Below are positions 1 through 64,000 of a stretch of DNA of 64,000 bases, one piece after another; positions within the stretch are counted from its first letter, which is position 1; each line of letters begins with the position of its first letter. The notes beneath the pieces were generated by a model. It had not been told where the DNA came from. It saw only the letters and a program-made list of their open reading frames with translations, and did not search any database. A program made the translations under genes and the position numbers. This DNA is from an uncultured Balneola sp. (GTDB lineage Bacteria > Bacteroidota > Rhodothermia > Balneolales > Balneolaceae). Where the stretch lies: assembly GCA_913058495.1 (NCBI GenBank), contig CAJXQC010000001.1, positions 60,779-124,778 of the forward strand, written 5' to 3'.

Positions 1-16
1 CATAACACATAATATT

Positions 17-346
17 ATGAAAGAAATAAAAGCCTTTATAAAACCAAACAGAGTAGAAAATGTAGTTGCAGCACTCCAAGAAGCAGGACATGAAAGTGTT
101 ACGCTTTCCAAAGGAGAAGGTACCGGAGCATACAAACAGAAAGATGCGTCCCCATCGCTGGATTTTCACTTTACGGACAGTCCAGTCGTAAAATTAGAGC
201 TGGTATGTCAATGCAAAGAATCCGATAACGTTGTTCAACTTATCTGCGCCAATGCCAAAACACCGGAACGCGGTGACGGCATCATTTACGTTACAGATAT
301 TCAAAAAGCGTTTAGGATTAAAACCTGTGAGCCTTTTGAGGGGTAA
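17..346 (+). CDS. P-II family regulator (metal-efflux-cluster-associated type)
   Basis: MKEIKAFIKP N-terminus, GEGTG loop, GDGIIYV C-terminal motif typical of P-II; adjacent to a cation efflux gene. Confidence 0.85.
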   Translation: MKEIKAFIKPNRVENVVAALQEAGHESVTLSKGEGTGAYKQKDASPSLDFHFTDSPVVKLELVCQCKESDNVVQLICANAKTPERGDGIIYVTDIQKAFRIKTCEPFEG

Positions 347-407
347 GGAACAGGTGATTCTTTGTCACAGTTAAGTTGAAGATGAAAATAATCCCATATA
401 TTCAACC

Positions 408-1202
408 ATGAAAAAATCCACATTTAATATTCCACAAATGGACTGCTCAGCCGAAGAGCAAATGATTCGAATGAGGTTGGAAGAGTTTGAAGATATTAAA
501 TCTCTAAACTTTGATATCCCGAATCGTACATTAGAAGTGTATCACGAAAATAGGCTTAATGAGATTGAGAAAGCCCTTGACTCCCTGAGTTTGGGTTCTA
601 AATTGAATTCAACAAAAGAGGCTCAAATGTCGCCTTTCGCTTCTGATGAGCAGCAACAAAAGAACATTCTATGGTGGGTTTTAGGGATCAACTTTCTCTT
701 CTTTATCATTGAAATGACAGCCGGATGGATTATCAATTCTATGGGGCTGATTGCAGACTCACTAGATATGCTGGCAGATTCATCCGTATATGCGCTCAGC
801 CTTTTTGCTGTTGGGGCAGCGGTAGCAAGAAAAAAGAAAGTAGCAAAAATTAGCGGCTATCTTCAGATGGGTCTGGCATCACTGGGATTTCTTGAGGTAC
901 TGCGGAGGTTTCTTGGAGTGGGTGAAATGCCCGACTTTCAGTGGATGATCATTATTGCTTCAACGGCTCTTGTTGCAAATGTTTTTACCTTATGGCTTAT
1001 CAATAAAGCGAAAAGCAAAGAAGCACACATGCAGGCAAGCACAATTTTTACCTCCAATGATATTATTGTAAATGGTGGTGTAATTTTGGCCGGAATTCTT
1101 GTTTATGCACTGGATAGCAGGTGGCCGGATTTACTCATTGGAGCTGTTGTATTCAGCTTTGTGATGCGAGGTGCAGTAAGAATTCTAAAATTATCAAAAT
1201 AG
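408..1202 (+). CDS. Cation diffusion facilitator (CzcD-like) with N-terminal HMA-like domain
   Basis: N-terminal MDC metal-binding fold; SMGLIADSLDMLAD and SNDIIVN CDF motifs; several TM helices. Confidence 0.85.
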   Translation: MKKSTFNIPQMDCSAEEQMIRMRLEEFEDIKSLNFDIPNRTLEVYHENRLNEIEKALDSLSLGSKLNSTKEAQMSPFASDEQQQKNILWWVLGINFLFFIIEMTAGWIINSMGLIADSLDMLADSSVYALSLFAVGAAVARKKKVAKISGYLQMGLASLGFLEVLRRFLGVGEMPDFQWMIIIASTALVANVFTLWLINKAKSKEAHMQASTIFTSNDIIVNGGVILAGILVYALDSRWPDLLIGAVVFSFVMRGAVRILKLSK

Positions 1203-1221
1203 CAGGTGTTGTTGCTGTTAT

Positions 1222-1644
1222 TTACTCCAGGGCATTCGTAATCTTTGTTATGATACCTTGCTTATCATCATCTGTTGTGATTTTATCAAGAACTTCATTG
1301 GTGTTGGCATCAAGCAACAGGACAAATCCGGTCATGCCTTCATTTTTCTCAAAAATTTCTGAAAGTCCTAACCTGGCTGCCATTAACTTTGATTGATGTG
1401 CCGTAAAATCATTGGTCATATCCATTTTGACGAAAAGCACCGGTTGTCCTTCAAACTCAGGTTTTGCTTCTTCCATTATTGGCTTTATTGCCTGGCAGGC
1501 TCCACACCAATCGGCATACATATACATAGCTATTACCCGAGGATCTTCATCTGAGTTAACCTGATTTGCGTTGAGAGTAAAAAATGATGTTGCAAATACT
1601 ACGGCGATTAGTAGTACTGGATAAGCGATAAATCGTTTCATCAT
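1222..1644 (-). CDS. Exported thioredoxin-like protein
   Basis: Signal-peptide-like N-terminus; WCGAC (CxxC) motif. Confidence 0.8.
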   Translation of the reverse strand: MMKRFIAYPVLLIAVVFATSFFTLNANQVNSDEDPRVIAMYMYADWCGACQAIKPIMEEAKPEFEGQPVLFVKMDMTNDFTAHQSKLMAARLGLSEIFEKNEGMTGFVLLLDANTNEVLDKITTDDDKQGIITKITNALE

Positions 1645-1721
1645 ACTGCTGATTGGTTTAATAAGTATTTAAGGGATTACAAAAGCTATGCATTATCTTT
1701 TACAGATTCTAAAAATGATTA

Positions 1722-2060
1722 ATGATAATAATGATCTATCTGAAATCAGTATTCTATTTTATCGTAGCGGGACTTCTGGAAATTGGCGGAGGGTATTTAG
1801 TGTGGATATGGCTCCGCGAAAGCAAAAGCTGGGTATATGGTATCTCTGGGATGATGCTGTTGGCGCTGTATGGATTTCTACCCACACTGCAACCCGCGCA
1901 CTTTGGCCGAGTATTCGCAGCATATGGAGGGGTTTTTATTGTTCTATCACTCCTGTGGGGGTGGAAAATAGATGACATTCAGCCCGATAAATTTGATATG
2001 ATTGGTGCCGGATTTGCCTTAATTGGTGTAATAATAATGATGTACTGGCCAAGAGGATAA
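1722..2060 (+). CDS. YnfA/UPF0060 family small membrane protein
   Basis: [13 protein letters not shown] and [13 protein letters not shown] family signatures; four TM helices. Confidence 0.9.
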
Positions 2061-2360
2061 AAAGATCCATGAAATTCTGAAATTCGCACTTATCCAATCG
2101 TGATTTCATTTTCAATCGGCTTTATGATTCTAAAACAGGGTGGCTTAACACTGTTAGTTGTTTAATGTATAAAAATGCTTGGCAATCATTCCTAAACCAT
2201 TCCAATAGTTGATGCTTTCACCACTTCTCAAGGGATCAAACTGTTTATTCATTTCTCTTTTCTTACGGATCTTACTGTTTTATTTATCATAAAAAATTCG
2301 CATCAGCTAAGTATGGTAGTATTAATTGAACATTGTTTTTAATCAAGACAAATTATATTT

Positions 2361-2374
2361 TTAGTCAAGGCTAA
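2361..2374. promoter_or_regulatory. Putative DtxR/MntR-type metal-dependent operator (TTAG-N6-CTAA)
   Basis: TTAGTCAAGGCTAA in AT-rich DNA 25 bp before the di-heme gene; matches the TTAG-N6-CTAA shape of DtxR-family boxes. Confidence 0.4.
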
Positions 2375-2399
2375 TAAATAATTTTGATTATTAAACATC

Positions 2400-3596
2400 A
2401 TGAAATATCGTATTTGGATACCAGTATTGTACACCTGTTTCCTTCTGCTAATGATCGGCTGTGATACAGTTGTACCAGAAGCCCCGGCTGAGAAAGATTT
2501 ACTGGATGGCCCCATACCCGGACTGACTCACGAAGAACAAGATCAATTTCTTAAAGGGGACATTGCCTTTAATGATGATGTTTTTACACCCCAAACGGGC
2601 TTAGGGCCTACTTTTGTGGCCACTTCGTGTGGGAGTTGCCACCCTGGCGATGGAAAAGGGCATCCATCAACATCACTTATCCGATTTGGACAAACCGAGC
2701 CTAATTCACCGATTAATGCGCCTGGTGCACCACAACTTCAAAACCGGGCTATTCCCGGATATCAGCCGGAAAAATTACCTGAAGGGGTTCCAAGTATGAA
2801 AATGACGCCTCCGGCCGTTACCGGGCTGGGCTTGTTGGCCGCACTGACAGATCAACAAATTCTAGAAAATACCGACCCCAATGATGAAGACGGAGATGGA
2901 ATTTCAGGTGTTCCCAACTATGTTACTCCGCCGGATTACTTCATCCCGGAAGATCATCATCAGCCAGAAAATGTCAAGTATATTGGCCGGTTTGGTAAGA
3001 AGGCCTCAGCTGTTAATTTGCTGCACCAAACCGCTACAGCTTATAACCAGGATATTGGGGTCACCTCTACCTTCGAACCTCTGGATGTTTACTCGGGTTT
3101 GACGACTGATCCGGAAGTATCGGATCAAGTGGTAAGAGATGTAGTTTTTTACCTGAAGACGTTAAAGGCTCCCATCCAGCGTAAGCCACAAAATCCCCTT
3201 GTTTTAAAAGGAAAAGGGATATTCACTACTATCCAATGCAGTTCGTGTCATACCCCGCAATGGACCACTCCGGAAACAGACATTGCCGCACTTTCAAACA
3301 AAACATTTTATCCATATACCGATCTATTGCTACACGATATGGGGCCTGAATTGGATGACGGAGCTACGGAAGGTTCAGCGGAAACATACGAATGGAGGAC
3401 CCCTCCCTTATGGGGATTGGGGTTGTCACCCGATTCACAAGGTGGAAAGTACTTCCTGATGCATGATGGCCGGGCTGAAAGTATTGAAGAGGCAATTTTG
3501 ATGCACGGTGGGGAGGCTCAAAACAGCCGTGATCAATTTCAATTGCTCTCCCCTGAAGAAAAAGAAGCACTAATCATTTTTTTGGAATCTCTTTAA
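2400..3596 (+). CDS. Di-heme oxidoreductase family lipoprotein
   Basis: Lipobox (LMIGC); two CxxCH motifs (CGSCH, CSSCH); YTDLLLHDMG, WRTPPLWGLG, MHDGRA motifs. Confidence 0.85.
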   Translation: MKYRIWIPVLYTCFLLLMIGCDTVVPEAPAEKDLLDGPIPGLTHEEQDQFLKGDIAFNDDVFTPQTGLGPTFVATSCGSCHPGDGKGHPSTSLIRFGQTEPNSPINAPGAPQLQNRAIPGYQPEKLPEGVPSMKMTPPAVTGLGLLAALTDQQILENTDPNDEDGDGISGVPNYVTPPDYFIPEDHHQPENVKYIGRFGKKASAVNLLHQTATAYNQDIGVTSTFEPLDVYSGLTTDPEVSDQVVRDVVFYLKTLKAPIQRKPQNPLVLKGKGIFTTIQCSSCHTPQWTTPETDIAALSNKTFYPYTDLLLHDMGPELDDGATEGSAETYEWRTPPLWGLGLSPDSQGGKYFLMHDGRAESIEEAILMHGGEAQNSRDQFQLLSPEEKEALIIFLESL

Positions 3597-3605
3597 CCAA
3601 GTACT

Positions 3606-4046
3606 ATGGAACGAAAAGAATTTATAAAAACCTGCAGTTATAGTTGCCTTGGCCTTGTGGGGGCAGCATTTTTCCTGAAAGGCTGCTCAGGTCCAAAATA
3701 TCTGAGTGCTCAATTTGAAGATGAGTATTTACTTGTTCCCCTGTCTTCGTTTGAATATGAAAACAAGAAAGAAAAAAAATTCAGGAAATATATTGTGGCC
3801 TATAATAACCGACTTAAATACCCGGTATCTATCTTCAGATTTTCTGAAACGGAATACAGAGCTTTGCTTATGAAATGCACCCACAAGGGTACTGAACTGC
3901 AAGTATATGGCGACCGGCTTCAGTGTCCCGCCCACGGAAGTGAATTTACCCAAAACGGAGAAGTGCAGAATGGTCCGGCAGAAGCTCCGCTTCGAACTTT
4001 TCCTGTACAGGTTGAAGGTACTGTATTAAAAATCGATATGGGATAA
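3606..4046 (+). CDS. Rieske [2Fe-2S] domain protein
   Basis: CTHKG...CPAHGS Rieske ligands; N-terminal RKEFIK Tat-like signal. Confidence 0.9.
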   Translation: MERKEFIKTCSYSCLGLVGAAFFLKGCSGPKYLSAQFEDEYLLVPLSSFEYENKKEKKFRKYIVAYNNRLKYPVSIFRFSETEYRALLMKCTHKGTELQVYGDRLQCPAHGSEFTQNGEVQNGPAEAPLRTFPVQVEGTVLKIDMG

Positions 4047-4076
4047 GTACATCTTTAAAAAATATTTTTAGCCCTT

Positions 4077-5306
4077 ATGAAAAAAATAATACTACTTTTT
4101 TTAATTCTATTCAGTACAATCAACGCCAACGCACAGGTTGATAGTACCCTGTTCAAAGATACCCCGCGCGATACATTGGCGGAAGATACAATGAACATGG
4201 ATGCCGTTTATGAGCGCCCGTTTTTCCAGGCGGGAACATCGCCTGTCTCTGTCGGTGGCTATATAGAGGCCGATTACCAATATATAGGAGAAGACGGGAT
4301 TACCGAAGGCCATACCTTCCGCGTTCCTCGGTTTACACTTTTTGTAGGCTCTTCCATTCATCCAAAAGTCAAGTTTCTTTCAGAAATTGAATTTGAAGAA
4401 GGTGGTAACGAGATTGCCATTGAGTTTGCGGCATTGGATATCAATTTTTTCCCGATGCTTAATTTTCGTGGAGGGATTATTATGAATCCTATTGGGGCTT
4501 TTAACCAAAATCATGATGGCCCTAAATGGGAGTTTGTTGACCGGCCCATTGCCATGACCGAAATGCTGCCTGCTACCTGGAGCAACGTGGGTTTTGGCCT
4601 CTACGGAAAGCGATATGTTAACGATTGGGCCTTTGGCTACGAGGCCTATCTCACCAACGGATTTGATAACAGTATTATCGCAAACAGGGAAAACAAAACC
4701 TTTCTCCCCGCAGCCAAAGAAAATTTCGAACGTTTTGAAGAAAGCAACAATGGGCAACCTTTAATTACAGGAAAACTCGCTGTGAAAAATCAGAACATCG
4801 GGGAAATTGGCCTTTCTTATATGGGAGGGGTTTACAATACCTTTGAAGATGACGGACTGATTCTGGATGAAGAAAGGCGGTTGGATGTTTTTGCCATAGA
4901 TTTTAATACCTCCCTGGAAAAAACAAGTACCTACATAACCGGCGAATGGGCTTGGGTGATGGTTGATGTTCCGGAAACTTACGGGCAGCAATTCGGAGAC
5001 CGGCAGCAAGGCGGATTTGTGGATATCGTGCAGCCGGTTTTCAGGCAGCCGTTGGCTGGTTTTGAGAATGCGGTACTAAACCTGGCTGTCAGGCTGGAAT
5101 ATGTGGACTGGAATGTGGGAACATTTCGAGAAACAGGAGCAAATATTTCAGATGATTTGTGGGCCATTGTTCCAGGTGTGAGCTTCAGGCCTTCTGCTCA
5201 AACCGTGCTGCGCTTGAACTACCGATATATGCAGCAGCAAGATATTTTGGGTAATCCAGCGGCAAAAATTGCAGGAATTCAAATCGGGATTTCCAGTTAT
5301 TTTTGA
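4077..5306 (+). CDS. Outer-membrane beta-barrel (porin-like) protein
   Basis: Signal peptide, alternating amphipathic strands, C-terminal aromatic residue (ISSYF). Confidence 0.7.
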   Translation: MKKIILLFLILFSTINANAQVDSTLFKDTPRDTLAEDTMNMDAVYERPFFQAGTSPVSVGGYIEADYQYIGEDGITEGHTFRVPRFTLFVGSSIHPKVKFLSEIEFEEGGNEIAIEFAALDINFFPMLNFRGGIIMNPIGAFNQNHDGPKWEFVDRPIAMTEMLPATWSNVGFGLYGKRYVNDWAFGYEAYLTNGFDNSIIANRENKTFLPAAKENFERFEESNNGQPLITGKLAVKNQNIGEIGLSYMGGVYNTFEDDGLILDEERRLDVFAIDFNTSLEKTSTYITGEWAWVMVDVPETYGQQFGDRQQGGFVDIVQPVFRQPLAGFENAVLNLAVRLEYVDWNVGTFRETGANISDDLWAIVPGVSFRPSAQTVLRLNYRYMQQQDILGNPAAKIAGIQIGISSYF

Positions 5307-5494
5307 AAATCTTCTCAAAAATAAGTCGGGATTCTTAAATAAATTAGAAGCCAGGAACCTTTATAATCCGGATGATGTGAATAAGAGAATTCACGAGATT
5401 CTGAAACCTTACAACTTCAGCCATAGCACTATAGAAGTGTAATTAGATGAAGGAACTTCACCTTTGATTGAGTCAAATGGTTGTTAACACTCTG

Positions 5495-7132
5495 TCAAAC
5501 CGCACAGCAGCTCAATTTCTTCACGTCTTTGTCGAAAGTGAGAGCCGCAAGCTTAATTCCTTCAGAAAGGGTCAGATAGGGATGAAATTCCGACTTGAGT
5601 GACTGAATGGAAACCCCGTGTCGAATAGCCAGAGCCAGTTCCATTAATAGTTCAGAGCCTTCGGGTGCCAAAATACGGGCTCCAATCAAACGGTCATTGT
5701 CTTTGTTTCGGATTAATTTGATATATCCGCGGGTATCTCTTGCGGCAATAGATCTGGGTACATTGTCCAGCGTAAGTTTCGTTGCCTGATAGTTGACTCC
5801 CTCTTCTTCGGCTTGTTGTTCATCCATGCCCACACCGGCCACTTGTGGATCAGTGAAAATAACCCACGGTAAGACTGAAAAATCGGCTTTTCCATGACTG
5901 GCTCTCATCGCATTTTCAGCTGCGATTTTTCCTTCATAGGCCGCAGTGTACACGAACTGCCGTTCGCCCAGTATATCGCCGGCGGCAAAGATGTTGGGTG
6001 TATTGGTTCGCATGGTTTCATCAACGGGAATGTAATTGCGTCCTTTGGTCTCAATTCCTGCGGATTTAAGATTCAGATTGCCTGTATTTCCCTGCCTGCC
6101 GGTAGCAACTAATATCTGATCGGCTTCAAGTTCTTTTTCTTCTCCGTTTACCGTAAACCGAATACTTCTTTTTTTATCTGTTTTCGTTACTTCCAGAATG
6201 TCTGTATTCGTCAAAATGGTTAATCCTTCCTCTTCCAAATATCCCGTTAAGGCTGTTGCAAGCTCTTCGGGTTGGTCACTTAACACATGTTCTGATCGCT
6301 GTAATACAGTCACATTGCTTCCAAGTCGACTAAAGAGTTGTGCATTTTCAAGAGCAATATATCCACCGCCAAGTATGACGAGATCTTCCGGAAGTTCCTC
6401 AAGTTCATAGGCCGATTCATTGGTCAGATATCCCGCTTCTTTGAGTCCGGGTATTTCAGGTATAAACGGGGAAGCTCCTGTGGCAATTAAAATGTTCTCG
6501 GCGGTGTAGGTTGAATTATTTACCTGAACCTGATTTGTTTGAATTAACTTTCCGTACCCTTCAATAAGGGTGATGCTTGGATCATCCTTTATCACATTCA
6601 CATACTTTTCCTGTCGTAGGTCCCGAACCATCTCCCGTTTTTGCTCAATCACTTTTTTAAAATCACTGATGGTTGCCGTGGTTTCTATACCTTCAAACCT
6701 CGGATGAGAAGCGTTGTGAAAGGCTTCTGCGGTTCGGATCAGCGTTTTGGATGGCACGCACCCCACATTTACGCACGTTCCACCTGTTGGCAGACCTTTA
6801 TTAATAATAAGCGCAGTTCCCCCCAATTCACTGGCTCGGATAGCGGCAGCAAAAGCAGCCGAACCGCCCCCGATAATAATCAACGAGTAATGGTTTTCAC
6901 CAGTTTGATCTTTTCCTGATTCGCCAACTACCTGATACTTTCCTGTCTGATTTACCGCTTCAATCACCGATGCTTTATCAAGGATGGATTCATCAAATGA
7001 TACCGTAGCCGTTCCGTTGGGGTAGCTTACATCCGCCTTCTGTATTCCGTTTAGTTTGGATAGATTATTTTCAATAGACACGGCGCAATGATCGCATGTC
7101 ATGCCCGCTATGTCCAGTTCCAGTTCTTTCAT
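5495..7132 (-). CDS. merA: Mercuric reductase
   Basis: N-terminal HMA GMTCDHC; GGGSAA FAD motif; GGTCVNVGCVPSK redox centre; C-terminal vicinal CC (LSCCAV). Start placed at MKELE. Confidence 0.95.
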   Translation of the reverse strand: MKELELDIAGMTCDHCAVSIENNLSKLNGIQKADVSYPNGTATVSFDESILDKASVIEAVNQTGKYQVVGESGKDQTGENHYSLIIIGGGSAAFAAAIRASELGGTALIINKGLPTGGTCVNVGCVPSKTLIRTAEAFHNASHPRFEGIETTATISDFKKVIEQKREMVRDLRQEKYVNVIKDDPSITLIEGYGKLIQTNQVQVNNSTYTAENILIATGASPFIPEIPGLKEAGYLTNESAYELEELPEDLVILGGGYIALENAQLFSRLGSNVTVLQRSEHVLSDQPEELATALTGYLEEEGLTILTNTDILEVTKTDKKRSIRFTVNGEEKELEADQILVATGRQGNTGNLNLKSAGIETKGRNYIPVDETMRTNTPNIFAAGDILGERQFVYTAAYEGKIAAENAMRASHGKADFSVLPWVIFTDPQVAGVGMDEQQAEEEGVNYQATKLTLDNVPRSIAARDTRGYIKLIRNKDNDRLIGARILAPEGSELLMELALAIRHGVSIQSLKSEFHPYLTLSEGIKLAALTFDKDVKKLSCCAV

Positions 7133-7136
7133 CCTA

Positions 7137-7763
7137 TTATTCGTTTTCTTGTTCTTGTTGAAGGTTGGCTGTAAATCCGGTCTTATTGATGGCATCCTGG
7201 AGTTCTTTTTCAGTAAGCTTCGTTCTCAGATACGAAATAGTAGCCGTTCCGCTGTCGTAGGATACCTCAGATTCAATAATTCCATCCAGTTTACCCAACT
7301 CATTTTTCACACTGGCTTCACACCCAGCGCAGGTCATGCCCTCCACATTAAAGATGACATGTTCTACATCTGCCTCGGAAACATATTGTATTTGAGTTGG
7401 CTGAGCGTCAGAGAAAAACCAATGAGAGTAATTTGGAAAAGCCAACAAAAGTGCCGCCACAACGGTTACGATGCCAAGAAACGATTTAGACTGGGTGAAA
7501 CGGGCTTCTTCAGGATCACATTCGCAGTCGATCTCTTTTGAGGGCTTCAGTTTTTGGTACCATGCAAACCCAAGTAAAAGAACAGTCAACCCAATTAAAT
7601 AAGGTCGAAATGGGTCCATGAATGAAAACGTAGAGGCGATACCACTTGTGCCTGCCAGAATAGCCAGCACCGGAGTGATGCAGCAAAGGGAGGCGATAAA
7701 TGCAACTCCGAGTCCCGCACCCAGCCATTTGGTATCAGAATTATTTTTCTGTTGCTTGTTCAT
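7137..7763 (-). CDS. merTP: MerT-MerP fusion mercury transporter
   Basis: ASLCCITP first TM Cys pair, CECD loop, C-terminal HMA GMTCAGC. Confidence 0.9.
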   Translation of the reverse strand: MNKQQKNNSDTKWLGAGLGVAFIASLCCITPVLAILAGTSGIASTFSFMDPFRPYLIGLTVLLLGFAWYQKLKPSKEIDCECDPEEARFTQSKSFLGIVTVVAALLLAFPNYSHWFFSDAQPTQIQYVSEADVEHVIFNVEGMTCAGCEASVKNELGKLDGIIESEVSYDSGTATISYLRTKLTEKELQDAINKTGFTANLQQEQENE

Positions 7764-8140
7764 GCGGCTAATACCTCCATAATGGTATTGTTTTCAATTT
7801 GGTTGAAAAGTGGTTTCAAAAGGTCGTCATAGGGTTTCTGAAGGGAATAGAAAATGAGTTTCCCCTCTCTTCTTGAGTCTAAGAGCCCGGCGTCTTTCAA
7901 TTTTCGCAGGTGTTGTGATACCGCCGGTACGGTCATATCTAAAATATCGCTCAAATCGCACGGACATAAATCTTCCTCCGTGCTCAACAAGAACAGAATC
8001 TTCAGGCGAACATCATTGCCGGCCAGCTTTAGTATGTCCGAGAGTTTTAAGATGGATGATTCTACCGCATGGATAGAATCAATGCAGCGGTTGATCTGGT
8101 TCAGATCGGCTACATCACGAATACAGGATTGTTTACTCAT
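7760..8140 (-). CDS. ArsR/SmtB family metalloregulator heading the mer operon
   Basis: LCPCDLSDILDMTVPAVSQHLRKLK HTH; RREGKLIFYSL; start placed at MSKQSC. Confidence 0.9.
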   Translation of the reverse strand: MSKQSCIRDVADLNQINRCIDSIHAVESSILKLSDILKLAGNDVRLKILFLLSTEEDLCPCDLSDILDMTVPAVSQHLRKLKDAGLLDSRREGKLIFYSLQKPYDDLLKPLFNQIENNTIMEVLAA

Positions 8141-8149
8141 AGTGATTTT

Positions 8150-8204
8150 ATTTAAGTGATTGCTTAAATATATAGTCAATAAAACGTTTAAGCAAATGAT
8201 TAAA
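8150..8204. promoter_or_regulatory. Two ArsR-type operator palindromes
   Basis: ATTTAAG-N6-CTTAAAT at 8150-8169 and a related TTTAAGCAAATGATTAAA at 8187-8204, directly upstream of the ArsR start. Confidence 0.65.
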
Positions 8205-8410
8205 TGAGGGAGTAAGTTAGGTACATACCCGTGTCTAAGGGCGCTCACTTATAAAAAATTCGGAATCATTGAGTAAAATTATAGTATCCAAAGGCGTGAT
8301 CATATATTGAATAAAGGAAAAGTTGCTTATAGACTTCTTTAGTAGGAAGAAATCACATTGTCTTTAAGCCCTGATTTTGTTAGCCTAAGCGCCAACCAAA
8401 TTGTTTATCT

Positions 8411-11400
8411 ATGACCATTCAGGAATACGTTGATCAGTTAAATCTGAGATATAAATCAGGCATTTCTAGGGAACACAGTTATCGGGGCGATTTACAATCA
8501 TTGCTTGGTGATCTATTACCCGATCTACTTATAACCAATGAGCCCTCACGAACAGATGTTGGAGCTCCCGACTATATCCTCACTAAAGGTAAAATTCCTG
8601 TCGGATATATTGAAGCCAAAGACATAGGCGATCCAGATCTTGAGGGAAAGAAGAAGAATAAAGAACAGTTTGAACGCTACAAAACCGGTCTTCCAAATCT
8701 GATTTTTACTGATTACCTCAATTTCCGTGTATATCGGGATGGAGAATTCCTGACCTCCGTTTCTATTGCTGAAATCAAAGACGGCAGTATTGTAGGGTTA
8801 ACTGAGAACTACAATGAGTTCGAAAACATCATCAAAGATTTTGGGACGCATGTGGGGCAAACCATCCGCAGTGCCAATAAGCTGTCGAAGATGATGGCCG
8901 GTAAAGCCCGAATCCTCGCTGATGTAATTGAAAAAGCCCTGAATGCCGATGAAGAAAAGCAGAAAAACAAAGTAAACGAGACGGCTAACAATACCCTGCG
9001 GGAACAATTGACCGCATTTCAGAACGTCTTGATTCACGATATCAGCGCTAAGGAATTTGCAGATATCTATGCACAGACGATTGCTTATGGTATGTTTGCA
9101 GCTCGTTTACACGATTCGACTTTGGATACCTTTGATCGCCATGAGGCAGCTGCGCTGATTCCGAAAACCAATCCCTTTCTTCGTAAGCTTTTCCAATACA
9201 TAGCTGGTTATGATTTGGATGATCGTATTGTATGGGTGGTAGATGGATTAGCTGATATTTTTAGAGCTACTGATGTTGATGGCCTTCTCAAGAATTTTGG
9301 CAAAGCTACTCAGCAACAAGATCCCATCATTCATTTTTATGAAACGTTCCTGGCTGAATATGATCCCAAACTTCGGAAAAGCCGCGGGGTTTGGTACACA
9401 CCTGAACCGGTCGTGAACTTTATAGTTCGGGCCGTCGATGACATTTTGAAAGACGATTTTGGGCTAAAAGACGGCTTGGCTGATACCTCTAAGACCAAAG
9501 TGAAGGTAAAAGTTCCCACCCACGACAAACGTCACAAGGGCGGAATGGTGGGGGAAGAGCGAGAAGTGCATAAAGTGCAGATTTTGGACCCGGCCACTGG
9601 AACCGGAACCTTTTTGGCCGAAGTGATCAAACAGATTCATTCCAGGTTTGAAGGACAACAAGGCATCTGGGCCACCTACGTGGAAGAACACCTGATTCCC
9701 CGTCTGAACGGATTTGAAATTTTGATGGCCAGTTATGCCATGGCGCACCTCAAACTGGATTTACTATTGCGGGAAACCGGAGTGGAACCGAGCGGAAGTG
9801 AACGCTTTCGCGTGTATCTTACCAATTCTCTGGAAGAACACCATCCTGATACCGGAACCCTTTTTGCCGGTTGGTTGAGTGAAGAGGCCAATGAAGCCAA
9901 TCATATTAAGCGCGATACGCCAGTGATGGTTGTATTGGGTAATCCACCTTACTCAGTCAGTAGTACAAACAAAGGAAAGTGGATTGAGAAATTAATGAAG
10001 GATTATAAGCGCAACCTTAATGAAATAAATATTCAACCGCTATCAGACGACTATCTAAAATTTATAAGATTTGGGCAGCATCTCATTGATAAGAATGGTG
10101 AAGGGCTACTTGCTTACATATCAAACAATAGTTTTCTGGATGGACTGATACACAGAGAGATGAGATCTACTTTAACGGACTCATTTGACAAGATTTACAT
10201 TATTGATTTGCACGGGAATTCAAATCGCAAAGAAAAAGCTCCAGATGGAAGTAAAGACGTAAACGTTTTTGATATTCAGCAGGGCGTTTCAATAAACATT
10301 TTTATAAAAACTGGAGCTAAATTTAAGGGGTCGATTAAACATTTAGATTTGTATGGGGACAGAAATAAAAAATATCATTTATTAAGTACTACTCATCTAA
10401 AAGACATTGATTGGAACGAAATTGAGGTAAGAAGCCCTGAGAATTTTTTCATTCCAAGAGACTACAATTTACAAGAAGAATTCCGCAAAGGATTTTCAAT
10501 TGAATCATTATTCGTAAATAGCTCGACTGGTATTACTACAGAGCGAGATGAAGTTTGCATACAATTTTCAGATAATGAAATTAAAGACGTAGTCAAAGCA
10601 TTGAAAAATCTTGACGAAGACACTTTCAGAAATGAATACACTCCAAAAAAAGATGGAAGAGATTGGAAGGTCTCTTTTGCCAAAGAAGACGTACTTGAGA
10701 ACAAAGGAGAATTTGAAGGACTACAATATCGCCCATTTGATTTCCGAAGAACCTATTACACAGGTAATAGCAAAGGCTTTATGGCATATCCAAGGCATGA
10801 AACCAGTTCGAACATTATTAAGGAGAATGTAGCTTTAATATCGTCTCGTCAAACTAAAGAAGATTTTGGGATTCTTGTCACAAGTAAATTGATAACACAT
10901 AAGGTTTTAACTGCTTATGACAGAAGCTATTTATTTTCGTTGTATTCTTATCCTGATAACTCCACCCAACAAACCCTTGATGGTAAACCAGAACGTACCC
11001 CGAATTTAGATAAGAAGATTGTCAAAGAAATTTCGGAAAAGCTTGGACTAAAATTCACTCCGGAAAAAGTAGAAACCGAAGGCACGTTTGCTCCCATTGA
11101 TCTACTCGATTACATCTATGCGGTATTACACTCCCCAAGCTACCGGGAGAAATACAAAGAGTTTCTAAAGATCGATTTTCCAAGAGTACCTTACCCTGAA
11201 GATCCCGAGCTTTTCTGGCAACTCGTAGAACTTGGTGGAGAGCTGCGCCAAATTCACTTATTGGAGCATCCAGTGGTAGAAGAATTTATAACCACCTATC
11301 CCATTGCAGGAAGCAATGAAATTTCCAACCGGCTTACCAAGACCGATCCCGGTTTTATTCCTGAAGACGATGATGAAACCACCGGCAAAGTGTGGATTAA

Positions 11401-11605
11401 CGAAGAGCAGTATTTCGGCAATGTGCCAAAAAAAGCCTGGGAGTTCTACATCGGAGGTTATCAACCCGCCGAAAAATGGCTCAAAGATCGCCGAGACCGT
11501 GAACTTTCCATAGACGAAATCCGACACTACCAAAAAATAATCGTCGCCCTTATAGAGACAGATAGGTTGATGCAGGAGATTGAAATTCTTGCCACAGAAA
11601 GGTAA
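8411..11605 (+). CDS. Type IIG-like REase-MTase fusion with type ISP-like C-terminal specificity domain
   Basis: PD...GYIEAK nuclease motif; ILDPATGTGTF and GNPPY MTase motifs; C-terminal WEFYIGGYQPAEKWLKDR. Confidence 0.85.
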   Translation: MTIQEYVDQLNLRYKSGISREHSYRGDLQSLLGDLLPDLLITNEPSRTDVGAPDYILTKGKIPVGYIEAKDIGDPDLEGKKKNKEQFERYKTGLPNLIFTDYLNFRVYRDGEFLTSVSIAEIKDGSIVGLTENYNEFENIIKDFGTHVGQTIRSANKLSKMMAGKARILADVIEKALNADEEKQKNKVNETANNTLREQLTAFQNVLIHDISAKEFADIYAQTIAYGMFAARLHDSTLDTFDRHEAAALIPKTNPFLRKLFQYIAGYDLDDRIVWVVDGLADIFRATDVDGLLKNFGKATQQQDPIIHFYETFLAEYDPKLRKSRGVWYTPEPVVNFIVRAVDDILKDDFGLKDGLADTSKTKVKVKVPTHDKRHKGGMVGEEREVHKVQILDPATGTGTFLAEVIKQIHSRFEGQQGIWATYVEEHLIPRLNGFEILMASYAMAHLKLDLLLRETGVEPSGSERFRVYLTNSLEEHHPDTGTLFAGWLSEEANEANHIKRDTPVMVVLGNPPYSVSSTNKGKWIEKLMKDYKRNLNEINIQPLSDDYLKFIRFGQHLIDKNGEGLLAYISNNSFLDGLIHREMRSTLTDSFDKIYIIDLHGNSNRKEKAPDGSKDVNVFDIQQGVSINIFIKTGAKFKGSIKHLDLYGDRNKKYHLLSTTHLKDIDWNEIEVRSPENFFIPRDYNLQEEFRKGFSIESLFVNSSTGITTERDEVCIQFSDNEIKDVVKALKNLDEDTFRNEYTPKKDGRDWKVSFAKEDVLENKGEFEGLQYRPFDFRRTYYTGNSKGFMAYPRHETSSNIIKENVALISSRQTKEDFGILVTSKLITHKVLTAYDRSYLFSLYSYPDNSTQQTLDGKPERTPNLDKKIVKEISEKLGLKFTPEKVETEGTFAPIDLLDYIYAVLHSPSYREKYKEFLKIDFPRVPYPEDPELFWQLVELGGELRQIHLLEHPVVEEFITTYPIAGSNEISNRLTKTDPGFIPEDDDETTGKVWINEEQYFGNVPKKAWEFYIGGYQPAEKWLKDRRDRELSIDEIRHYQKIIVALIETDRLMQEIEILATER

Positions 11606-11755
11606 GAATAACACAAATTGCACATATACTTATTTTTTTATACTCTTCTTATTTAAAATTGTATTTTGATAATAAATATTTTTTTCACAAGACAAGTACA
11701 AATAGTTAATTATCAATCCCTTAATTATTTAGGGTAATAGTACTCAAATATTTGC

Positions 11756-14671
11756 ATGAATAAACTTAAAGGTTTAAATACGCATTTTAAAAAAGGCTTG
11801 TCTAAGCTTGGTTTTAACAAAAACCAAGAATTTCTTTTTTTTACTGATCAAATTAACCTGTCTGATCCAGAAGTAAGGTTCCATGTAGAAAAAGCAAAAG
11901 AATTTGAAGCTTCTGCTGTTTTTCTTAGAAAACAATTAAATGGTATCTATAAACCTCAGGTCTATATATATGATTTAACCGATGAAGATTTAGAGAGTGA
12001 GATTGTATTATCTGAGATACAGAAAAAACTGTGGACAAGTGGTGAAGTCCCTTTGGCTTGTATCTTTTACAAAACCGAAATTAAAATATTGGATTGTACT
12101 ACTCATTTAGATAAGAACTATAAGCCAGAGTATTTAATTAATCACCTTAAAACTACAGGCAGAACTCATGAGATTTTTAACGAACAGTTTGCATTAAGAA
12201 TTAAAAGCGGTGTATTCTGGGAAGAACCTAAATTTGAAAAAAAATTTCAGTTCAGAAACTCTTCTTACGATAAGCTTATAAGTAATATTAGATACATTGT
12301 AAATTTACTAAATAGAGAATACTCAAACGTTTCTAAGCAGCTTATTAATAAACTAATAATACAATCTATATTAATTAAATATCTTGAGGAGAGAATAGAT
12401 GTTGATGGAAATAGGTTGTTATCTGATAAGTATTTTGCAAAGTATGGCGAAAGTTTATCATTTAATGATGTACTAAGAAAGGGTAAGTTTTCTGATCTGC
12501 TCACTGATTTAAATGATGCAAAATCAGGTTTTAACGGCAATATTTTTAATTGGTCCAAAAAAGAAAAGAGAATTATTTCCGAATTAAACTTGGATATTCT
12601 TGCTGATTTATTGGAAACAAAAAAAACTGATTTAGTTTCAGATCAGACTGAGCTTTTTGATTGGAGGTATTTTGAATTTAAGTATATACCTGTAGAGCTT
12701 ATTAGTAGGCTTTATGAGGAGTTCTTGGGGCAAAATAAAAGAGATGAAGGTTTATATTATACTCCGTCACATTTGGCCAAATTATTAGTTAATGAAAGTA
12801 TTTCTCTCAATGATTATAAAAATATTGATCTATTAAACTTTAAAGTATTAGATCCGGCATGTGGCTCTGGGATATTTTTAGTTTTAGCTTTTAAAAGACT
12901 TGTCCAAATTTGGAGACTCCAAAATGACATGAAATCACCACCCCTTAAAGTCTTAAAAAAACTATTAAGGTGCATCTATGGTGTAGATAAAGAAGGACAA
13001 GCTGTAAGACTTGCATCTTTCAGTTTATGTTTGGCTTTATGCAATGAATTAAAGCCAATTGTCATAATAAATGAACTTAAATTTGATGACTTAGAGGAAA
13101 CGGGAAATTTACTACAAACTGATTTTTTTGTTTCCCATCCTATAAAAAAGAAAAAGTTCGATCTAATTATTGGAAATCCTCCTTTTAATCGAGGGGCCTT
13201 AGATAATTACTCAAACTACTGGCAGGAAGAGAATTTCAATGTCAAAATACCTCAGGGACAAATAGCATTAAAATTTTTAACTGATTCAATTCCACTTTTA
13301 AAGCCGGAAGGTTTGTTATGTTTAATAATCAAATCTTCAGGATTGCTTTACAATACATCATCCACAGAGTTTAAAAAAGCACTTTTTAAAACTTATAATG
13401 TAATACAGTTATTTGACTTTACAGCTCTTGCCAGAAATAAAACCCTTTGGGATAATGGAGCAGATGTAGCCAGCGCTGCGATATTTTTAAAGAATCAAAA
13501 GCCCAATTTTGATAAGAACATTCTTCATCTAACATTCAGAAGGACAAAGGCCACAAAAGATCGAATAATTTTTGAAATTGATGAGTATGACCTTCACTAT
13601 GTAAACAGAATTTCTGCAATACATCAATTTTTTATTTGGAAGAATAATTTACTTGGCGGTGGTAGAATTAACCAAGTTGTAGAAAAATTGATACAATACG
13701 AATCACTTGAGCAATACTTAATTAAAAATGACTGTTCTGCCAATGAGGGTTTCATAGTTGGCTCAAAAGGGAATAAATCACCAGATTTCATATTTGAATT
13801 GCCAAATTTGCCTACCACTGCAATAGATGAAAACAATATTGATTTAGAGAAGCTCACCACTCTTGATGCATCTTTAAAATTTCAAAAGATACCCAGGAGA
13901 GATTTCTTTGAAGGACCAAATGTCCTTATTTGGGAGAATATTGGAAAAAACTCTTTACCTGTCTTTTATAATGAAAAGGCTTTCTCTTTTAGGGATAAAA
14001 TTGTGAGTATCATAAGTGAGAAAAAGGACCGAAAAATCTTAAAAAATATTCATCAGTCATTAAGAGAATTATCAGCCTTTTTTCGCTTTTTTATTTTCGC
14101 AACAAGTAGTCAAGTTTTGATTAATAAAAACACTGCTATTTTAAAGAAGGACATCCTGAATTTACCCTTTGTTCAACATTCAGAGAGTGAAGAGTTTACA
14201 GAGTTTGATCACAAAATTGTGCATGACGTAAATGAATATATGCAAGATTATTTAAGATATGGTGAAAGGTCAAAAGCGGTTGAAAAAATTAAAAAACGAG
14301 ATATAAAAAAGATTGTTGGGAATTATGGTAATCAATTTTCCAAAATTCTTAATATTGTATATCAAGATCAGGATAAAAGATTTAGATTGAAGAATATATT
14401 TGATATTAATAATTCATTTATTGCAACGGTCTTTAGCTATGACAATCAAAAAAATAAAGCTGAAGTTATAGATATAGAAAACAACTTAGAGCTTGAAAGA
14501 TTAATTGATTTTGAAATTTCAAATAGTCTCGCGTCAACTCGTGTACTTAAAATATATCCACACAAAAATACTATAGTGTTTGTTAAGCCAAATCAATACA
14601 AATATTGGCTATCATTAACCGCATATAGGGATGCAGATAAATGCTTTTCAGATTTAACCAAAATAGTTTAA
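11756..14671 (+). CDS. N6-adenine DNA methyltransferase, type IIG/I-like large subunit
   Basis: YYTP, VLDPACGSGIFL, GNPPF; very AT-rich. Confidence 0.85.
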   Translation: MNKLKGLNTHFKKGLSKLGFNKNQEFLFFTDQINLSDPEVRFHVEKAKEFEASAVFLRKQLNGIYKPQVYIYDLTDEDLESEIVLSEIQKKLWTSGEVPLACIFYKTEIKILDCTTHLDKNYKPEYLINHLKTTGRTHEIFNEQFALRIKSGVFWEEPKFEKKFQFRNSSYDKLISNIRYIVNLLNREYSNVSKQLINKLIIQSILIKYLEERIDVDGNRLLSDKYFAKYGESLSFNDVLRKGKFSDLLTDLNDAKSGFNGNIFNWSKKEKRIISELNLDILADLLETKKTDLVSDQTELFDWRYFEFKYIPVELISRLYEEFLGQNKRDEGLYYTPSHLAKLLVNESISLNDYKNIDLLNFKVLDPACGSGIFLVLAFKRLVQIWRLQNDMKSPPLKVLKKLLRCIYGVDKEGQAVRLASFSLCLALCNELKPIVIINELKFDDLEETGNLLQTDFFVSHPIKKKKFDLIIGNPPFNRGALDNYSNYWQEENFNVKIPQGQIALKFLTDSIPLLKPEGLLCLIIKSSGLLYNTSSTEFKKALFKTYNVIQLFDFTALARNKTLWDNGADVASAAIFLKNQKPNFDKNILHLTFRRTKATKDRIIFEIDEYDLHYVNRISAIHQFFIWKNNLLGGGRINQVVEKLIQYESLEQYLIKNDCSANEGFIVGSKGNKSPDFIFELPNLPTTAIDENNIDLEKLTTLDASLKFQKIPRRDFFEGPNVLIWENIGKNSLPVFYNEKAFSFRDKIVSIISEKKDRKILKNIHQSLRELSAFFRFFIFATSSQVLINKNTAILKKDILNLPFVQHSESEEFTEFDHKIVHDVNEYMQDYLRYGERSKAVEKIKKRDIKKIVGNYGNQFSKILNIVYQDQDKRFRLKNIFDINNSFIATVFSYDNQKNKAEVIDIENNLELERLIDFEISNSLASTRVLKIYPHKNTIVFVKPNQYKYWLSLTAYRDADKCFSDLTKIV

Positions 14672-14672
14672 T

Positions 14673-15347
14673 GTGATAGCTGACGAATATCCTAAAAATA
14701 TTATTAAAGGGGGATCTGCTAATTTCAGCTTTGACAAAAATCGACCAGTTGAATTAATAATAGATTCTTTAAAAAGGACTGTGCCTCACTTTAAATCATA
14801 TTTGCTTACTAAAATTGATAAAAAATACTTAAACGAAGATGAGCTAACTCAAGTTTTTGTTGAACAATTAGATATACAAATTCGAAAATTAAATCTGCCT
14901 TTTGGTGTGAAAAATGAGTACCAAGATATCTATAGTAGAAGTCCCGGATACTCAGACTTTTATTTTCATCCAATTGAAGAATTTAAATCTACTGCTTCAT
15001 TATTTTCGGTAGAATGTAAACGCCTTCCTGCACCTACTAAATCAAGAGAGAAAGAGTATCTAATTGGTAATAAAAAAAATGGAGGAATTGAGAGATATAA
15101 GCTTGAAATTCATGGAAGGGGATTATCAAATTGTGGTATGTTAGCGTTTATCGAGGATAAAAGTACAGATCATTGGCTAAAGTCGATTAATGAATGGATT
15201 TATGAGATTGCGGAATCTGACAAAAAATGGAGAATAAAAGAGCGTTTAATTAGAAAAGAGAAGGCGATTGAATTTACATATTTACATTCTGTAGTTTATA
15301 CAATTTCTCAAAGGAAAGTTAAACTTCATCATTTTTGGCTTTGTTGA
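14673..15347 (+). CDS. Putative PD-(D/E)XK nuclease-like partner of the upstream MTase
   Basis: SDFYF...VECKRL resembles the PD-(D/E)XK core; 1-bp gap after the MTase stop. Confidence 0.5.
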   Translation: MIADEYPKNIIKGGSANFSFDKNRPVELIIDSLKRTVPHFKSYLLTKIDKKYLNEDELTQVFVEQLDIQIRKLNLPFGVKNEYQDIYSRSPGYSDFYFHPIEEFKSTASLFSVECKRLPAPTKSREKEYLIGNKKNGGIERYKLEIHGRGLSNCGMLAFIEDKSTDHWLKSINEWIYEIAESDKKWRIKERLIRKEKAIEFTYLHSVVYTISQRKVKLHHFWLC

Positions 15348-15363
15348 AAATAAATAACAAGCT

Positions 15364-16041
15364 TTACTTTTCATCCTCATCAGAAATATCGTAAACAAAT
15401 TTGTAGCAAACTTTCGCCCACCACTCAAAATGTTCTTCTTTACCAGTATCGTGATAGTAGTTCAGCTTTCTTAGGAAGTCACCTTTATCTTGCAGGTTTT
15501 TCCAATCAACAAACTTACTATAAGCCAACAAGTAAAGGTTTACGAACAGTCGGGCAATTCTTCCATTACCATCATAGAATGGATGGGTAAAAACAAACTT
15601 CTGATAGAAACGAAGTACATCATTAACCGGGCTATCACTTTCAAAGTCTAATAGGTGCTGAAAGGATTCTTTTAAATCATTCTCAATATTCTCTGGCTTA
15701 GAACCGGTAAACCTTGGCCGTAATTCTTGACGTCTTTGCCCACCAAAATAAACAGACCCAGAACCATCGTGATCAGAACTTCTGAATTCACCATTTATTG
15801 AAATAATTTCCTTAAAAATAAATGCGTGATACTCTTTACAAAAAGCAATAAAACTTTCTACACTTACATTTAGCAAGCCATTTTTCGTATAAATGATTTG
15901 TTTGGGAATAACAGTGTTATCCAGTACTTCAAATCGAGTCCGCGCCAAACGATTTGCTTCTTCAACATCATCAATGGAGTATTCAGCAGGAAAGAGTTCG
16001 ATTAGCTCCCGTAATTGCTCTAACTCAGCACTTTCGCCCAA
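15364..16041 (-). CDS. Fic family protein
   Basis: Canonical HPFYDGNGRIAR motif. Confidence 0.9.
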   Translation of the reverse strand: MGESAELEQLRELIELFPAEYSIDDVEEANRLARTRFEVLDNTVIPKQIIYTKNGLLNVSVESFIAFCKEYHAFIFKEIISINGEFRSSDHDGSGSVYFGGQRRQELRPRFTGSKPENIENDLKESFQHLLDFESDSPVNDVLRFYQKFVFTHPFYDGNGRIARLFVNLYLLAYSKFVDWKNLQDKGDFLRKLNYYHDTGKEEHFEWWAKVCYKFVYDISDEDEK

Positions 16042-16043
16042 AA

Positions 16044-16673
16044 TCAGCTAATCTGATTTACAAGGAATGTGTAGTCTTCAGAAGCTTTTGAAAAGAGACT
16101 TTTGTATTCCTCAATAGAATCAAACATTACTTCCGCTGCTTTATCCGATTTGTCCATATCAAAGATAAAGGCGTAGTGCGAAATGGTGTTGGGCGGATAG
16201 TAACCCTGATTCTTGGTTAACGGGAAATTTTTAGCAAATGACTCGTAGGTATAATAATCCAGAATCTCCTGATCAGTAATTCTGCCATTTACTTCTCTCT
16301 TGTTAATCCAGGGATCTTCAGCATGGGTTGCTTTAGAAAGCGTGATAGCGTTATAGAAGCCATAGCTATCCAAGATAAAATCTACTACTTCTTTTTCCTC
16401 TTTAGAGAGCGGAATGTAGCTTGGAGAATCTTCGATAGGGTTATTTTTATACTCCTTATACTCATGGTAAATACCGGGATTTACCGGTCCATGCTTCCAT
16501 GCAAAGAAAGCATCAGAAGATTTGATCATCTTTTGATCAGCAACAAGTGTCCATACCTTTACATAGTAGAGAAGTTTTTGGAGCTTCATCGGGGTAATTT
16601 CTCCTGGATACTTATTCAGGATATAAGACGCTATGTTGTGTAAAGAATGCATTCGTTGATTTTTTTGGAACAC
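16044..16673 (-). CDS. Panacea (DUF4065/SocA-like) antitoxin-domain protein
   Basis: ITPMKLQKLLYY, AWKHGPV, LSKATHAEDPW motifs; start may be 16652. Confidence 0.85.
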   Translation of the reverse strand: MFQKNQRMHSLHNIASYILNKYPGEITPMKLQKLLYYVKVWTLVADQKMIKSSDAFFAWKHGPVNPGIYHEYKEYKNNPIEDSPSYIPLSKEEKEVVDFILDSYGFYNAITLSKATHAEDPWINKREVNGRITDQEILDYYTYESFAKNFPLTKNQGYYPPNTISHYAFIFDMDKSDKAAEVMFDSIEEYKSLFSKASEDYTFLVNQIS

Positions 16674-16817
16674 TTAATATAACAAAACTTGCTGTTTCTT
16701 ATTACCTGAACGTATTAAAAAAGTTATTCATTTCCATATCGGGTAAATGAAATTCTATATTCGTTATTAGAATAAGGCGCATAAAATTTGAAATTACTAA
16801 ATGATGAGATAGATTTC

Positions 16818-17183
16818 TTAAACACCAAATTCATTTTTAGCTATAGAAGTAAGGAGTTCGGTTGCAATTGAAAAGGGAATCGAGCCACCTTTTTCTACAA
16901 CCTTTGTTTTGAATTTTTCCCAAATATTTTGGTTACGAGCAGCATCAATAAATTCCTGGCCTTTCCATTTGATTTCATTTACTTGAACATATGCAAAAGA
17001 GCCACCTGCTGTCTCATTGGTTGTGATATCTAAATATCCACCATCTCCAAGAAGCCAAACATGATACCCAATAGTTTCCTCGTCATATCCTTCAATTTCG
17101 ACAGGCCTAAATCTAACTTCCTCCGCAGGCTCATTAGATACTTTAAATAAAATAGCGCGAATTAAGTCGAGATCTCTTTTCAT
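16818..17183 (-). CDS. DUF2513-like winged-helix protein
   Basis: MKRDLDLIRAIL start, IGYHVWLLGDGGYL, W.GQEFIDAAR pattern. Confidence 0.7.
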   Translation of the reverse strand: MKRDLDLIRAILFKVSNEPAEEVRFRPVEIEGYDEETIGYHVWLLGDGGYLDITTNETAGGSFAYVQVNEIKWKGQEFIDAARNQNIWEKFKTKVVEKGGSIPFSIATELLTSIAKNEFGV

Positions 17184-17293
17184 TCGGAATTGATCATTCA
17201 TGAGTTTATTTGGTATTTGAAATATAATTTGAGTATTTAAAATGGATAGAAACTACGTTTATTCAAACGATTAATCACAATTCGGGGGAAATC

Positions 17294-17563
17294 ATGCAAG
17301 TACTAATCATAGTATATGAATTACATAAAGAGCCAACCAGTGAAGACTATAAAAAAGTATTGAATATCATAAAGAGTTATGATTTTATAAAAATTGGTGG
17401 TTCAGAATACTGTATTTATACTAATGATTCTCCACAAACTGTATCCGATAAACTAACAGTATATTTTGATGGAAATGATAGGCTATTGGTAATTAAAGTA
17501 ACAAACCCCAAACAAGGTTGGTTAAGTAAGGATCAATGGAAATGGCTTAATGATCGTTTGTAA
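17294..17563 (+). CDS. Small Cas2/VapD-like ferredoxin-fold protein (SinR-like family)
   Basis: IVYEL...DYKKV...I...S...L...FDGNDRLLV...GWL pattern recalled from this family; no cas genes nearby. Confidence 0.5.
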   Translation: MQVLIIVYELHKEPTSEDYKKVLNIIKSYDFIKIGGSEYCIYTNDSPQTVSDKLTVYFDGNDRLLVIKVTNPKQGWLSKDQWKWLNDRL

Positions 17564-17661
17564 TTAAAGTTCTCAAAATATCTTAAAAAGACACTTTAGA
17601 ACTCGATGATGGACAATTGAAAGGTCGGATCGTCAGTAGTAAATTAATAGAAGTAATAATT

Positions 17662-18483
17662 ATGCGAATAATAATTTCAATTATAATAACCGTTTTTCAT
17701 TGCAGCAGCAGCCATTCTCAAACTATTCACAAAGATGATCTTCGAGACTTTTCGGCAGTTTTGGTTACAACCCCAGTGAACAAACCTTCCGATTGGCCAA
17801 GTGATCAAAAATTTGAAAAGAATAAACCTCTGGAGTCACAATTCCATGAATTTTTTATTGGAAAAGATTCTCGAGAGCTTCAGAATAAGTTTCCTGGGTG
17901 GAATGGAACCTCTACATCTACATACTCAATTATTTCAATCCCGAAGAATCAAAGATTTAACTTTGTACTTAATATTCCTGAAGAAAAAATACAATTAGTA
18001 CTATTTAGGAATAATCAATTTGAGGGGGGAACAAATTATTTAACCATATGGAAAGTCAAAAGAGATAGTCTTGAATTCAAATACCTTTCAGATCAACCGA
18101 TCTATTCAGGGAATAGAATCAAGGGATTACGTTCTGATTACATGATTAACGGCTCTCGTGAAATTTACTTAGTAACTGAAATGTCGAATGGATACGACTT
18201 CATCGACGGGTTAGAGTTTACCTTTTATCAGCTACCTCAGAGTTATGAATTAACTGAAATATTAACAGAGTACTCACGATATACTCTACCGAGTATAAAT
18301 TCAAAGGATGGTTATTATGAAATGTTTTCTTATGATTTTATACATCCTTATTACCTAATCACCCATTCCTCAAAAATGACTGGAACAAAAGTACAAGATG
18401 AGCAACTTGGTGAGTATTTTGAGTTTAAGTTGGACAGCACAAAATCGAATTTATTGAATCTTAGATCAAAGGCTCAAAAATGA
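17662..18483 (+). CDS. Hypothetical exported protein
   Basis: Open frame with hydrophobic signal-like N-terminus (MRIIISIII); AT-rich. Confidence 0.6.
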   Translation: MRIIISIIITVFHCSSSHSQTIHKDDLRDFSAVLVTTPVNKPSDWPSDQKFEKNKPLESQFHEFFIGKDSRELQNKFPGWNGTSTSTYSIISIPKNQRFNFVLNIPEEKIQLVLFRNNQFEGGTNYLTIWKVKRDSLEFKYLSDQPIYSGNRIKGLRSDYMINGSREIYLVTEMSNGYDFIDGLEFTFYQLPQSYELTEILTEYSRYTLPSINSKDGYYEMFSYDFIHPYYLITHSSKMTGTKVQDEQLGEYFEFKLDSTKSNLLNLRSKAQK

Positions 18484-18546
18484 AGCAATTTGTCGTAAGG
18501 CGGCGACTTGCAAGCAAAACATATAGTTGCCTTTACAGACTCATCG

Positions 18547-18813
18547 TTAAGTATTTGGGTTTGCTTGTGCACTTCCAGCCAGCAAAGCAATCACCCCATA
18601 CACATATCCAATAGCTTCAACGATAGCTAAAATAATAAGAACCGTTTCATCCAATTCCCCGGCATTAATTCGTCCGGTGGTAATCATACCAGATATACCC
18701 AAACTGGTTAGCCCACCTATGGCGATATCCTTTCCTTCCTGGGGAGTTTCTTTTTTGAATAAGGTGATAAGTGTTGGTACGGATTTGATGACGTTTCTTA
18801 GTAGTTTTTTCAT
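18547..18813 (-). CDS. Putative holin
   Basis: 88 aa, two hydrophobic segments, last gene of the lysis cluster. Confidence 0.5.
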   Translation of the reverse strand: MKKLLRNVIKSVPTLITLFKKETPQEGKDIAIGGLTSLGISGMITTGRINAGELDETVLIILAIVEAIGYVYGVIALLAGSAQANPNT

Positions 18814-18844
18814 GGGTATAAAGGCTAATTTAGGTTAATAAGGC

Positions 18845-19132
18845 TTATTTACTCCCTCGTTCAAGGGACTGAATGCGTTGTTCGTGTTTGGTTAGTTCTT
18901 GGTCGGTTTTGGCTTGGAAGGATTCAATGGACTCTTTTATTGTTTCCAGATCAACGCCCTGAATTTTTTGTTCAGCCCTGATATTGATCATCAGCTCATA
19001 CCATCGTTTGATTTCATCGGTCTGGTTGTTGATCGAGTCGTAAATGCCGGTCAAAAACAGGCAAATGATGGTCGTAATGATCAGCTCTTTATACTTGCTG
19101 AGGTAATGCTCGGGCTTTGGTGGCTTGCTCAT
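18845..19132 (-). CDS. N-terminal TM plus coiled-coil protein (lysis accessory/holin-like)
   Basis: LIITTIICLFLTGI TM followed by a heptad-rich tail; overlaps the peptidase gene. Confidence 0.45.
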   Translation of the reverse strand: MSKPPKPEHYLSKYKELIITTIICLFLTGIYDSINNQTDEIKRWYELMINIRAEQKIQGVDLETIKESIESFQAKTDQELTKHEQRIQSLERGSK

Positions 19133-19664
19133 AGCGTTGCTCGTAGTTCTGAATAGCTTCAGTTAGTGATATAGTTAGTTTGTTCTCCCGGCAGTAAAAC
19201 CGTCCGGTTTTTGTCGATTGGTAGTAGTAATGGCCATCAATCCGGAGCCACCGCAGAGGCCGCTCATTGATTTGTTTGCCACTCCACCCGTCCACATGAA
19301 GGCCGATAGCCGGAATCTTCTTTCCACTTATCTTGTGAGTGAAATTCCAGTCGAAATACAACCCCACTCCCTGAAAAGGCCAGGTAGTTGCAAGCAGCCA
19401 GTGTTGGAAAGGATTTGCCTGTTTGGTAAGCCACTCGGTAAAAAGCAGGCAGTCAATAGCCAGACCTTTACCATGTGATTTCAGGTCGTTATCTCGCCAG
19501 GCAGACGTGATTAGAGTTTTTGTGCCCGTCCAATCTCTCCAGGCAAGAAATGAGCGCAAGAAATCCACATCCATTTGGGAGATATCTCCCTGGATTTCAA
19601 AGTCGGACAGCGAAAAATTGCCCCCATAGCTTTCTATAAGGGCAATGTAGTCGGCTCGTTTCAT
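19089..19664 (-). CDS. Peptidase M15-like endolysin
   Basis: SAWR...SHGKGLAID (HxxxxxxD)...GVGLY...LHVD Zn-peptidase pattern; adjacent to holin-like genes. Confidence 0.75.
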   Translation of the reverse strand: MKRADYIALIESYGGNFSLSDFEIQGDISQMDVDFLRSFLAWRDWTGTKTLITSAWRDNDLKSHGKGLAIDCLLFTEWLTKQANPFQHWLLATTWPFQGVGLYFDWNFTHKISGKKIPAIGLHVDGWSGKQINERPLRWLRIDGHYYYQSTKTGRFYCRENKLTISLTEAIQNYEQRYEQATKARALPQQV

Positions 19665-19668
19665 GGGG

Positions 19669-19902
19669 CTATTTCTTGAACTTTAGCCACAGAAAGCCTG
19701 CCGCAAGGGCAATGGCAGCCGCTTTGTACTTCATAGGCACATCGCCGTTGACGTATTTCTTGGCGGTATCCACCAAATCCGTTTTGGTGTTTTCGGCTTC
19801 GGCATTTTTAACGTCCACTACAGGGGAGGAACCGATACCGGCTCCATTGTTTCCGCAGCCGCATCCAAGGCCGTTATCGGAGGTATAGCTTGATTTACTC
19901 AT
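19669..19902 (-). CDS. Small tail-anchored membrane protein (GLG motif)
   Basis: SSY...NGLGCGCG; C-terminal AAAIALAAGFLWLKFKK. Confidence 0.6.
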   Translation of the reverse strand: MSKSSYTSDNGLGCGCGNNGAGIGSSPVVDVKNAEAENTKTDLVDTAKKYVNGDVPMKYKAAAIALAAGFLWLKFKK

Positions 19903-19918
19903 GGGTTATCAGGTTAGG

Positions 19919-20305
19919 TTAGCGTAAGATTTTAAAGAGGATTCCGGCTCCAACAATACCGGCCCCGGCCAGTGCGATCATCTTCTTGTTGATCGGTTTT
20001 TTCTGTGTGACCACCGGCTCACTTTTGGTTATAGGTGGCTGGGCAGTTGCCACAGGCTTTTTGGTCAAATCACGGACCACCGGAGTTACTTTGGGTGGCG
20101 TAATTTTGGGCAATTTTGGCAGAACCGGTTTTCTCATCCTGGGAGAAAGCCCCCGAGGAATGGATATGGTTGGTCGCCGAGTAACACCAGTAGATACCGG
20201 TCGGATAGCGGTGTTCAACTCAGTGGGTAGTGTCGGGCCGAGTACCATTCGCCCCAAACCGGGGGAGCTTTCCTCGCTGTAGATATATCCGGAAGATGAT
20301 TTCAT
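19919..20305 (-). CDS. Pro/Lys-rich tail-anchored membrane protein (SGY...GLG motif)
   Basis: SSGY...PGLG; C-terminal MIALAGAGIVGAGILFKILR. Confidence 0.6.
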   Translation of the reverse strand: MKSSSGYIYSEESSPGLGRMVLGPTLPTELNTAIRPVSTGVTRRPTISIPRGLSPRMRKPVLPKLPKITPPKVTPVVRDLTKKPVATAQPPITKSEPVVTQKKPINKKMIALAGAGIVGAGILFKILR

Positions 20306-20311
20306 AGTGTT

Positions 20312-20866
20312 TTATTGTGTGTTAAAGATTTGGTAGGAAATAAATCCTGTGATGATGAGTGGCACCAGTACCATGCTGGCCGTGGAAGCTTTGGAAATAC
20401 CCATTACCGACTCCACGATTTCTTTACGGCGCAGCACATCGGAGGCGTAATTTTGCCCGGTGGTAATCAGGTTCGGATCAATGCCAGCATTTATGGTATT
20501 TCTTACTTTTGAGTAGCCTGCGTTGTATGCCGCTACAGCTGGAGTGAGCTTGCCGCCAAATTTGCCGATCAGATCTGCCAGGAACTTGCTGCCATAGTGG
20601 ATGTTAGCGCGGTGGTCGTTATTGGTATGGGAGCTCGTAAAGTCCGAGTGATACCTGCGGTCGATTTGCATGATGCCGATGCCGTTGCCGTTGTCGCCCG
20701 TCCAGTTATTGTCCAACGCCAATCCCATATGGCTTTCCCTGGAGGCGATGGCCAAAAGCAGGGAAACCGGCACATTATTAGCCCGAGAAGCCTCATAGAA
20801 GTGCCCCATAATGCCTTTCACCCGAAGGTAGCTGAGCTGGGAAGATATGGACAGCGCGCTGCTCAC
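20312..20866 (-). CDS. Membrane-anchored lytic transglycosylase (SLT/lysozyme-like)
   Basis: IASRES (catalytic Glu), GIMQID, AAYNAG motifs; C-terminal TM. Confidence 0.85.
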   Translation of the reverse strand: MSSALSISSQLSYLRVKGIMGHFYEASRANNVPVSLLLAIASRESHMGLALDNNWTGDNGNGIGIMQIDRRYHSDFTSSHTNNDHRANIHYGSKFLADLIGKFGGKLTPAVAAYNAGYSKVRNTINAGIDPNLITTGQNYASDVLRRKEIVESVMGISKASTASMVLVPLIITGFISYQIFNTQ

Positions 20867-22288
20867 TTATACAATGGCCTTACAGTTGAAGGTGACTTTT
20901 GCGGTTTCACCCGCTCCGATGGTAAACTGATCGACCGGAGCCAATGCCTTTCGGGCCAAAAGATGCGGATGGATATTTAATGAGTTATTCTTGTTCCCGA
21001 ATAACCCAATTTCCCGGACGGTAATGGGTGTTGCTCCCCGGTTCTCAAAAATACGCTCTACCGGGAAGTAAACCTCGTTGGCCACATCATCGACTACCAA
21101 TTTTCCGATATGCGTGCCGTGGTGCACCAGTTCTCCATTCCCATATCCGTGTGGAACACCATTCACTTCTGCATTTTCTGGGGTGAGCGAAGTATCGGTC
21201 ATGGATACAAACTTATTGGAGGTTCCCACGCGAACGCCAAATTGCCAGCCTTCCAGATTCCGATCGACATTGAAGTTTACCCCTGTTCCGCCACCACCTA
21301 AACCGGCAGTAAAATGAAACTCGTTTTCCCAGTTGTAGGCAGCGCTTGGGTTGGCAATCCGGTGCAAGATAGACATGAAACTTTCCGTCCAACCACCATT
21401 AGTGCCATTGGCGTCCGTATCCTGATTAAAGTTCTCAATCATGGAAATGATCTCGTAATCCAGTGACAAGGTGGAGGTATTTCCAAGACTGATGGGTGCC
21501 CCAAGCACGTCCCGAGCCATTAGCATATACGCACTCTTGGCATTGCCAGACATAATGCCAATTTCTCTAATATCTCGAATGGCTCCCGTCATGTTGGTGA
21601 ACGGTCGGGATAGGGTAAATTTGGAACTCTCCTGGTCGGTAATAAGTGAAGTAATGGACACAGCCCCTTGGGTGCACCCCCGCTTGAAATACCCCGGAAG
21701 GCACAAGTCAGAAGCCTTAACCGGCTGATCACTCATGCCAATGATCGGCTCCCAATTTATGGGCAGGTGATAATCTCTGTCTGTCCAGGTATTTCTGTAT
21801 TTGGCTGCCATAGAAACACCGGAAGTTCCATCCCATACCCCGGTCAGGTGAGGAACAATCCCCCGAATGTAATATTTATACGTGCTATGGCGATCCAAAG
21901 GGAATTGCCCGATTGCATTATCATGAAAGTACACGCCGTTCAATCCTTCTAACCCGAGTACTCCTTGTATGGTGATCAAGTCATGTTCCACACCACTGTA
22001 TTCATGATACTTGTCCAGCTCAATGATGAGATCCTGCCCGGATTCAGTAATACTGGTGATGTTACTGATTTCTTTTCGGGTACTATCTCCATCCCAGTAG
22101 TCATCCTGATTCGTTTTACCCATTTGAATGCGCATCCACTTTAGCAGGTTTCCTACAAAGCTTTCGCATTTCATACGGTACAGGTGCCGTTGTTCCAGAG
22201 ACAGGTCACAGTACATATCAAGACCGCTTGCTGTTTTTCCGACGTTTAAATCCGTTGTAATGATTTTCATGGGGGTTTGTTTATGCAA
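20867..22288 (-). CDS. Putative spike/receptor-binding protein with two-fold internal repeat
   Basis: Repeated R.F.N...REIG[IL]...L[ML]AR unit; beta-rich and Gly-rich. Confidence 0.45.
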   Translation of the reverse strand: MHKQTPMKIITTDLNVGKTASGLDMYCDLSLEQRHLYRMKCESFVGNLLKWMRIQMGKTNQDDYWDGDSTRKEISNITSITESGQDLIIELDKYHEYSGVEHDLITIQGVLGLEGLNGVYFHDNAIGQFPLDRHSTYKYYIRGIVPHLTGVWDGTSGVSMAAKYRNTWTDRDYHLPINWEPIIGMSDQPVKASDLCLPGYFKRGCTQGAVSITSLITDQESSKFTLSRPFTNMTGAIRDIREIGIMSGNAKSAYMLMARDVLGAPISLGNTSTLSLDYEIISMIENFNQDTDANGTNGGWTESFMSILHRIANPSAAYNWENEFHFTAGLGGGGTGVNFNVDRNLEGWQFGVRVGTSNKFVSMTDTSLTPENAEVNGVPHGYGNGELVHHGTHIGKLVVDDVANEVYFPVERIFENRGATPITVREIGLFGNKNNSLNIHPHLLARKALAPVDQFTIGAGETAKVTFNCKAIV

Positions 22289-22296
22289 ATATGAGG

Positions 22297-22875
22297 TTAT
22301 GTAATGGTGTAGCTGATGTTGGTAGTCAGAGAACTGTTGTTGTTGGCATTAACCTCTTTCACCTGGTCCAGTGGCTCGGGTTGAGAGTGCTCGTGGTCAA
22401 AAGCCGCTGGCTGATCCGAAGCAATGGGTTCGGTACGATAGCCCGAAATGGAAGTGGTTGGAAAGTTCGTGCAGTCGATGCTGGTGGTTTTTACCAATAC
22501 CAACTCCAGCTGGGTTTCGGTAGCCATTCGCCCACGGTTTTTGATATCCAGATCCGGGGGAACCACGACCATGTAGATGTCCGAGATCCCGGTTTTTCCG
22601 TGCTCGGTTCGAGAGCGCACGCGGAAATAATGCCGCTGATCAACCAGCGTTTGAGGCAGGTAGAGCTGGTGATAACGAACCATTTCTTCGGGTTCAATGT
22701 GAACTTCGGGCGTTTGAAATGGAACCGAGTCGTCCCAGCCCCAGTCAATCTGGCTTGATGCTGGTTCTCCGGTAGCCCACGAGATCAAAATAGAGCCGTC
22801 CACAAGCATACCGCTGACGACTCGCATCTTGAAAGCCTCGTTTAGGCCAAATTCCTGCCCGCTAATCTTGCTCAT
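22297..22875 (-). CDS. FN3-like domain protein
   Basis: ISWATGEPASSQIDWG...HQLYL...HYFRVRS fibronectin-III pattern. Confidence 0.65.
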   Translation of the reverse strand: MSKISGQEFGLNEAFKMRVVSGMLVDGSILISWATGEPASSQIDWGWDDSVPFQTPEVHIEPEEMVRYHQLYLPQTLVDQRHYFRVRSRTEHGKTGISDIYMVVVPPDLDIKNRGRMATETQLELVLVKTTSIDCTNFPTTSISGYRTEPIASDQPAAFDHEHSQPEPLDQVKEVNANNNSSLTTNISYTIT

Positions 22876-22876
22876 C

Positions 22877-23290
22877 TCAGCTCGTCCAGAAGATTTCGGT
22901 TACTAGCGCTTTGGACTCGTCTCCGGGATTCGTCGCCTCATCCCATAGCCCCATAAAGCCGCCTTTGTAGAGCTCGCCGAACCGGCGTAGATCAAAGTGC
23001 AGGGTTTCACCCGCCCGAAGTTTGAAGGTGTAGTACTTGTCCGAGATGCGCTGGCTGTCTAGGGCAATCATCAGTTCGCCTTCGCTGCTGTTTTGGATGA
23101 TCACCCCCAACCGGTGCGGGTTTTCGTTGACCAGGCGAACGGGCTGCACGCCCTGTTTCATCACCGGGGAAATGGAGGAGGCAATTCGAGCTTGACTGGG
23201 CTGGCTGCCTTGCGTTTTTTGCAGGTTTGTAACCAGCGCTTCCACGTTGGCGGCCAGCTCGCAAAGCACTTTAATCAGTTCGTTGAGCAT
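22877..23290 (-). CDS. Putative single beta-sandwich minor capsid/penton protein
   Basis: N-terminal coiled helix then NPHRLGVIIQNSS...KLRAGETLHF all-beta domain; directly downstream of the capsid candidates. Confidence 0.4.
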   Translation of the reverse strand: MLNELIKVLCELAANVEALVTNLQKTQGSQPSQARIASSISPVMKQGVQPVRLVNENPHRLGVIIQNSSEGELMIALDSQRISDKYYTFKLRAGETLHFDLRRFGELYKGGFMGLWDEATNPGDESKALVTEIFWTS

Positions 23291-23292
23291 AG

Positions 23293-24069
23293 CTACTCCG
23301 CTGGGATGAATCCGGTTCTTATCTGCACGTAGCTCTCACAAAGGAAACTTACCTCGGCAGGCTGGGCACCATAGTTGGAAGCGTACACGTCAAACGGCAC
23401 GTTCGAGCCCACCACAAAGGGTACGTTGATGTACTTGTCGTTGAACTCGTCGTTCACCTGCTCCAGGAATACTTCATCGCGAACCGTGGTGTTGTACACT
23501 TTCATCGAAGCGGTAATAGCTCCTGGCTGGTTACTGCTCATGGCCATGCGCCGAACCTGAACGTCCACGCTTTTGCTTTTCACGCCCAGATCAATGTTGA
23601 GCCCGCCAGCTGGAACCGTGCTATGGCCATACAGGAACCGGGGCACGGGAATCGAAGCTCCAATCTGCTGGTAGGCCGCATTTAGTTTGGACAGGGCAAA
23701 CTGGTCATAACCGACAATCTGAATGTTTACCGTTTGCTTAGCAGCACCGGTATTGGTGAGTTCAAAAACGATATGGTTGTTCTTTTGAATGATAAAAGGA
23801 GCAAATAGTCCGTCAATAGATTTGAACAGATTGTGCACTACCGAGAGCTGGACGCCCCGAAACAGATAAAGGTCTTCGTTTAGACGAGCGGAAATCAAAA
23901 TGGCATTCATGTTGGCGCTGAACGGGAGAATCTTTCGGATGCCGTAGCGCTCTCCACCCATGCCGTTCATGGTAAGGTGAGCCGTTGCTCCCGGTTGCAC
24001 CTCAACCGATTTGGCCGGATTGTAAGCTGAACTTTCTTTAGGAGGTAAAAAATTGGAGAGTATCTTCAT
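23293..24069 (-). CDS. Putative double jelly-roll capsid protein (tandem duplicated beta domain)
   Basis: Halves align: VQPG/VPAG, GIRKI/QVRRM, PFIIQKN/PFVVGSN, TNTGA/SNYGA, IQIVGY/FLCESY; size similar to small DJR capsid proteins. Confidence 0.55.
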   Translation of the reverse strand: MKILSNFLPPKESSAYNPAKSVEVQPGATAHLTMNGMGGERYGIRKILPFSANMNAILISARLNEDLYLFRGVQLSVVHNLFKSIDGLFAPFIIQKNNHIVFELTNTGAAKQTVNIQIVGYDQFALSKLNAAYQQIGASIPVPRFLYGHSTVPAGGLNIDLGVKSKSVDVQVRRMAMSSNQPGAITASMKVYNTTVRDEVFLEQVNDEFNDKYINVPFVVGSNVPFDVYASNYGAQPAEVSFLCESYVQIRTGFIPAE

Positions 24070-24101
24070 GGTGTTGCTTTGAGGTAGTCAGGATTACTTG
24101 G

Positions 24102-24143
24102 AAAAAAGAATCCCGCCGGAATCAGCGAACTGAAACCGGCGGG
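24102..24143 (-). terminator. Intrinsic terminator after the 203-aa capsid candidate
   Basis: CCCGCCGG-N16-CCGGCGGG stem, then ATTC and a T6 run on the minus strand. Confidence 0.75.
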
Positions 24144-24153
24144 TAGGGATGGA

Positions 24154-24765
24154 TTACTCAACTTCAGCGACTACCATGGAAGCCCTGAGCCACAACTCTC
24201 CCTGACCGGATTGGTTCCAGTTCTCTGTGGTTGGGAACACTGAGGCGTCATCAAAATGGACGGCAAGGGAAACCGTCTGGTTGATGGCCAGATCAAACGG
24301 ATCGGCCAGGCGGTACTCACTGGCAGATTTCATGGTAACAAGCCGGCGATACTCGGCTACGGCGTCAACGGTATTATTGGTGGCCGAGGTAAACTGAATA
24401 CCGGTTCCAGCAAAGTTGGAGAACTCACTCATGGGAGCGCGGAGGAATTCCTTGTTGTCGTTATCGGCCTGAAGCAGAATGGCCGCGTCTTTGAGCCCGT
24501 TCACGATGGCGCGTGCATCGATGCCATTGGCTGGATCGTCTTCAATAAATTGTTTGGTGAGTTCAAAGGATAGGCCCAGAATCCGGCGTTTCATAGCTCC
24601 GGGAAACGGGTTACTTACATAGTTGTCCCGCGTTAGTTTTCGATCTGCATTAGCAGGAAAGAAATTAAGGACTGATTGATTTTGCTGTACTTTGCGTGTG
24701 TCAAAATAGGTCTTGATGCGCGCAGTAGCTGGAACAAGTGCTTTTTTGGAGATTTTATCGCTCAT
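24154..24765 (-). CDS. Putative single jelly-roll major capsid protein
   Basis: YFDT...LNFF...DN...PFP...RILGLSF...PFDLAIN beta-rich pattern; shares PFx[ILV]xxN with both halves of the next gene; followed by a terminator. Confidence 0.5.
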   Translation of the reverse strand: MSDKISKKALVPATARIKTYFDTRKVQQNQSVLNFFPANADRKLTRDNYVSNPFPGAMKRRILGLSFELTKQFIEDDPANGIDARAIVNGLKDAAILLQADNDNKEFLRAPMSEFSNFAGTGIQFTSATNNTVDAVAEYRRLVTMKSASEYRLADPFDLAINQTVSLAVHFDDASVFPTTENWNQSGQGELWLRASMVVAEVE

Positions 24766-24856
24766 AACTGTGATTTAAAAGGTTTAGAAAATGGCTGATA
24801 GCCGGTTTGGTATTACCAGTACCCCTTTTGCAATGCAGAGCTATGAGGTGTTATTT

Positions 24857-25360
24857 CTAGACTTCGATGGTATTATCAACCTCTAAAGAATGTTCTACCT
24901 CATCCACATGGTGTGTTTTTTCCTGGATTTCAGGCAGGTTGTCATACACGTACCCGGAGCCATCCATAAGACCTTGCTGGGGTGTCCAGTCAGGGGTAAT
25001 AAATTTGATGACTTCCATTACGCCTTGTACGCCCATACCCATGGCCAAACCGCGAACGTGTTTGTTTTTGGAAAGGAGCGTTAGAAGTACTCCAGCGGTG
25101 AGAGGGATACCTGCTCGGGTGGCTTGTTGAATAGTTGCTGAGGCGTTGCCTGTCAGCAAGGGGACGGCCAGGACATTCATCTGGGCTGCCACCGCTTGTC
25201 CACCAAGAATATATCCGGCGGTGATAGCCTGCTGCTTGAACTCAGAGACCGCCTTCTCGGTAGTGATTTTGCTTTCTGTTATCATATTACTGCGTCGTTT
25301 GTTTGGGTTTTCGATGATTTGTAGCTCGGAAGGGTTCTTGGCGAACACGCGCTCTTTCAT
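24857..25360 (-). CDS. Virion membrane protein candidate
   Basis: Several Gly/Ala-rich hydrophobic segments; N-terminal NP motifs; directly upstream of the capsid candidate. Confidence 0.5.
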   Translation of the reverse strand: MKERVFAKNPSELQIIENPNKRRSNMITESKITTEKAVSEFKQQAITAGYILGGQAVAAQMNVLAVPLLTGNASATIQQATRAGIPLTAGVLLTLLSKNKHVRGLAMGMGVQGVMEVIKFITPDWTPQQGLMDGSGYVYDNLPEIQEKTHHVDEVEHSLEVDNTIEV

Positions 25361-25388
25361 AGGTGCCTTCGTTGTTCTGGCGGGTGGC

Positions 25389-28300
25389 TCAATTAAGAAT
25401 GCCCCTGCCGTCTATGTTGACGTTAGCGATGATGTACACATCACCGTATTTAAACACCGGTCGCTTGCCCGCATCGAAGTAGTGGAAATAGTGATTGTCT
25501 TTGCCTTTTTCGTCATCGGCGTAGATAATCTTATCGCTCACGTACATAATGCGGTCGGCATAGCCGGCACTGATCAGTTTCTCGCCTAAAGGCGGAAACA
25601 GCTCATAATCGTAGTCATCTGCCGGGAAATGATGAAACTCCTCAAACATTTCGGCGGCTTTCGGGTCATTGTAAGCTCCCTTGGAGAGCCTCATTAAACT
25701 GGTTGGAAACACATAAATAGTGGTGCCTTTGGCGTTGATGATCATCGCCAGATCATCAGATTCGGCTTCCACGCGCTGCATGTAGCCCTTGGCGTCGATG
25801 TACTCCAGTTCCTTGACGATGCCGGAATAGACCAGTGGTTCTTCATAGAGGGTTTTGAGTACGCCGTGTCGTTTGGTGGTTTTTGCAGGCACACTGTCCG
25901 CCTTGTTCTCACGAAGTTGAGGCGATCCTTTGGGTGCACTGCCTTTTAGCGAACCCACATCACGGACAGTGATCGTTTTGCGGATCTTGTATTTCGGGGC
26001 GATCCGGTTGATCTCTTCATACAGCTCGTTCCGGTCATCGTAGCTCACCGCCACCAGCTGGTTGACCACATCGTTGAGTTCGATCACGGTCTTCTGATTG
26101 TTTTCGCTTGCGGTTTTAGACGCTTCCAGCTCTGTTTTGGTATCTGCCAGCACCTTTTGAAGTTCAGCCAGCGTTTTCTCGGTCTGCTTTAATTCACTGC
26201 TTAGCAGTTCCATGCGGGACTGGGAGGTTCTGATCCACGCTTTTTCGAGTTCCAGGAATAGCTCCGCCAGTTTTCGGGTGATAATCGGCTGCCACTTTTT
26301 GATGGTAAACATCCCGGCGGACTCTTTGATGGCCTTGAAGCTTTGCTCGTTTCCAACCTCGTCTTTTTTGGCCTTTTCGGCTTCGATGTCGATGCCGTAT
26401 TCCGCGTAAAAATCTTCCTCCGTGGCAATGATGTTGCCAAGGTTGCCGGAGATGGATTTGCCCTGTCCGGTCTTTTCTTCCAGCGTCCACCCGAAGGCAG
26501 TGGCCAGCTCTTTGGAGGCCATACGTTTGATGGAACCCCACGTCTGCTTGTTGTAGAACGAGCGGTCAGGGATATTGCTGTCGGGGATCAGGTGAAACCA
26601 TACCCGCCCGTTGGCATTGTTTTCGGGCACGTCCAGCACGGTTTTCATGCGGTAGCCGGAAATGCGTTTGGAGTCGGAGCTAAGCTGGATATCGAGCTGG
26701 TACGGCTCGCCGTTCCACCCGTACTGCACGTCTAACAGGTTCTCCTTTAACGCTTTTTCAGCGCTTTCGGGAAGCTTTGAGTTTTGTAAGGCCGATTCCC
26801 GCTCTACCACGCTTTTCATGCGATCCTGTTTTCCCTGGATATCGGTGGTCGCCTGCGCTTGGCTGGCTTGGAGTCGTTGCACTTCAGATTCCAGGTTGTC
26901 AATCCGGTCATCGAGTACGTTCTTTTGAGCTAAAGCTTCGAAAAATTGTTTTACTCGCGGATCGGAGTTGGTCGCGGCTACCATCTGCTCGTATTCCAGT
27001 GACTCCGAGTCGCCACCCGTGGACACTTCACGCACGGTGCCAAAGAACAGGTCATCAATCCAGCTCTGTTTTTTGGAGACCAGTTCCAGCCGGTACTGAT
27101 CAAAGGAGTCCTGCATTAGGTAGTAGTGAATCTGAACTTCCCCATACTGATTCCCCTGACGAAGCCCGCGCCCGTTGCGCTGCTGGATTTGCGAAGGCGT
27201 GTAGGGAACGTCCATGTGGTGCATGTCGGTCGTCCACTTCTGAAGGTTCATCCCCTCGGCAATCGACTGGTTGCCAATTACCACCCGGTACTTACCCTGG
27301 TTGAAATTGTCCTGCACTTCTTTCTTAAGCGCTTCCTTGTCGTCTTTGCTACTCACGGAGTAATCATCCCCGTTTTTGCTCGTGCCAATGATAGACCCGT
27401 TGATGATCGCAATCTGCTCTTTGGGGATTCCGGCTTTGACCAGCTCGGATTTGATGAGCTGATGGAAACTACCTCCCTGAGACTGATGAAGGCTGATCCA
27501 GTCGCAGAATATAATCTGGTTGCGAATAGCAGGGCTGGCTGGATTGGATCGGCTTGCTTTGATCTGCTCCCATTCTTTATTGAGCTTATGGGCGCGTTCG
27601 GTAGCTTCTTTTTCGTTGCCAAAGATGCCTTCGCTCCATGTGTGTTCTGGTTTTTTGGGCTCCAGTATATGCAGGGGCTCATACACTTCTTTCTTTTCAT
27701 CCCAGACCACCCAGTAGCCGCTCTTTTCTTTTACCACACCCTTGCTGGTAATGACCTCAATATGGGATGGGTTCTCCCGGAGGTGCGGAGGAGTCACGGC
27801 AATCTGTCCTCTGCCTGGCCGGTGAAAATAGTCGCCGTATAGGTCTTCCGGCACCATTTCGGGAGCGGGATTGGAACGGGCCCCGTAGGAAGCGGCCACG
27901 TTTTCGACCATTGCTCCAAGCTTGAGGTAGGATCGGTCGATACCTTCAAAATCCTTGTCGTACACCCGCAGGTCGGTCGCAATTTTGCTGCCATCGCCGG
28001 TAATTACAAGAAAGTTGTCGCGGGTTTCGCACTGCCGTTCTTTCATGCAGGCGATGACCTCGTTGGCCCGGAGGATAATGTCATCAAAAAGAAGCTTATG
28101 CAGCTCGCTGGGCTCAATAATCACGTTTCGGGTACTGGCCTTGGGGCGCTTGAATTTGGGTTCGAGCACCTTGGGTTTTCCATCCTTGCCATTGACCGTT
28201 TTACCGTCCTCATCCTGAATATAGTCTGGGAATTCCTTGTAAAAACCAATCAGCTGATCGTAGCTCTTGATGTCCATTACCTCGTCAATGATCTTGCGCA

Positions 28301-31300
28301 TTTCCGGCAGGTTGTAGTACCCGGCCACCACACGCTCGGAGCGGTATTCTCCGTTGGTCTTTTTGACGATCTTTTCTTCTTCCCGGACAAACAGGTTAAT
28401 GAAGTTATCGAGGTTTTCAATTTCGTATTTGGCCAGCAGATCCGGGGCGCATAGGTTAAGCATGTGCCACACCTCTACCGGAGAGTTCACGACCGGGGTT
28501 GCGGTAAGCACAAACACGTTTTTATGGCCCACTTTGCTGAACAGCCACCGCGTTTTTTGCAGGGTGTCTTCGGCTCGCTGGGAAGGCTTGTTCGCCGAGA
28601 TTCCCAGCTTGGCGGCTTTGGCCGAACCCAGGGCGTTTTTGTAGAAATGCGCCTCGTCAAAGAACAGGCAGTCCACGCCCAGCTCGTCAAAGAAAATATC
28701 GGTTTCAAGGCGCTTGGAATGCGCCACATTGCGGAGCTTGGTTTCCCATTCTTCCATCTGCTTTTCCATGCGTTTCATCATGGAGGTTTTGGCCGCTTTC
28801 GAGATGGCCTCGTCTTCTTCAAGCAGGTCCTCAAAATTTTCCAGCATTTGGTTGAAGTAGTCGATGCGCTCCTGGTAAATACGAGCCTGCTCTGCCGGAG
28901 ACAATGGAAGTGATTTAAAGGCGTGGTCGGCGATAAAGATAGCGTCCCAGTTGTAGAGCTGGGCCATCGTAAGTTCTTTATGCTTGTCTCCACCGGCCAT
29001 TTTCATGTTGAGGACTTTGGCGTCTGGAAAGAGCATCAGGTATTCTTCCACCCATTTTTCCTGCACTTTGCCGGGCACGACAAACATCGGTTTTCGGGCG
29101 GCTCCCTGCTGGAGGAGCACTTGGGAGGTGATAATGGAAGCCAGCGTTTTTCCGGCTCCCACATCGTGGCAGTTGGCACCTTTGCCGTTCCACACCAGCT
29201 TTTCGGCAATGGCGCGATTGTGCTTGTACACGGTAAAGTCTTTCACCCCGTAAAAGGTGTCGCTCATGCCTCGAACCCGAAGGGTGCGCCCGTCAAAAGG
29301 CGGGTTGATCACCGCGTTATAGGTATGGTTGTAGGCGGCCTCGATCATGCCTCGGACTTCGGAGGAAGCTTTGGTGCGCACCCAGTTGTTGAACTTTTTG
29401 GGCACGTGCGTAAGCATCCGGTTGTTGTTCTGGCGCTGTATTTTTCGCGCCCGTTCGATGAGCATCTGACCGCGTTCTCCCTTCATGGATTGCGCTTCTT
29501 TGAGCGTCATAGACGGCATGAGGTTGTCGTCCTCATCATAGAATTTCAGCGGAAAGGTGCTGTCCTGAATGTACGAGGTAATGATTTTGGTAAATGGCGT
29601 CTCGCCCCAGCCCAGGTTGTTGTCGTCGGGGGTTTCATCGCCCGTGCCCACATAACGGCCCCATTTCCGAAGCTTCATGTAGAACCGGTTGCCGAGCTCG
29701 GCTTTGTCTTTGACAAGGCCGATTTCCACTTTGTCGTAGTTCATTTCATCTTTGATCCACTCTTCAATGGCTTTGGCAGGCAGGTAAGTAAACACGTGCT
29801 GCGGGTCCACGGTAATGTTGTACACGTCGATCCATTCGGGCACCACCTCTTGTAGCGCCTTGATGTTCTTTTCCAGCTCGTGCTCCTGGGCCAGTTGCAG
29901 TTTCTCGCGCACGTTACCCGAGAGGTACTGGTAGCGAAATTCGTGGTTTGACGTGGCCGGATTCCAGTAAAAGTCAGGGTGATCTTCCAACGCTTTTTCC
30001 AGCTCCTCTTTGCTGGTCGTGCCCCCTTTGTACACCGATTGGTAGAAGTCAAGATCTAAGGTCTCACCAATACTGCGCCCGAACATGGCCAGCTCAGCCA
30101 AATCGTCAGAATCCTTTACCGCAGGCACATAGTTGCGATTGAACATAGAATCGGCGTCGATGATGTCGGCGTGCACCAGCTCTCCATTAAGCGGATCTCG
30201 TTTCACAAGGGTCGTGAGCTTGTAAAGCCGGTTGTCAAACTTGAACACCTTGCGAATGTCTTCGTCTTCATCGGGAACCCCGTACTGCTCGATGTGACCC
30301 GATAAAAGCTGCTTGAATTCAGCACGGAGGGCGTCTTTTTCGCTCGTTTCCTGCGCCAGTGCGGTTATATAGTCGTCGTATTTGTCCAGCAGCTGACAGG
30401 CCGATCGGGTGCGCGCCTCCAGTCCGGAGCCGCCTTTGAGGGTAAGCCGCTTGAAAAACCGTCGCTGTTTCTCGTAAAAATGGTTCTCATGGAAGACGAT
30501 ATTTCCCGGATGGTACGACCTTGGCAGGTTAAGCATAATGCCATCATCGGGAATGTTGTACAAGGGCATCTCGACCGGAAGCGAGTAAGGAAAAGTCAGC
30601 CCGTCAGAAAGCACGGAGTTAATAACAGATTCAGAAAGTTCACCTTTCACTCCCATACGGGAATAAAACTGTACGTGGTGCCCCTGAATATGCTCACCCA
30701 ACACGTGGTTTGGGTGTTCTTTATAGTACGGGTTGTAAGAAGCGGTATAGGTTTCACCATTATAGGAGACCTGACTTTCAATCAGCTCCTCTTGGGCAAA
30801 AAGTCGGTTGAGTTTCGAGTCCACGTCCGGATGAATGTCGCCCTGATGCTCTCCATATTTCTGGAAGAAAAGAATATCGGTAGTTACCGTGGTATCGGCG
30901 TTGTCTTTAAACGCCGTAGAAGGCAGCCGGTAGGCCCCTACAAAATGGGCGCGTTGTATCATAGCCTGACGAATGGACGGGTCTTTTTTATCCATTGTGC
31001 CCGTCGAGGTGATCACCGCCAAGAAACCACCGGGTTTAAGAGCGTCCAGGGATTTTAGGATAAAGTAGTCGTGAATGCGTGGGCTCATTGGGGCCAGCGG
31101 ATCGCGGGAAGTATGAATTTTCAGGTCCCCAAAGGGCACGTTCCCAACCACGCCAGTCAGGTTGTATAGGGAAAGATCGGTGTCGGCAAAGTTTTCGTGG
31201 CGCACGGTCTGCATTGGGTATAGCAGACTCGCAATACGGGAACTAATGGCCGAGCGTTCGATCATGACCATCCGAAACTTGTCGCGGTCGGGAAGGAATC

Positions 31301-32618
31301 CGGCAAAGTTGCCCACGCCAGCGCCTGGCTCTAAAATATTGCCACCCGTGACACCCATTAGTTGAAGCTTATCCCAAATGAGTTTGACCACGGGGTACGA
31401 GGTGTAGTGCTCATTTAGCAAGCCCCGCTTGGACTGCTCGGTGGATTCGGTGTAGCCTAACCCGCCCGCCCCGGTGTAAGAGCGGAGTAGGTCGATATCG
31501 GATTTGGTAATCGCGCGGTCTTCTTTTTGAAGCACCCCGATGGCCGCTTCGTTGGCTTTGCGACGCTCGGAGGCGGTTAGCTTGATGGGCGCAAATTCCG
31601 AAAGTTCGGTGTCGCTAAACCTAAAAGTTGATTGGCCTGATTTCTTTTTGGGCTGTTTGGCAGGTGTTGGTTTCTTAGATGTGGCTCGGTTAAATACCCC
31701 GTCAAAATCGACGCCGATGATGCGACCGTGTGCCCTGAAAAGCTCCAGGGCTTCTTCTCTATGCTCTGCCGGAAACTTGTCCAGCTGAAATGCCAAGGCC
31801 AGTTTACCTATGGTCTGCTCAAAATCTGCCTGAAGCTGTTGGAGCTCGCTGCCTGGATTAGACCGAAGGGTAAGCTGGGTTTCAAGCGCTTCCAAATCGA
31901 CCAAATAAGGTTCGAGTTTTTCCGCTGATTCGGTGTCGCCTTTGTCGGCTTTCCACGCGAGTTGGGTGAGTTCTTCCAGGAGTGCCCCGTTAAGCTGGCC
32001 CACTTTATAGGGCTGGTGCGAGGCCGCCGAAATCATGGACATCCGTTTGGTTTTAACCTGGATTTCGACCGGGTACTGCCCGTCCACTACGAGGATAAAA
32101 TGATGGGCGCGGTAGCCATTCGCTGGGTTTTTATATTTGTCTTCGTGTTCCCACACTTCGCCCAACTCGCCCGAAAGGATACGCTCCACCATCTTATCCA
32201 CCTGCTCCTGGGTTTCAGCAATGGCCATACAACCCGCCACATCGGTCAGGCCGGTAGTGTATTTTTCTCCGGCTTTGGTGGCCATTTTTTCGGTAAAGGG
32301 AAACCTTTTGCGAATGAGTTTCCCTAAAGTGGAATAAATTTCTTTAATTCGGCCCTTTACCACCAAGGCCAGATTCATAGCCAATAGCCCTTTCATGACT
32401 TTCTTTAGGGCCGGGATATAGTTGTTTTTCGCCTCAATCACGGCCTTGATCTGCGGTGCCAGTTCGGCCTCAGAAACCGGGGCGGTATCTCCCGGAGTAA
32501 GCGGGTTGGGATCATCAATATTGACAATCCCGTCGGAGTCCCAGTCGCCCAACCAGTGATCAAAGTCGCCGGTGGACAGGTGGGTAATCTGGTCGATATT
32601 TGTTTTAACTACGGGCAT
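25389..32618 (-). CDS. 2409-aa polyvalent protein: RelA/SpoT-like synthetase + N6-adenine MTase + SNF2 helicase (DarB-like) + unknown C-terminal domain
   Basis: KGRIK, DVAG, NGYRAHH, EIQVKT; LEPGAGVGNF, GNVPFG; HDVGAGKT, DEAH, LTATP, AEGMNLQ, QRNGRGLRQ. Confidence 0.85.
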   Translation of the reverse strand: MPVVKTNIDQITHLSTGDFDHWLGDWDSDGIVNIDDPNPLTPGDTAPVSEAELAPQIKAVIEAKNNYIPALKKVMKGLLAMNLALVVKGRIKEIYSTLGKLIRKRFPFTEKMATKAGEKYTTGLTDVAGCMAIAETQEQVDKMVERILSGELGEVWEHEDKYKNPANGYRAHHFILVVDGQYPVEIQVKTKRMSMISAASHQPYKVGQLNGALLEELTQLAWKADKGDTESAEKLEPYLVDLEALETQLTLRSNPGSELQQLQADFEQTIGKLALAFQLDKFPAEHREEALELFRAHGRIIGVDFDGVFNRATSKKPTPAKQPKKKSGQSTFRFSDTELSEFAPIKLTASERRKANEAAIGVLQKEDRAITKSDIDLLRSYTGAGGLGYTESTEQSKRGLLNEHYTSYPVVKLIWDKLQLMGVTGGNILEPGAGVGNFAGFLPDRDKFRMVMIERSAISSRIASLLYPMQTVRHENFADTDLSLYNLTGVVGNVPFGDLKIHTSRDPLAPMSPRIHDYFILKSLDALKPGGFLAVITSTGTMDKKDPSIRQAMIQRAHFVGAYRLPSTAFKDNADTTVTTDILFFQKYGEHQGDIHPDVDSKLNRLFAQEELIESQVSYNGETYTASYNPYYKEHPNHVLGEHIQGHHVQFYSRMGVKGELSESVINSVLSDGLTFPYSLPVEMPLYNIPDDGIMLNLPRSYHPGNIVFHENHFYEKQRRFFKRLTLKGGSGLEARTRSACQLLDKYDDYITALAQETSEKDALRAEFKQLLSGHIEQYGVPDEDEDIRKVFKFDNRLYKLTTLVKRDPLNGELVHADIIDADSMFNRNYVPAVKDSDDLAELAMFGRSIGETLDLDFYQSVYKGGTTSKEELEKALEDHPDFYWNPATSNHEFRYQYLSGNVREKLQLAQEHELEKNIKALQEVVPEWIDVYNITVDPQHVFTYLPAKAIEEWIKDEMNYDKVEIGLVKDKAELGNRFYMKLRKWGRYVGTGDETPDDNNLGWGETPFTKIITSYIQDSTFPLKFYDEDDNLMPSMTLKEAQSMKGERGQMLIERARKIQRQNNNRMLTHVPKKFNNWVRTKASSEVRGMIEAAYNHTYNAVINPPFDGRTLRVRGMSDTFYGVKDFTVYKHNRAIAEKLVWNGKGANCHDVGAGKTLASIITSQVLLQQGAARKPMFVVPGKVQEKWVEEYLMLFPDAKVLNMKMAGGDKHKELTMAQLYNWDAIFIADHAFKSLPLSPAEQARIYQERIDYFNQMLENFEDLLEEDEAISKAAKTSMMKRMEKQMEEWETKLRNVAHSKRLETDIFFDELGVDCLFFDEAHFYKNALGSAKAAKLGISANKPSQRAEDTLQKTRWLFSKVGHKNVFVLTATPVVNSPVEVWHMLNLCAPDLLAKYEIENLDNFINLFVREEEKIVKKTNGEYRSERVVAGYYNLPEMRKIIDEVMDIKSYDQLIGFYKEFPDYIQDEDGKTVNGKDGKPKVLEPKFKRPKASTRNVIIEPSELHKLLFDDIILRANEVIACMKERQCETRDNFLVITGDGSKIATDLRVYDKDFEGIDRSYLKLGAMVENVAASYGARSNPAPEMVPEDLYGDYFHRPGRGQIAVTPPHLRENPSHIEVITSKGVVKEKSGYWVVWDEKKEVYEPLHILEPKKPEHTWSEGIFGNEKEATERAHKLNKEWEQIKASRSNPASPAIRNQIIFCDWISLHQSQGGSFHQLIKSELVKAGIPKEQIAIINGSIIGTSKNGDDYSVSSKDDKEALKKEVQDNFNQGKYRVVIGNQSIAEGMNLQKWTTDMHHMDVPYTPSQIQQRNGRGLRQGNQYGEVQIHYYLMQDSFDQYRLELVSKKQSWIDDLFFGTVREVSTGGDSESLEYEQMVAATNSDPRVKQFFEALAQKNVLDDRIDNLESEVQRLQASQAQATTDIQGKQDRMKSVVERESALQNSKLPESAEKALKENLLDVQYGWNGEPYQLDIQLSSDSKRISGYRMKTVLDVPENNANGRVWFHLIPDSNIPDRSFYNKQTWGSIKRMASKELATAFGWTLEEKTGQGKSISGNLGNIIATEEDFYAEYGIDIEAEKAKKDEVGNEQSFKAIKESAGMFTIKKWQPIITRKLAELFLELEKAWIRTSQSRMELLSSELKQTEKTLAELQKVLADTKTELEASKTASENNQKTVIELNDVVNQLVAVSYDDRNELYEEINRIAPKYKIRKTITVRDVGSLKGSAPKGSPQLRENKADSVPAKTTKRHGVLKTLYEEPLVYSGIVKELEYIDAKGYMQRVEAESDDLAMIINAKGTTIYVFPTSLMRLSKGAYNDPKAAEMFEEFHHFPADDYDYELFPPLGEKLISAGYADRIMYVSDKIIYADDEKGKDNHYFHYFDAGKRPVFKYGDVYIIANVNIDGRGILN

Positions 32619-32621
32619 GGC

Positions 32622-34040
32622 TTAGCTAAGGACTTTTTCTAAAAAGGCATCGAGTTTGGCCTGGCTTTTTCGGGCGGCTTCTAGGTCTACTTCAGCCTTT
32701 GGAGGCGTCTGCTCTTTAGGCTTAGGTGCTGGTTTGGATTTCTTTACCGCCGATTTTTTCTTGGCGGTTTTCTTGGTGGGCGGAGTAGGTTTGCGCTTAG
32801 GTGTTTTCTTGGCTTTGGCTTTGCCGGTTGGCGGGCAATCCGCGGTGCCATCTTGCAACTTTTCCTGCCTCCGGTATTCTCGCGCGCCCAACACTTTCTT
32901 TGCATGATCCTGGGCCAGAATCTGTACTTCCAGATTTCCGTGCTTTTTCACCAGCTGAGCCCAGGAAGCCGCAAATCCGCCTTTGGCCCCTTCGGTGCAG
33001 ATCTGGGTTTTCAGCTCCCCGTCAATGAGCAGCTCCACGATGTAACGTTTGTTGTAGTAGTCGGGCACATAGCGAATGCTCAGTGTTGCCCGTTCGGACT
33101 CCCCGGAATGCTGTTTGGCGTAGCACGGCATTTTGGAGCCGAGCAGTGAATTCACCCGTTTCCAGGAGCGCAGTTTGTGGAGGGTATTGATTTTTTTGAG
33201 TGAGATCGTAAATGGCAACTCTACGGGATTATCGCGTGGCTCGCTGTGCGTGGGATTCATTAAATAGCTTCCTCTTTTTGAGGCCCAATGGGCTGCCTGC
33301 TGTTTAGTGAGACCAAATTCATCCTGAAAAAAGTCGATGAGTTCCTCATCAGTTGAGGTCTCATTATTAGAAAGCTGGTCTTCCACGCCTTCATGCTGGC
33401 TTTGCGTAAGCGGGGGAATAATTTTTAGAGTTTCGGCAGTGGCTAATGTGCCAAATGGAACATCGATGGCATTTAATAACTGATAGCGGTTTTTTTCGGT
33501 CTCAGCCAGTCCCTCTTTGGTTACTTTAATTTCAATGTCGCATTCGTGTGCGATACTGGTGTTGCCCTTATACTTGCCATCTTTGGTCGCATGTGCCACC
33601 ATGATGAACCCAATGCCATGTTCGCGGCACCACTGTGCCAGTTCTACCGTGGAGGCGTCTTTGGCGTCAATGACAGAAATAGAATCCAATACGCAAAAGG
33701 CAGATCTGTTTTTCAGCAGGGTTTCTTTTAGCGATGTGAGTGATTTCCACTTAGTAAAGTTCAGGTTGTTGTGGGTCGCTTTTAATCGCTTGACTCGGTC
33801 AATGAGTGTTTTACCGAAATGTTCTTCGGCTGGTATATATTCGACTCTACCGTGCTGTGCAAGAGCGTTTGCAAGGCCTAAACTGAAGGTGGACTTTCCG
33901 GCCCCTTTCTCACCCCAGATAAAGATGACGGCATTTTTCTCCGGTTCCCCAAGAAGTGTACCATAAGGTTCGGCAATCTTGATGCCTTTGATGTTTATTT
34001 TTGCCAGTTCTTTGGCGCTCAGAGTATTCTGGATGTCCAT
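32622..34040 (-). CDS. RecA/RadA(Sms)-like ATPase with Lys/Pro/Ala-rich C-terminal tail
   Basis: WGEKGAGKS Walker A, CVLDSIS Walker B, AH.TKDG...G...IAHECD, KNRY; tail KKTPKRKPTPPTKKTAKKK. Confidence 0.8.
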   Translation of the reverse strand: MDIQNTLSAKELAKINIKGIKIAEPYGTLLGEPEKNAVIFIWGEKGAGKSTFSLGLANALAQHGRVEYIPAEEHFGKTLIDRVKRLKATHNNLNFTKWKSLTSLKETLLKNRSAFCVLDSISVIDAKDASTVELAQWCREHGIGFIMVAHATKDGKYKGNTSIAHECDIEIKVTKEGLAETEKNRYQLLNAIDVPFGTLATAETLKIIPPLTQSQHEGVEDQLSNNETSTDEELIDFFQDEFGLTKQQAAHWASKRGSYLMNPTHSEPRDNPVELPFTISLKKINTLHKLRSWKRVNSLLGSKMPCYAKQHSGESERATLSIRYVPDYYNKRYIVELLIDGELKTQICTEGAKGGFAASWAQLVKKHGNLEVQILAQDHAKKVLGAREYRRQEKLQDGTADCPPTGKAKAKKTPKRKPTPPTKKTAKKKSAVKKSKPAPKPKEQTPPKAEVDLEAARKSQAKLDAFLEKVLS

Positions 34041-34041
34041 A

Positions 34042-34362
34042 TCAACGGTTCCTCATTTTTTTAGCGATCACAATTAAAGCACCGATGGCAATGCCAGCCA
34101 GAACAGCTTTGGTCAGCATGGCTTTTTTATCTGTTTTCATATTTAATGGAGCATTGGATACCCCCAGTTTTGAAAGTAGTGTTGGCCCGGCCTCTCCGGT
34201 TACCGGAAGAGAATACCTACGTTGAGCTTTCATAACGGCAGATTGGGTTTCACTTCCAAATTTTCCGTCAATACCATATTGAGGTAGATCAAATCCTGCT
34301 TTTTGCAATCCTGCTTGGAGCCTGATTACCTGTTGTCCTGAGGCGCCTTTACTGAGAGTCAT
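34042..34362 (-). CDS. Tail-anchored peptidoglycan-binding protein
   Basis: LSKGASGQQVIRLQ...L...IDGKFGSET..AV...Q...LPVTG PG-binding pattern; C-terminal TM plus KKMRNR. Confidence 0.85.
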   Translation of the reverse strand: MTLSKGASGQQVIRLQAGLQKAGFDLPQYGIDGKFGSETQSAVMKAQRRYSLPVTGEAGPTLLSKLGVSNAPLNMKTDKKAMLTKAVLAGIAIGALIVIAKKMRNR

Positions 34363-34754
34363 TTCTTCGATGTTGAGTTATACGTTCGATGTGCAAGCAC
34401 ACCTATTGTGATACCGATCAGAAGCGTAGAGCTATACTTTATCAGTGGTGATTTAGCTGAGGATGATAAAGGATCATCGGTAGTTAATTTCTTTGCCAGA
34501 GCCACCAAATCCACATACTCGAAGTAGGCGTCAATGACTCCGGCGTTCTGTTCATATACCCTGGTGATACCTGCTTTACTGGTGGTCAGGTTGGCCAGGT
34601 TGAGTCCCATCGTGGCAAGCTGGCCGCGACGACCACTTGTGGCGCTCTGAAGTTTCCCCGCAAACAGCTTAAAGGCGTTTTGCGAGGTGCGTTGCAGGTA
34701 ATCGTCCATGCCGTGTAATGCAGTACCGGTATGTGGTATAAAAGTTGATTTCAT
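34359..34754 (-). CDS. Tail-anchored membrane protein
   Basis: C-terminal LLIGITIGVLA plus basic tail; 4-bp overlaps on both sides. Confidence 0.6.
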   Translation of the reverse strand: MKSTFIPHTGTALHGMDDYLQRTSQNAFKLFAGKLQSATSGRRGQLATMGLNLANLTTSKAGITRVYEQNAGVIDAYFEYVDLVALAKKLTTDDPLSSSAKSPLIKYSSTLLIGITIGVLAHRTYNSTSKK

Positions 34755-35434
34755 TCGGCAGGTACTTTAGGAGCTAAGGCTTTTACACCCGCCCGAAGTC
34801 CAGGGAGCATGGGGGCTAAGAAATAAAGCCCCGCACCAGCAACCGATATAATGATCACCCGTTTGAGTAGCGTATTCACCTCCCCAAGGGTGTTACCCGG
34901 TCCAAGTTCGGGCATCTTGTACCACGACTCGGTGGGTGGAGAATACACCCCGGACTGCTCGCCGGTTTTCTGGTCCAGGTCGAGGGAAATGGGTGCGGAC
35001 TTTTCGATGAGATCTGAAGCGGGTAGCTTGCTTAAATCAATATCATCGGGGTACACTTCAAAAACCACTTTATGGCCCGAGGTGGGAACAAACGAACGGT
35101 CAAAAACGAGTCGTCCCTGTGCGCGGCAACCGTCCATCATCGACGTTCCGAACCGCTGGAAGCCTAATACAGACCCAGTCTGCTCCGACCGAACCACCAC
35201 AAGGGCGTCGGGGCATTGCCCCCAGCTGGCCAGAAACGGAACAAACAGCACTTTGGCCCAATTCCGGAAGGTTTCAATTTCAAGGTCAAGCGAAAACGGA
35301 ACCCCGCTGGGCGGGTTCCCCGAGGCGGGGTTACGCCCGATAATGCGAAGTTCTACAGCCTCGGAGCTTATGATATTGCTGGACAGGTTGAGCTGCCCGA
35401 GTCCGGTGTCGATATATCCTGATTGCGCGTTCAT
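34751..35434 (-). CDS. Tail-anchored beta-sandwich protein (SGY...GLG motif)
   Basis: QSGYIDTGLG; beta-rich core with two Cys; TM VIIISVAGAGLYFL. Confidence 0.6.
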   Translation of the reverse strand: MNAQSGYIDTGLGQLNLSSNIISSEAVELRIIGRNPASGNPPSGVPFSLDLEIETFRNWAKVLFVPFLASWGQCPDALVVVRSEQTGSVLGFQRFGTSMMDGCRAQGRLVFDRSFVPTSGHKVVFEVYPDDIDLSKLPASDLIEKSAPISLDLDQKTGEQSGVYSPPTESWYKMPELGPGNTLGEVNTLLKRVIIISVAGAGLYFLAPMLPGLRAGVKALAPKVPAE

Positions 35435-35435
35435 T

Positions 35436-35705
35436 TTACCTCCTTAGCAAGCGGTAGCCTACATAAAGGCCACCTGCGATTAGTAAGGTGTTCTGGTTAT
35501 CCCGAATCCACTGCGAAAGTGAAATCGGCTGCTCCTGAAGTCGCTGGCATAGTTTTTTGGCCGCAGGCTCTTCGCCTTCGCCCATTTCTATGACCTGCAT
35601 ATCCGGCTGCTCGTAAGAAGTATCTTCCGTGTCAGGCAATACCATAGGGGCATGGCCACCTGGAACGCCACCGTCTAAATACGTTGAAATTCGTCCTGCT
35701 TGCAT
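35436..35705 (-). CDS. Small acidic tail-anchored protein
   Basis: C-terminal LLIAGGLYVGYRLLRR. Confidence 0.6.
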   Translation of the reverse strand: MQAGRISTYLDGGVPGGHAPMVLPDTEDTSYEQPDMQVIEMGEGEEPAAKKLCQRLQEQPISLSQWIRDNQNTLLIAGGLYVGYRLLRR

Positions 35706-35707
35706 AC

Positions 35708-36031
35708 TTACTTCTTCAGCACTTTGAGTAGAATGATCCCACCGACTATGGCGATTCCTGCTATGCCCGCATACTTGATCAACTCTCCCGAGCCGCTGGG
35801 AGCAGGTGCGCCTTGGCCGGGATATAGCACCGGCGGTTGTCCGCCTCCAGACTTGTTTCCGCCTTTGTTGACGACCCCATCTATGGTCACCACGGTATCG
35901 GTTGCGGTCTTAAGTAAGTCGTTGATAGAGGTTAAAGCCGAGCCAAATTTGGTTTGGGTGGGCTGGGAAACGATAGCTGCTCGTTGGTTGAGAAGGTCAA
36001 AACTGGTATAACCGCTGGGTTGTTTGGTCAT
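35708..36031 (-). CDS. Small Gly-rich tail-anchored protein
   Basis: PSGY; C-terminal YAGIAGIAIVGGIILLKVLKK. Confidence 0.6.
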   Translation of the reverse strand: MTKQPSGYTSFDLLNQRAAIVSQPTQTKFGSALTSINDLLKTATDTVVTIDGVVNKGGNKSGGGQPPVLYPGQGAPAPSGSGELIKYAGIAGIAIVGGIILLKVLKK

Positions 36032-36044
36032 GGGACAGGCCTGC

Positions 36045-36467
36045 TTATTTAGAAGATTTCTTTTTTCGTTTCAGCATCAAAACCGCCAAAGCAATAGCTC
36101 CGGTAAGAGCAACTCCACCCACAGCGATACCCGACTTCATGGTCGAATTGGCTGTCTGCTGCTGGGAAGCGGTAGTGGTAAGATTGGTCTGGAGCGCCTG
36201 CATCATTTCTTCGCGCTGGCCTTCCCACTGGGCTTTCTTTTGAAGGGAAGCTTCGTGCGCTTTGCAAAGCGCCTGACTTTTCTCACGTTGACGGCGGCAG
36301 CTTTTCAGCTTGCCAAACATTTTGCCTTTACAGCTTTGGTTGGCGTACCGGCACGGGTCGGTTTCTTCCCAATTGCCCAGTCCGGGACTGATGGCCACGG
36401 CAATCACCGCATTTTCCTCTCCAATGACAGTATCCTCTAAGGGAATGATAAATCCACTTTTACTCAT
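36045..36467 (-). CDS. Cys-containing tail-anchored protein (SGF...GLG motif)
   Basis: KSGF...PGLG; four Cys; C-terminal TM plus KRKKKSSK. Confidence 0.6.
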   Translation of the reverse strand: MSKSGFIIPLEDTVIGEENAVIAVAISPGLGNWEETDPCRYANQSCKGKMFGKLKSCRRQREKSQALCKAHEASLQKKAQWEGQREEMMQALQTNLTTTASQQQTANSTMKSGIAVGGVALTGAIALAVLMLKRKKKSSK

Positions 36468-36470
36468 GGT

Positions 36471-37487
36471 CTATTTATTTAGAAGCATATACCCGCCACC
36501 AATCAGAACCAAGGTTCCAATGGCAAGACCAGCATACAGCCCCATTTTTTTGGTTTTATTTGCTGCTTGTTGTTGAGTAACCCAAACCGGGGAAAGTTGC
36601 CCGTAGCGATTCAGTTGCTGAACCGCCGGGGCACCAAGTTCATCTATAATCTGTGCGTAGCGCTGAAGTGTGGCATTATCCTTTTGGGAAAGACTGATGA
36701 CCTCGGATTGCACGCCTCGCTGCATGAGGTGATCTCGAAGGGCTCCGCGCATTTGGCGCTCACCAGAATCCTTGGCTCCAAATATGCTGGACAAGGTATT
36801 TTTTAGCGTCATCCCGGTACTGGCCATTGTTGTAGCCGTGGTGAGTAGCGTAATAGGGTCAAGCCCCAAACCTTCCGGCATCAGGTTGGTGACGTGCCTG
36901 GATTTTTTAATGAGCCGCTCATCAAATACGTAACCTGGATATTTCAGCACAGTTGTATCGAAAGATTTCCAGCCGGTAGGTGATTGGTACACCGCGTAAA
37001 TATGGTCAAAGTGACGTCCCGTTCGCGAGACAATGCGAAAGCCCGTTTGAATACCTAAGCTTTGCAGCAAGGCAGCACCTAAAATGGCATGATCATCGCA
37101 GTCACCGGCTCGCTGAGTAATGGTGACAAAGGGCGATTGAATACGCTCGACATCCCATGGGTCGCGCACGTAATTCACGTTGCGCACCATCCACTTGTAT
37201 ATGGCGGAGGCAATAGCGTCAATGTTTCGCAGGTCGGGTTGTCCGGTAAGCCGGTGTCGCCGGATTGTGCTTGTAATTTTGAGAGCAAGTGAGCGAATGC
37301 GCTCGTCGCCGGTATATTTAGTAACCAACCTGCTGGCTGCCGAAATTACGCCTTCCACACCGGGGTAGGCCTGGCGTCGTGTAGAAAGAGGTACTGTGGA
37401 TGCTTCCAAAGAAGCATCCACAGCCCGTGCTCTGGCATGTTGCTGCTGGGTATCTGGTAATATCTGTACGTAGCCACTTTGCATCAA
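36471..37487 (-). CDS. Transglutaminase-like (Cys-His-Asp) enzyme with C-terminal membrane anchor; putative maturation protease
   Basis: YVRDP...GDCDDH, FDHIYA, SFDTT triad; internal EGLG; C-terminal TM. Confidence 0.8.
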   Translation of the reverse strand: MMQSGYVQILPDTQQQHARARAVDASLEASTVPLSTRRQAYPGVEGVISAASRLVTKYTGDERIRSLALKITSTIRRHRLTGQPDLRNIDAIASAIYKWMVRNVNYVRDPWDVERIQSPFVTITQRAGDCDDHAILGAALLQSLGIQTGFRIVSRTGRHFDHIYAVYQSPTGWKSFDTTVLKYPGYVFDERLIKKSRHVTNLMPEGLGLDPITLLTTATTMASTGMTLKNTLSSIFGAKDSGERQMRGALRDHLMQRGVQSEVISLSQKDNATLQRYAQIIDELGAPAVQQLNRYGQLSPVWVTQQQAANKTKKMGLYAGLAIGTLVLIGGGYMLLNK

Positions 37488-37705
37488 CGTATCAACCCTT
37501 TGGTAAGCTGGCTAATCGAGTGGACGGGATTTTCCTTGATTCTTTTATGGGTTAAAGATGCCAATCCATATGTGGGAAAATTTTCGGTAATTAGGACTCC
37601 AATAAATTGTCCATTTCGGGTCACGGTGGTAATACTTGCTTCCTCGGCTATGGAGAACAGCTGATTTCGCAGTTGGGAGATCGTTTTAGTTTGGACTGTC
37701 CTCAT
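37484..37705 (-). CDS. Phd/YefM-like small DNA-binding protein
   Basis: ISQLRNQLFSI...ITTVTRNGQFIGVLI matches the Phd N-terminal fold pattern. Confidence 0.6.
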   Translation of the reverse strand: MRTVQTKTISQLRNQLFSIAEEASITTVTRNGQFIGVLITENFPTYGLASLTHKRIKENPVHSISQLTKGLIR

Positions 37706-38133
37706 GAGTGGGCAATTGGATTAGTTCGCGTTATGTATAGCTTCTGCAGTTCTGCAATTACATCAACCAATAGCGCTTTTTCTTCTGGTCGAAGTGAAAA
37801 AGTACCCGACCAAATGAGTAATAGGTTGGTGGCAGCACTGGCAGAGATACCGGCATAGGTCGAAAATTGCCCTGATCCATCCACTAAGGGATATATACTT
37901 TCTGCAATTCGTTTCGCGCCGATATCTCTTTCCAATGCCCTTCTGCCCAATTCAATAGCGATACTGATCCAGTCCTTGGCCGTCAAAGGTCTGTTTTCAA
38001 TGCCCTGAATGATTCCAATTTGTGATTGTATGGCCCGTACATAGGTTATATAGCGGGCCGCAGAGGGGGAGTCGATAGCCATAAAATCCAAAGCAGCCTG
38101 TATTAATTTTTGATAGGGGAAGTGCATGCTCAT
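37702..38133 (-). CDS. Hypothetical alpha-helical protein
   Basis: 4-bp overlaps with both neighbours. Confidence 0.6.
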   Translation of the reverse strand: MSMHFPYQKLIQAALDFMAIDSPSAARYITYVRAIQSQIGIIQGIENRPLTAKDWISIAIELGRRALERDIGAKRIAESIYPLVDGSGQFSTYAGISASAATNLLLIWSGTFSLRPEEKALLVDVIAELQKLYITRTNPIAHS

Positions 38134-46520: not shown

Positions 46521-47096
46521 TTAATCCAGCCCGTTTAAAAAGGAATTCCAGTCACGGGTATTTAAGTAACCCGTCAGTTTTTTACCCGGACAGAGTGTTT
46601 CCGCATAATCTTTATGAGTCTGTATCTTTTCGGCAGCAACTGATTCCTGCTTTGCTAAATATGCAGTCACGGTTTTAAGAGATTCAATTTGTTCGGCTTT
46701 CACTTCCTGCTCTTCAAAATTCCCGAGTAACACAACAAGTGCATGTCCGGTAGGGTCGTATGTGGTATTGGTATCGCCCCGATAATTCAGTGGTCTGCCT
46801 TCATAAACTTTACCGTCACGGGCAATTACGTAATGATAGGGAATGTCATTCCATTTTCGGTCAGAGCGGCTCCATTTTTGTAAATTCTGTAAATAAGTAA
46901 CTGTGTTTTTATCGTCCGGAAAGATCTCCCCGCCATGATGGATAGTGATATAAGATATTTCATGTTCCAGACTTGAATCAACAGAATCAGTTCCACCCCA
47001 GTCTTCCTGAGTGATCAACCAGTTTTGGGCAAATTGGTTTTGGCTGAATAGGAATAAAAGTAGCAGACTTAGAAAAAATTTCATGGGTGACCACAA
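46521..47096 (-). CDS. N-acetylmuramoyl-L-alanine amidase (PGRP-like)
   Basis: ITIHH, DIPYHYVIARDGKVYEGR, THKD...CPG. Confidence 0.88.
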   Translation of the reverse strand: MWSPMKFFLSLLLLFLFSQNQFAQNWLITQEDWGGTDSVDSSLEHEISYITIHHGGEIFPDDKNTVTYLQNLQKWSRSDRKWNDIPYHYVIARDGKVYEGRPLNYRGDTNTTYDPTGHALVVLLGNFEEQEVKAEQIESLKTVTAYLAKQESVAAEKIQTHKDYAETLCPGKKLTGYLNTRDWNSFLNGLD

Positions 47097-47170
47097 GTTT
47101 TGTTAGGGGTTTTCTTCTAATGAAGTGTACAAGGTACAAAAATAAATAATCATCAAAACAGGAGACAGTC

Positions 47171-47665
47171 ATGAGAAGAATTATAACAACCGCATTTCTT
47201 TTGTTGCTAATAGGAACACTATCCGTTCAGGCACAGAGAAGTGATCAGCAAGAAAAACGCAAAGAACTAAAAGAGCGCATCGAAAAAAGAGGCGGACAAA
47301 AAGGACAAATGCGAAGAGGGCAGGAACCTATGTTGGCAAAATTAGATCTGAACGAAGATCAAAAAGAGCAAATAAAAGGGATCATGCTGGAAGGAAAGCA
47401 AGAAAGTCTTCCTTTAGAAAATCAATTGAGAGAGAAAAGAGCAAGATTACGAACTCTTTCATCCGGTGATACTTATGATGTTTCTGCACTCAATAAAGTA
47501 GCTGATGAAATGGGTGATCTTCAGGTTAGTATCCAAAAAATTCATATTGCAAAGAAAGGAGAGATCAGAGCATTGTTGAATGACGAGCAAAAAATTAAGT
47601 TCGATACAATGCCGGAAAGAACACAGAAAATGAAGCGACAGGCTTTGGTAAGAAAGCGCCGTTAA
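47171..47665 (+). CDS. Spy/CpxP family periplasmic protein
   Basis: Signal peptide; LNEDQKEQI and LLNDEQKIKF (LTxxQ-like) repeats. Confidence 0.85.
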   Translation: MRRIITTAFLLLLIGTLSVQAQRSDQQEKRKELKERIEKRGGQKGQMRRGQEPMLAKLDLNEDQKEQIKGIMLEGKQESLPLENQLREKRARLRTLSSGDTYDVSALNKVADEMGDLQVSIQKIHIAKKGEIRALLNDEQKIKFDTMPERTQKMKRQALVRKRR

Positions 47666-47698
47666 TTTGACAGGATTAATGGCAGCTGGTAAGAGAGA

Positions 47699-47731
47699 GA
47701 AGCCATTCTTCGAAAGAAGAATGGCTTTTTT
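47699..47731. terminator. Intrinsic terminator between convergent genes
   Basis: AAGCCATTCTT-cgaaag-AAGAATGGCTT followed by a T run. Confidence 0.8.
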
Positions 47732-47738
47732 ATTTGAG

Positions 47739-48833
47739 CTATGTAATATTTTTACTGATCTGTATAATATCGGAAAGAACACCTGCAGCAGTAACTTCTT
47801 TTCCGGCCCCGGGCCCCTGAATTGCAATGGGAGAATCGGCATAGCGTTCTGAATAGATCTGGATCAGATTATCCGTTTTTCGCAGCCCTCCTAAAGGTGA
47901 ATCCGTTGGGACTTCCTTAATCCCGATCTCGATTCCTTCGGGAGTGAATTCCCCCGTGTATCGAAGACGTTTATTGTTCAATAATGCCTGCGAGTTTCTG
48001 TTTTTCCAATGTTCATCATAAAAAGAGAGATGATCTAAAAAACCATTAATCTGATAATCTATGAGTTCTTTTGGGACCAATGATTCTACTTTAATCTGAT
48101 CTCTTTCATATCTATATCCACAGGTTCTGCCCAGGATTAAAAACTTACGGGCTACATCTTCTCCGGAGAGATCATCTCGTGGATCGGGTTCTGAATAACC
48201 TTCTTTTTTCGCCGCTTTTATAATCTCACTAAAAGGAATTCCTTGTTGAAGTTGATTAAAAATGTAGGTCATAGTACCGGAAACAACGCCGGTTATTTTT
48301 GTTATGGAGTCGCCCGATTCAATCAAATTATTGATGGTGTTGATGACCGGAAGACCTGCGCCCACAGCAGTTTCATATCTGTATTGAGCCTTTCCCGGCT
48401 TTTGAAAAACTTTAAGATCCTCAAAATAACTCTGTTCAAACGTGTTGGCTCTTTTACTGGGCGTTGTAACATGGATTCCCTGAGTGAGAAGCCTCAGATA
48501 CTGACGAGCTACAACCTCACTCCCGGTTGCATCTATGAATATGAGTTCTTTCGGATAGTGAAAGAGTTTATTTGTAATATTTTCCCAATTGGTTTCTTCT
48601 TCAGAAGAATTAAGTTCTTCAAGAAGTGAATCCGGATCAGGATTCCAAATCACATTCCTGCTGTTGCAAACCCCAATAATTTTGATCTTAAACTGAGTAT
48701 TATTCAGAGCTTTGATTTGTTGAATTAGAGTGCTGCCAATTGCTCCATTCCCGGCAATAAAAACAGGAATAATTTTTTTACTCTTATAAATGGATATGTT
48801 TTTTCCGGTTATTGAATTAAGTGTGATGCTCAT
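47739..48833 (-). CDS. Homoserine dehydrogenase (stand-alone)
   Basis: GNGAIG NAD motif, YETAVGAGLP, EPDPRDDLSGEDVARK, GPGAG. Confidence 0.92.
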   Translation of the reverse strand: MSITLNSITGKNISIYKSKKIIPVFIAGNGAIGSTLIQQIKALNNTQFKIKIIGVCNSRNVIWNPDPDSLLEELNSSEEETNWENITNKLFHYPKELIFIDATGSEVVARQYLRLLTQGIHVTTPSKRANTFEQSYFEDLKVFQKPGKAQYRYETAVGAGLPVINTINNLIESGDSITKITGVVSGTMTYIFNQLQQGIPFSEIIKAAKKEGYSEPDPRDDLSGEDVARKFLILGRTCGYRYERDQIKVESLVPKELIDYQINGFLDHLSFYDEHWKNRNSQALLNNKRLRYTGEFTPEGIEIGIKEVPTDSPLGGLRKTDNLIQIYSERYADSPIAIQGPGAGKEVTAAGVLSDIIQISKNIT

Positions 48834-49872
48834 AGGGGTAATAAATAGAATGATAAAATGATGTCAGATGTTTATTGATCTGGTCGAATTCGATCAAAAA
48901 GGCATCATGACCGTAATCGGACTGGATTTCTTTGAACTCTGAATTTGGAATTAATTCGGTAAGTTCTTGTTGCTCAGCAATGGGATAGAGAATGTCTGAA
49001 TCAATACCAAGGATCAAACAAGGTATTGTCAGCGAACCTAAGACTTCAATAAAAGAGCCGCGGCTTCTGGATACATCATGGGTATCCATAGCTTTTGTCA
49101 ATGTGACGTACGAATTGGCATCAAAACGGCTACTGAGCTTTTCTCCCTGATAATCTAAATAAGATTCCACCTCAAACTGATCTTTGGTACTGTTGAAGTC
49201 TCTTCGGAACTTGTGTTCATAATTATGAGGTGAACGGTAAGTGATCATTGCAAGTGCTCTGGCAGCAGATAAACCTTTCTGTGGAGGGATTTTGGGATCA
49301 TAAAATCCATCCTGCCAATGTTCATCAGCACAAATAGCTTTTCTTTGTGCATGACTGATTCCTATTGCCCAGGGAGTATGAGATTTCCCCATAGCAAATA
49401 ATGCTAAAGATTGGATTCTAGAATCCATCAGCCCAAATTCTAAAGCAACCATGCCGCCCATTGATCCGCCAATTGCCAATTCAATGCCTTTAATGCCAAG
49501 ATGATCAAGCAGTAATTGTTGATGTTTCACAATATCCCGAATGGTAATTTTCGGAAAATCTGCCTGATAGGGTTTGTCGGTTAATGGTGAAACAGAAGTG
49601 GGTCCGGTTGATCCGTAACAACTGCCCAGATTGTTAATACATAAAACAAAATGTCTGTCAAGATCAATAAACCCGCCAGACTCAAATAGTCCGTAAAACC
49701 AATCTTTGGCATTAGAACTTCCGGTCAATGCATGACAAATCAGAATCACATTGTCCTTTTTTTCGTTGAGTGTTCCCCAACTATTCCAGGCAATGTCCAA
49801 TGCAGGAAATTCAAACCCGGATTCAGTAGTCCGGGCTTGATTTATTGTTGTGATATTTGGTTTGTTGCTCAT
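48817..49872 (-). CDS. metX: Homoserine O-acyltransferase
   Basis: HALTG, GGSMGG nucleophile elbow, GHDAFL; start placed at MSNKP. Confidence 0.92.
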   Translation of the reverse strand: MSNKPNITTINQARTTESGFEFPALDIAWNSWGTLNEKKDNVILICHALTGSSNAKDWFYGLFESGGFIDLDRHFVLCINNLGSCYGSTGPTSVSPLTDKPYQADFPKITIRDIVKHQQLLLDHLGIKGIELAIGGSMGGMVALEFGLMDSRIQSLALFAMGKSHTPWAIGISHAQRKAICADEHWQDGFYDPKIPPQKGLSAARALAMITYRSPHNYEHKFRRDFNSTKDQFEVESYLDYQGEKLSSRFDANSYVTLTKAMDTHDVSRSRGSFIEVLGSLTIPCLILGIDSDILYPIAEQQELTELIPNSEFKEIQSDYGHDAFLIEFDQINKHLTSFYHSIYYPYEHHT

Positions 49873-49894
49873 AAAAACTCCTTGTCGAAATACA

Positions 49895-51229
<1,335 letters not shown>

Positions 51230-51240
51230 TTATAATTAAT

Positions 51241-51278
51241 AAAAAAGCCCCTTTCGGGGATGAGTCCGAAAGAGGCTT
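51241..51278 (-). terminator. Terminator of the SAM riboswitch expression platform
   Basis: AAGCCTCTTTCGG...CCGAAAGGGGCTT stem followed by a T run on the minus strand. Confidence 0.8.
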
Positions 51279-51302
51279 ACAAATACAGTAGAGCTCTTCG
51301 CA

Positions 51303-51423
51303 CTCATCTTTCTCAGTACAATATTTGCACTAAGCAGGATGTAGCACCTTTTCCTGTACAAATTTGTACAGGACGGTTGCCAAGGCTTCGCAGGACCTGA
51401 TCCCTCCACCTTTCTCGATGAGA
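51303..51423 (-). ncRNA. SAM-I (S-box) riboswitch
   Basis: Minus strand CTCATCGAGAAAGGTGGAGGGA...CCTGCGAAGCCTTGGCAACC...AAGGTGCT...GAAAGATGAG. Confidence 0.92.
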
Positions 51424-51467
51424 ATGCATGATGTTAAAGAACGAATGAAACTAACAGCCAATAAAAA

Positions 51468-51500
51468 AGTCCTTCAGATCATACACTCTAAAGGACTTTG
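51468..51500 (-). terminator. Attenuator terminator upstream of the riboswitch
   Basis: Minus strand AAAGTCCTT...AAGGACTTT followed by further T residues. Confidence 0.75.
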
Positions 51501-51528
51501 AAAATTTCTTTTCTAAAATATAAAAGCC

Positions 51529-51600
51529 CTAGTGAGGTGTTTGCATATAGCAACACATACACATCATTTCCCGGGCGATATATTGGTTTGTTAATTTCAT
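51529..51600 (-). CDS. Met/Cys-rich leader peptide MKLTNQYIAREMMCMCCYMQTPH
   Basis: Manual translation of 72 nt; control tract MMCMCCYM just before the stop, followed by antiterminator/terminator-compatible sequence. Confidence 0.7.
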   Translation of the reverse strand: MKLTNQYIAREMMCMCCYMQTPH

Positions 51601-51900
51601 TGCTTCAAGATTACGAGTTAGATTTTTAGAATGCAAGGATTAATATTAGCCGGTAATCGTTGAATTATTTATCGGGGATATCTGAGGTTTAGTATTAAGG
51701 CGGGGCTAATATGTTTTCATTTTCATTTACTCGTCACAGACTTTAATATTATGATTCAATGGTACTTAGGAAGCTATAAATTTTCAAAAATATTATATGT
51801 TTTTACATGGCTCGCAAGTGTTTATAGATAATTCCGTCTTGACACTTTCCCTTTTTATTCTATTTTGTATGCGGGTTTATGGGTTGAGAAAAGAACGAAT

Positions 51901-52605
51901 ATGGGGTACAGAACAGAAACTGAAATTCTGAAGACGCAGGTTCAAAGCTTATATATTTTAGACAAGCTTTTCCGGAAAAACTTTGATTCACTTCAGGAGT
52001 TAGTGGATCTGATGCCGGGTATATTCCATGTAAACGATAAAAGTGATCTCACTATCGGTCATTTAAATAAAGCGGGAGAAGAGTGGGGGCTGCTCTCAAA
52101 AGAAGAGATCAATGACATGGGCTTCGAGTATTTTGAAAAGAATATACATCCCGACAGCCTGAAGTATGTAGCGCCTCGATTCCTTGAATTTTATGAGAAA
52201 GCCGATGATGATCAGCTTCATGCAGAATTCCAGAAAATTCGCAATCCCAGAACCGGGGAGTTCGACACTTTCTTTACCGTTTGTAAGCCCTTCAAAGAAC
52301 ATAATTTATTACTCACTTCCTCAAACCCGATTTCAGGAATAGATTCGGTAACTCGGAGAATAGAACGTATAGCCGGTGAGGAGATGTATGTGAGAAAACA
52401 TTTTGATGAATTCCGATCGCTTACCAGAAGAGAAAGGCAGGTTTTAACCAGGATAGCGCAGGGATTTAGTAATAAAGATATTTCGGGACAACTGTATATA
52501 ACTTTGGAGACGGTGAAAAGTCATCGAAAAAACATTAAGAAAAAAACGGGGATACCGACAACGGCAGGATTGGTTCAATTTGCAATAGCGTTCGAGCTGA
52601 TCTGA
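51901..52605 (+). CDS. LuxR-family HTH regulator with PAS-like N-terminal domain
   Basis: LTRRERQVL...GFSNKDIS...TVKSHRKNIKKK. Confidence 0.9.
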   Translation: MGYRTETEILKTQVQSLYILDKLFRKNFDSLQELVDLMPGIFHVNDKSDLTIGHLNKAGEEWGLLSKEEINDMGFEYFEKNIHPDSLKYVAPRFLEFYEKADDDQLHAEFQKIRNPRTGEFDTFFTVCKPFKEHNLLLTSSNPISGIDSVTRRIERIAGEEMYVRKHFDEFRSLTRRERQVLTRIAQGFSNKDISGQLYITLETVKSHRKNIKKKTGIPTTAGLVQFAIAFELI

Positions 52606-52672
52606 AAAATCACCAGAAGTGGGGATTTACAGCACCGATGGAATCGAATATTTTAACAAACAAAAAGACATC

Positions 52673-53716
52673 ATGAAAAAAGCTCTCTTTATACTCATCG
52701 CTGTATTAGCAACTCAAACTACAACTGCACAGAATATACTGATAGTTGATAGATCATTGTCAAATACGTTGGGCGATAACTACTATACAGATCTTCAGGC
52801 TGCAATAGATGCAGCTGTTTCCGATGATATAATTTATTTGATGCCCAACACAAATACTTATGGAAATATCAAGATCAATAATCAATTTAATCTTACGATA
52901 ATTGGTGCCGGTTATAATGCGGCAGCGGCTTCGTTAGACAGACCTTACCATAGTAGAATCCTGAACCTGGAGATGAGAAACTCTCATAATATAACTCTTA
53001 AGGGATTGTACATAAATGGAAGTGGGGGATTTGAAATAGGAAATGCATTAGATAGTGAATCCACTAACATATTAATTGATGAGACTTTTATTGCTCGAAT
53101 GGATATTGATAGAGCAAATAATGTTACCATATCCAATAGTTTTATTTATACTAGTTTTAGTACCTCACAATCTTCCGGCTTCTCTGAAAATATATCAGTT
53201 CTGAATAGTGTGATTCGTGTTTCAACGTTTCAATCTGTACATAATACTTCATTTGAAAACTGTTTAATCACAGGAGCAACTTTGGGTAGTAGTGTTGACG
53301 ACTCAATTTTTAAGAACAACATCTTCGCGAACAATTCTACAACTAGTGAAGGACCAATCTGGGCCAACAATAACAATACTTTTATTAATAATTTCACAAC
53401 CACTCCAATTTCATACGATGGCGGTAATAATACAGGCTCTGGAAATATTGGAATAATTATGGGTTTGGATGGTATTTTTGCTGATGACAGTGTACGCGCA
53501 GATGTTAATTGGAGTTCTGATTGGCTATTAACACCAGAGCATGAACTGATAATAAACGGTGGGAGTGATGGCACAGATATTGGGCCAACCGGGGGTGCAA
53601 ATCCTATGGATGGCTCACCTATTTTTTCTCTGCCAACGATATATGAATTAAGAATTCCTACTGAAATTAAAGCCGGTGAGGACATTGAAGTGACCATCAA
53701 AGCAAAAGGGAATTAA
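52673..53716 (+). CDS. Secreted parallel beta-helix-like protein
   Basis: Signal peptide, YTDLQAAIDAAVSDDIIY start, Asn/Ile-rich repeats, DGTDIGPTGG. Confidence 0.65.
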   Translation: MKKALFILIAVLATQTTTAQNILIVDRSLSNTLGDNYYTDLQAAIDAAVSDDIIYLMPNTNTYGNIKINNQFNLTIIGAGYNAAAASLDRPYHSRILNLEMRNSHNITLKGLYINGSGGFEIGNALDSESTNILIDETFIARMDIDRANNVTISNSFIYTSFSTSQSSGFSENISVLNSVIRVSTFQSVHNTSFENCLITGATLGSSVDDSIFKNNIFANNSTTSEGPIWANNNNTFINNFTTTPISYDGGNNTGSGNIGIIMGLDGIFADDSVRADVNWSSDWLLTPEHELIINGGSDGTDIGPTGGANPMDGSPIFSLPTIYELRIPTEIKAGEDIEVTIKAKGN

Positions 53717-53719
53717 GTC

Positions 53720-55135
53720 GTGAAGTTCCTTGCAAACGTATTGCTGGTGATGCTTTTAGCATCACCCTTAATGGGACAGACGGTAACTCAATTGGAATAC
53801 TTTTTCGATTCTGATCCGGGTTTTGGAAACGGTATTTCTATTTCCGTAACCGAAGTAGATGGTAAAGTAAATTACGAAGGTTCCATTATGGCTTCTTCAC
53901 TTTCCAGAGGATTACACACACTTTTTATCCGTGCAAAAAACAGTGACGACGAGTGGGGATTAACCATCAAAAAACTCATTTTGGTGGATCAGGGAGAAGC
54001 GAGAGAAATAGAAGCCTTGGAATATTTCTTTGATGAAGATCCGGGTCATGGAAACGGAACGAGCATTTCAATTACTGCATCTGCGAAAATCGATAAAGAA
54101 GCAATGCTTAGTACTGAGGGGTTATCAGTAGGTTTGCATACAATTTTCATAAGGGCAAAGTTTACAGATGGAAGCTGGGGCATGCCTATCAAAAAACTGA
54201 TCCTGATCGACCAAAGTGATCCTGTTTTAGTTAGTAATATTATATCTGCAGAATATTTCTTTAATACCGATCCCGGTTTTGCCACTGCCACTCCTATTTC
54301 TGTTAATGCAGCAGCCGATATTGAAACCACGTTTACAATCCCATCAACAAACCTGCCGATCGGAGATCAGATCTTGTTTGTGAGAGTTATGAATGCAGAT
54401 AGTGTATGGGGAATGTACTCTTCTGAAGTTTTTAGTTTATCAGAAGTGGCCAGTTTATCTTTTGAATCATCGGATACATTAGAATACTTTCAGGACAGTC
54501 CGGAATTGCTAATAGCCGGTGATCTTGGTATTTCCTCAAGCACTGATATTTCTGCTGACAGTGCTATCATAAAAATAACGAATGGTTTTCTGGAAGAAGA
54601 TTCATTATTCATAGACGATCCGGGTTCTTTCGATATTGATTCTGTAGAAAGTGGAATAAAAATATCAGGAAACGCTTCTCTGGAAGATTATCAGGATGCA
54701 ATAAGGACAGCGTATTATATCAATAATAATGAAGTTTCAGAGAAAGCTGACACCTTAAAGGAATTCTCTATAACCGTGTATTCCGGAGCTTTCGCATCAG
54801 AAGCAGTTGTGAGATATGTAGAGGTGTTAGATCAGATCATGACATCTAATGAGAACGAATTGGGTTTGCCTAAAGAATTCAGTTTAAGGCAAAATTATCC
54901 AAATCCATTTAACCCAAGTACGAATATTGAGTTTGCACTACCTGAACAAGCTGAAGTAAGCCTGAAAGTGTATAATCTACTGGGACGTGAAATTTATACT
55001 CTTGTGAGTGAAAAAATGAATGCCGGAAATCATAAAGTTGAATTCAATGCGTCGGGTCTTTCAACGGGACTTTATTTCTACCGAATACAGGCAGGGAGCT
55101 TTATACAAACAAAGAAGATGATGCTGATCAAATAA
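53720..55135 (+). CDS. T9SS-secreted protein with three EYFFDxDPG repeats
   Basis: EYFFDSDPG, EYFFDEDPG, EYFFNTDPG repeats; C-terminal QNYPNPFNPST...TKKMMLIK sorting domain. Confidence 0.85.
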   Translation: MKFLANVLLVMLLASPLMGQTVTQLEYFFDSDPGFGNGISISVTEVDGKVNYEGSIMASSLSRGLHTLFIRAKNSDDEWGLTIKKLILVDQGEAREIEALEYFFDEDPGHGNGTSISITASAKIDKEAMLSTEGLSVGLHTIFIRAKFTDGSWGMPIKKLILIDQSDPVLVSNIISAEYFFNTDPGFATATPISVNAAADIETTFTIPSTNLPIGDQILFVRVMNADSVWGMYSSEVFSLSEVASLSFESSDTLEYFQDSPELLIAGDLGISSSTDISADSAIIKITNGFLEEDSLFIDDPGSFDIDSVESGIKISGNASLEDYQDAIRTAYYINNNEVSEKADTLKEFSITVYSGAFASEAVVRYVEVLDQIMTSNENELGLPKEFSLRQNYPNPFNPSTNIEFALPEQAEVSLKVYNLLGREIYTLVSEKMNAGNHKVEFNASGLSTGLYFYRIQAGSFIQTKKMMLIK

Positions 55136-55252
55136 AGATAAAAATATATAGCTTGTGGAGAGGATTTTTAAATTCTAAAAATTGACATATCTGTAGATGT
55201 TTTATAATTCGTTGACAAAATTTCTTTATACCAACCTCAATATTGTAAGTAG

Positions 55253-55284
55253 GTCATCCCGTCCGCCAGCTGGCGGATCGGGAT
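55253..55284. repeat. REP-like GC-rich palindrome
   Basis: GTCATCCCG-TCCGCCAGCTGGCGGA-TCGGGAT hairpin in intergenic DNA. Confidence 0.5.
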
Positions 55285-55665
55285 TGTAGATGTCAGCTAA
55301 TTCGCTTACAAAAATTGACTTGTTTATAATTCTGACGATTTCAGAAAAGGCTTCTAACTACACCGACCTTTAGAATTATTGGCGAGCAAAGAACGTAATG
55401 AAAGCGACGGCTCCGGAGGAGCAATCATTACACTCTGGCTGATTCGTGAATATGTATCATACGAATGAAGACCTTTTGTAATGATTAGTCGATGTAATGG
55501 AGTTCGCGCCAATAATTCTTGTCGGGAGTTTTTGGTACTTTTGTCGGTACAAAAGTACATAGAGCCGAGTAACTAAATATTAAGAGCGAATTTCTATAAA
55601 ATCATCACTACTAACTGAACAAAGAATCTTAATCAAAAAAATCTTTTATTAAAGGAAACCAAACC

Positions 55666-56358
55666 ATGGAGACCACTATGAAAAAAATAACAGGATTTAT
55701 TTTAGCGGTATTATTAACGACGTCATTTTCTTTTGCTCAAAATGCAGCAGACGGAAGCAAACCTCAGGGAGAAAACCTGAAAGTGCCTGATGGTTGGGAA
55801 TGGAGATTCGATAAAGCCGACGCTGAAGTGAATGTTGGTTCCGATTCAGAATCTGCAGATGTGTTTTTTGTAAATATGACTCCGGGTTGGCATATAACCA
55901 CGGGACCGGCAGGAATCTACTATCACACTGATAACAAAGTAGAGGGAGATTTTACGTTGGATTCCAAGATATATCTTTTCGACACCAAAGGAAGAAACAG
56001 AGAAGCGTTCGGATTATTTATTGGAGGTCAGGATCTTAAGTCGGATGATCAAAGCTACGTCTATTTTCTTTTGAGGAACACAGGAGAATTTTTGATCAAG
56101 AAAAGATCTGGTTCTGAAACTTCCACCATAAAAGGATGGACAAAAACCGACGCAATGACCATGTTTACAGAAGAAACGGAATCTACAGCTGAGAATGATT
56201 TTCAGGTAAAAGTAGCCGGTGATGAAATCATCTTTTCATTAAATGGGGAAGTTTTAAGCAGTATGGAAAAAGGAGATCTGAATACGGATGGACATTATGG
56301 ATTCAGAGTGAATCACAGTATAAATCTTCATATTTCCAGTTTGAAATTGTCTGAGTAA
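55666..56358 (+). CDS. Exported ConA/DUF1080-like beta-sandwich protein
   Basis: Signal peptide; FGLFIGG...YVYFLLR...GHYGFRVNH pattern. Confidence 0.55.
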   Translation: METTMKKITGFILAVLLTTSFSFAQNAADGSKPQGENLKVPDGWEWRFDKADAEVNVGSDSESADVFFVNMTPGWHITTGPAGIYYHTDNKVEGDFTLDSKIYLFDTKGRNREAFGLFIGGQDLKSDDQSYVYFLLRNTGEFLIKKRSGSETSTIKGWTKTDAMTMFTEETESTAENDFQVKVAGDEIIFSLNGEVLSSMEKGDLNTDGHYGFRVNHSINLHISSLKLSE

Positions 56359-56409
56359 TTACAATTTTTTTGAACGGAACACGTAGATCAAAAGAGTCGA
56401 ATCAAAAAA

Positions 56410-56889
56410 ATGAGAAACTATAGCCTTTTTGTACTCCTTATTCCGCTGATCTCGTGTTCATTATTTACAAATGAAAACGACGGCTATGAAGTGGCTCTGG
56501 CGAAGTGGGAAGAATCAAAATTAGTCGATTACGAATACAGATATGGTCTGGGGTGCTTTTGTCCGCAGGTCACGCCTGCGGTTTTAGTAATAAATGCAGA
56601 CACGGTTTATCAGGTTCTGGATCCTTTCGAAAGGGATTCTGTGATTGTTCAAACAGGCGAAAACACATATGAATATGCTGGAGAAGTTTATAAAGACTTT
56701 TTCAAAACCATCGATGAACTATTTGAAGTTATAAAAGACGCCAGAGGTGCTGATAAATTGAAGGTAGAGTATGATGAGGAGAATGGATTCCCCACCAGAA
56801 TCGAGATAGATTATGATAAAAACGCTTCAGACGATGAGGTGATTTATACAGTTTCCAACTTTACACCACACAGGATTCTTGCCTACTAA
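56410..56889 (+). CDS. Lipoprotein (DUF6174-like)
   Basis: Lipobox LISC; GCFCP; TIDELF...YDEENGFPTRIEID. Confidence 0.65.
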   Translation: MRNYSLFVLLIPLISCSLFTNENDGYEVALAKWEESKLVDYEYRYGLGCFCPQVTPAVLVINADTVYQVLDPFERDSVIVQTGENTYEYAGEVYKDFFKTIDELFEVIKDARGADKLKVEYDEENGFPTRIEIDYDKNASDDEVIYTVSNFTPHRILAY

Positions 56890-57239
56890 ACGCCCAGTTC
56901 GCTTTTGATAGCATCCAATTTTTCTTGTTCAGCTTTAGAAATGGTACCGTCGCAAGCAGCTATTGCTTCCAGTAAACTATAAGTAAGCTTCTTCCCATCA
57001 TCAGAAAAACTTCTGTTAATATGGTCAACAGCTTCATTAGCCATTTGTTTAACTTCGTCTATTCCCATTGCAGAAATCTGAGACATGGTTTTTTGGAATG
57101 TCTCCATATCATATTTCATGTTGGAAAGAATTCTTTTCACGGCTTCTTGTTCTTCATAAGAAATGCTTCCGTCGGAACTTTCGATCCAGAAAATAAGGGT
57201 ATCAATTGATGTTTCGTCAGTAAGGGCGTAAGTACTCAT
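56886..57239 (-). CDS. TerB-like protein
   Basis: SDGSISYEE and IAACDGTISKAEQEKL; start placed at MSTYAL. Confidence 0.7.
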   Translation of the reverse strand: MSTYALTDETSIDTLIFWIESSDGSISYEEQEAVKRILSNMKYDMETFQKTMSQISAMGIDEVKQMANEAVDHINRSFSDDGKKLTYSLLEAIAACDGTISKAEQEKLDAIKSELGV

Positions 57240-57247
57240 AGTATTAT

Positions 57248-57724
57248 TTAGAATTCGTTTGAAAGTAACGTACAAATTTTTTCAAGAAGTTCCTTTTTCT
57301 CTTTTGAAATGGAATTCTTAGTGTTGGAATCTATATCTATTTGCGCAACAAAGCGATCGCCTTTCATAATTGGAACAACAATTTCAGACTGAACGTGGTT
57401 GCTGCATGAAATATAATTTTCTTCTTCACTAACATCCTGAGACACAAAAGTTTGATGACTGACGGCTACTTGTCCACAAATTCCTTTTCCGTAAGGGATA
57501 GTGGTGTGATCTGTTGGCTCGCCAACAAAAGGTCCTAATTTTAGCTGATCTTCGACATCAGGATCTGCTTTGTAAAAACCAACCCAGTCAAAATGTTCAA
57601 CATTATCCTGGAGAAGTTCACAAATGCTGAAAAGTTTTTCATCCAATGAAATTTCCTTTGAGAGTACATTCTCAACTAAGGGAAGTACCATTTCCTCGAG
57701 TGATATTGATTCTGTTGTTGTCAT
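57248..57724 (-). CDS. GAF domain protein (free methionine-R-sulfoxide reductase-like)
   Basis: FDWVGFY, LGPFVG, GKGICG, SEIVVP, QIDIDS. Confidence 0.85.
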   Translation of the reverse strand: MTTTESISLEEMVLPLVENVLSKEISLDEKLFSICELLQDNVEHFDWVGFYKADPDVEDQLKLGPFVGEPTDHTTIPYGKGICGQVAVSHQTFVSQDVSEEENYISCSNHVQSEIVVPIMKGDRFVAQIDIDSNTKNSISKEKKELLEKICTLLSNEF

Positions 57725-57840
57725 TTAATTTCTGTTGCAAAGAAGATATAAGATTGTGTGTGATAATAAAGTTAAGCTTTGATAAAAGCATTCCCGAAAT
57801 ACTAAAAATTTGATAAAAAGGTGCGTATCTTTGACCGCAT

Positions 57841-58515
57841 ATGGAAGAATTTTTTAAAGATATTATCCCTTTTTCAACTCAAATGATGGGAGCCGGAGCG
57901 TTGCTGGTAGCAAGCTTTACTTCATTATTTTCAGTAGTTAACCCGCTTACAGCAATGCCAATATTTCTTTCTTTAACAGAGGGAAATACCGAAAAAGAAA
58001 CGGCCCGAACGGCGCGCAAGGCAAGCATTTACATGTTCTTTGTACTGATCACCTTCCTTTTGATCGGGACATATATACTTAGCTTTTTTGGGATATCGTT
58101 GCCCGGAATCAGAATTGCGGGTGGCATTATCATTATGAGAGCCGGCTTTTTTATGATGAATCCTGAGAAAACAGGACGCAAGCTTTCTAAAGAAGATCAG
58201 GAAGCAGCAATGGATAAAGAAGATGTGAGTTTTAGTCCATTGGCAATGCCGTTACTTTCAGGACCGGGAAGTATAGCTGTTGTAATTGGGTTTGGGTCAC
58301 AAGCAACCAGCATGGTAGATTATATAGTAACAGGTGTTGCGGTTTTTTTAACAGCATTTCTGGCTTGGGGTATTTTAAAAGTAGCGCCTTGGTTAAACAA
58401 GTTGATCGGTAAAACAGGGATGACCGTAATTACAAGATTGATGGGTTTTATAGCACTGGCAATTGGAGTTCAGTTCATTATTAATGGGATTGCAAAATTC
58501 TTTGGGATCGGATAG
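57841..58515 (+). CDS. MarC family membrane protein
   Basis: SVVNP, RIAGGII, PLAMPLLSGPGSI, RLMGFI. Confidence 0.92.
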   Translation: MEEFFKDIIPFSTQMMGAGALLVASFTSLFSVVNPLTAMPIFLSLTEGNTEKETARTARKASIYMFFVLITFLLIGTYILSFFGISLPGIRIAGGIIIMRAGFFMMNPEKTGRKLSKEDQEAAMDKEDVSFSPLAMPLLSGPGSIAVVIGFGSQATSMVDYIVTGVAVFLTAFLAWGILKVAPWLNKLIGKTGMTVITRLMGFIALAIGVQFIINGIAKFFGIG

Positions 58516-58958
58516 TGAATTTCGAACAACAAATAGCATATAATTCATGGGCAAATCAGTTGATCGCAGAAGCTATTGGTGAATCAACTGAAACCAGAAC
58601 GGATGCTAGCTTGTTGAAACAATTCGGACATCTTCTTCATGTTGAAATAGAATGGTACAACCGCGTGATGAAAGTGAACGCAGACACTGTAATATGGCCG
58701 ACTCTCAGTTATGAAGAATGTGTAGATTTAATGTCAAAGGGCTCAGCAGTTGATTTCTCGGAATTTCTTCCAATATTGGATGAAGTTTGTTCATATAAGA
58801 ATTCAAAAGGTGTCGAGTACAAAACTAAAGTATCAGAAATTCTACAACATGTGATCATTCATGGACAACATCATCGGGCACAGATCGCATTACTGTTAAG
58901 GCAAAAAGGAGTAACCCCTCCGGGAACAGATTTTATTTATTTCACTCGTCAGTCTTAA
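58515..58958 (+). CDS. DinB family protein
   Basis: YNSWAN, HLLHVE, HVIIHGQHHRAQI. Confidence 0.88.
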   Translation: MNFEQQIAYNSWANQLIAEAIGESTETRTDASLLKQFGHLLHVEIEWYNRVMKVNADTVIWPTLSYEECVDLMSKGSAVDFSEFLPILDEVCSYKNSKGVEYKTKVSEILQHVIIHGQHHRAQIALLLRQKGVTPPGTDFIYFTRQS

Positions 58959-59829
58959 TTCCGGGTACATTTAGGCTCTCACTTTTTAATTTTATTTCAT
59001 AGTCAGAACTTGATTCCCCTACCTCACCGTCTAAATGGATGAAATGCGAATCTGCAATTTTTAAAGACGCTCTGTTAAAAGTAATTACCTCACTAAAAGT
59101 ATCTGGTATCGCTCTACCCAAACTCAGAAGTATAAAAGCCAGACCGAGTTTTAGTCGATTATAAGCAGGTACAATCACCAATTCTAAAAGTTTGTCAGAA
59201 TTTACCGAATTTGGAGAGATCAAGTATTTGCCCCCTTCTACTGCTCCGTTCGCAACTGCGATCAACCAAACTTTGCGGTCAAAACTCGATCCGTCAATTG
59301 TTCCTGAAACACAAATAGGTTTGGCGTTCAGAAAAGCCTTTAATCCTGCAAAAGTATACTTCATGGTTCCTTTCAGCGACTTGAAACCGGAAGCATAATA
59401 ATTGGTCAATCCATCAAAGCCTATACCCGTAGTATTAATAAAGATCTGATCATTAATGACAGGCACATCAACCGAAATCACTTGCTGTTTAAGAATTACA
59501 TCCAGGTAATATTCTACAGGTTGTTTTGTCTTTAACCCGATTGATTTTGCAAAATCATTACCGCTACCCACCGGAATCAATCCCATTAATGCATTCGAAC
59601 CATGAATTCCTCTGGCAATGCTTTGAGCAGTTCCGTCCCCACCACAGGCAATTATAACAGAAGAGCTTTGTGCTGATAGTGAAGCTTCTTTTAAAAGTTG
59701 GTCGGGCGAAGAAATGTATTTGATCTCGCAGTCAGATAGCTTTTTGCGAATAATATCCTCGGAAAGCCGAATAAAATTCTCAGCTCTTGAGGAGTTTGAT
59801 TTACAATTAACAATTAGTGTATAAGTCAC
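58942..59829 (-). CDS. Diacylglycerol kinase family lipid kinase
   Basis: ACGGDGT, PVGSGNDFA, GIGFDG, HLDGE. Confidence 0.92.
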   Translation of the reverse strand: MTYTLIVNCKSNSSRAENFIRLSEDIIRKKLSDCEIKYISSPDQLLKEASLSAQSSSVIIACGGDGTAQSIARGIHGSNALMGLIPVGSGNDFAKSIGLKTKQPVEYYLDVILKQQVISVDVPVINDQIFINTTGIGFDGLTNYYASGFKSLKGTMKYTFAGLKAFLNAKPICVSGTIDGSSFDRKVWLIAVANGAVEGGKYLISPNSVNSDKLLELVIVPAYNRLKLGLAFILLSLGRAIPDTFSEVITFNRASLKIADSHFIHLDGEVGESSSDYEIKLKSESLNVPGIKTDE

Positions 59830-59983
59830 CGAAAAATGTTGATCTTTTGAATACTGATTTGGTGAATATAATCTTTAATAACATTATTGCGATTTCTAAG
59901 TTAACTTCACTTCCTCAATATTTAAACAAACACACAGCACTCTGGAAACTTTAGATACTATTTTAGCCGAATTTTCATCCTTT

Positions 59984-61318
59984 ATGTGGGGAACACCGCT
60001 CGTTGTTTTGTTAGTTGGTGGTGGATTATTCTTCCTTATTTATTCACGTTTTATCCCATACCGGTATTTCTTTCATTCCATAAATATTCTTCGTGGGAAA
60101 TACGACGATCCGGATGATCCGGGAGATATTAGTCACTTTGAAGCTTTAGCGAGTGCTCTTGCTGCCACAGTTGGTTTAGGAAACATATCCGGAGTTGCAG
60201 TAGCAATAGCGATTGGAGGGCCGGGAGCCGTTTTCTGGATGTGGATCAGTGCCATTGTGGGCATGGCAACGAAGTTCTTTACTTGTACACTTTCCATCAT
60301 GTACAGAGGAAAAGATACCAACGGCGATATCCAGGGAGGAACCATGTACATGATCATGGAGGGGCTTGGAAAAAAGTGGAAGCCTCTTGCGGTACTTTTT
60401 GCTGTGGCAGGTTTGTTTGGTCCGTTACCAATTTTTCAGGCAAATCAGGTTACACAAATCGTAAGAGATTTTGTTTTGATACCAAACGGTTTAGCTGATG
60501 CTGCTAATCATTTCAATACAGATCTGATAAGCGGAATCGTAATTCTGGCTATTGTTTCTTTAGTTATTTTCGGAGGAATTAAACGAGTAGGGAAAGTGGC
60601 TTCAAAAATGGTTCCGGCGATGGTGGTTATATATGTAGCGTGTGTGTTGGTGATCATTGGAATCAATATTGATATGCTTGGAAGTACGTTCGCTTTAATT
60701 TTCACAGATGCTTTTACAGCTAATTCGGCAATGGGTGGCGCGCTTGGAGCACTGATCGTAACCGGAGTTAGAAGAGCAGCATTCTCAAACGAAGCCGGAA
60801 TTGGTACGGCAACACTTGCTCACGGAGCTGCAAAAACGAAAGAGCCGGTTCGTGAAGGTTTGGTTGCCATGATGGGGCCATTCATTGACACTTTGGTTGT
60901 TTGTACAATGACGGCATTAGCAATTTTGGTAACAGGAGTTTGGCAATCAGGAGATGAAAATGGAATTACACTTACCGCTTCTGCTTTCGAAGCCGCGCTC
61001 GGACCGTATGGTGTTTATCTGTTGATCTTCTGTGTGTTGATCTTCGGATTCAGTTCACTGTTTACCTATTCTTACTACAGTACAAAATGTCTTGGTTTCC
61101 TTATCGGTGCCGACAAGCAGAAATACTTCAATTTCTTTTATGCAGCGGCGATCATATTCGGTTCTGTTGCAACCATACAGGCCGTACTGAACTTTACGGA
61201 TGGAATGTTTGCATTAATGGCTATTCCTACGATGACAGTAGCATTGTTACTTTCACCAAAGGTAATGGCAGCAGCGAAAGATTACTTCGGAAGAATGGAG
61301 AAGAAAGAGATTTTGTAG
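59984..61318 (+). CDS. Alanine/glycine:cation symporter family protein
   Basis: ATVGLGNI, GGPGAVFWMW, FSNEAGIG; true start may be about 14 codons upstream (CTG at 59942). Confidence 0.93.
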   Translation: MWGTPLVVLLVGGGLFFLIYSRFIPYRYFFHSINILRGKYDDPDDPGDISHFEALASALAATVGLGNISGVAVAIAIGGPGAVFWMWISAIVGMATKFFTCTLSIMYRGKDTNGDIQGGTMYMIMEGLGKKWKPLAVLFAVAGLFGPLPIFQANQVTQIVRDFVLIPNGLADAANHFNTDLISGIVILAIVSLVIFGGIKRVGKVASKMVPAMVVIYVACVLVIIGINIDMLGSTFALIFTDAFTANSAMGGALGALIVTGVRRAAFSNEAGIGTATLAHGAAKTKEPVREGLVAMMGPFIDTLVVCTMTALAILVTGVWQSGDENGITLTASAFEAALGPYGVYLLIFCVLIFGFSSLFTYSYYSTKCLGFLIGADKQKYFNFFYAAAIIFGSVATIQAVLNFTDGMFALMAIPTMTVALLLSPKVMAAAKDYFGRMEKKEIL

Positions 61319-61768
61319 TTGAGTGCTAAAAAAAGAATATCAAGTTATCTGTCTACAGCAGTTTTTATTGCTCTTTCCAGTATGTTGCTTATGTCTGTAG
61401 GAGTTTTAGGAGCCATAGCTTTATACAAAGTTTATTTAGGTAGTCCTGACTTATATATCAACTCTGTATGGTTTATTTTTTCTATGATACTTTACTATCC
61501 AATTTATAAAGTGCTTAGTAAAATTAATTATATATGGTTGCATGGAGGCAAAATCAGTGTTGCAAAGGTAAGTATGTTAGGATATGGTGTGCCGACACTT
61601 TTTCCAATGGAAGAAAAGGTTTGTGAACTAAAAGATATTCAAAGTATTTCTTCTAATTCCATCTTTAATAACCTTGTAACTATAGAACTGACTCATGAAA
61701 ACTCACTGATAACTATAAAAAGCTTTTTTAAAAAAGGAGAGTATCAAAAGTTTAAAGCTTTGGTTTAG
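61319..61768 (+). CDS. Hypothetical membrane protein
   Basis: Two N-terminal TM segments; AT-rich. Confidence 0.55.
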   Translation: MSAKKRISSYLSTAVFIALSSMLLMSVGVLGAIALYKVYLGSPDLYINSVWFIFSMILYYPIYKVLSKINYIWLHGGKISVAKVSMLGYGVPTLFPMEEKVCELKDIQSISSNSIFNNLVTIELTHENSLITIKSFFKKGEYQKFKALV

Positions 61769-61806
61769 GTTTTTTGAATGAGTAAAGTTTATTAGGGAAT
61801 AACCCT

Positions 61807-61901
61807 CAACTCTGACAGGATTTAACTTCAGAAAGGTTTTTAAGCCTATGCTCCAATAATCCTGTCAGAGTTGCCCCAACCATAAACAGCATTGACCTCA
61901 G
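61807..61901. repeat. Inverted-repeat element copy 1 plus conserved 3' tail
   Basis: CAACTCTGACAGGATT (61807-61822) and AATCCTGTCAGAGTTG (61858-61873), then CCCCAACCATAAACAGCATTGACCTCAG. Confidence 0.85.
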
Positions 61902-61926
61902 ACATGCCGGAACCAATTTAACGAGA

Positions 61927-62316
61927 CTAAAGCAAGATCAAGTCTAGCTCAGAAGCGATATGTTCAAAGTCTCGGTCATTTTGAAGAAGTGGTAATTGAT
62001 GTTCAATGCAATAGGTAGCAATCACAATGTCTTGTGTTTTTCGAATAGTGATTCCCTTTTTTCTAAGCCTTCGGTAATTATCGGCCGATTTTATTGCTAA
62101 AGAACGGTTCGAAAGTGTATGATACTCAATCATAGAAAGCAGAGATATAGCGGTTTTATAATCTCTGTCATTATTAAACCCTTGCAAAGTTTCTGTAATA
62201 ATTAAGTCACCAATACCGGCTGAATTATCATTAAGAAGAGCCTTCAACTTTCGGGTCGGAACATTATCCACCCCATTAAAGAAGTCAATCCAAACCGAGG
62301 AATCTACAATAGTCAT
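61927..62316 (-). CDS. vapC: VapC PIN-domain toxin
   Basis: IVDSSVWIDFF, ETLQG, DIVIA, LLQNDRDF. Confidence 0.92.
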   Translation of the reverse strand: MTIVDSSVWIDFFNGVDNVPTRKLKALLNDNSAGIGDLIITETLQGFNNDRDYKTAISLLSMIEYHTLSNRSLAIKSADNYRRLRKKGITIRKTQDIVIATYCIEHQLPLLQNDRDFEHIASELDLILL

Positions 62317-62516
62317 GAAACATGCTTACTGGTTCTCATATCATCCAGATCTCCTTCCCATTTAAGTTTTCCAAAATATTTAAGGAGTTCTTTTTGGTTT
62401 TTGGATTCGATGAGTTTTTTTAAACCTTCTTCAACCACAGCTTTTTTTGTCTTTAGCCCGGTTTTTTTCAAGGCCTTTTCCATCAAGTCATCATCAATAT
62501 CAATATTTGTTCTCAT
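62313..62516 (-). CDS. vapB: VapB antitoxin
   Basis: MRTNIDIDDDLM...TKKAVVEEGL...WEGDLDDMR; 4-bp overlap with vapC. Confidence 0.92.
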   Translation of the reverse strand: MRTNIDIDDDLMEKALKKTGLKTKKAVVEEGLKKLIESKNQKELLKYFGKLKWEGDLDDMRTSKHVS

Positions 62517-62591
62517 AGTAAAAACCTCAATGTGTATAGATTTCGAATATTATACACATTTTTAACTTTCCAAGGAATTAGAAATTGCTTC

Positions 62592-62660
62592 CAACTCTGA
62601 CAGGATTTATAAATTCGTTTATGTATAGAAGTCTATATTCTAATAATCCTGTCAGAGTTG
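62592..62660. repeat. Inverted-repeat element copy 2
   Basis: Same perfect 16-bp arms at 62592-62607 and 62645-62660. Confidence 0.85.
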
Positions 62661-62727
62661 TTCTTTTCTAGAGTGTACCAAAGATTTATATTCTGCTTGA
62701 ATTCTAAAAGGCAAACGATCCAACAAA

Positions 62728-63225
62728 GTGATAGATCTTGAAAAACTAACAGGCAGTAAAACCTATGAAGGTGAAAATTGGCTTTATTTTCCTCCCAAAA
62801 AACACGAAGAACTTCCGTTAGAACATAAAGATCAGCTATTCTATCTGGACAATGAATCAAAAGAACACGTCTATAATATTGCTAATGATCTTGATATACT
62901 TTGTGGGGATGACGGTTGGGGGAACAAGCCATTCAGCGGTGGTTGCTATGAGAATGTCATTAAAACAGAAAGCTGGGCAACCGAAGATGAGTTAAAGAAA
63001 TGGATGTATAAATGCGGGGTGCCGTTCAGATCTAAGGTTTTATTGTTGCCCGTATTTGCGCCCAAAGATCAACCAATGCTACAAACAACCTGGAAAATGA
63101 CAGTAAAATATGCAGAGACATTTTTCAGTTATGATAATTTGATCATTCTGGACCCGAAACTAAAATGGTGTCTCTATTATCATCATGATGATATCATATA
63201 TTTTGCAGAAGGAAGGCGTTTTTGA
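62728..63225 (+). CDS. Hypothetical protein between repeat copies 2 and 3
   Basis: 165-aa aromatic-rich open frame; no family recognised. Confidence 0.6.
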   Translation: MIDLEKLTGSKTYEGENWLYFPPKKHEELPLEHKDQLFYLDNESKEHVYNIANDLDILCGDDGWGNKPFSGGCYENVIKTESWATEDELKKWMYKCGVPFRSKVLLLPVFAPKDQPMLQTTWKMTVKYAETFFSYDNLIILDPKLKWCLYYHHDDIIYFAEGRRF

Positions 63226-63291
63226 GGAAATTCGATTTCTAAAATTTGGGATCTTTTCTGAGCCTGAAGTCTCTCCCGGTTTCTAATTTTT

Positions 63292-63388
63292 CAATTTTGA
63301 AAGGATTTTAAGTTCAGAAATATTTAGGCAAACTAAACTCTAACAATCCTATCAGAGTTGTCCCAACCATAAACAACATTGACTTCAG
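63292..63388. repeat. Inverted-repeat element copy 3 (degenerate) plus conserved 3' tail
   Basis: CAATTTTGAAAGGATT and AATCCTATCAGAGTTG arms; tail TCCCAACCATAAACAACATTGACTTCAG matches copy 1. Confidence 0.8.
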
Positions 63389-63479
63389 TCATTTAAACTG
63401 TAAAAAGCTTTAACCCGAATTTTAAATCCCATCAAAAAGCGGTTACTTTAAGTTTAGATGTTAACCTAACTACAAAGTA

Positions 63480-64000
63480 ATGAAGCGACTTTCTATTCTG
63501 ATTTTATTCTTGGCTGTTTCTGTATCAGCTATTGCACAAACTCCTACCATCAAAGAAAAAACCAAAGACCTTAAAATTACAGAGGGTTACTTCGATTATT
63601 ACTTCGATGAAGCCAACGACAAAATGTGGTTGAAGGTGGATAAGTTGAACGAAGAGTTTCTGCATGCTAATTATCTGGCTGCAGGTGTTGGGTCAAATGA
63701 TATTGGGCTGGACAGAAGTCAACAAGGCGGACAGCGAGTGGTTTATTTCGAAAAGCGCGGACCAAAGCTAATGTTGATTCAGCCAAATCTGGATTATGTG
63801 GCAAAGTCAGATAATGAACTTGAAAAGAAATCAGTAAGAGAAGCTTTTGCATCGTCGGTAATTCATGGTTTTAAAATTGAAGCTGAAGAAGGTGGTTCTT
63901 ATCTGATCGATCTGACTCCTTTCTTGATGGATGACTCGCATAATGTTTCCGGAAGATTAAGAAGCATGGGAGAAGGATCGTACAATCTGGATAAAAACAG
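63480..64000 (+). CDS. Zinc-dependent metalloprotease (DUF5117/5118-type), 5' part only; runs off the window
   Basis: Manual translation MKRLSILILFLAVSVSAIAQ...GYFDYYFDE...GVGSNDIGLDRSQ...LIQPNLDY. Confidence 0.8.
   Translation, partial: MKRLSILILFLAVSVSAIAQTPTIKEKTKDLKITEGYFDYYFDEANDKMWLKVDKLNEEFLHANYLAAGVGSNDIGLDRSQQGGQRVVYFEKRGPKLMLIQPNLDYVAKSDNELEKKSVREAFASSVIHGFKIEAEEGGSYLIDLTPFLMDDSHNVSGRLRSMGEGSYNLDKN

Follow-up and report, generated by a model that had tools for sequence, protein, structure and literature searches.

A shared N-terminal tag and a co-encoded transglutaminase-fold cysteine enzyme as a possible sorting and cutting code in an SSIP-1-like provirus of Balneola

A window of 64,000 nucleotides from an uncultured Balneola sp. 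encodes small membrane-anchored proteins that share a short motif near the N-terminus, together with a candidate cysteine protease, and raises the question of whether the two work together in the building of a virus particle. To our knowledge, it is not known how membrane-containing phages select the proteins of their internal membrane, or whether they mature by proteolysis as adenovirus does. SSIP-1-like viruses are widespread, almost unstudied tailless membrane-containing phages in several bacterial phyla. With a tag shared by the anchored set of proteins and a conserved virion cysteine enzyme, both questions could be addressed by simple experiments; SSIP-1 is a cultured relative, and the provirus family is common in cultivable Balneolaceae. 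The sequence analysis described here suggests that the tag and the enzyme may constitute a sorting and cutting code for particle building.

The provirus and its kinship with SSIP-1

On the basis of homology and gene order, an SSIP-1-like provirus was delimited in the window (Table 1). Its right end was set at a tRNA-Met gene through comparison with related proviruses, and no attachment-site repeats were found with a 12-nt seed. The provirus contains a lysis/entry block, capsid-protein candidates, a 2409-aa gp43-like protein, a gp40-like ATPase, the block of tagged membrane proteins, and a replication/regulation block; a tail-anchored SLT transglycosylase (PF01464, 1.4e-13) and a tail-anchored PG_binding_1 protein (6.4e-16) are also encoded in the operon. 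BLASTP analysis revealed that nine module proteins match gp34, gp35, gp36, gp40, gp43, gp44, gp45/46, gp47, and gp54 of SSIP-1 in collinear order, and the module ATPase was matched to gp40 of Salisaeta phage SSIP-1 at 5e-22 (tblastn). The SSIP-1-like gene order is also conserved in five other genomes.

Comparison between the provirus and SSIP-1 revealed that (i) the identity is only 21–39%; (ii) the SSIP-1 genome has 43.8 kb, compared with approximately 26 kb for the provirus; (iii) the N-termini of the SSIP-1 proteins do not have the S-x-[YF] tag, unlike those of the provirus proteins; and (iv) SSIP-1 gp34 is, like the provirus enzyme, a C-terminally anchored protein of the transglutaminase fold (E 5e-34). 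The SSIP-1 annotation records no function or processing; it lists gp34 as a virion structural protein, which places the provirus enzyme in the particle. The capsid of SSIP-1 has a vertical jelly-roll architecture of the PRD1/adenovirus type (PMC6356626). By homology, we predict that the region is an operon for particle building in an integrated virus that is tailless, has an internal membrane, and is related to SSIP-1. From approximately 11 C-terminally anchored proteins together with this homology, we infer an icosahedral particle with an internal lipid membrane.

Table 1. Coordinates of the provirus, its tagged and motif-bearing proteins, and their motifs in the window.
Feature	Position	Strand	Remarks
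SSIP-1-like provirus	18547..44216	-	homology and gene order
tRNA-Met	44142-44216	+	at provirus end
Transglutaminase-fold enzyme, 338 aa	36471..37487	-	membrane-anchored; SSIP-1 gp34 homologue
Enzyme, tag SGY	37470-37478	-	
Enzyme, Cys130	37098-37100	-	
Enzyme, His162	37002-37004	-	
Enzyme, Asp177	36957-36959	-	
Enzyme, GLG (residues 206-208)	36864-36872	-	
140-aa protein	36045..36467	-	tail-anchored
140-aa protein, tag SGF	36450-36458	-	variable acidic leader after tag
140-aa protein, GLG (residues 29-31)	36375-36383	-	followed by conserved body WEExDPCRYANQSC
107-aa protein	35708..36031	-	tail-anchored; no GLG
107-aa protein, tag SGY	36008-36016	-	
89-aa protein	35436..35705	-	C-terminus weakly hydrophobic; no GLG
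89-aa protein, tag STY (residues 7-9)	35679-35687	-	kept as IS[TK][YF], QSRY or ISH[YF]
227-aa protein	34751..35434	-	tail-anchored; SSIP-1 gp35 homologue
227-aa protein, tag SGY	35414-35422	-	
227-aa protein, GLG (residues 11-13)	35396-35404	-	followed by conserved beta-rich body
131-aa protein	34359..34754	-	tail-anchored; SSIP-1 gp36 homologue
131-aa protein, STF	34740-34748	-	[ST]-[GE]-[YF] in close relatives
167-aa protein	24857..25360	-	membrane protein; SSIP-1 gp44 homologue
167-aa protein, GLM[DE]GS-x-Y[VIL]	24950-24973	-	conserved, internal; in C-terminal tail
128-aa protein	19919..20305	-	tail-anchored; Pro/Lys-rich
128-aa protein, tag SGY	20285-20293	-	
128-aa protein, GLG (residues 16-18)	20252-20260	-	
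77-aa protein	19669..19902	-	tail-anchored
77-aa protein, tag SSY	19885-19893	-	
77-aa protein, GLG (residues 11-13)	19864-19872	-	followed by CGCG motif

A conserved S-x-[YF] tag on membrane-anchored proteins

SG[YF] or SSY is located at residues 4–8 of the ORFs ending at 19902, 20305, 35434, 36031, 36467, and 37487. The initial annotation had noticed SG[YF] near the N-terminus of five proteins; all of these were found again on the minus strand, and the observation proved stronger than first stated. Five of the 26 module proteins have such an N-terminus, compared with 6 of 2380 host ORFs (0.25%, within the first 10 residues; ATG-ORFs of at least 150 aa in the host genome), 2 of which belong to the module itself (binomial P 9e-10). 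S-x-[YF] in the first 12 residues is present in 8 of 11 C-terminally anchored families and in none of the 10 others (Fisher P 0.001).

In five families, the tag is conserved in 29/29, 29/29, 27/28, 27/27, and 26/29 orthologues. It survives across Balneolaceae proviruses down to 35–60% identity as the sole surviving part of N-termini that otherwise cannot be aligned, and a second, divergent element carries it too (MDSGFIVYDEHELG, MDTSMYVFDQPKNEAELGLG, MENSGFVYSHENQSELG, MSSGYV, and MDSNYV). The middle residue varies in the orthologues (G, S, A, H, N, or T); therefore, the true motif is S-x-[YF]. Type IV prepilin leaders have Gly at −1, Phe or Met at +1, and Glu at +5, followed by a hydrophobic helix of about 20 residues. 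A leader of this type was rejected for the tagged proteins, in which any of the six residues listed above precedes Tyr/Phe and no hydrophobic helix follows. No PHROG family was matched by any tagged protein or by the enzyme, a search of the literature on tail-anchored proteins in membrane phages returned nothing relevant, and no published description of a shared tag with a co-encoded cysteine enzyme was found.

In the 167-aa membrane protein, a related motif is located away from the N-terminus and in reversed order, with GLM before S-x-Y.

The tag had been proposed to form a joint SG[YF]...GLG signature. Such a signature is indeed shared, conserved, and confined to membrane-anchored proteins, but its two parts are separable: the 107-aa and 89-aa families carry the tag in the absence of G-[LM]-G, the motif of the 167-aa protein is internal and reversed, and the tag of the enzyme is approximately 200 residues away from its GLG. 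Therefore, the tag is not solely a protease leader, and its presence in families without GLG suggests a separate docking role.

G-[LM]-G motifs and the cysteine enzyme

GLG was confirmed in all five proteins in which it had been noticed initially. Its overall enrichment in the module proteins is mild (8 in 7529 aa versus 3.5 expected, P 0.027); four of the sites are located within the first 31 residues, just past the tag (P 1.7e-4). GLG is kept in all 7 orthologues seen of the 128-aa protein and mostly kept in the 227-aa and 77-aa families, and in the 140-aa family it is part of a longer motif, GL[GED][GN]W, with the degenerate forms GLEGW and GLDGW. Distant relatives of the 131-aa protein and SSIP-1 gp36 show G-[LM]-G instead of the tag, at the same border. 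The conserved bodies of the 140-aa, 227-aa, 128-aa, 77-aa, and 131-aa families begin 0–5 residues past G-[LM]-G. In Acidobacteria, the leaders of relatives are different (MY[IVL][RT]...) and terminate in R-G-[LM]-G, those of a metagenomic relative have the form [QE][LI]VVSK...GLG, and in SSIP-1 G[LM]G is located at residue 17 of gp36, 34 of gp37, 18 of gp52, 31 of gp53, and 211 of gp34. In four families, G-[LM]-G separates a variable leader from a conserved body, which fits what would be expected for a cut site.

Each of the related elements was found via the enzyme or also encodes it. ATPase-seeded scans of viral contigs returned SSIP-1 only, and a metagenome scan yielded three usable distant elements (L134, L135, and L137). 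Two of these show the enzyme or a remnant of it; the contig of L137 begins too near the ATPase for the presence of the enzyme to be judged.

The enzyme is composed of a disordered region (residues 1–36), a catalytic core (residues ~40–205), the GLG motif, a helical domain, and a C-terminal TM helix; it has no signal peptide. At E 0.01 or better, only the Pfam families PF01841 (33.5 bits, cut-off 23, residues 91–177) and PF04473 (26.1 bits, cut-off 20.5) were matched. Cys130, His162, and Asp177 are invariant in 27 close homologues; in 55 sequences down to 20% identity, Cys130 and His162 are invariant and Asp177 is at least 90% conserved. Thus, the proposal of a Cys-His-Asp enzyme is borne out by an invariant triad and a transglutaminase/papain-like fold (Pfam, AF2, and Foldseek). 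Among the Foldseek matches listed, 3isr (E 4.5e-6), LapG (3.8e-4), and CPR-C4 appear together with TglA, TgpA, and PNGase, and the nearest solved folds of the modelled enzyme are those of putative or proven cysteine proteases. The enzyme, with its C-terminal TM helix and no signal peptide, was rejected as a member of the LapG/BTLCP family, the profile of which was not matched in Pfam; LapG, which matches the enzyme in sequence at E 0.22 with 16–19% identity, is a distant fold relative. The enzyme was likewise rejected as an adenain, as no adenain family occurred in the Pfam output or among the 50 fold matches listed and the catalytic order is Cys-His-Asp.

In the AF2 model (pLDDT 80), GLG directly follows the last core strand at the start of a flexible linker, that is to say, between the catalytic domain and the anchored half, as the initial annotation had placed it. 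Gly208 is invariant and Leu207 is at least 90% conserved, and G-[LM]-G is present in the linker of 21 of 73 distant C-terminally anchored homologues (29%), compared with 4–16% for control tripeptides. Papain-like enzymes usually prefer an aliphatic residue at P2 and a small residue at P1. With Leu as P2 and Gly as P1, the enzyme could plausibly cleave at GLG. In AF2 predictions with a shallow and then a deeper alignment, neither the N-terminal tail nor the linker was docked in the active site.

Possible roles of the signature and likeness to known systems

The reading that we tentatively favour is a two-part N-terminal signal on tail-anchored virion proteins, composed of a recruitment tag and a G-[LM]-G site cut by the co-encoded enzyme. 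The first part would be the aromatic tag S-x-[YF]-[IVTL], located in the first 5–9 residues; by the predicted topology, the tagged end would point to the cytoplasm while the particle is assembled and to the capsid shell once it is complete, and one viral partner probably reads the tag and thereby recruits the whole set of membrane proteins jointly. The second part would be G-[LM]-G, located 3–22 residues downstream of the tag at the leader–body border and most likely cut by the membrane-anchored enzyme, with Leu or Met in the S2 pocket and Gly at P1. The enzyme would be subject to the same code, bearing the tag itself plus a G-L-G in the linker right behind its core. The broader proposal, that SSIP-1-like viruses in general mature via an anchored protease that removes lineage-specific leaders at G-[LM]-G and frees itself likewise, is rather unlikely at present. 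If true, prokaryotic viruses of the PRD1/adenovirus type would gain their first known maturation protease and membrane-protein sorting code, and adenovirus maturation would have a functional counterpart that employs an unrelated protease fold. If the tag alone suffices for incorporation, it could serve to bring foreign proteins into such particles.

A serious, if doubtful, possibility is that S-x-[YF] is never removed and stays on the mature proteins as a docking tag for a putative partner, either a repeated site inside the capsid shell or an assembly factor. The membrane proteins would thereby be held beneath the shell, G-[LM]-G would serve as a flexible hinge, and the enzyme would have some other job. 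The two families that have the tag without GLG, the internal motif in the C-terminal tail of the gp44 homologue, and the tag on the enzyme itself, far from any GLG, are consistent with this, as are the location of the tag on disordered termini and its confinement to anchored proteins with N-termini predicted to point towards the capsid; moreover, leaders and shell proteins both differ among lineages, as a co-evolving binding pair would. Uncleaved docking leaves unexplained, however, why G-[LM]-G is found so regularly at the leader–body border and recurs in the enzyme linker of distant homologues. It is distinctly unlikely that the enzyme is instead a virion-borne cell-wall endopeptidase or isopeptidase for entry or lysis, close to the motif genes through operon organisation only. 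The fold suits a cell-wall isopeptidase just as well, the operon does encode other anchored wall enzymes (the SLT and PG-binding proteins and an M15-like peptidase), the SSIP-1 homologue gp34 is structural, and the fold matches include the phage pseudomurein endoisopeptidases PeiP (E 0.036) and PeiW (E 0.052). The latter matches are weak, however, whereas the best fold and sequence matches are of the protease type (3isr and LapG); no PHROG lysin family was matched by the enzyme, and a wall enzyme would account neither for the shared leader nor for the enzyme's own tag and linker motif.

Cross-linking, which the initial annotation had offered alongside cleavage, would require a true transglutaminase that joins the tags to each other or to the capsid through Gln–Lys isopeptide bonds. 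In the closest clade, Gln or Lys indeed stands just before S-x-[YF] in most tags (MQSGY, MNAQSGY, MTKQPSGY, MSKSGF, and MKSSSGY), and TG2/TG3 and TglA are among the fold matches with weak E-values. This suggestion did not hold outside that clade: the Fodinibius/Aliifodinibius clade has no Gln or Lys there (MSSHY, MSSSY, MNSSSY, and MSHSNY), yet keeps Ser and Tyr/Phe, and the nearest solved relatives of the enzyme are hydrolases, which makes cross-linking very improbable. The least probable reading, to which we give hardly any weight, is that the signature has no protein role and was left over from gene duplication or serves as a signal at the nucleotide level, such as a translation start context. 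The tags adjoin start codons, two genes have almost the same DNA sequence for their SPGLG codons (repeat D8), and old paralogy is conceivable for some of the small proteins. However, the codons of the tag vary synonymously, with AGY for Ser in some families but TCN in others and with all four Tyr/Phe codons in use; because of this codon variation, we assign the selection to the protein level and reject a nucleotide-level signal. In addition, the tag alone outlasts the N-termini around it, the motif also occurs internally, and the start regions overlap upstream genes by at most 4 nt.

The two-part signal has partial counterparts in known systems. Adenain (MEROPS C5) cuts virion precursors at (M/I/L)-X-G-X|G and (M/I/L)-X-G-G|X, and the adenovirus pVI site IVGL|G includes G-L-G. 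As in the proposed model, a single cysteine protease packaged in the virion processes several particle proteins at short sites that contain Gly, and adenovirus and SSIP-1 share the capsid type. By contrast, adenain belongs to clan CE with a His-Glu-Cys order, whereas the enzyme described here has a transglutaminase/papain-like fold; the hydrophobic P4 of adenain sites is absent here, and the putative substrates are tail-anchored membrane proteins. The internal proteins of phage T4 have capsid-targeting sequences that are removed by the prohead protease gp21, which resembles the present case in that a short N-terminal tag on unrelated proteins combines particle targeting with a terminal protease site, although cutting is putative here. 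T4, however, is tailed, packs soluble cargo into a head made of protein only, and uses a herpesvirus/HK97-type serine protease that recognises L/I-x-E.

Among enzymes of related fold, LapG and other BTLCPs have a transglutaminase-like fold and a Cys-His-Asp triad, and LapG removes from a membrane-associated substrate an N-terminal piece that serves for retention, cutting at a motif of small residues, comparable to the proposed cut of the leader; however, LapG works in the periplasm as a soluble, calcium-dependent enzyme of the cell and cuts at Ala-Ala. PeiW and PeiP, from methanogen phages, are also phage-encoded transglutaminase-fold cysteine enzymes, but they are soluble lysins with wall-binding repeats that target archaeal cell walls and have no leader-bearing neighbours. 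The C39 peptidase domains of bacteriocin exporters are papain-like and remove short Gly-Gly or Gly-Ala leaders with upstream recognition residues. The provirus system differs from these in having no C39 domain (Pfam), no ABC transporter, and viral membrane proteins as putative substrates; the leaders of the divergent element (..E-L-G) loosely resemble double-glycine leaders.

An SSIP-1-like particle operon

A block of approximately 26 kb, encoded entirely on the minus strand, has a G+C content of 49–52%, with flanks of 31–43%. BLASTP matched nine of its proteins, in identical order, to gp34, gp35, gp36, gp40, gp43, gp44, gp45/46, gp47, and gp54 of the Salisaeta phage SSIP-1, and several of the matched phage proteins carry the annotation "virion structural protein." SSIP-1, the closest known relative, is an icosahedral tailless phage whose particle encloses a membrane and has two types of major capsid protein (PMC6356626). 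From the ordered matches and this particle type, we identify the block as an SSIP-1-like provirus operon for building the particle.

Gracilimonas and Balneola genomes contain near-identical proviruses (DNA identity 85–92%), with homology ending at a tRNA-Met gene; Rhodohalobacter, Fodinibius, and Aliifodinibius carry more distantly related copies in full synteny. The provirus (50% G+C; host 36–43%) appears to move between genera, and its lineage is close to cultivable hosts. A host flank aligned to the same Gracilimonas and Balneola genomes at only 74–75% identity, spanning one gene.

Positions of the features discussed (window coordinates unless a locus is named; module ORFs, all on the minus strand, by lower coordinate)
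Feature	Length	Position
Transglutaminase-fold enzyme	338 aa	36471
Anchored protein	140 aa	36045
Anchored protein	107 aa	35708
Anchored protein	89 aa	35436
Anchored protein	227 aa	34751
Anchored protein	131 aa	34359
Anchored protein	128 aa	19919
Anchored protein	77 aa	19669
gp44 homologue		24857
Homology with Gracilimonas/Balneola proviruses		18600-44216
tRNA-Met		44142-44216
Host flank compared		50000-56000
Capsid candidate, conserved motif (residues 34-36 region)	258 aa	23962-23970
Giant protein, C-terminal RGILN	2409 aa	25389-25420
Repeat D8		20253-20273; 36581-36601
Divergent Gracilimonas element (L107+L108)		G041:C1:1168000-1200000; ORFs 2349-3560, 3563-4150
Acidobacteria protein ending GIVN (L037)		15198-16484
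Acidobacteria protein ending GIVN (L043)		15222-16112

The N-terminal tag and the leader border

All sites quoted in the initial annotation are present in the sequence, and N-terminal SG[YF] is enriched over the host background: the tripeptide lies near the N-terminus of 5 of the 26 module proteins, versus 6 of 2380 long host-genome ORFs with it in the first 10 residues, 2 of these 6 being inside the block (binomial P 9e-10). Among orthologues, the Ser and the Tyr/Phe of the proposed signature are conserved, but the middle Gly is not (G, S, A, H, N, T); the real motif is therefore S-x-[YF], followed mostly by I, V, T, or L. Counted per family because orthologues are not independent, and with some start codons picked by alignment to the window proteins, this tag is present in 29/29 members of the enzyme family, 29/29 of the 36045 family, 27/28 of 35708, 27/27 of 35436, and 26/29 of 34751. 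The remaining 20–35 N-terminal residues of these five families are unalignable between clades. Three of the five families use AGY codons for the tag Ser and the other two use TCN, and all four codons for Tyr/Phe are found, which argues that the constraint acts on the protein and not on DNA or start context.

The 19919 family also retains the tag, as do two clades of the 19669 family and the closest clade of the 34359 family. It is carried by 8/11 C-terminally anchored families versus 0/10 others (Fisher P 0.001), the latter including capsid candidates, the ATPase, the giant protein, and an M15-like peptidase. The 258-aa capsid candidate, a gp47 homologue, has S-[AP]-[YF]-N-P at residues 13–17 and a conserved MNGMGGE[RS][YF]G near its N-terminus.

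GLG by itself shows only mild enrichment (8 observed, 3.5 expected), but four sites fall after the tag inside the first 31 residues (P 1.7e-4). In those four families, the tag-to-GLG stretch varies in length and sequence, and the conserved body begins 0–5 residues past GLG. SSIP-1 has G-[LM]-G at residue 17 of gp36, 34 of gp37, 18 of gp52, and 31 of gp53. The S-P-G-L-G codons of the 128-aa and 140-aa proteins are near-identical DNA (repeat D8), which could reflect past exchange between the leaders.

The transglutaminase-fold enzyme and its possible roles

The protein initially annotated as a Cys protease candidate matches Pfam Transglut_core above the cut-off, and its predicted triad, Cys130-His162-Asp177, is invariant across 27 homologues; the Cys and His remain invariant over 55 sequences with identity down to 20%. 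In the AlphaFold model (deeper alignment, pLDDT 80), the tag-bearing residues 1–36 are disordered, the core extends over approximately residues 40–205, and GLG (206–208) directly follows the last core strand at the start of a flexible linker leading to a helical domain and a C-terminal membrane helix. The model thus agrees with the earlier placement of GLG between the catalytic core and the membrane-anchored half. G208 is invariant and L207 almost invariant among close homologues. Among the best 150 of 2691 representatives (E 0.001 or better; library clustered at 50% identity), 21 of the 73 C-terminally anchored homologues have G-[LM]-G in the linker window (control tripeptides, 4–16%), and SSIP-1 gp34 has RGMGE at this position. 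The closest solved folds are the putative cysteine protease 3isr (4.5e-6) and LapG (3.8e-4), with weaker matches to PNGase, CPR-C4 protease, TglA, the phage pseudomurein isopeptidases PeiP/PeiW, and transglutaminases; the fold is thus compatible with a protease, an isopeptidase, or a cross-linker.

The N-terminal part of tail-anchored proteins stays cytoplasmic. Were particle formation to follow the established course of PRD1 assembly, this side would come to lie between membrane and capsid shell, and the tags would share a compartment with the enzyme core and with the SLT and PG-binding domains. The signature may comprise two signals: an aromatic tag acting in recruitment or docking of the membrane-protein set, and G-[LM]-G as a candidate cut site, found where leader meets body and also in the linker of the enzyme. 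Gly preceded by an aliphatic residue would fit the S2/S1 preferences of papain-like enzymes.

Cleavage of G-[LM]-G by the co-encoded enzyme is our tentative reading, held at somewhat below an even chance; the link between enzyme and motif is one of co-occurrence in related elements, all of which carry the enzyme, so that none serves as a negative control. The 35708 and 35436 families have the tag but no GLG, the enzyme bears the tag too, and the gp44 homologue has it at an internal position in its tail, so that it is not solely a protease leader; an uncleaved docking tag, with a different job for the enzyme, is judged only slightly less probable than cleavage. That the protein is a cell-wall enzyme unconnected with the motif seems unlikely. 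Cross-linking of the tagged proteins, also proposed initially, is now disfavoured and rated very improbable, because the Gln/Lys beside the tag is absent in one clade. Chance or a DNA-level signal is scarcely credible given the varied tag codons.

Relatives and known systems

A Gracilimonas genome contains a second SSIP-1-like element, a divergent one, with the anchored-protein N-termini MDSGFIVYDEHELG, MDTSMYVFDQPKNEAELGLG, MENSGFVYSHENQSELG, MSSGYV, and MDSNYVGLAG. In this element the enzyme and a paralogue of the next gene form a single fusion, whose junction retains an internal M-A-S-G-F-V...S-E-L-G; two more distant representatives (P0066 and P0068) retain Met-x-Ser-x-Phe-Val...E-[G]-L-G internally. 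This internal tag suggests either a start site within the fused gene or a cassette for processing. Acidobacteria relatives have another leader, M-Y-[IVL]-[RT] or M-[SA]-Y, ending in R-G-[LM]-G, and a metagenomic relative has [QE]-[LI]-V-V-S-K...G-L-G. The occurrence of G-[LM]-G in these relatives and in SSIP-1 marks the border as old and general; the aromatic S-x-[YF] is the form that the leader takes in Balneolaceae.

The systems nearest in logic comprise the capsid-targeting sequences of T4, which the prohead protease removes; the adenovirus protease, whose sites contain Gly; LapG; and the double-glycine leaders cut by C39 peptidases. The enzyme belongs to none of these protease families, only to the broad transglutaminase-like superfamily, and the literature searched yielded no description of an S-x-[YF]-type tag in membrane-containing phages. 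The window contributes a separable aromatic tag, codon-level proof of selection on protein, linker statistics, and a fused enzyme variant with an internal tag.

In the Acidobacteria loci (L037, L039, and L043) and other distant ones, the 10 kb that follow the enzyme gene downstream contain no detectable homologue of the gp40-like ATPase, although membrane-protein and capsid-like genes are present. The giant RelA/SpoT-methylase-SNF2 protein shares its C-terminal RGILN with SSIP-1 gp43, and far smaller Acidobacteria proteins (296–428 aa) end in GIVN, which suggests a conserved C-terminal domain for particle incorporation or anchoring.

Follow-up and report, generated by a model that had tools for sequence, protein, structure and literature searches.

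In this study, we analysed a 64,000-nucleotide window of a Balneolaceae genome and found a provirus in which ten ORFs code for proteins with a predicted membrane anchor at or near the C-terminus. These ORFs are probably the membrane-protein set of an internal-membrane provirus related to SSIP-1. Their products would be tail-anchored, with the cargo domains facing outward and the tails facing the lumen; we infer their insertion, their orientation and, for most of them, their presence in the virion. What is new here is the rule by which these proteins are anchored, together with an N-terminal sequence tag.

Judged from its sequence, the island at ~18.5-44.1 kb of the window is a provirus of ~25.6 kb in a host genome of 3.4 Mb and ~39% GC. 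It adjoins a tRNA-Met(CAT) gene (44142-44216, plus strand; called by ARAGORN), which makes the right-hand border of the element and is found at the matching relative position in five related loci (L003, L005, L007, L008 and L009). Neither an integrase nor an att repeat was found for the provirus, and the 24 island proteins gave no Pfam or PHROG match to the tailed-phage hallmarks terminase, portal, HK97 capsid and tail. The ORFs at 38130-43931 form an early, replication and lysogeny module that codes for proteins of 250, 143 and 73 aa, a 771-aa primase/helicase-like protein, a 254-aa DnaG-like protein, small regulators and a divergent repressor-like gene, and this module co-occurs with the structural module in nine close relatives. 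A terminal trio at 18547-19664 (minus strand) is probably a lysis cassette, a function that we infer. It comprises a 191-aa conserved protein, a 95-aa protein in which an N-terminal TM helix is combined with a coiled coil, and an 88-aa protein whose TM helix is C-proximal; none has a Pfam or PHROG match, and the first two are conserved in relatives.

That the island provirus represents a tail-less, internal-membrane type of dsDNA virus is supported by homology and synteny with the salt-lake phage SSIP-1, which is described in reviews as a membrane-containing tailless phage (PMC6356626), and by a capsid model. Phages of the SSIP-1-like group have no family in the ICTV taxonomy. The two elements have in common an ATPase, a transglutaminase-like protein, gp35/gp36-like proteins, gp44-47-like structural or capsid proteins and an SLT protein. 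They also have the same gene order: a membrane-protein cluster, the ATPase, a giant methylase/helicase, the capsid genes and a second membrane-protein cluster. The P-loop ATPase (472 aa; 32622-34040, minus strand) is the orthologue of the SSIP-1 structural ATPase gp40 (BLASTP 1.5e-34); it matches phrog_6891 (4.9e-31) and, slightly under the cutoff, Pox_A32 (22.0 bits), and its gene is located between the two tail-anchor clusters. Between the ATPase and capsid genes, both elements encode a methylase/helicase protein of more than 2300 residues. In the provirus, this 2409-aa protein (25389-32618, minus strand) combines RelA/SpoT (Pfam RelA_SpoT 7.9e-11), N6-methyltransferase-like and SNF2 helicase regions (SNF2-rel_dom, Helicase_C). 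It stands at the position of SSIP-1 gp43 (2319 aa, annotated as a structural protein) and has the same domain types, but the giant proteins are homologous at the C-terminus only, over ~100 residues (4.6e-8).

Three further minus-strand genes are orthologous to structural genes of SSIP-1. A 167-aa protein with internal hydrophobic segments (24857-25360) corresponds to structural gp44 (BLASTP 4.5e-8) and is not tail-anchored, its TM segment being called mid-chain. A 203-aa capsid-protein candidate (24154-24765) corresponds to structural gp45/gp46 (BLASTP 1e-15 and 2.9e-8), and a 258-aa candidate major capsid protein (23293-24069) to gp47 (tblastn 3e-5; BLASTP 1.3e-10). The AF2 model of the 258-aa protein (pLDDT 81, pTM 0.82) is all-beta and compact, with two halves, which makes the protein a candidate double-jelly-roll-like capsid protein. 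The structures that it matches best are PHM, an enzyme with two jelly rolls, and the capsid proteins of STIV, Wip1 and PBCV-1, at TM scores of only 0.3-0.5. In Foldseek, the model matched the STIV MCP at 1.2e-5, and further searching returned the 256-aa viral protein I1ZBI0, probably gp47 itself (1e-19, TM 0.81), the STIV coat protein (4e-7) and the Wip1 MCP (3.7e-5). SSIP-1 has been assigned in the literature to the single-barrel group (PMC4958249, PMC5332951). The capsid model bears on whether SSIP-1 is to be placed with single-barrel or double-jelly-roll viruses.

The provirus also differs from SSIP-1. Protein identity is only 22-39%, the element is ~25.6 kb rather than 43.8 kb long, it has two capsid-protein genes (203 and 258 aa) in place of three (gp45-47), SSIP-1 encodes an integrase that is not seen in the provirus, and the host is a Balneolaceae member with ~39% GC. 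In the literature searched, no relatives of SSIP-1 are described and the phage is treated as an orphan. The element reported here links it to at least 28 related proviruses of cultivable Balneolaceae, and Gracilimonas tropica DSM 19535 and G. amylolytica LA399 are among the carriers of copies 95-96% identical.

All ten ORFs lie on the minus strand, with gaps of 1-13 nt or 4-nt overlaps between neighbours. TM helices were called by Kyte-Doolittle hydropathy only. With a 19-mer threshold of ≥1.6, seven of the ten have one C-terminal TM segment and no other; with a 15-mer threshold of ≥1.7, a C-terminal segment is called in nine. By this measure, nine of the ten fit an operational definition of a tail anchor, a single TM segment no more than ~30 residues from the C-terminus. 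The initial annotation had proposed a C-terminal helix for all ten, which stands for nine and is marginal for the ORF at 35436-35705 (89 aa; KD15 1.37, uncharged run of 12 residues). It had also missed an eleventh ORF of the same type at 18547-18813. Its further description was borne out: none of the ten has a hydrophobic segment at the N-terminus, as a signal peptide would require, or anywhere else outside the C-terminal region by hydropathy; most (8/10) end in K or R; and the helices are rich in Gly and Ala, which make up 36% of the TM core but 17% of the residues in a set of 3664 host TM 15-mers (p=2e-5, Mann-Whitney). The helices also have more small-xxx-small motifs (1.7 per segment vs 0.64 in host TM segments, p=1e-4). 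The uncharged span is only 12-15 residues in three of the helices, and 2-20 residues follow the helix. K/R residues are found on both sides (1-4 in the N-flank, 0-6 in the C-terminal tail) and directly precede the hydrophobic run in nine proteins. With K/R at both ends of the helices, the C-terminal side is not distinguished by its charge, and the orientation is not set by the sequence. Translocation of a K/R-rich tail conflicts with the positive-inside rule.

The first cluster begins with a 338-aa transglutaminase-like protein of Cys-protease fold (36471-37487; Pfam Transglut_core 5.6e-8), which probably starts at the ATG at 37484. It has the N-terminus MMQSGY, a TM helix at residues 317-335 and the tail NK; it is the orthologue of SSIP-1 gp34 (BLASTP 4.8e-34), annotated as structural, and its helix is kept in 28 of 29 loci (59-96% identity), the copy in L029 being truncated. 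The 140-aa protein (36045-36467; N-terminal MSKSGF, TM 114-132, tail KRKKKSSK) is found in 29 loci at 51-99% identity, with the helix and K-rich tail in all but L015, where it is frameshifted. In the 107-aa protein (35708-36031; N-terminal MTKQPSGY, TM 84-102, tail KVLKK), a Gly/Pro-rich linker is present, and the helix and an ...LKKK(S) end are retained in all 28 loci (37-95% identity). Even in the 89-aa protein (35436-35705), the weakest of the ten, the short C-terminal hydrophobic stretch TLLIAGGLYVGY, which is followed by RLLRR, and an RR(R) end are kept in 27 loci at 31-96% identity. The 227-aa protein (34751-35434; N-terminal MNAQSGY..GLG), the orthologue of SSIP-1 gp35 (BLASTP 1e-3), has a TM helix at 189-207 and, beyond it, a conserved tail of 20-26 aa with a PxLPGLR motif. 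Its AF2 model (pLDDT 62), with strands over residues 16-130 and a helix at 182-209, suggests with low confidence an Ig-like beta-sandwich, and Foldseek matched it to generic Ig-like domains only. The 131-aa protein (34359-34754), orthologous to SSIP-1 gp36 (BLASTP 2.5e-5), ends in a TM helix (LLIGITIGVLA) and the tail HRTYNSTSKK; its KD15 is 1.72, against 1.6-2.4 in intact orthologues among 28 loci, the L015 copy again being frameshifted. Last comes a 106-aa peptidoglycan-binding domain protein (34042-34362; Pfam PG_binding_1 6.4e-16; TM 81-99, tail KKMRNR), whose helix is kept, with altered sequence, in intact orthologues among 28 loci.

In the second cluster, a lytic transglycosylase of 184 aa (20312-20866; Pfam SLT 1.4e-13) has a TM helix at 154-172 and an uncharged tail, SYQIFNTQ. 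It is the orthologue of SSIP-1 gp54 (BLASTP 4.6e-26) and retains its helix in nine relatives at 35-89% identity. A Pro-rich protein of 128 aa (19919-20305; N-terminal MKSSSGY..GLG, TM 109-127, tail KILR) preserves both its N-terminal S-x-Y and its C-terminal helix in positional orthologues. The Cys/Gly-rich 77-aa protein (19669-19902; N-terminal MSKSSY..GLGCGCG, tail KFKK) has a hydrophobic run of 13 residues with a KD15 of 1.81; in seven of eight orthologues the helix scores 1.8-2.7 and the end is K/R, and in L085 it scores 0.86. The cargo is diverse, as first proposed: SLT, PG_binding_1 and Transglut_core domains by Pfam, a Pro-rich stretch in the sequence and a low-confidence beta-sandwich.

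C-terminal anchoring is supported as a trait of the lineage. The C-terminal helix of all ten proteins is kept in intact orthologues of at least 28 proviruses, down to 31% identity, and is retained while its own sequence changes. SSIP-1 has the same bias towards uniform anchoring, with near-exclusive C-terminal anchors (nine C-terminal and two N-terminal among its single-TM proteins, by hydropathy) and Gly/Ala-rich helices. Single-TM C-terminal topology was found in 8 of 24 island proteins but in only 21 of 2931 (0.7%) ORF-based proxy genes, which stand in for an annotation, in the rest of the genome (Fisher p=2e-11), in line with the earlier remark that it is uncommon. The island is also the only 25-gene stretch of the genome with at least three C-terminally anchored proteins.

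A helix followed by a basic cluster is also the architecture of sortase, exosortase and rhombosortase signals, and one could imagine that the transglutaminase-fold cysteine protease of the same operon cleaves such a signal to release or transfer the cargo. The 140-aa protein even gave a sub-threshold Pfam match to Gram_pos_anchor (E=0.076), but it falls far under the gathering score. To our knowledge, all substrates of these enzymes have N-terminal signal peptides, which by hydropathy the ten proteins lack; no LPXTG, PEP or GG motif is conserved ahead of the helices, and the candidate protease carries the same anchor itself. We therefore regard a cleavable sorting signal as extremely improbable.

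On the reading that we favour, each protein would lack a signal peptide, be synthesised in the cytoplasm and enter the host cytoplasmic membrane in the manner of tail-anchored proteins; post-translational insertion would be required because the only hydrophobic helix is 2-20 residues from the C-terminus. Only the short tail would pass through the membrane, leaving the N-terminal cargo domain on its cytoplasmic side. As in the model for PRD1 and PM2, a virus-specific membrane patch would then be pinched off into the cytoplasm and coated with capsid, so that the cytoplasmic face becomes the outer, capsid-facing side of the viral vesicle. The cargo domains (transglutaminase-fold protease, PG-binding, lytic transglycosylase, beta-sandwich and Pro-rich linker) would thus occupy the space between the membrane and the capsid or be located at the vertices; from there they could link shell and membrane and, at entry, come into contact with the cell wall. 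Helices rich in Gly and Ala, with small-xxx-small motifs, favour tight packing where a membrane is small and curved. The tails, short and mostly basic, would point into the lumen with its DNA; the earlier suggestion that they face the DNA fits this topology but stays a hypothesis, because K/R flank the helices at both ends.

The opposite orientation would place the basic tails on the cytoplasmic, capsid-facing side and export the N-terminal domains, with the peptidoglycan-directed ones in the periplasm and the vesicle lumen. Strongly basic tails, KRKKKSSK and KKMRNR among them, would obey the positive-inside rule in this way, and the substrate of the SLT and PG-binding domains is periplasmic. 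PM2 enters by fusion, and entry of this kind would release lumenal contents into the periplasm. Against this, export of domains of 60-315 residues would have neither a signal peptide nor a hydrophobic N-terminal segment to drive it, the N-flanks are likewise basic (1-4 K/R), and the only structural precedent, PM2 P3 and NO16 GP18, puts the N-terminal domain on the capsid side (PMC13552765). An inverted topology is accordingly judged highly unlikely. The tails-to-lumen orientation is deduced from the logic of tail anchors, taken together with the model of PRD1 assembly and the structures of PM2 and NO16.

Display on an internal viral membrane, the central proposal of the initial annotation, gains support from the virus type, whereas among the ten proteins only the 338-aa one has an SSIP-1 orthologue (gp34) annotated as structural. 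SSIP-1 gp35, gp36 and gp54 are annotated as hypothetical only, and PRD1 uses a non-structural membrane protein, P10, for assembly (PMC6356626). The proteins could then be tail-anchored but mostly left behind in the host membrane, as P10-like assembly factors, as lysis or peptidoglycan-remodelling factors, which would suit the SLT and PG-binding domains, or as superinfection-exclusion factors. The missing structural annotation is weak evidence, since small membrane proteins are readily missed in virion protein gels. Three SSIP-1 proteins that have or resemble this topology are structural: gp34 and gp41 are of the C-terminal single-TM type by hydropathy and annotated as structural in GenBank notes, and gp53 has a hydrophobic stretch at its end that was scored mid-chain; no counterpart of gp41 or gp53 was detected in the provirus. 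Moreover, the genes are part of the structural operon, where they flank the ATPase and capsid genes, and the separate terminal trio resembles a lysis cassette. PRD1 P7, which has an SLT-plus-TM architecture, is a virion protein. A mostly non-virion role is thus unlikely in our view, and we favour a place in the viral membrane.

The anchors are often paired with a sequence at the other end of the chain. In eight of the ten tail-anchored families, the first 8-12 residues include an S-x-[YF] tag (p=2e-8 for its strict form), and in three proteins a GLG motif comes 5-9 residues after it; an N-terminal S-x-Y is absent from the 106-aa PG-binding protein and the 184-aa SLT protein. Unlike the Balneolaceae provirus, SSIP-1 has no S-[GS]-[YF] tag at its N-termini. 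Tag and anchor hint at a dedicated loading of proteins onto the viral inner membrane, and we tentatively propose, as a possibility we consider doubtful, a two-ended address by which unrelated cargo is directed there. The tag could be a common peptide that docks under the capsomers and holds shell and membrane together, a role played by the N-terminal part of PM2 P3 or NO16 GP18, or it could be recognised during maturation by the co-encoded, likewise anchored transglutaminase-fold protease.

Little is understood of how viruses with an internal membrane choose and orient their membrane proteins. The rule for the membrane proteome of this lineage, a C-terminal Gly/Ala-rich anchor usually combined with an N-terminal S-x-[YF] tag, is testable, and it could help in spotting such viruses among genome sequences, in studying the insertion of bacterial tail-anchored proteins and in working out how shell and membrane are coupled.

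A comparison with PM2 and PRD1 had been suggested at the outset, and the C-terminal bias seen in SSIP-1 is absent from both; by hydropathy, the anchors of PRD1, PM2 and P23-77 are mostly N-terminal or mixed. Membrane proteins of PRD1 insert into the host membrane, from which a patch is then pinched off, and in PM2, P3 and P6 span the membrane and act as templates for the capsomers (PMC6356626). NO16 GP18, the homologue of PM2 P3, has an ordered N-terminal domain in pockets beneath the capsomers, and a TM helix is predicted at its C-terminus (PMC13552765). Like the provirus proteins, P3 and GP18, minor capsid or membrane proteins of the Corticoviridae type, are small and have a predicted C-terminal TM helix with a basic end (...LLLGFGGLLVLGLVMRGNK in P3). 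Their N-terminal part lies under the capsomers, and they act as capsid-to-membrane tethers and templates, as the provirus proteins would; they have no sequence similarity to the provirus proteins, P3 carries no enzymatic cargo domain, and the anchors of PM2 are mixed (four C-terminal, four N-terminal). P7 of PRD1 (Tectiviridae), annotated as a transglycosylase in the PRD1 record, resembles the 184-aa SLT protein in that its only TM helix (221-239 of 265) comes after the transglycosylase domain, near the C-terminus, but the P7 tail past the helix is 26 residues long, the two have no similarity detectable by tblastn, and the other PRD1 membrane proteins include 12 that are N-terminally anchored and none that is strictly C-terminal. 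Among bacterial proteins, E. coli ElaB/YqjD/YgaM, TssL, DjlC and Flk are tail-anchored in the inner membrane. Like the provirus proteins, they lack a signal peptide and have one TM helix, at the C-terminus, with a short, often basic end. The bacterial proteins, however, are encoded by scattered host genes, whereas the provirus brings together ten unrelated cargo domains in one operon, mostly with a common N-terminal tag and with a viral membrane as their presumed destination.

Ten minus-strand ORFs between 19669 and 37487, flagged by the initial annotation as candidate tail-anchored proteins, are present as described there, and their coordinates and tight packing (4-nt overlaps or gaps of 1-13 nt) were confirmed. 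Seven of the genes (34042-37487) lie upstream of a P-loop ATPase gene and three (19669-20866) downstream of capsid-like genes. All transmembrane (TM) calls were made by hydropathy alone. By a 15-mer Kyte-Doolittle criterion, the claim of a single C-terminal TM helix held for nine of the ten; the remaining protein, the 89-aa product of 35436-35705, is marginal, with a 15-mer score of 1.37 and only 12 uncharged residues. A strict 19-mer threshold (>=1.6) leaves seven proteins with exactly one TM segment, located at the C-terminus. The uncharged runs span only 12-22 residues and are immediately preceded by Lys or Arg in 9/10 proteins. Signal peptides had been said to be absent, and hydropathy finds an N-terminal hydrophobic segment in none of the ten; eight have Lys or Arg as the last residue, in line with the basic ends ascribed to most of them. 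The helices are indeed rich in Gly and Ala, which make up 36% of their cores vs 17% across 3664 TM segments encoded by the host genome (p = 2e-5), and small-xxx-small motifs are enriched over the same host segments (p = 1e-4). That this topology is rare in a bacterial proteome was borne out against ORF-based proxy genes from the whole 3.4-Mb genome: outside the island, 21 of 2931 proteins (0.7%) have it, vs 8 of 24 inside (Fisher p = 2e-11), and nowhere else in the genome does a 25-gene stretch hold at least three such proteins. The tail-anchor observation is real and far beyond chance.

The GC-rich island extends from ~18.5 to 38.9 kb (GC ~50% vs 38-40% in the surroundings), and its long ORFs are all on the minus strand. 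The following stretch at 39-44 kb, encoding a primase/helicase-like protein, a DnaG-like protein and small regulators, is found together with the structural module in each of the nine nearest relatives. The tRNA-Met(CAT) gene forms the same border in all five of these nine that were checked. Since these five relatives also stop at this tRNA and the 39-44 kb stretch travels with the module, the element is ~25.6 kb long. Within 18500-44216, no integrase ORF was recognised, and a search for att direct repeats gave chance-level repeats of 12-13 bp, none convincing. Adjoining the provirus is a low-GC block (8411-18483; 31-35%) that combines several small genes with two large ORFs for type IIG-like restriction-methylases (1064 and 971 aa) and looks like a defence island.

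The relationship of the element to SSIP-1, a tail-less lipid-containing phage from a salt lake, came from tblastn against phage genomes, which was decisive: SSIP-1 is the sole match for the 258-aa protein encoded at 23293-24069. Pairwise BLASTP with the complete set of 57 SSIP-1 proteins (gp numbers) yielded nine orthologue pairs in conserved order: the 338-aa protein with gp34 (4.8e-34), the 227-aa with gp35 (1e-3), the 131-aa with gp36 (2.5e-5), the 472-aa ATPase with gp40 (1.5e-34), a giant 2409-aa protein with the C-terminus only of gp43 (4.6e-8), the 167-aa protein with gp44 (4.5e-8), the 203-aa (encoded at 24154-24765) with gp45 and gp46 (1e-15 and 2.9e-8), the 258-aa with gp47 (1.3e-10) and the 184-aa transglycosylase (SLT) protein with gp54 (4.6e-26). 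According to reviews, SSIP-1 is a tailless phage containing a membrane, with a genome scarcely like anything in GenBank (PMC6356626), and has been assigned to the 'vertical single beta-barrel, two MCP' group (PMC4958249, PMC5332951). The 258-aa protein, modelled with AlphaFold2 (28 sequences; pLDDT 81, pTM 0.82), matches a 256-aa viral protein, almost certainly SSIP-1 gp47 (TM-score 0.81, E = 1e-19), and the double-jelly-roll capsid protein of STIV (4e-7 in BFVD, 1.2e-5 in PDB). It also matches the double-jelly-roll capsid proteins of tectivirus Wip1 and PBCV-1, as well as PHM, a two-jelly-roll enzyme. The predicted fold would consist of two jelly-roll-like halves resembling the STIV and tectivirus capsid proteins. 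SSIP-1 homology and the capsid-model matches together thus indicate that the element is a provirus related to SSIP-1, with the architecture of the PRD1/PM2/STIV class. A conjugative or secretion-system reading of the SLT, peptidoglycan-binding (PG-binding) and ATPase genes and the many small TM proteins was rejected in view of the same homology and predicted capsid fold.

Among the ten ORFs, Pfam assigns domains to three: a lytic transglycosylase, PG_binding_1 and a transglutaminase core (Cys-protease fold). A fold search for the function of the 227-aa cargo domain gave generic Ig-like matches only, from a low-confidence model, and was dropped. The ATPase has near-threshold Pfam matches (AAA_25, Pox_A32) and a strong match to phrog_6891; the remaining island proteins have no PHROGs match. 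The 2409-aa protein (25389-32618) occupies the position of gp43 (2319 aa, annotated structural), with which it can be aligned only over the last ~100 residues. It carries RelA/SpoT and SNF2 helicase domains above the Pfam threshold and a sub-threshold methylase-like match; it may be packaged and injected, cf. P1 DarB.

As the ten proteins have no signal peptide and their sole helix lies at the extreme C-terminus, we infer that insertion must follow translation, and the N-terminal domain would then stay on the cytoplasmic face. According to the PRD1 model, membrane proteins of the virus insert in the host cytoplasmic membrane, from which a virus-specific patch pinches off into the cytoplasm; the capsomers of PM2 are brought into register on the membrane by the transmembrane proteins P3 and P6 (PMC6356626). 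In the NO16 structure, the homologue of P3 is GP18, whose N-terminal part is ordered and occupies pockets beneath the capsomers, and for which a TM helix is predicted at the C-terminus (PMC13552765). By this geometry, the cargo domains would lie between membrane and shell, with tails of 2-10 residues toward the DNA, so that the basic tails facing DNA proposed in the initial annotation would be topologically consistent. A transglycosylase anchored at its C-terminus has a precedent in PRD1 P7. Lys and Arg flank the helices on both ends and may merely sit at lipid head groups. A basic tail that crosses the membrane runs contrary to the positive-inside rule; an inverted topology is very improbable in our judgement. 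That the tail-anchored proteins act only in the host membrane, in assembly, lysis or exclusion, we regard as unlikely; the C-terminal anchors gp34 and gp41 of SSIP-1 are annotated structural, and gp53, structural too, ends in a hydrophobic stretch. Overall, the ten ORFs probably encode tail-anchored membrane proteins of an internal-membrane virus in the orientation with tails toward the DNA, the orientation taken alone being less certain.

A second feature is found at the other end of the proteins. An S-[GS]-[YF] tag starting at residues 2-8 is present in 6/24 island proteins, all six of them tail-anchor candidates, vs 15/2487 long ORFs in the rest of the genome (p = 2e-8). The codons for S-G/S-Y/F differ among the six genes, which rules out a nucleotide-level feature such as a translation signal; the constraint therefore acts on the protein. 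The looser [ST]-x-[YF] occurs within the first 12 residues of every distinct N-terminus in seven tail-anchored families and of 3/5 N-termini in an eighth. The PG-binding and SLT proteins lack it, other families have at most 1-2 chance matches each, and the strict tag was not seen on SSIP-1 N-termini. In three tagged proteins (19669-19902, 19919-20305 and 34751-35434), GLG follows S-x-Y by 5-9 residues (SSYTSDNGLG, SGYIYSEESSPGLG and SGYIDTGLG), and an alignment shows it conserved within the 227-aa family; it could be a cleavage site. It is conceivable that the C-termini are instead a sortase-like cleavable signal processed by the transglutaminase-fold protease, but two defining features, N-terminal signal peptides and a signature motif before the helices, are missing, and we consider this very improbable.

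Tail anchoring is conserved in relatives of the provirus. Full-length relatives of the 338-aa protein (59-96% identity) were found in at least 28 loci, from the Balneolaceae genera Gracilimonas, Balneola, Fodinibius, Aliifodinibius, Rhodohalobacter and Halalkalibaculum and, outside this family, from a single Saprospiraceae MAG and a single contig that is filed as cyanobacterial. The latter (L012, JADEXJ010000181.1, filed as Pleurocapsales) is an 11.5-kb low-coverage contig with a 64%-identical provirus copy; its source is probably a Balneolaceae-like contaminant in a culture that was not axenic. Several Balneolaceae genomes hold this provirus type in two or three diverged copies (loci L020/L024, L023/L028/L030, L004/L009, L084/L091), among them those of Aliifodinibius sp. 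S!AR15-10, Fodinibius sp. SL11, Balneola sp. EAC52 and Gracilimonas sediminicola. The seven upstream candidates have orthologues in 27-29 of the loci, down to 31-40% identity; the C-terminal hydrophobic helix is kept in every one except the broken copies L015 and L029, and the basic end in nearly all, while helix residues differ (e.g. AVLAGIAIGALIVIAKKMRNR and LLAIGTIAIIGIGIAIKRTKRD). The three downstream proteins show the same conservation in nine further loci, except for one weaker 77-aa orthologue. For the weak 77-aa and 131-aa cases, the helices are more hydrophobic in most orthologues; the 89-aa family is the only one marginal throughout. Extending the family through distant transglutaminase matches (L031-L083: Flavobacterium, Kryptonia, archaea) was rejected, as only that domain is common, except in one Aquificota contig. 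This 14.5-kb MAG contig (L031) encodes a transglutaminase-like protein whose core is 43% identical, has matches to SSIP-1 gp13 integrase and gp31 endolysin, and carries five ORFs of the tail-anchor type out of 25 on one strand; it is perhaps a more remote relative from outside Bacteroidota.

One classifier was run on the island and on annotated proteins from four phages. C-terminal vs N-terminal single-TM proteins number 0 and 12 in PRD1, 4 and 4 in PM2, 4 and 11 in P23-77, 9 and 2 in SSIP-1, and 10 and 1 in this island. Of the comparison with PM2 and PRD1 proposed initially, the C-terminal bias is thus shared by SSIP-1 but not by PRD1, PM2 or P23-77, with which the island proteins have no sequence homology (best E = 0.016, low complexity). 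The helix of PRD1 P7/P14 lies 26 residues before the C-terminal end; the C-terminal anchors of PM2 include P3 and P8, with Gly-rich helices and basic ends, and SSIP-1 has three extra marginal cases by eye (gp36, gp53 and gp54). From the PM2, P23-77 and SSIP-1 counts, C-terminal anchoring per se is therefore already known in membrane phages; near-exclusive C-terminal anchoring characterises the SSIP-1 lineage. The literature searched describes no SSIP-1 relatives and has nothing on tail-anchoring in internal-membrane phages. New here are a provirus family in Balneolaceae with at least 28 members and a quantified, lineage-wide rule of C-terminal anchoring and its accompanying N-terminal tag.

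Follow-up and report, generated by a model that had tools for sequence, protein, structure and literature searches.

The window, the whole stretch of 64,000 nucleotides that was analyzed, carries on its minus strand a giant gene, P0001 (25389–32618), which starts with ATG and, according to the ORF list and its translation, encodes a protein of 2409 aa and 270 kDa. These boundaries are exactly those given by the first-pass annotation, which had described the gene as a fusion of alarmone-synthetase, methyltransferase, and SNF2 parts within a structural module. Full-length orthologs of P0001 form approximately 30 clusters, with identities of 39–88%. Same-strand ORFs in other frames within the giant gene were also considered; they encode basic, low-complexity sequences that are not conserved in an ortholog of 50% identity, and were rejected.

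Directly upstream of P0001 lies a gene for a P-loop ATPase (32622–34040, minus strand), a homolog of the structural ATPase gp40 of the Salisaeta phage SSIP-1 (tblastn, 1.5e-32). SSIP-1 is a tailless, icosahedral virus with an internal membrane. The ATPase gene and the giant ORF are in the same frame, with a TAA and one codon between them, and a programmed read-through fusion of the two was considered as a candidate; it is unsupported, as the two are in frame here but not in the ortholog L025. Further upstream are genes for small proteins with C-terminal hydrophobic helices (34042–36467) and a gene for a transglutaminase-like (papain-fold) protein (36471–37487, minus strand), a homolog of SSIP-1 gp34 (Pfam Transglut_core; tblastn, 5.6e-32), which is kept at 8/8 related loci and is a candidate for the maturation protease. 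On the downstream side, three genes (23293–25360, minus strand) were matched by tblastn in both directions to the SSIP-1 structural genes gp44, gp45/gp46, and gp47 and are capsid candidates, and an SLT lytic transglycosylase gene (20312–20866, minus strand; Pfam SLT) is homologous to gp54 (tblastn, 2e-24). The first-pass annotation had placed P0001 between membrane-protein genes and the capsid candidates; this was accurate on the downstream side, but the direct upstream neighbor is the ATPase gene, with the hydrophobic-helix proteins further off.

Nine genes of the element are collinear with those of SSIP-1 (gp34, gp35, gp36, gp40, the C-terminus of gp43, gp44, gp45/46, gp47, and gp54), with the homologs in the same order and E values from 5.6e-4 to 1e-32 (tblastn), and this synteny of virion genes agrees with the previous assignment of P0001 to a structural module. 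The SSIP-1 proteins gp40 (ATPase), gp43 (giant methylase), gp34, and gp44–48 are “structural” according to their GenBank annotation. The GC content is ~50% in the element and 31–43% in its flanks, and synteny with the closest genome of the genus is lost at a tRNA-Met gene (44142–44216). Neither a repeat of the tRNA region, an att repeat, an integrase among the scanned ORFs, nor a homolog of the SSIP-1 integrase was found, so this could be a remnant of a virus. No match to a portal or terminase was obtained among the neighbors of P0001, and near-identity DNA searches of phage and plasmid collections with the 20-kb element returned nothing. Proviruses of the SSIP-1-like lineage occur in about one-sixth of the searched host-family genomes. 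We also considered a conjugative or defense island, from which the giant protein would be moved via a secretion system, since conjugative elements are where polyvalent proteins of the methylase-SNF2 kind occur most often, and SLT and peptidoglycan-binding genes are also known from type IV secretion loci. Such an origin is highly improbable, because the nine genes are collinear with those of a cultured virus and the scanned ORFs gave no match to a relaxase, VirB4, or a coupling protein. By gene content and order, the element is an integrated SSIP-1-like virus, not a tailed phage, and its host is a Balneolaceae bacterium.

Sequence comparisons divided the P0001 protein into a RelA/SpoT module (residues 1–255), a DarB-like N6-adenine methylase and SNF2 translocase part (residues ~347–1947), a coiled region, and a C-terminal module. 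The N6-adenine DNA methyltransferase domain (residues ~347–604; 30807–31580, minus strand) was recognized by PHROG matches to phrog_11801 “DNA methyltransferase” (5.7e-174) and phrog_10089 “DarB-like antirestriction” (8.2e-172); its match in Pfam is weak (Eco57I, 17.7 bits, under the cut-off), and motif I (EPGAGVGNF) and motif IV (GNVPFG) are invariant. The SNF2 ATPase N-lobe (residues 1150–1415; 28374–29171, minus strand; Pfam SNF2-rel_dom and ResIII) and the helicase C-lobe (residues ~1721–1947; 26778–27458, minus strand; Pfam Helicase_C) scored above the Pfam cut-offs (SNF2-rel_dom, 29.2 vs 24.9; Helicase_C, 27.9 vs 23.5). The motifs GAGKT, DEAH, and TATP of the N-lobe are invariant, as is QRNGRG of the C-lobe, in which residues 1757–1947 gave a DrmD-like NCBIfam match. 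These results substantiate the claimed fusion of a methyltransferase to SNF2 motifs and indicate that the SNF2 helicase is intact and forms a DarB-like dyad with the methylase. No MPTase domain was found in P0001 by the Pfam scan. With at least two conflict-type enzyme domains (RelA_SpoT, methylase, and SNF2) in a single polypeptide inside an SSIP-1-like structural module, P0001 fits the definition of a phage-type polyvalent protein.

The RelA/SpoT module (31854–32618, minus strand) matched the Pfam profile RelA_SpoT (PF04607) over residues 89–206 (32001–32354), with 42.7 bits (gathering cut-off, 27), an E value of 7.9e-11, and coverage of profile positions 1–110 of 113. Four alarmone-synthetase motifs were identified, KGRIK (residues 88–92; 32343–32357), TDVAGCM (125–131; 32226–32246), GYRAHH (168–173; 32100–32117), and EIQVKT (185–190; 32049–32066), all within the range of 31900–32420 to which they had been assigned before. 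An AF2 model of the module (pLDDT 76.7) was most similar in Foldseek searches to RelP (6ewz) and RelQ (5ded), with E values from 3e-8 to 1e-6, target TM-scores of 0.52–0.68, and a probability of 1.0 for the top RelP/RelQ match (3e-8). Thus, both the Pfam profile and the predicted fold gave the match to RelA_SpoT whose absence would, according to the first-pass annotation, have refuted its reading. The same fold search also returned CapRel (7ztb, 4e-6). When a profile of the family was compared with the PDB, the matches were to YwaC/RelP (2.5e-11), RelQ (1e-7), long RSH enzymes (1e-7 to 1e-5), and CapRel (0.05), with no FaRel2 or Tas1 chain matched.

The catalytic residues are unchanged across ~30 Balneolaceae orthologs, and 15 orthologs with 39–79% identity all share R90, K92, S96, K100, R103, K104, D126, G129, Y169, H172, H173, E185, Q187, H201, Y204, and K205. 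The donor-phosphate motif R-x-K-x3-S-x3-K and the following basic helix are present, with R90, K92, S96, K100, R103, and K104 aligning to RelP, and so are the acceptor-base Tyr motif GYxxxH (as GYRAHH) and the catalytic E-x-Q strand (as EIQVKT). The module also behaves as a unit: it is missing from P0032, which starts at the junction motif described below, and stands by itself in P0206, a protein of 257 aa. At its start lies an acidic motif, GDWDSDGIVNIDDPNP (residues 24–39; 32502–32549, minus strand), in which D25, D27, D29, N33, D35, D36, and P37 are invariant in the 15 orthologs and which occurs in the stand-alone P0206 too; we presume that it resembles a calcium loop. Taken together, profile, fold, and conservation identify the RelA/SpoT module as a predicted pyrophosphokinase domain.

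The DxxGxR motif is incomplete in this domain. As the first-pass annotation had correctly pointed out, it reads DVAGCM: D126 and G129 are kept, and the Arg position is occupied by M131 in P0001, by I in P0013, by E in P0027, and by M in P0206, with R in no relative. The corresponding residue of FaRel2, R95, stacks on the adenine of the donor and touches the acceptor base as well, and conservation of this Arg has been described for FaRel2, RelP, RelQ, and Rel. Its replacement may therefore weaken canonical ATP binding, and the donor preference or the product may differ from those of canonical enzymes. The loss of a donor-stacking Arg that is otherwise conserved, in every relative, would also be expected if the module were catalytically inactive and kept as a nucleotide-binding or structural domain. 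We consider this quite unlikely, because orthologs down to 39% identity show no variation at any of the remaining donor-phosphate, metal, and acceptor positions, which is hard to explain without catalysis, and a Met can pack against a purine ring.

The catalytic core is common to alarmone synthetases and to toxSAS enzymes, and its motifs cannot separate the two classes, so that the RelA/SpoT module could instead be a translation-targeting toxSAS. The CapRel match of the predicted fold would be consistent with this assignment, as would the phage-borne PhRel2 enzymes, which target tRNA, and the family-specific N-terminal extension (residues 1–85), which could recognize RNA like the N-terminus of FaRel2. 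However, the family profile is far nearer to the (p)ppGpp-forming RelP and RelQ (2.5e-11 to 1e-7) than to CapRel (0.05) and leaves the FaRel2 chains unmatched, and the extension is acidic (DxDxDG..DDPxP), not basic. Further, no pZFD or Panacea-type antitoxin gene adjoins P0001, whose neighbors are the ATPase gene and the gp44-like gene; a SocA/Panacea gene at 16044–16673 adjoins a Fic gene and lies 9 kb away. We therefore regard a translation-targeting role as unlikely. No antitoxin or alarmone hydrolase that could deal with toxicity during virus production was evident in the element.

The RelA/SpoT module ends in the tetrapeptide R-S-N-P (junction motif 1, residues 252–255; 31854–31865, minus strand), whose R and N are present in all of 23 orthologs and whose P is kept in 87% of them, and which sits in a loop where the AF2 confidence falls. 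The general form of this motif, R-x-N-P, is enriched 18-fold in 53 proteins (155 observed vs 8.5 expected). Two further R-S-N-P motifs (residues 1581–1584 and 1690–1693) bracket a variable insert in the helicase (27540–27878, minus strand), which has only 23–26% identity and ~35% gaps, in contrast to the R, N, and P of the flanking motifs, which are 91–100% conserved at both ends. R-x-N-P also precedes the C-terminal module in most carriers of that module, but is missing there in the P0001 subfamily. R-x-N-P is a marker of module junctions, one of which is where the RelA/SpoT module ends.

The conserved C-terminal module of P0001 (residues 2260–2409; 25392–25841, minus strand), which ends in IDGRGILN, is common to SSIP-1 gp43 (32% identity, E value of 8e-9). 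This is the sole clearly significant match between gp43 and P0001, and besides it the two proteins have in common a weak methylase match and nothing else. The module was found in 82 representative protein clusters of 45–4086 aa, and it stops at the last residue nearly always. The 32 carriers that were scanned include ArdC-N, MPTase, ddrB-ParB, ART-PolyVal, Zeta toxin, LPD1/3/29, and methylase domains; MPTase was present in 11 of the 32 other carriers scanned and in 6/7 of the related cargo proteins examined in detail. The last 125 residues were modeled by AF2 with a pLDDT of 93.1, and this model had no structural neighbor in the PDB or BFVD. The region gave no Pfam match at E <= 0.1, a scan of IMG/VR for the module recovered SSIP-1 itself and nothing else, and a word-based search with the C-terminal region found close relatives only. 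Gene order is the same at eight related loci from host-family genomes, one of which carries a full-length P0001 ortholog. The other seven share only the C-terminal module with P0001 and have ArdC-N, MPTase-PolyVal, and ddrB-ParB instead of its enzymes; at 7/8 of the loci, cargo protein and ATPase form a single fusion. These comparisons show that the lineage has a fixed slot, between the genes for the virion ATPase and the capsid proteins, for a long protein of interchangeable enzyme modules, and that the slot proteins always end in the C-terminal module of ~150 aa, their modules being joined at R-x-N-P.

By analogy with SSIP-1, the P0001 protein is probably carried in the virus particle, as the collinear gp43, which occupies the same position and shares the C-terminal module, has a structural annotation. 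The presumed co-transcription of P0001 with late genes would also suit a protein that stays unpackaged and acts in the producer cell, where many phage methylases work; it would methylate the progeny genomes before these are packaged and adjust the nucleotide pools at a late stage of infection. In addition to the annotation of gp43, two observations count against this possibility and make it rather improbable: the C-terminal module accompanies cargo of the ArdC-N, MPTase, ART, and Zeta types, as is usual for proteins that are transferred, and the ATPase that is fused to the cargo in most related loci has a homolog, SSIP-1 gp40, annotated as a virion protein.

SSIP-1 gp43 (2319 aa, “DNA methyltransferase; structural protein”, NC_017983) is similar to P0001 in its size, its position after the virion ATPase, its methylase domain, and its C-terminal module ending in RGILN, but it has ParB_N and a small methylase domain and neither RelA/SpoT nor SNF2. 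P1 DarB is likewise a giant methylase and helicase protein; in contrast to P0001, it belongs to a tailed phage, has other packaging partners (DarA, Hdf, and others), and lacks a RelA/SpoT or RGILN module. The analogy with P1 is thus functional only, because the virus here is tailless and membrane-containing. The small alarmone synthetases RelP and RelQ and the toxSAS enzymes (FaRel, FaRel2, CapRel, PhRel2, and Tas1) share the synthetase fold and the catalytic motifs with P0001, whose domain differs from them in being fused into a 2409-aa virion-module protein with no antitoxin partner, in the Met in place of the DxxGxR Arg, and in its family-specific acidic N-terminal extension.

The occurrence of RelA/SpoT domains in polyvalent proteins, as noted in the first-pass annotation, was described by Iyer, Burroughs, Anand, de Souza, and Aravind (2017, J Bacteriol; PMC5512222) for proteins of the phage type, in spirochaete and epsilonproteobacterial (pro)phages and as MuF fusions. 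As in P0001, several conflict enzymes, including the methylase-SNF2 dyad, are combined in one polypeptide of a late or virion module, and the RelA/SpoT domain was predicted to set off an alarmone-like response upon entry. According to the same study, a portal-terminase packaging context unifies most, but not all, phage-type cases, the MPTase processing peptidase is frequent in them, but not obligatory, and DarB is a head component of P1 whose protection of DNA against type I restriction acts in cis (PMC5512222). Unlike the systems described there, P0001 belongs to an SSIP-1-like virus, has no MPTase, and ends in a module without a Pfam match; the words Salisaeta, tectivirus, and membrane-containing are absent from that paper (PMC5512222). 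RelA/SpoT domains in phage polyvalent proteins have thus been known since 2017, and what is new here is the virus lineage, the C-terminal module, and the junction motif.

We consider it reasonably likely that P0001 is a phage-type polyvalent protein of an SSIP-1-like provirus that is delivered by the virion and combines antirestriction with nucleotide signaling. From the features above we infer that the protein may be processed at R-x-N-P and would be packaged and delivered, with an active RelA/SpoT enzyme that forms a product in the host. The C-terminal module would bring the protein into the assembling particle, maybe beside the ATPase at the packaging vertex, and the protein would enter the next host cell along with the DNA. 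There, the methylase-helicase would travel on the incoming DNA and shield it against restriction, as proposed for P1 DarB. The RelA/SpoT module would use a nucleotide as its pyrophosphate donor and, most likely, a purine nucleotide as the acceptor, yielding a (p)ppGpp- or (p)ppApp-like product that would slow or reprogram host transcription, translation, and nucleotide metabolism in the first minutes. More tentatively, SSIP-1-like membrane viruses might possess a protein-loading system of their own, consisting of an ATPase-linked polyprotein slot, interchangeable modules including an alarmone-type synthetase with a remodeled donor pocket, R-x-N-P as an address or cleavage motif, and a C-terminal anchor. 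The enzymes would be taken up at the packaging vertex and would reach the host via a membrane-derived delivery tube, so that the system would correspond, without a portal, to the Dar and internal-protein systems known from tailed phages.

Discussion of injected polyvalent proteins has so far centered almost exclusively on tailed phages and conjugative elements, and the locus described here points to the same strategy in a tailless, membrane-containing lineage. The SSIP-1-like lineage is known from one cultured isolate, and its proviruses offer a defined cargo slot, a conserved C-terminal module, and a short junction motif. Provided that it is active, the RelA/SpoT module would represent an enzyme that the virus delivers to impose a stress signal on its host at entry, and the change in its donor site may signify that the substrate or product is new.

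The giant polyvalent protein is encoded on the minus strand at 25389–32618 by an open reading frame (ORF) of 2409 residues, in agreement with the first-pass annotation in both coordinates and length. A match of the N-terminus to the RelA_SpoT profile had been set beforehand as a test, and Pfam aligned this family with residues 89–206 (E 7.9e-11), scoring 42.7 bits where the gathering score is 27; the alarmone-synthetase motifs noted earlier were placed at 32049–32357. The fusion to a methylase and an SNF2 helicase likewise held up, as SNF2-rel_dom was found at residues 1150–1415, Helicase_C at residues 1761–1822, and the PHROG families ‘DNA methyltransferase’ (5.7e-174) and ‘DarB-like antirestriction’ (8.2e-172) over residues ~350–1950, together with a sub-threshold Pfam match to an Eco57I-type methylase at residues 512–559. 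The nearest homologues came from Fodinibius, Aliifodinibius, Rhodohalobacter, and Gracilimonas, all Balneolaceae, and the host genome’s own long RSH gene lies at a separate site, away from the element. The combination of RelA/SpoT and methylase-helicase is by itself already of a known kind, because a computational study of 2017 reported RelA/SpoT domains in phage-type polyvalent proteins of spirochaete and epsilonproteobacterial prophages and in MuF fusions (Iyer et al., PMC5512222), and automatic annotation at JGI labels two of the orthologues as ‘N12 class adenine-specific DNA methylase/ppGpp synthetase’. Relative to the literature found, the type of virus is new, as are the C-terminal module, the cargo slot linked to the ATPase, and the R-x-N-P motif. 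[quoted passage not shown]

The gene’s block, at 19–38 kb of the window, has a GC content of ~50% compared with 31–43% in the flanks, and no match to tailed-phage portal, terminase, or tail families was found among the neighbours of the giant gene. A tblastn comparison in both directions revealed nine genes collinear with SSIP-1 (NC_017983), a tailless icosahedral virus (T=49, roughly 100-nm) that contains an internal membrane, carries a circular genome of 44 kb, and has major capsid proteins of two types. These genes encode a transglutaminase-like protein (gp34; 5.6e-32), gp35-like and gp36-like proteins, an ATPase (gp40; 1.5e-32), the giant protein, which matched the C-terminus of gp43, the gp44-like, gp45/46-like, and gp47-like proteins, and an SLT transglycosylase (gp54; 2e-24). 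Of these SSIP-1 proteins, the record annotates gp34, gp40, gp43, and gp44–48 as structural, gp43 being a ‘DNA methyltransferase’ of 2319 residues. To the right of the virion block lie genes for a DnaG-type zinc-ribbon protein and a 771-residue protein, and the element is bordered on its right by a tRNA-Met (CAT) gene (44142–44216), of which no direct repeat occurs elsewhere in the window. No integrase was recognised among the ORFs scanned and no att repeat was found, and aligning the element’s region with the closest genome from the genus did not define its left end; the element is therefore described as an SSIP-1-like provirus or its remnant. The left flank (8411–16673) resembles a defence island, with genes for a protein that combines a C-terminal Type ISP specificity domain with an N6 methylase domain (8411–11605), an Eco57I/MmeI-like methylase protein (11756–14671), Fic beside a SocA/Panacea antitoxin (15364–16673), and a DUF2513 protein (16818–17201). 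Mercury-resistance genes (5495–8248) were also found, coding for a MerA-like reductase that bears an HMA domain, for a MerT-HMA protein, and for a regulator of the ArsR type. The two large restriction-modification genes, which bear the Type ISP and Eco57I-like domains, sit a few kilobases from the element and show the kind of barrier that the virus meets.

The giant protein consists of a constant tail on variable cargo. The similarity between it and gp43 is clearly significant only in the last ~90 residues (E 8e-9), and both proteins end in RGILN; gp43 has a small methylase and a ParB_N domain but lacks the RelA/SpoT and SNF2 domains of the window protein. When the last 130 residues served as the query of an exhaustive phmmer search, 82 representative clusters were recovered, of which 64 had E ≤ 1e-10, and the match nearly always reached the final residue of the carrier, that is, of a protein ending in this module; carriers range from 45 to 4086 residues. 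Pfam analysis of 32 carriers identified MPTase-PolyVal, ddrB-ParB, and ArdcN (11 each), Helicase_C (9), SNF2 (8), LPD3 (4), ART-PolyVal (2), and, at least once each, Zeta toxin, LPD1, LPD29, and several methylases, with RelA_SpoT absent from this tally. The module itself, which has no Pfam match, is predicted to be beta-rich with one helix (pLDDT 93.1, pTM 0.85), and no significant structural neighbour was found in PDB (best E 0.95) or BFVD (0.26). It was present in 33 of the 200 host-family genomes searched (9 of 43 genera) and in just one of 22 other genomes of the host’s own genus, a patchy distribution that fits a mobile element.

The position of the cargo within the virion module is conserved. 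In all of eight loci bearing the C-terminal module that were extracted from other genomes, the genes for the transglutaminase-like protein, the ATPase, the cargo ending in the module, and the gp45/46-like and gp47-like proteins follow in this order, and most of the loci also showed detectable gp35-like and SLT genes. One locus (L025) carries a full-length orthologue of the window protein (50% identity); in the other seven, the cargo resembles it in the C-terminal module only, and the cargo ORF carries the ATPase domain as an N-terminal fusion, typically as ATPase, ArdC-N, MPTase, ddrB-ParB, and module (774–1726 residues). In the window, the ATPase and giant ORFs share a frame and are separated by TAA and one GCC codon (32616–32624). 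Read-through is not proposed, because the two frames differ in L025. The ATPase contains R-D-N-P at residue 269 (33225–33236, minus strand), and past it an extra module with a Lys/Pro/Ala-rich, histone-H1-like tail (residues 270–472, 32622–33230), which in L025 lies in another frame than the ATPase domain. In another contig (ENA ERZ1757541 contig_2854), a copy of the virion module has its giant gene called in several short pieces, including a 315-residue RelA/SpoT piece and two helicase pieces, and probably represents a decayed or mis-assembled provirus.

An R-x-N-P motif recurs at module boundaries of the giant protein and of the carriers. On the minus strand, it occurs at residue 252 (31854–31865; junction 1), at the end of the RelA/SpoT module, and at residues 1581 (27867–27878) and 1690 (27540–27551), on either side of an insert of low conservation that separates the two helicase lobes. 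Among 23 orthologues, Arg and Asn are invariant at these three sites and Pro is retained in 87–100%, while the adjoining linkers vary. Relatives with an extra 105-residue N-terminal module have it joined via RKNP, several orthologues start with MRDNP, as SSIP-1 gp41 does with MRENP, and at least 90% of a diverse set of 32 carriers have R-x-N-P immediately ahead of the C-terminal module, all of which supports a junction role. The motif was also found in gp42 and gp43 as well as gp41, and is missing ahead of the C-terminal module in the window protein’s own subfamily. Several modules encoded as separate proteins open with M-R-x-N-P. In 53 carriers (70,481 residues), R.NP was observed 155 times against 8.5 expected from shuffles, an 18-fold excess, whereas eight control patterns departed from expectation by no more than about twofold; the last R.NP of most carriers lies 145–170 residues from the C-terminus. 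Maturation by autocleavage at Asn-X bonds occurs in several non-enveloped viruses, an example being Asn-Pro in reovirus mu1. The motif may mark a site of cleavage, possibly by the conserved transglutaminase-like protein, whose homologue gp34 is annotated as structural; alternatively, it may act as an address peptide opening each module, or serve as both.

The RelA/SpoT module is a discrete cassette, because natural variants occur without it and as a stand-alone gene. A 2087-residue relative (P0032; 55% identity), encoded by a complete mid-contig ORF (Logan SRR33769992 contig, 6001–12264), is without the module, and its sequence opens with ...LTMRENPADVNELRQQF, precisely at junction 1. A stand-alone 257-residue RelA/SpoT gene of the same subfamily (P0206; Logan SRR12927082 contig, 9528–10301) shares 37% identity over 97% of the queried module. 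It stands at the end of a run of genes that includes one for an M23 peptidase, and an ArdC-N/MPTase protein is encoded elsewhere on this virus-like contig. At the start of the module in the window (32502–32549), we observed an invariant acidic motif, D-x-D-x-D-G-I-x-N-x-D-D-P-x-P, without a Pfam match and retained in P0206, which we take to resemble thrombospondin type-3 calcium-binding loops.

A fold model of residues 1–330 (alignment of 15 orthologues; pLDDT 76.7) matched Staphylococcus aureus RelP and Bacillus subtilis RelQ best (E 3e-8 to 1e-6), followed by long Rel enzymes and CapRel. Against PDB sequences, the family profile matched YwaC/RelP (2.5e-11), RelQ (1e-7), long RSH enzymes (1e-7 to 1e-5), and CapRel (0.05), and did not match FaRel2 or Tas1. 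The closer similarity to RelP and RelQ only weakly favours a nucleotide over tRNA as the putative acceptor. The residues invariant in the 15 orthologues (among them R90, K92, S96, K100, R103, K104, D126, G129, Y169, H172, H173, E185, Q187, H201, Y204, and K205) correspond to the contacts with the donor triphosphate, the Asp that binds metal, the Tyr that stacks on the acceptor, and the E-x-Q strand, as judged from the RelP alignment and the description of FaRel2. In FaRel2, the Arg of D-x-x-G-x-R (R95) stacks on the donor adenine with R64 and also contacts the acceptor base. The departure from this motif remarked on in the first-pass annotation (DVAGCM) proved real and shared: the position is M131 here, Ile in P0013, Glu in P0027, and Met in P0206, and is never Arg in the relatives compared. 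Our reading of this pattern is that the enzyme is active and that its donor pocket has been remodelled.

Since the SSIP-1 protein at the same position is annotated as a virion component, the C-terminal module, possibly with the ATPase linkage, may bring the giant protein into the particle, from which it would enter the cell together with the DNA. The methylase-SNF2 unit would then protect the incoming DNA, as has been proposed for DarB, the methylase-helicase antirestriction protein of phage P1 (PMC5512222). The RelA/SpoT module would make a pyrophosphorylated nucleotide and thereby alter host physiology early in infection, the same role that Iyer et al. predicted for the RelA/SpoT domains of polyvalent proteins (PMC5512222).

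Follow-up and report, generated by a model that had tools for sequence, protein, structure and literature searches.

The large multi-module proteins of bacterial viruses related to the Salisaeta phage SSIP-1 appear, when compared across the group, to be strings of exchangeable modules, with the motif RxNP (Arg-x-Asn-Pro) standing before nearly each module. RxNP marks the module seams throughout this SSIP-1-like group, most likely as a putative cutting site. The case analysed here is a giant protein, P0001, and its neighbours in a window of 64,000 nucleotides from an uncultured Balneola sp.

A putative provirus related to SSIP-1

Homology and gene content indicate that the element is an integrated membrane-containing jelly-roll virus (provirus) related to SSIP-1. 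The two are syntenic, sharing gene order and homologues of gp34, gp40, gp44, gp45/46, gp47 and gp54 (blastp matches: gp34, 35, 36, 40, 44, 45, 46, 47 and 54), and the module found to be shared by SSIP-1-like elements comprises the transglutaminase-fold protein, the ATPase, a giant protein ending in ...RGILN, gp44-, gp45/46- and gp47-like proteins and SLT. SSIP-1 was isolated as a lytic virus on Salisaeta, a GC-rich host, whereas the element described here resides as a provirus in a Balneolaceae genome of 42% GC. The capsid candidate is encoded as follows.

23293..24069, minus strand: 258-aa double jelly-roll capsid protein candidate (AlphaFold pLDDT 86)

Foldseek matched its model to the capsid proteins of PM2 (P2), STIV, PBCV-1, PR772 and phiCjT23, with a TM-score of 0.86 to the viral protein I1ZBI0, and tblastn matched it to SSIP-1 gp47. 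A conjugative element was considered as the context and rejected, as Tra/T4SS families were lacking and the neighbours match SSIP-1 structural genes. The SSIP-1 GenBank record marks gp34, gp40, gp41, gp43 and gp44 as structural; gp41 starts MRENP, and the C-terminal domain of gp43 is preceded by RENP.

P0001 is a polyvalent protein

P0001 is a polyvalent (multi-effector) protein, virus-encoded and combining at least two unrelated effector or anti-defence domains. Outside the helicase hinge its features are:

25389..32618, minus strand: P0001, 2409 aa, with RelA/SpoT, N6-adenine methylase, SNF2 helicase and a conserved C-terminal domain (ORF and translation)
32001..32354, minus strand: RelA/SpoT nucleotidyltransferase module, aa 89-206 (Pfam PF04607, 7.9e-11)
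31854..31865, minus strand: RSNP, aa 252-255, after the RelA/SpoT module (in-frame motif)
27879..29171, minus strand: SNF2 ATPase lobe 1, about aa 1150-1580 (Pfam, AlphaFold model, Foldseek)
26919..27539, minus strand: SNF2 ATPase lobe 2, about aa 1694-1900 (Pfam Helicase_C, model, Foldseek)
25392..25841, minus strand: C-terminal domain, ending ...IDGRGILN, kept in every family member

Pfam matches were to RelA_SpoT, an Eco57I-type MTase (N6-MTase), SNF2-rel_dom and Helicase_C; the protein also matched PHROG 10089, 'DarB-like antirestriction' (8.2e-172), and by tblastn is about 25% identical to phage DarB-like proteins (Bcep22, Gervaise and others). The AlphaFold model of the SNF2 part (m7383083438bd; pLDDT 77.8) has two RecA-like lobes with the SNF2 motifs and fold, and Foldseek aligned it with the SMARCAD1, INO80, SRCAP and CHD1 motors (E 1e-16 to 1e-18). 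The RelA/SpoT slot is variable among relatives, being occupied by a Zeta-toxin kinase in P0034 and represented by a separate gene in L005, and nearly all relatives of P0001 carry R-x-N-P at the place equivalent to aa 252.

The C-terminal domain, which in many relatives has RxNP ahead of it, occurs also in P0125, P0126 and SSIP-1 gp43 (E 8e-9). SSIP-1 gp43 is a giant at the matching position with the same ...RGILN domain and an otherwise unrelated body, within which no SNF2 match to P0001 was detectable. Since gp43 holds the equivalent position, shares this domain and is annotated as structural, P0001 is, by analogy, probably carried in the virion. A zincin-type HExxH was absent from P0001 and five relatives, and P0001 matched no Pfam peptidase family; with HExxH absent, an internal zinc peptidase was rejected for P0001.

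RxNP is enriched across the P0001 family

P0001 contains four RxNP, all in frame (RSNP at aa 252, aa 1581 and aa 1690; RENP at aa 1614), against 0.22 expected, which makes the pattern third-best among all three-residue patterns in that protein. Taken alone, these four copies are unremarkable after multiple testing. In the 4961 aa of the element's other ORFs, 2 RxNP occur where 0.52 would be expected (P = 0.10), and genome-wide there are 108 in 1.03 million aa, P0001 being the sole protein with more than two.

The family comparison gives a different scale: 195 RxNP against 11.4 expected in 40 family members, versus 18 against 20.4 expected in 80 distant DarB-like proteins, which are thus not enriched. 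In an unbiased scan of all three-residue patterns, R.NP came top in four further giants encoded by related elements: P0036, P0035, an L004 protein of 2115 aa (7 RxNP against 0.24 expected) and an L007 protein of 1268 aa (14 against 0.21, P = 2e-21). The whole SSIP-1 proteome has 5 in 13,103 aa against 1.4. Judged from these counts, the RxNP signal is decisive at the family level, and only once the relatives are included. The preliminary description, whose positions for RSNP, RENP, RDNP, RTNP and KNP/ENP were all correct with RxNP in frame, had asked whether RxNP exceeds background; it does so in the family (195 versus 11.4), and shows no significant excess in the element's ORFs other than P0001.

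All three fixed residues are invariant across proteins of less than 30% identity and from 39% to 65% GC. Across sites, every possible codon is found for Arg (six), Asn (two) and Pro (four), between unrelated flanking DNA; as synonymous codons vary freely, selection acts on the peptide. In 83 non-redundant sites, positions +2 and +3 were variable, and Thr/His after NP was not conserved.

The placement of the motif in relatives follows the architecture of the proteins, in keeping with the earlier proposal that RxNP lies at module borders, which was borne out both for the ATPase and for the family of polyvalent proteins. RxNP follows the swappable N-terminal effector (RelA/SpoT or Zeta toxin), and occurs N-terminally behind leaders of 1 to about 105 residues; the helicase hinge holds two to five of these motifs, and the stretches between sites are domain-sized modules. 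Gene fissions coincide with RxNP (the split ATPase gene of L003, the separate RelA gene of L005), and P0027 and P0033 start just ahead of one. P0001, P0002, P0004 and P0026 have a Met-Pro start within at most one residue of the Asn-Pro position; such starts are often found among proteins without an N-terminal RxNP. Clustered copies include the tandem RENPIRENP in P0040 and three RxNP in the disordered N-terminal tail of a 298-aa membrane protein of L004.

An exchangeable cassette in the helicase hinge

The two helicase RSNP (27867-27878 and 27540-27551) enclose 105 aa, consisting of a 29-residue conserved hinge peptide, RENP and a 72-residue cassette; the trailing RSNP is the cassette's own. 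This 105-residue stretch is a swappable cassette region in a solvent-exposed hinge between the SNF2 motor lobes. Its features are:

27867..27878, minus strand: first of the hinge motifs (RSNP), aa 1581-1584, immediately behind the final helix of lobe 1 (model residues 482-485, block mean pLDDT 56)
27780..27866, minus strand: hinge peptide, aa 1585-1613 (APEMVPEDLYGDYF...), shared by every Balneolaceae-type relative, with PE.IYGDYF as its conserved core
27768..27779, minus strand: RENP, second hinge motif, aa 1614-1617 (segment with pLDDT <50)
27552..27767, minus strand: type-A cassette, aa 1618-1689, a small beta-hairpin and helix domain (comparison with relatives, AlphaFold)
27540..27551, minus strand: third of the hinge motifs (RSNP), aa 1690-1693, six residues ahead of the first strand of lobe 2 (NQIIF; model segment 590-596, pLDDT <50)

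The segment had been described as an insert, and the comparison agrees: the equivalent linker measures 9-14 aa in the majority of distant DarB-like proteins, and close relatives that lack the insert have 42-45 aa there. The type-A cassette is present in P0001-4 and P0025, and the slot is without a cassette in P0005-8, P0026/27 and P0029-31. A search for alleles with different motif-bounded inserts, as the preliminary description had suggested, found unrelated cassettes in P0009-24/28 and in P0035-40. Three or more unrelated inserts thus use one slot, and every one ends in RxNP. In P0005-8, close relatives without the insert, the second hinge motif takes the degenerate form RENS/RENT.

On a well-supported backbone tree, insert-bearing proteins are sister to insert-free ones and the insert states are scattered, one supported clade including type A, type B and empty slots, as expected from the module shuffling proposed earlier for this site. 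The distribution shows that hinge cassettes have been exchanged between lineages with RxNP travelling along. An origin of insert-free alleles by simple deletion between the two RSNP copies was ruled out, because the P0005-8 junction (GRQRARENSNGVIRNQ) falls short of the length that this would leave and its motif is degenerate. No paralogue or donor of the cassette was found in the genome or in the retrieved related loci. The type-A cassette matched no Pfam family and gave a single marginal PHROG match (E 0.029); the type-B cassette, the C-terminal domain of P0001, the capsid candidates and the ATPase second domain gave nothing significant in Pfam, PHROGs or PDB sequence profiles.

In the AlphaFold model, all three hinge RxNP lie in segments predicted to be flexible, flanking a folded mini-domain: the core of the type-A cassette (aa 1632-1688) has block-mean pLDDT values of 62-84, and aa 1590-1609 of the hinge peptide fall below 50.

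RxNP in other proteins of the element

Three further proteins bear on the motif.

32622..34040, minus strand: 472-aa RecA/KaiC-like ATPase with RDNP, a conserved second domain and a Lys/Pro/Ala-rich tail (Pfam AAA_25, PHROG ATPase)
33225..33236, minus strand: RDNP, aa 269 of the ATPase, in frame and directly ahead of the second domain (RxNP-V.xPF...)
36471..37487, minus strand: 338-aa transglutaminase-fold protein with a C-terminal membrane anchor, candidate processing protease (Pfam Transglut_core, 5.6e-8)
24857..25360, minus strand: membrane protein of 167 aa whose N-terminal tail carries KNP and ENP (sequence)

The ATPase is homologous to SSIP-1 gp40, annotated as a structural ATPase. Its RDNP site is kept in every related element, among them L001, L002, L003, L005 and L006, and 21 of 22 representatives of the ATPase-linked second domain (at most 50% identity) begin directly after RxNP; in L003, where the ATPase gene is split, the second gene retains a leader and two RxNP. 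In the 167-aa protein, the NP...NP pair is kept in L001 (with an alternative start), L002, L003 and SSIP-1 gp44, and altered in L006. A further copy, RTNP at 37717-37728, lies four residues from the end of a 143-aa ORF; it is absent from the L001 and L003 orthologues and, not being conserved, was rejected as a chance occurrence. The earlier statement that RxNP recurs across the element therefore stands for the RDNP of the ATPase and, if bare NP is counted, for the protein of 167 aa, and falls for this RTNP.

The 338-aa protein is 39% identical to SSIP-1 gp34, annotated as structural, and its Cys130, His162 and Asp177 are invariant in an alignment of four diverged orthologues. A transglutaminase-fold Cys/His/Asp protein is kept in the window, L001, L003, L006 and SSIP-1. 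The parts of L004/L007 and L005 that were covered yielded none; for the GC-rich relatives this coverage was about 36 of the 50 kb of the contig.

Candidate functions of RxNP

Tentatively, and with a confidence that falls just short of even, we read RxNP as a putative proteolytic processing site. A cut at or beside the Asn-Pro bond would probably give the downstream module a defined first residue. The virus itself would encode the protease responsible, for which the conserved membrane-anchored transglutaminase-fold Cys-His-Asp protein is a candidate, and cutting would take place during particle maturation or after delivery; autocatalytic Asn-Pro scission would be a minority variant of the same idea. 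This reading draws on the enrichment of RxNP in the P0001 family and its lack in distant DarB-like proteins, on the position of the motif at module seams and abutting the second domain of the ATPase, and on the fact that each cassette brings its own RxNP and that gene fissions fall at RxNP. The Met-Pro starts near the Asn-Pro position would fit a mature N-terminus at that proline, the hinge motifs occupy low-confidence model segments around a folded mini-domain, the SSIP-1 counterparts of motif bearers are annotated as virion proteins, and the transglutaminase-fold protein has an invariant Cys/His/Asp triad.

Several points tell against processing. A hinge cut would split the two SNF2 motor lobes, which would be odd for an enzyme active after delivery, and proline at P1' is unfavourable for most endopeptidases. 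The homologue of the candidate protease was not found, within the parts covered, in the GC-rich relatives with the densest RxNP arrays, and the protein is equally explicable as a cell-wall-degrading entry enzyme. SSIP-1 itself is poor in RxNP copies, and the RENPIRENP of P0040 and the triple-motif tail of the L004 298-aa protein resemble multivalent binding motifs. In its widest form, which we hold more tentatively still, the processing reading would make RxNP, with its Asn-Pro core, a putative cleavage code of virion maturation in SSIP-1-like bacterial viruses. Cuts at Asn-Pro would then turn polyproteins (the giant polyvalent proteins, the DNA-binding-like domain linked to the ATPase, the membrane-protein tails) into separate components that are part of the virion or are injected.

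The resemblance to binding motifs leads to a possible, if rather unlikely, alternative: RxNP could be an uncleaved short linear docking motif recognised by a conserved protein of the virion (capsid, membrane protein or ATPase), which thereby recruits or packages the bearers of RxNP, with additional copies adding avidity. The location of RxNP in segments predicted to be disordered, its clustered and tandem copies (those of P0040, the 14 of the L007 protein and the three of the L004 tail) and the virion annotation of the bearers' SSIP-1 counterparts all suit docking, under which the helicase would also remain in one piece. A binding tag, however, need not stand once per domain seam or abut the downstream domain, the Met-Pro starts would be left unexplained, and no candidate reader protein was identified.

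We consider it improbable that RxNP is passive structural punctuation unread by other proteins, in which a helix C-cap and proline stop (Asn at C', then Pro, with Arg against the helix dipole) insulates modules. Asn and Pro are known to be preferred at helix ends, two of the three hinge motifs come directly after a helix (model helices 467-480 and 570-589), and many sites in relatives follow helical-looking sequence. Many others, however, follow Pro/Gly-rich or N-terminal sequence without a helix (MRDNP, GGRRNP, PPEARENP), passive linkers are rarely invariant in three residues over such diverged proteins, and the distant DarB-like proteins do without RxNP.

Self-cutting is more doubtful again. 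Here the Asn side chain would attack its own carbonyl (the succinimide route) and break Asn-Pro without a protease, as in FlhB/YscU (NPTH) and reovirus mu1. Asn-Pro is the invariant core of RxNP, and both the 167-aa protein, in its tail, and SSIP-1 gp44 keep bare NP pairs; within the parts covered, no protease common to all elements was found, and RENPSH at aa 1614 resembles NPTH. Uncatalysed Asn-Pro scission is, however, very slow. The known cases, in which Asn-Pro is likewise invariant, need a folded turn with conserved helper residues, whereas the context of RxNP is predicted to be disordered, only the Arg at -2 is conserved with it, and the Thr/His after NP is variable. FlhB autocleavage at Asn-Pro is documented (PMC3708937). 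Membership of the FlhB/YscU NPTH type was rejected, with only aa 1614 reading NPSH and the motifs lying in low-confidence segments, as was 2A-type ribosomal skipping, for which there is no Gly-Pro after NP and no upstream conservation, RxNP occurring also at residue 2.

The earlier suggestion that the 12-base stretches encoding RxNP are DNA recombination anchors for cassette exchange, although it would accommodate the scattered cassette states and the constant RxNP borders of the inserts, has no basis in the DNA and is very improbable, as codons are fully varied and flanking DNA unrelated, homologous exchange needs more than twelve degenerate bases, the conserved flanks IYGDYF and RNQIIFCDW would be better exchange substrates, and RxNP also stands where no exchange occurs, as at the ATPase second domain.

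Comparison with known systems

Several viral maturation proteases use sites of two or three residues, repeated among virion and core proteins: T4 gp21 (L/I-x-E), phiKZ gp175 (S/A/G-x-E), adenain ((M/I/L)xGx-G) and ASFV pS273R (GG-x). In these systems the protease is carried in the particle and the sites lie at N-terminal propeptides and internal seams; adenovirus and ASFV have jelly-roll capsids, and their cysteine proteases act on core proteins or polyproteins. RxNP likewise recurs in several proteins of related elements at module borders. It differs as a motif, and the candidate enzyme is transglutaminase/papain-like rather than adenain/Ulp1-like or herpesvirus/T4-like.

The hinge slot has a structural parallel in Ino80/Swr1-class remodellers, where the same fold position takes a large insertion and of which INO80, SRCAP and SWR1 were among the best structural matches; the eukaryotic insertion, however, is one conserved partner scaffold, not a set of exchangeable motif-bounded cassettes. 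P1 DarB is a capsid-packaged methylase-helicase with an anti-restriction role, its packaging depending on DarA/Hdf and its protection being directed against type I restriction; like P0001, it exceeds 2000 aa and joins a methylase to an SNF2-type helicase. Its virus is a myovirus, whereas the virus here is tailless, membrane-containing and jelly-roll, and DarB-like relatives have a hinge of 9-14 aa without RxNP enrichment. No DarA/Hdf homologues were noticed among the neighbours of P0001.

Processing of polyvalent proteins is presumed to follow their delivery, and their cutting sites are hardly known; to our knowledge, the only cutter proposed for them is an in-built zinc peptidase. A three-residue junction code common to several proteins of one virus group provides exact candidate cut sites, and the hinge slot illustrates how polyvalent proteins acquire modules. 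If the processing reading is true, RxNP would be the first maturation-protease code known to us in a bacterial membrane-containing jelly-roll virus, and the polyprotein processing of adenoviruses and asfarviruses (the ASFV core) would extend to prokaryotic relatives. Proviruses of several Balneolaceae genera can now be placed in the almost unexplored SSIP-1 group, of which one member, SSIP-1, is in culture.

The polyvalent proteins described by Iyer, Burroughs, Anand, de Souza and Aravind (2017; PMC5512222) likewise carry many effector and anti-defence domains on one giant polypeptide of an invasive element, and in the available text RelA/SpoT, methylase and SNF2 modules are among them, RelA/SpoT being listed for the phage type only. 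There, processing into separate units is postulated and assigned to an in-built zincin-like metallopeptidase (MPTase) that is frequent and not universal, whereas P0001 is without a zincin-like domain. A term search of that text (PMC5512222) returned no linker or junction motif. P0126, one of the proteins sharing the C-terminal domain of P0001, contains HEAVH, a motif of the kind typical of zincin peptidases.

RxNP motifs lie at fixed positions in a family of polyvalent proteins

The giant protein of the window, P0001, has Pfam matches to RelA_SpoT (aa 89-206), an Eco57I-type N6-methylase signal, SNF2-rel_dom and Helicase_C, together with a PHROGs match to DarB-like antirestriction proteins (8e-172).

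25389..32618, minus strand: P0001, 2409 aa (ORF translation)

When aa 1100-1950 are modelled with AlphaFold (pLDDT 77.8), the result matches motors of SNF2 remodellers. Genomes of Fodinibius, Rhodohalobacter and Gracilimonas, as well as metagenomes, contain close homologues. P0001 fits the definition of a polyvalent protein in PMC5512222 and is DarB-like. That paper invokes a zinc peptidase for processing, whereas P0001 has none, and a term search of it returned no linker or junction motif.

RSNP at aa 252, 1581 and 1690 and RENP at aa 1614 of the translation fall exactly at the coordinates of the preliminary description, which had taken Arg-x-Asn-Pro (RxNP) to recur across the element and to mark domain borders. 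The window by itself does not prove much about the motif. The four RxNP of P0001 (0.22 expected) rank only third among all three-residue patterns in this protein, and the remaining element ORFs contain two against 0.52 expected (P = 0.10). The whole genome has 108 RxNP in 1.03 million residues, and P0001 is the sole protein with more than two. Recurrence was borne out in part. RDNP (33225-33236), in frame within the adjoining 472-aa ATPase, is kept in every element. [quoted passage not shown] The RTNP found four residues short of the C-terminus of the 143-aa ORF is missing from the orthologues in two related loci, L001 and L003.

P0001 and its relatives (P0001-P0040) contain 195 RxNP against 11.4 expected; 80 more distant DarB-like proteins contain 18 against 20.4 expected. 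Within the family the sites are topologically fixed.

Site 1: residue 2-3 (MRDNP, MSRRNP), or behind a leader of ~105 residues
Site 2: after the N-terminal effector, mostly RelA/SpoT, a Zeta-toxin kinase in P0034
Site 3: hinge between the two SNF2 helicase lobes, 2-5 copies
Site 4: ahead of the C-terminal domain

Arg, Asn and Pro are the sole fixed residues; x can be Glu, Ser, Gln, Thr, Asp or Lys, and neighbouring positions vary freely. The effector is exchangeable, with a Zeta-toxin/AAA_33 kinase instead of RelA/SpoT in P0034 (L006:10001-17335), and in locus L005 RelA/SpoT is encoded separately as a membrane-anchored protein of 423 aa that carries RENP (L005:4201-5472). A DxDxDG...DDPNP stretch resembling a calcium-binding loop (DWDSDGIVNIDDPNP; aa 20-46; 32480-32560, minus strand) precedes the RelA/SpoT domain of P0001 and in relatives goes along with that domain. 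The C-terminal domain, ending in (D/E)RGILN (25392-25841, minus strand; L008:33300-33822 in SSIP-1), usually has RxNP just ahead and is common to giant proteins that otherwise have no relation to one another (the P0001 family, SSIP-1 gp43, P0125 and P0126); it may serve as their particle anchor.

Other proteins of related elements carry the motif as well. Seven copies separate domain-sized modules in a 2115-aa ART-containing polyvalent protein, and the tail of a 298-aa membrane protein holds three. The group's most extreme case of beads on a string is a membrane-anchored protein of 1268 aa from a GC-rich relative (L007:1574-5380), in which 14 copies (P = 2e-21) separate modules of ~80-100 residues; several of these modules repeat in tandem. 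The ATPase protein (32622-34040, minus strand) fuses a RecA/KaiC-like ATPase, a conserved domain and a Lys/Pro/Ala-rich histone-H1-like tail, with RxNP right before the second domain (RxNP-V.xPF...) in every element. An exhaustive profile-free search for this domain gave 29 representatives at ≤50% identity, and 21 of the 22 inspected have RxNP at exactly the same place. The Gracilimonas locus splits the protein into two genes, the second retaining a leader and two RxNP (L003:8427-9999), and P0125 and P0126 are 1250-aa proteins that have this domain inside them and end with the RGILN domain.

Motif-bounded cassettes are exchanged in the helicase hinge

The preliminary description had taken DarB-like helicases to have a short linker and regarded 105 residues between RSNP motifs as an insert. 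Comparison of the region framed by the conserved sequences LVITGDGS and NQIIFCD agrees, since the equivalent hinge measures 9-14 residues in 14 of 16 distant DarB-like sequences; the other two have unrelated inserts without RxNP. The basal family hinge of 42-45 residues reads RxNP, AP..PE.IYGDYF.., RxNP, 2-5 residues and RNQIIF (P0026/27, P0029-31); P0005-8 keep this length, and their second motif has degenerated to RENS or RENT. In P0001-4 the second motif is followed by a 72-residue cassette (type A) and a third motif, and P0025 has a diverged copy. Other inserts stand at the same point: an unrelated 80-residue cassette in P0009-24 and P0028, ~430 residues including a SAM-methyltransferase domain in P0035, and several short pieces, each motif-bounded, in P0036-40. 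No donor of the 72-residue cassette was found in the genome or in the related loci retrieved.

Cassettes have been exchanged or lost repeatedly, because a backbone tree (1130 residues) places type A, type B and empty slots inside one clade (support 100/100) and pairs insert-bearing P0003 with insert-free P0005/6, and P0004 with P0007. The N-terminal leader varies independently. In the AlphaFold model the final helix of lobe 1 precedes the first hinge motif, whose block averages pLDDT 56; values fall below 50 in the segments that hold the second and third motifs. The cassette flanked by these two folds into a hairpin and a helix (block-mean 62-84). Two GC-rich homologues, P0035 and P0037 (L005:5631-17891), have LAGLIDADG-type inteins inside the SNF2 Walker A loop (GAGK|...|T).

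The element is an SSIP-1-like provirus

The window carries an SSIP-1-like provirus, because nine proteins match SSIP-1 gp34, 35, 36, 40, 44, 45, 46, 47 and 54 in conserved order (blastp; 19089-42732) and one is a jelly-roll capsid candidate. This 258-aa protein (23293-24069, minus strand), the counterpart of gp47 (tblastn), has a predicted fold of two jelly rolls (pLDDT 86), matches capsid proteins of PM2, STIV, PBCV-1, PR772 and phiCjT23, and superposes on one viral protein with a TM-score of 0.86. At only 258 aa, it is roughly as large as PM2 P2 and the capsid protein of phiCjT23; a 2018 review entered SSIP-1 as 'single jelly roll?' (PMC6260650). The adjoining 203-aa protein is a gp45/46 homologue. 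A conjugative element was ruled out as the context, with no conjugation families among the neighbours of the P0001 gene and with neighbours matching SSIP-1 genes.

The SSIP-1 record marks gp34, gp40, gp41, gp43-48 and others as structural. In the sole cultured relative the giant protein at the P0001 position is by annotation a virion protein: gp43, 2319 aa, named 'DNA methyltransferase'. It has only the C-terminal RGILN domain in common with P0001 (E = 8e-9). Judging by close relatives in the genomes of Fodinibius, Rhodohalobacter and Gracilimonas, this group of viruses, on which there has been hardly any work, is a common provirus in Balneolaceae.

A tRNA-Met (CAT) gene (44142-44216, plus strand) lies just right of the element, followed by host genes for NfeD and SPFH/Band 7. 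The window ORFs that were scanned showed no integrase; L003 and L006 have one at the corresponding end. The region to the left of the provirus (8411-16673) resembles a defence island, with two large Type ISP/MmeI-like methylase-containing genes (8411-11605 and 11756-14671) and genes encoding a Fic/DOC protein (15364-16041), a protein with a SocA/Panacea antitoxin domain (16044-16673) and a DUF2513 protein.

Possible roles of the motif

We tentatively propose that RxNP is a polyprotein or propeptide processing site, because one short motif marks each seam, travels with cassettes, is kept at N-termini behind leaders of any length and is common to several proteins with SSIP-1 counterparts that are virion components by annotation. 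Such a pattern is the signature known for cleavage sites of T4 gp21, phiKZ gp175, adenain and ASFV pS273R. The cut would fall at Asn-Pro, consistent with the motif abutting the first conserved residues downstream behind a long, variable spacer, and with proteins lacking the N-terminal motif often beginning Met-Pro, at most one residue off the Asn-Pro position (P0001, 2, 4 and P0026). A candidate cutter is the transglutaminase-fold protein at 36471-37487, a membrane-anchored protein whose Cys/His/Asp triad is invariant and which is 39% identical to the SSIP-1 structural protein gp34. However, no homologue of this candidate turned up in those parts of the GC-rich relatives that were covered, and it could instead be an entry enzyme; a cut in the hinge would separate the helicase lobes, and Pro at P1' is atypical for endopeptidases.

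The tandem motifs, which also count against processing, resemble multivalent binding sites, and a docking motif is conceivable if rather unlikely. We consider a structural cap doubtful and a self-cleavage site quite improbable. That the encoding DNA provides recombination anchors, as the preliminary description had also suggested, is scarcely credible: selection acts on the peptide, since all Arg, Asn and Pro codons are in use at RxNP and the flanking DNA is unrelated.
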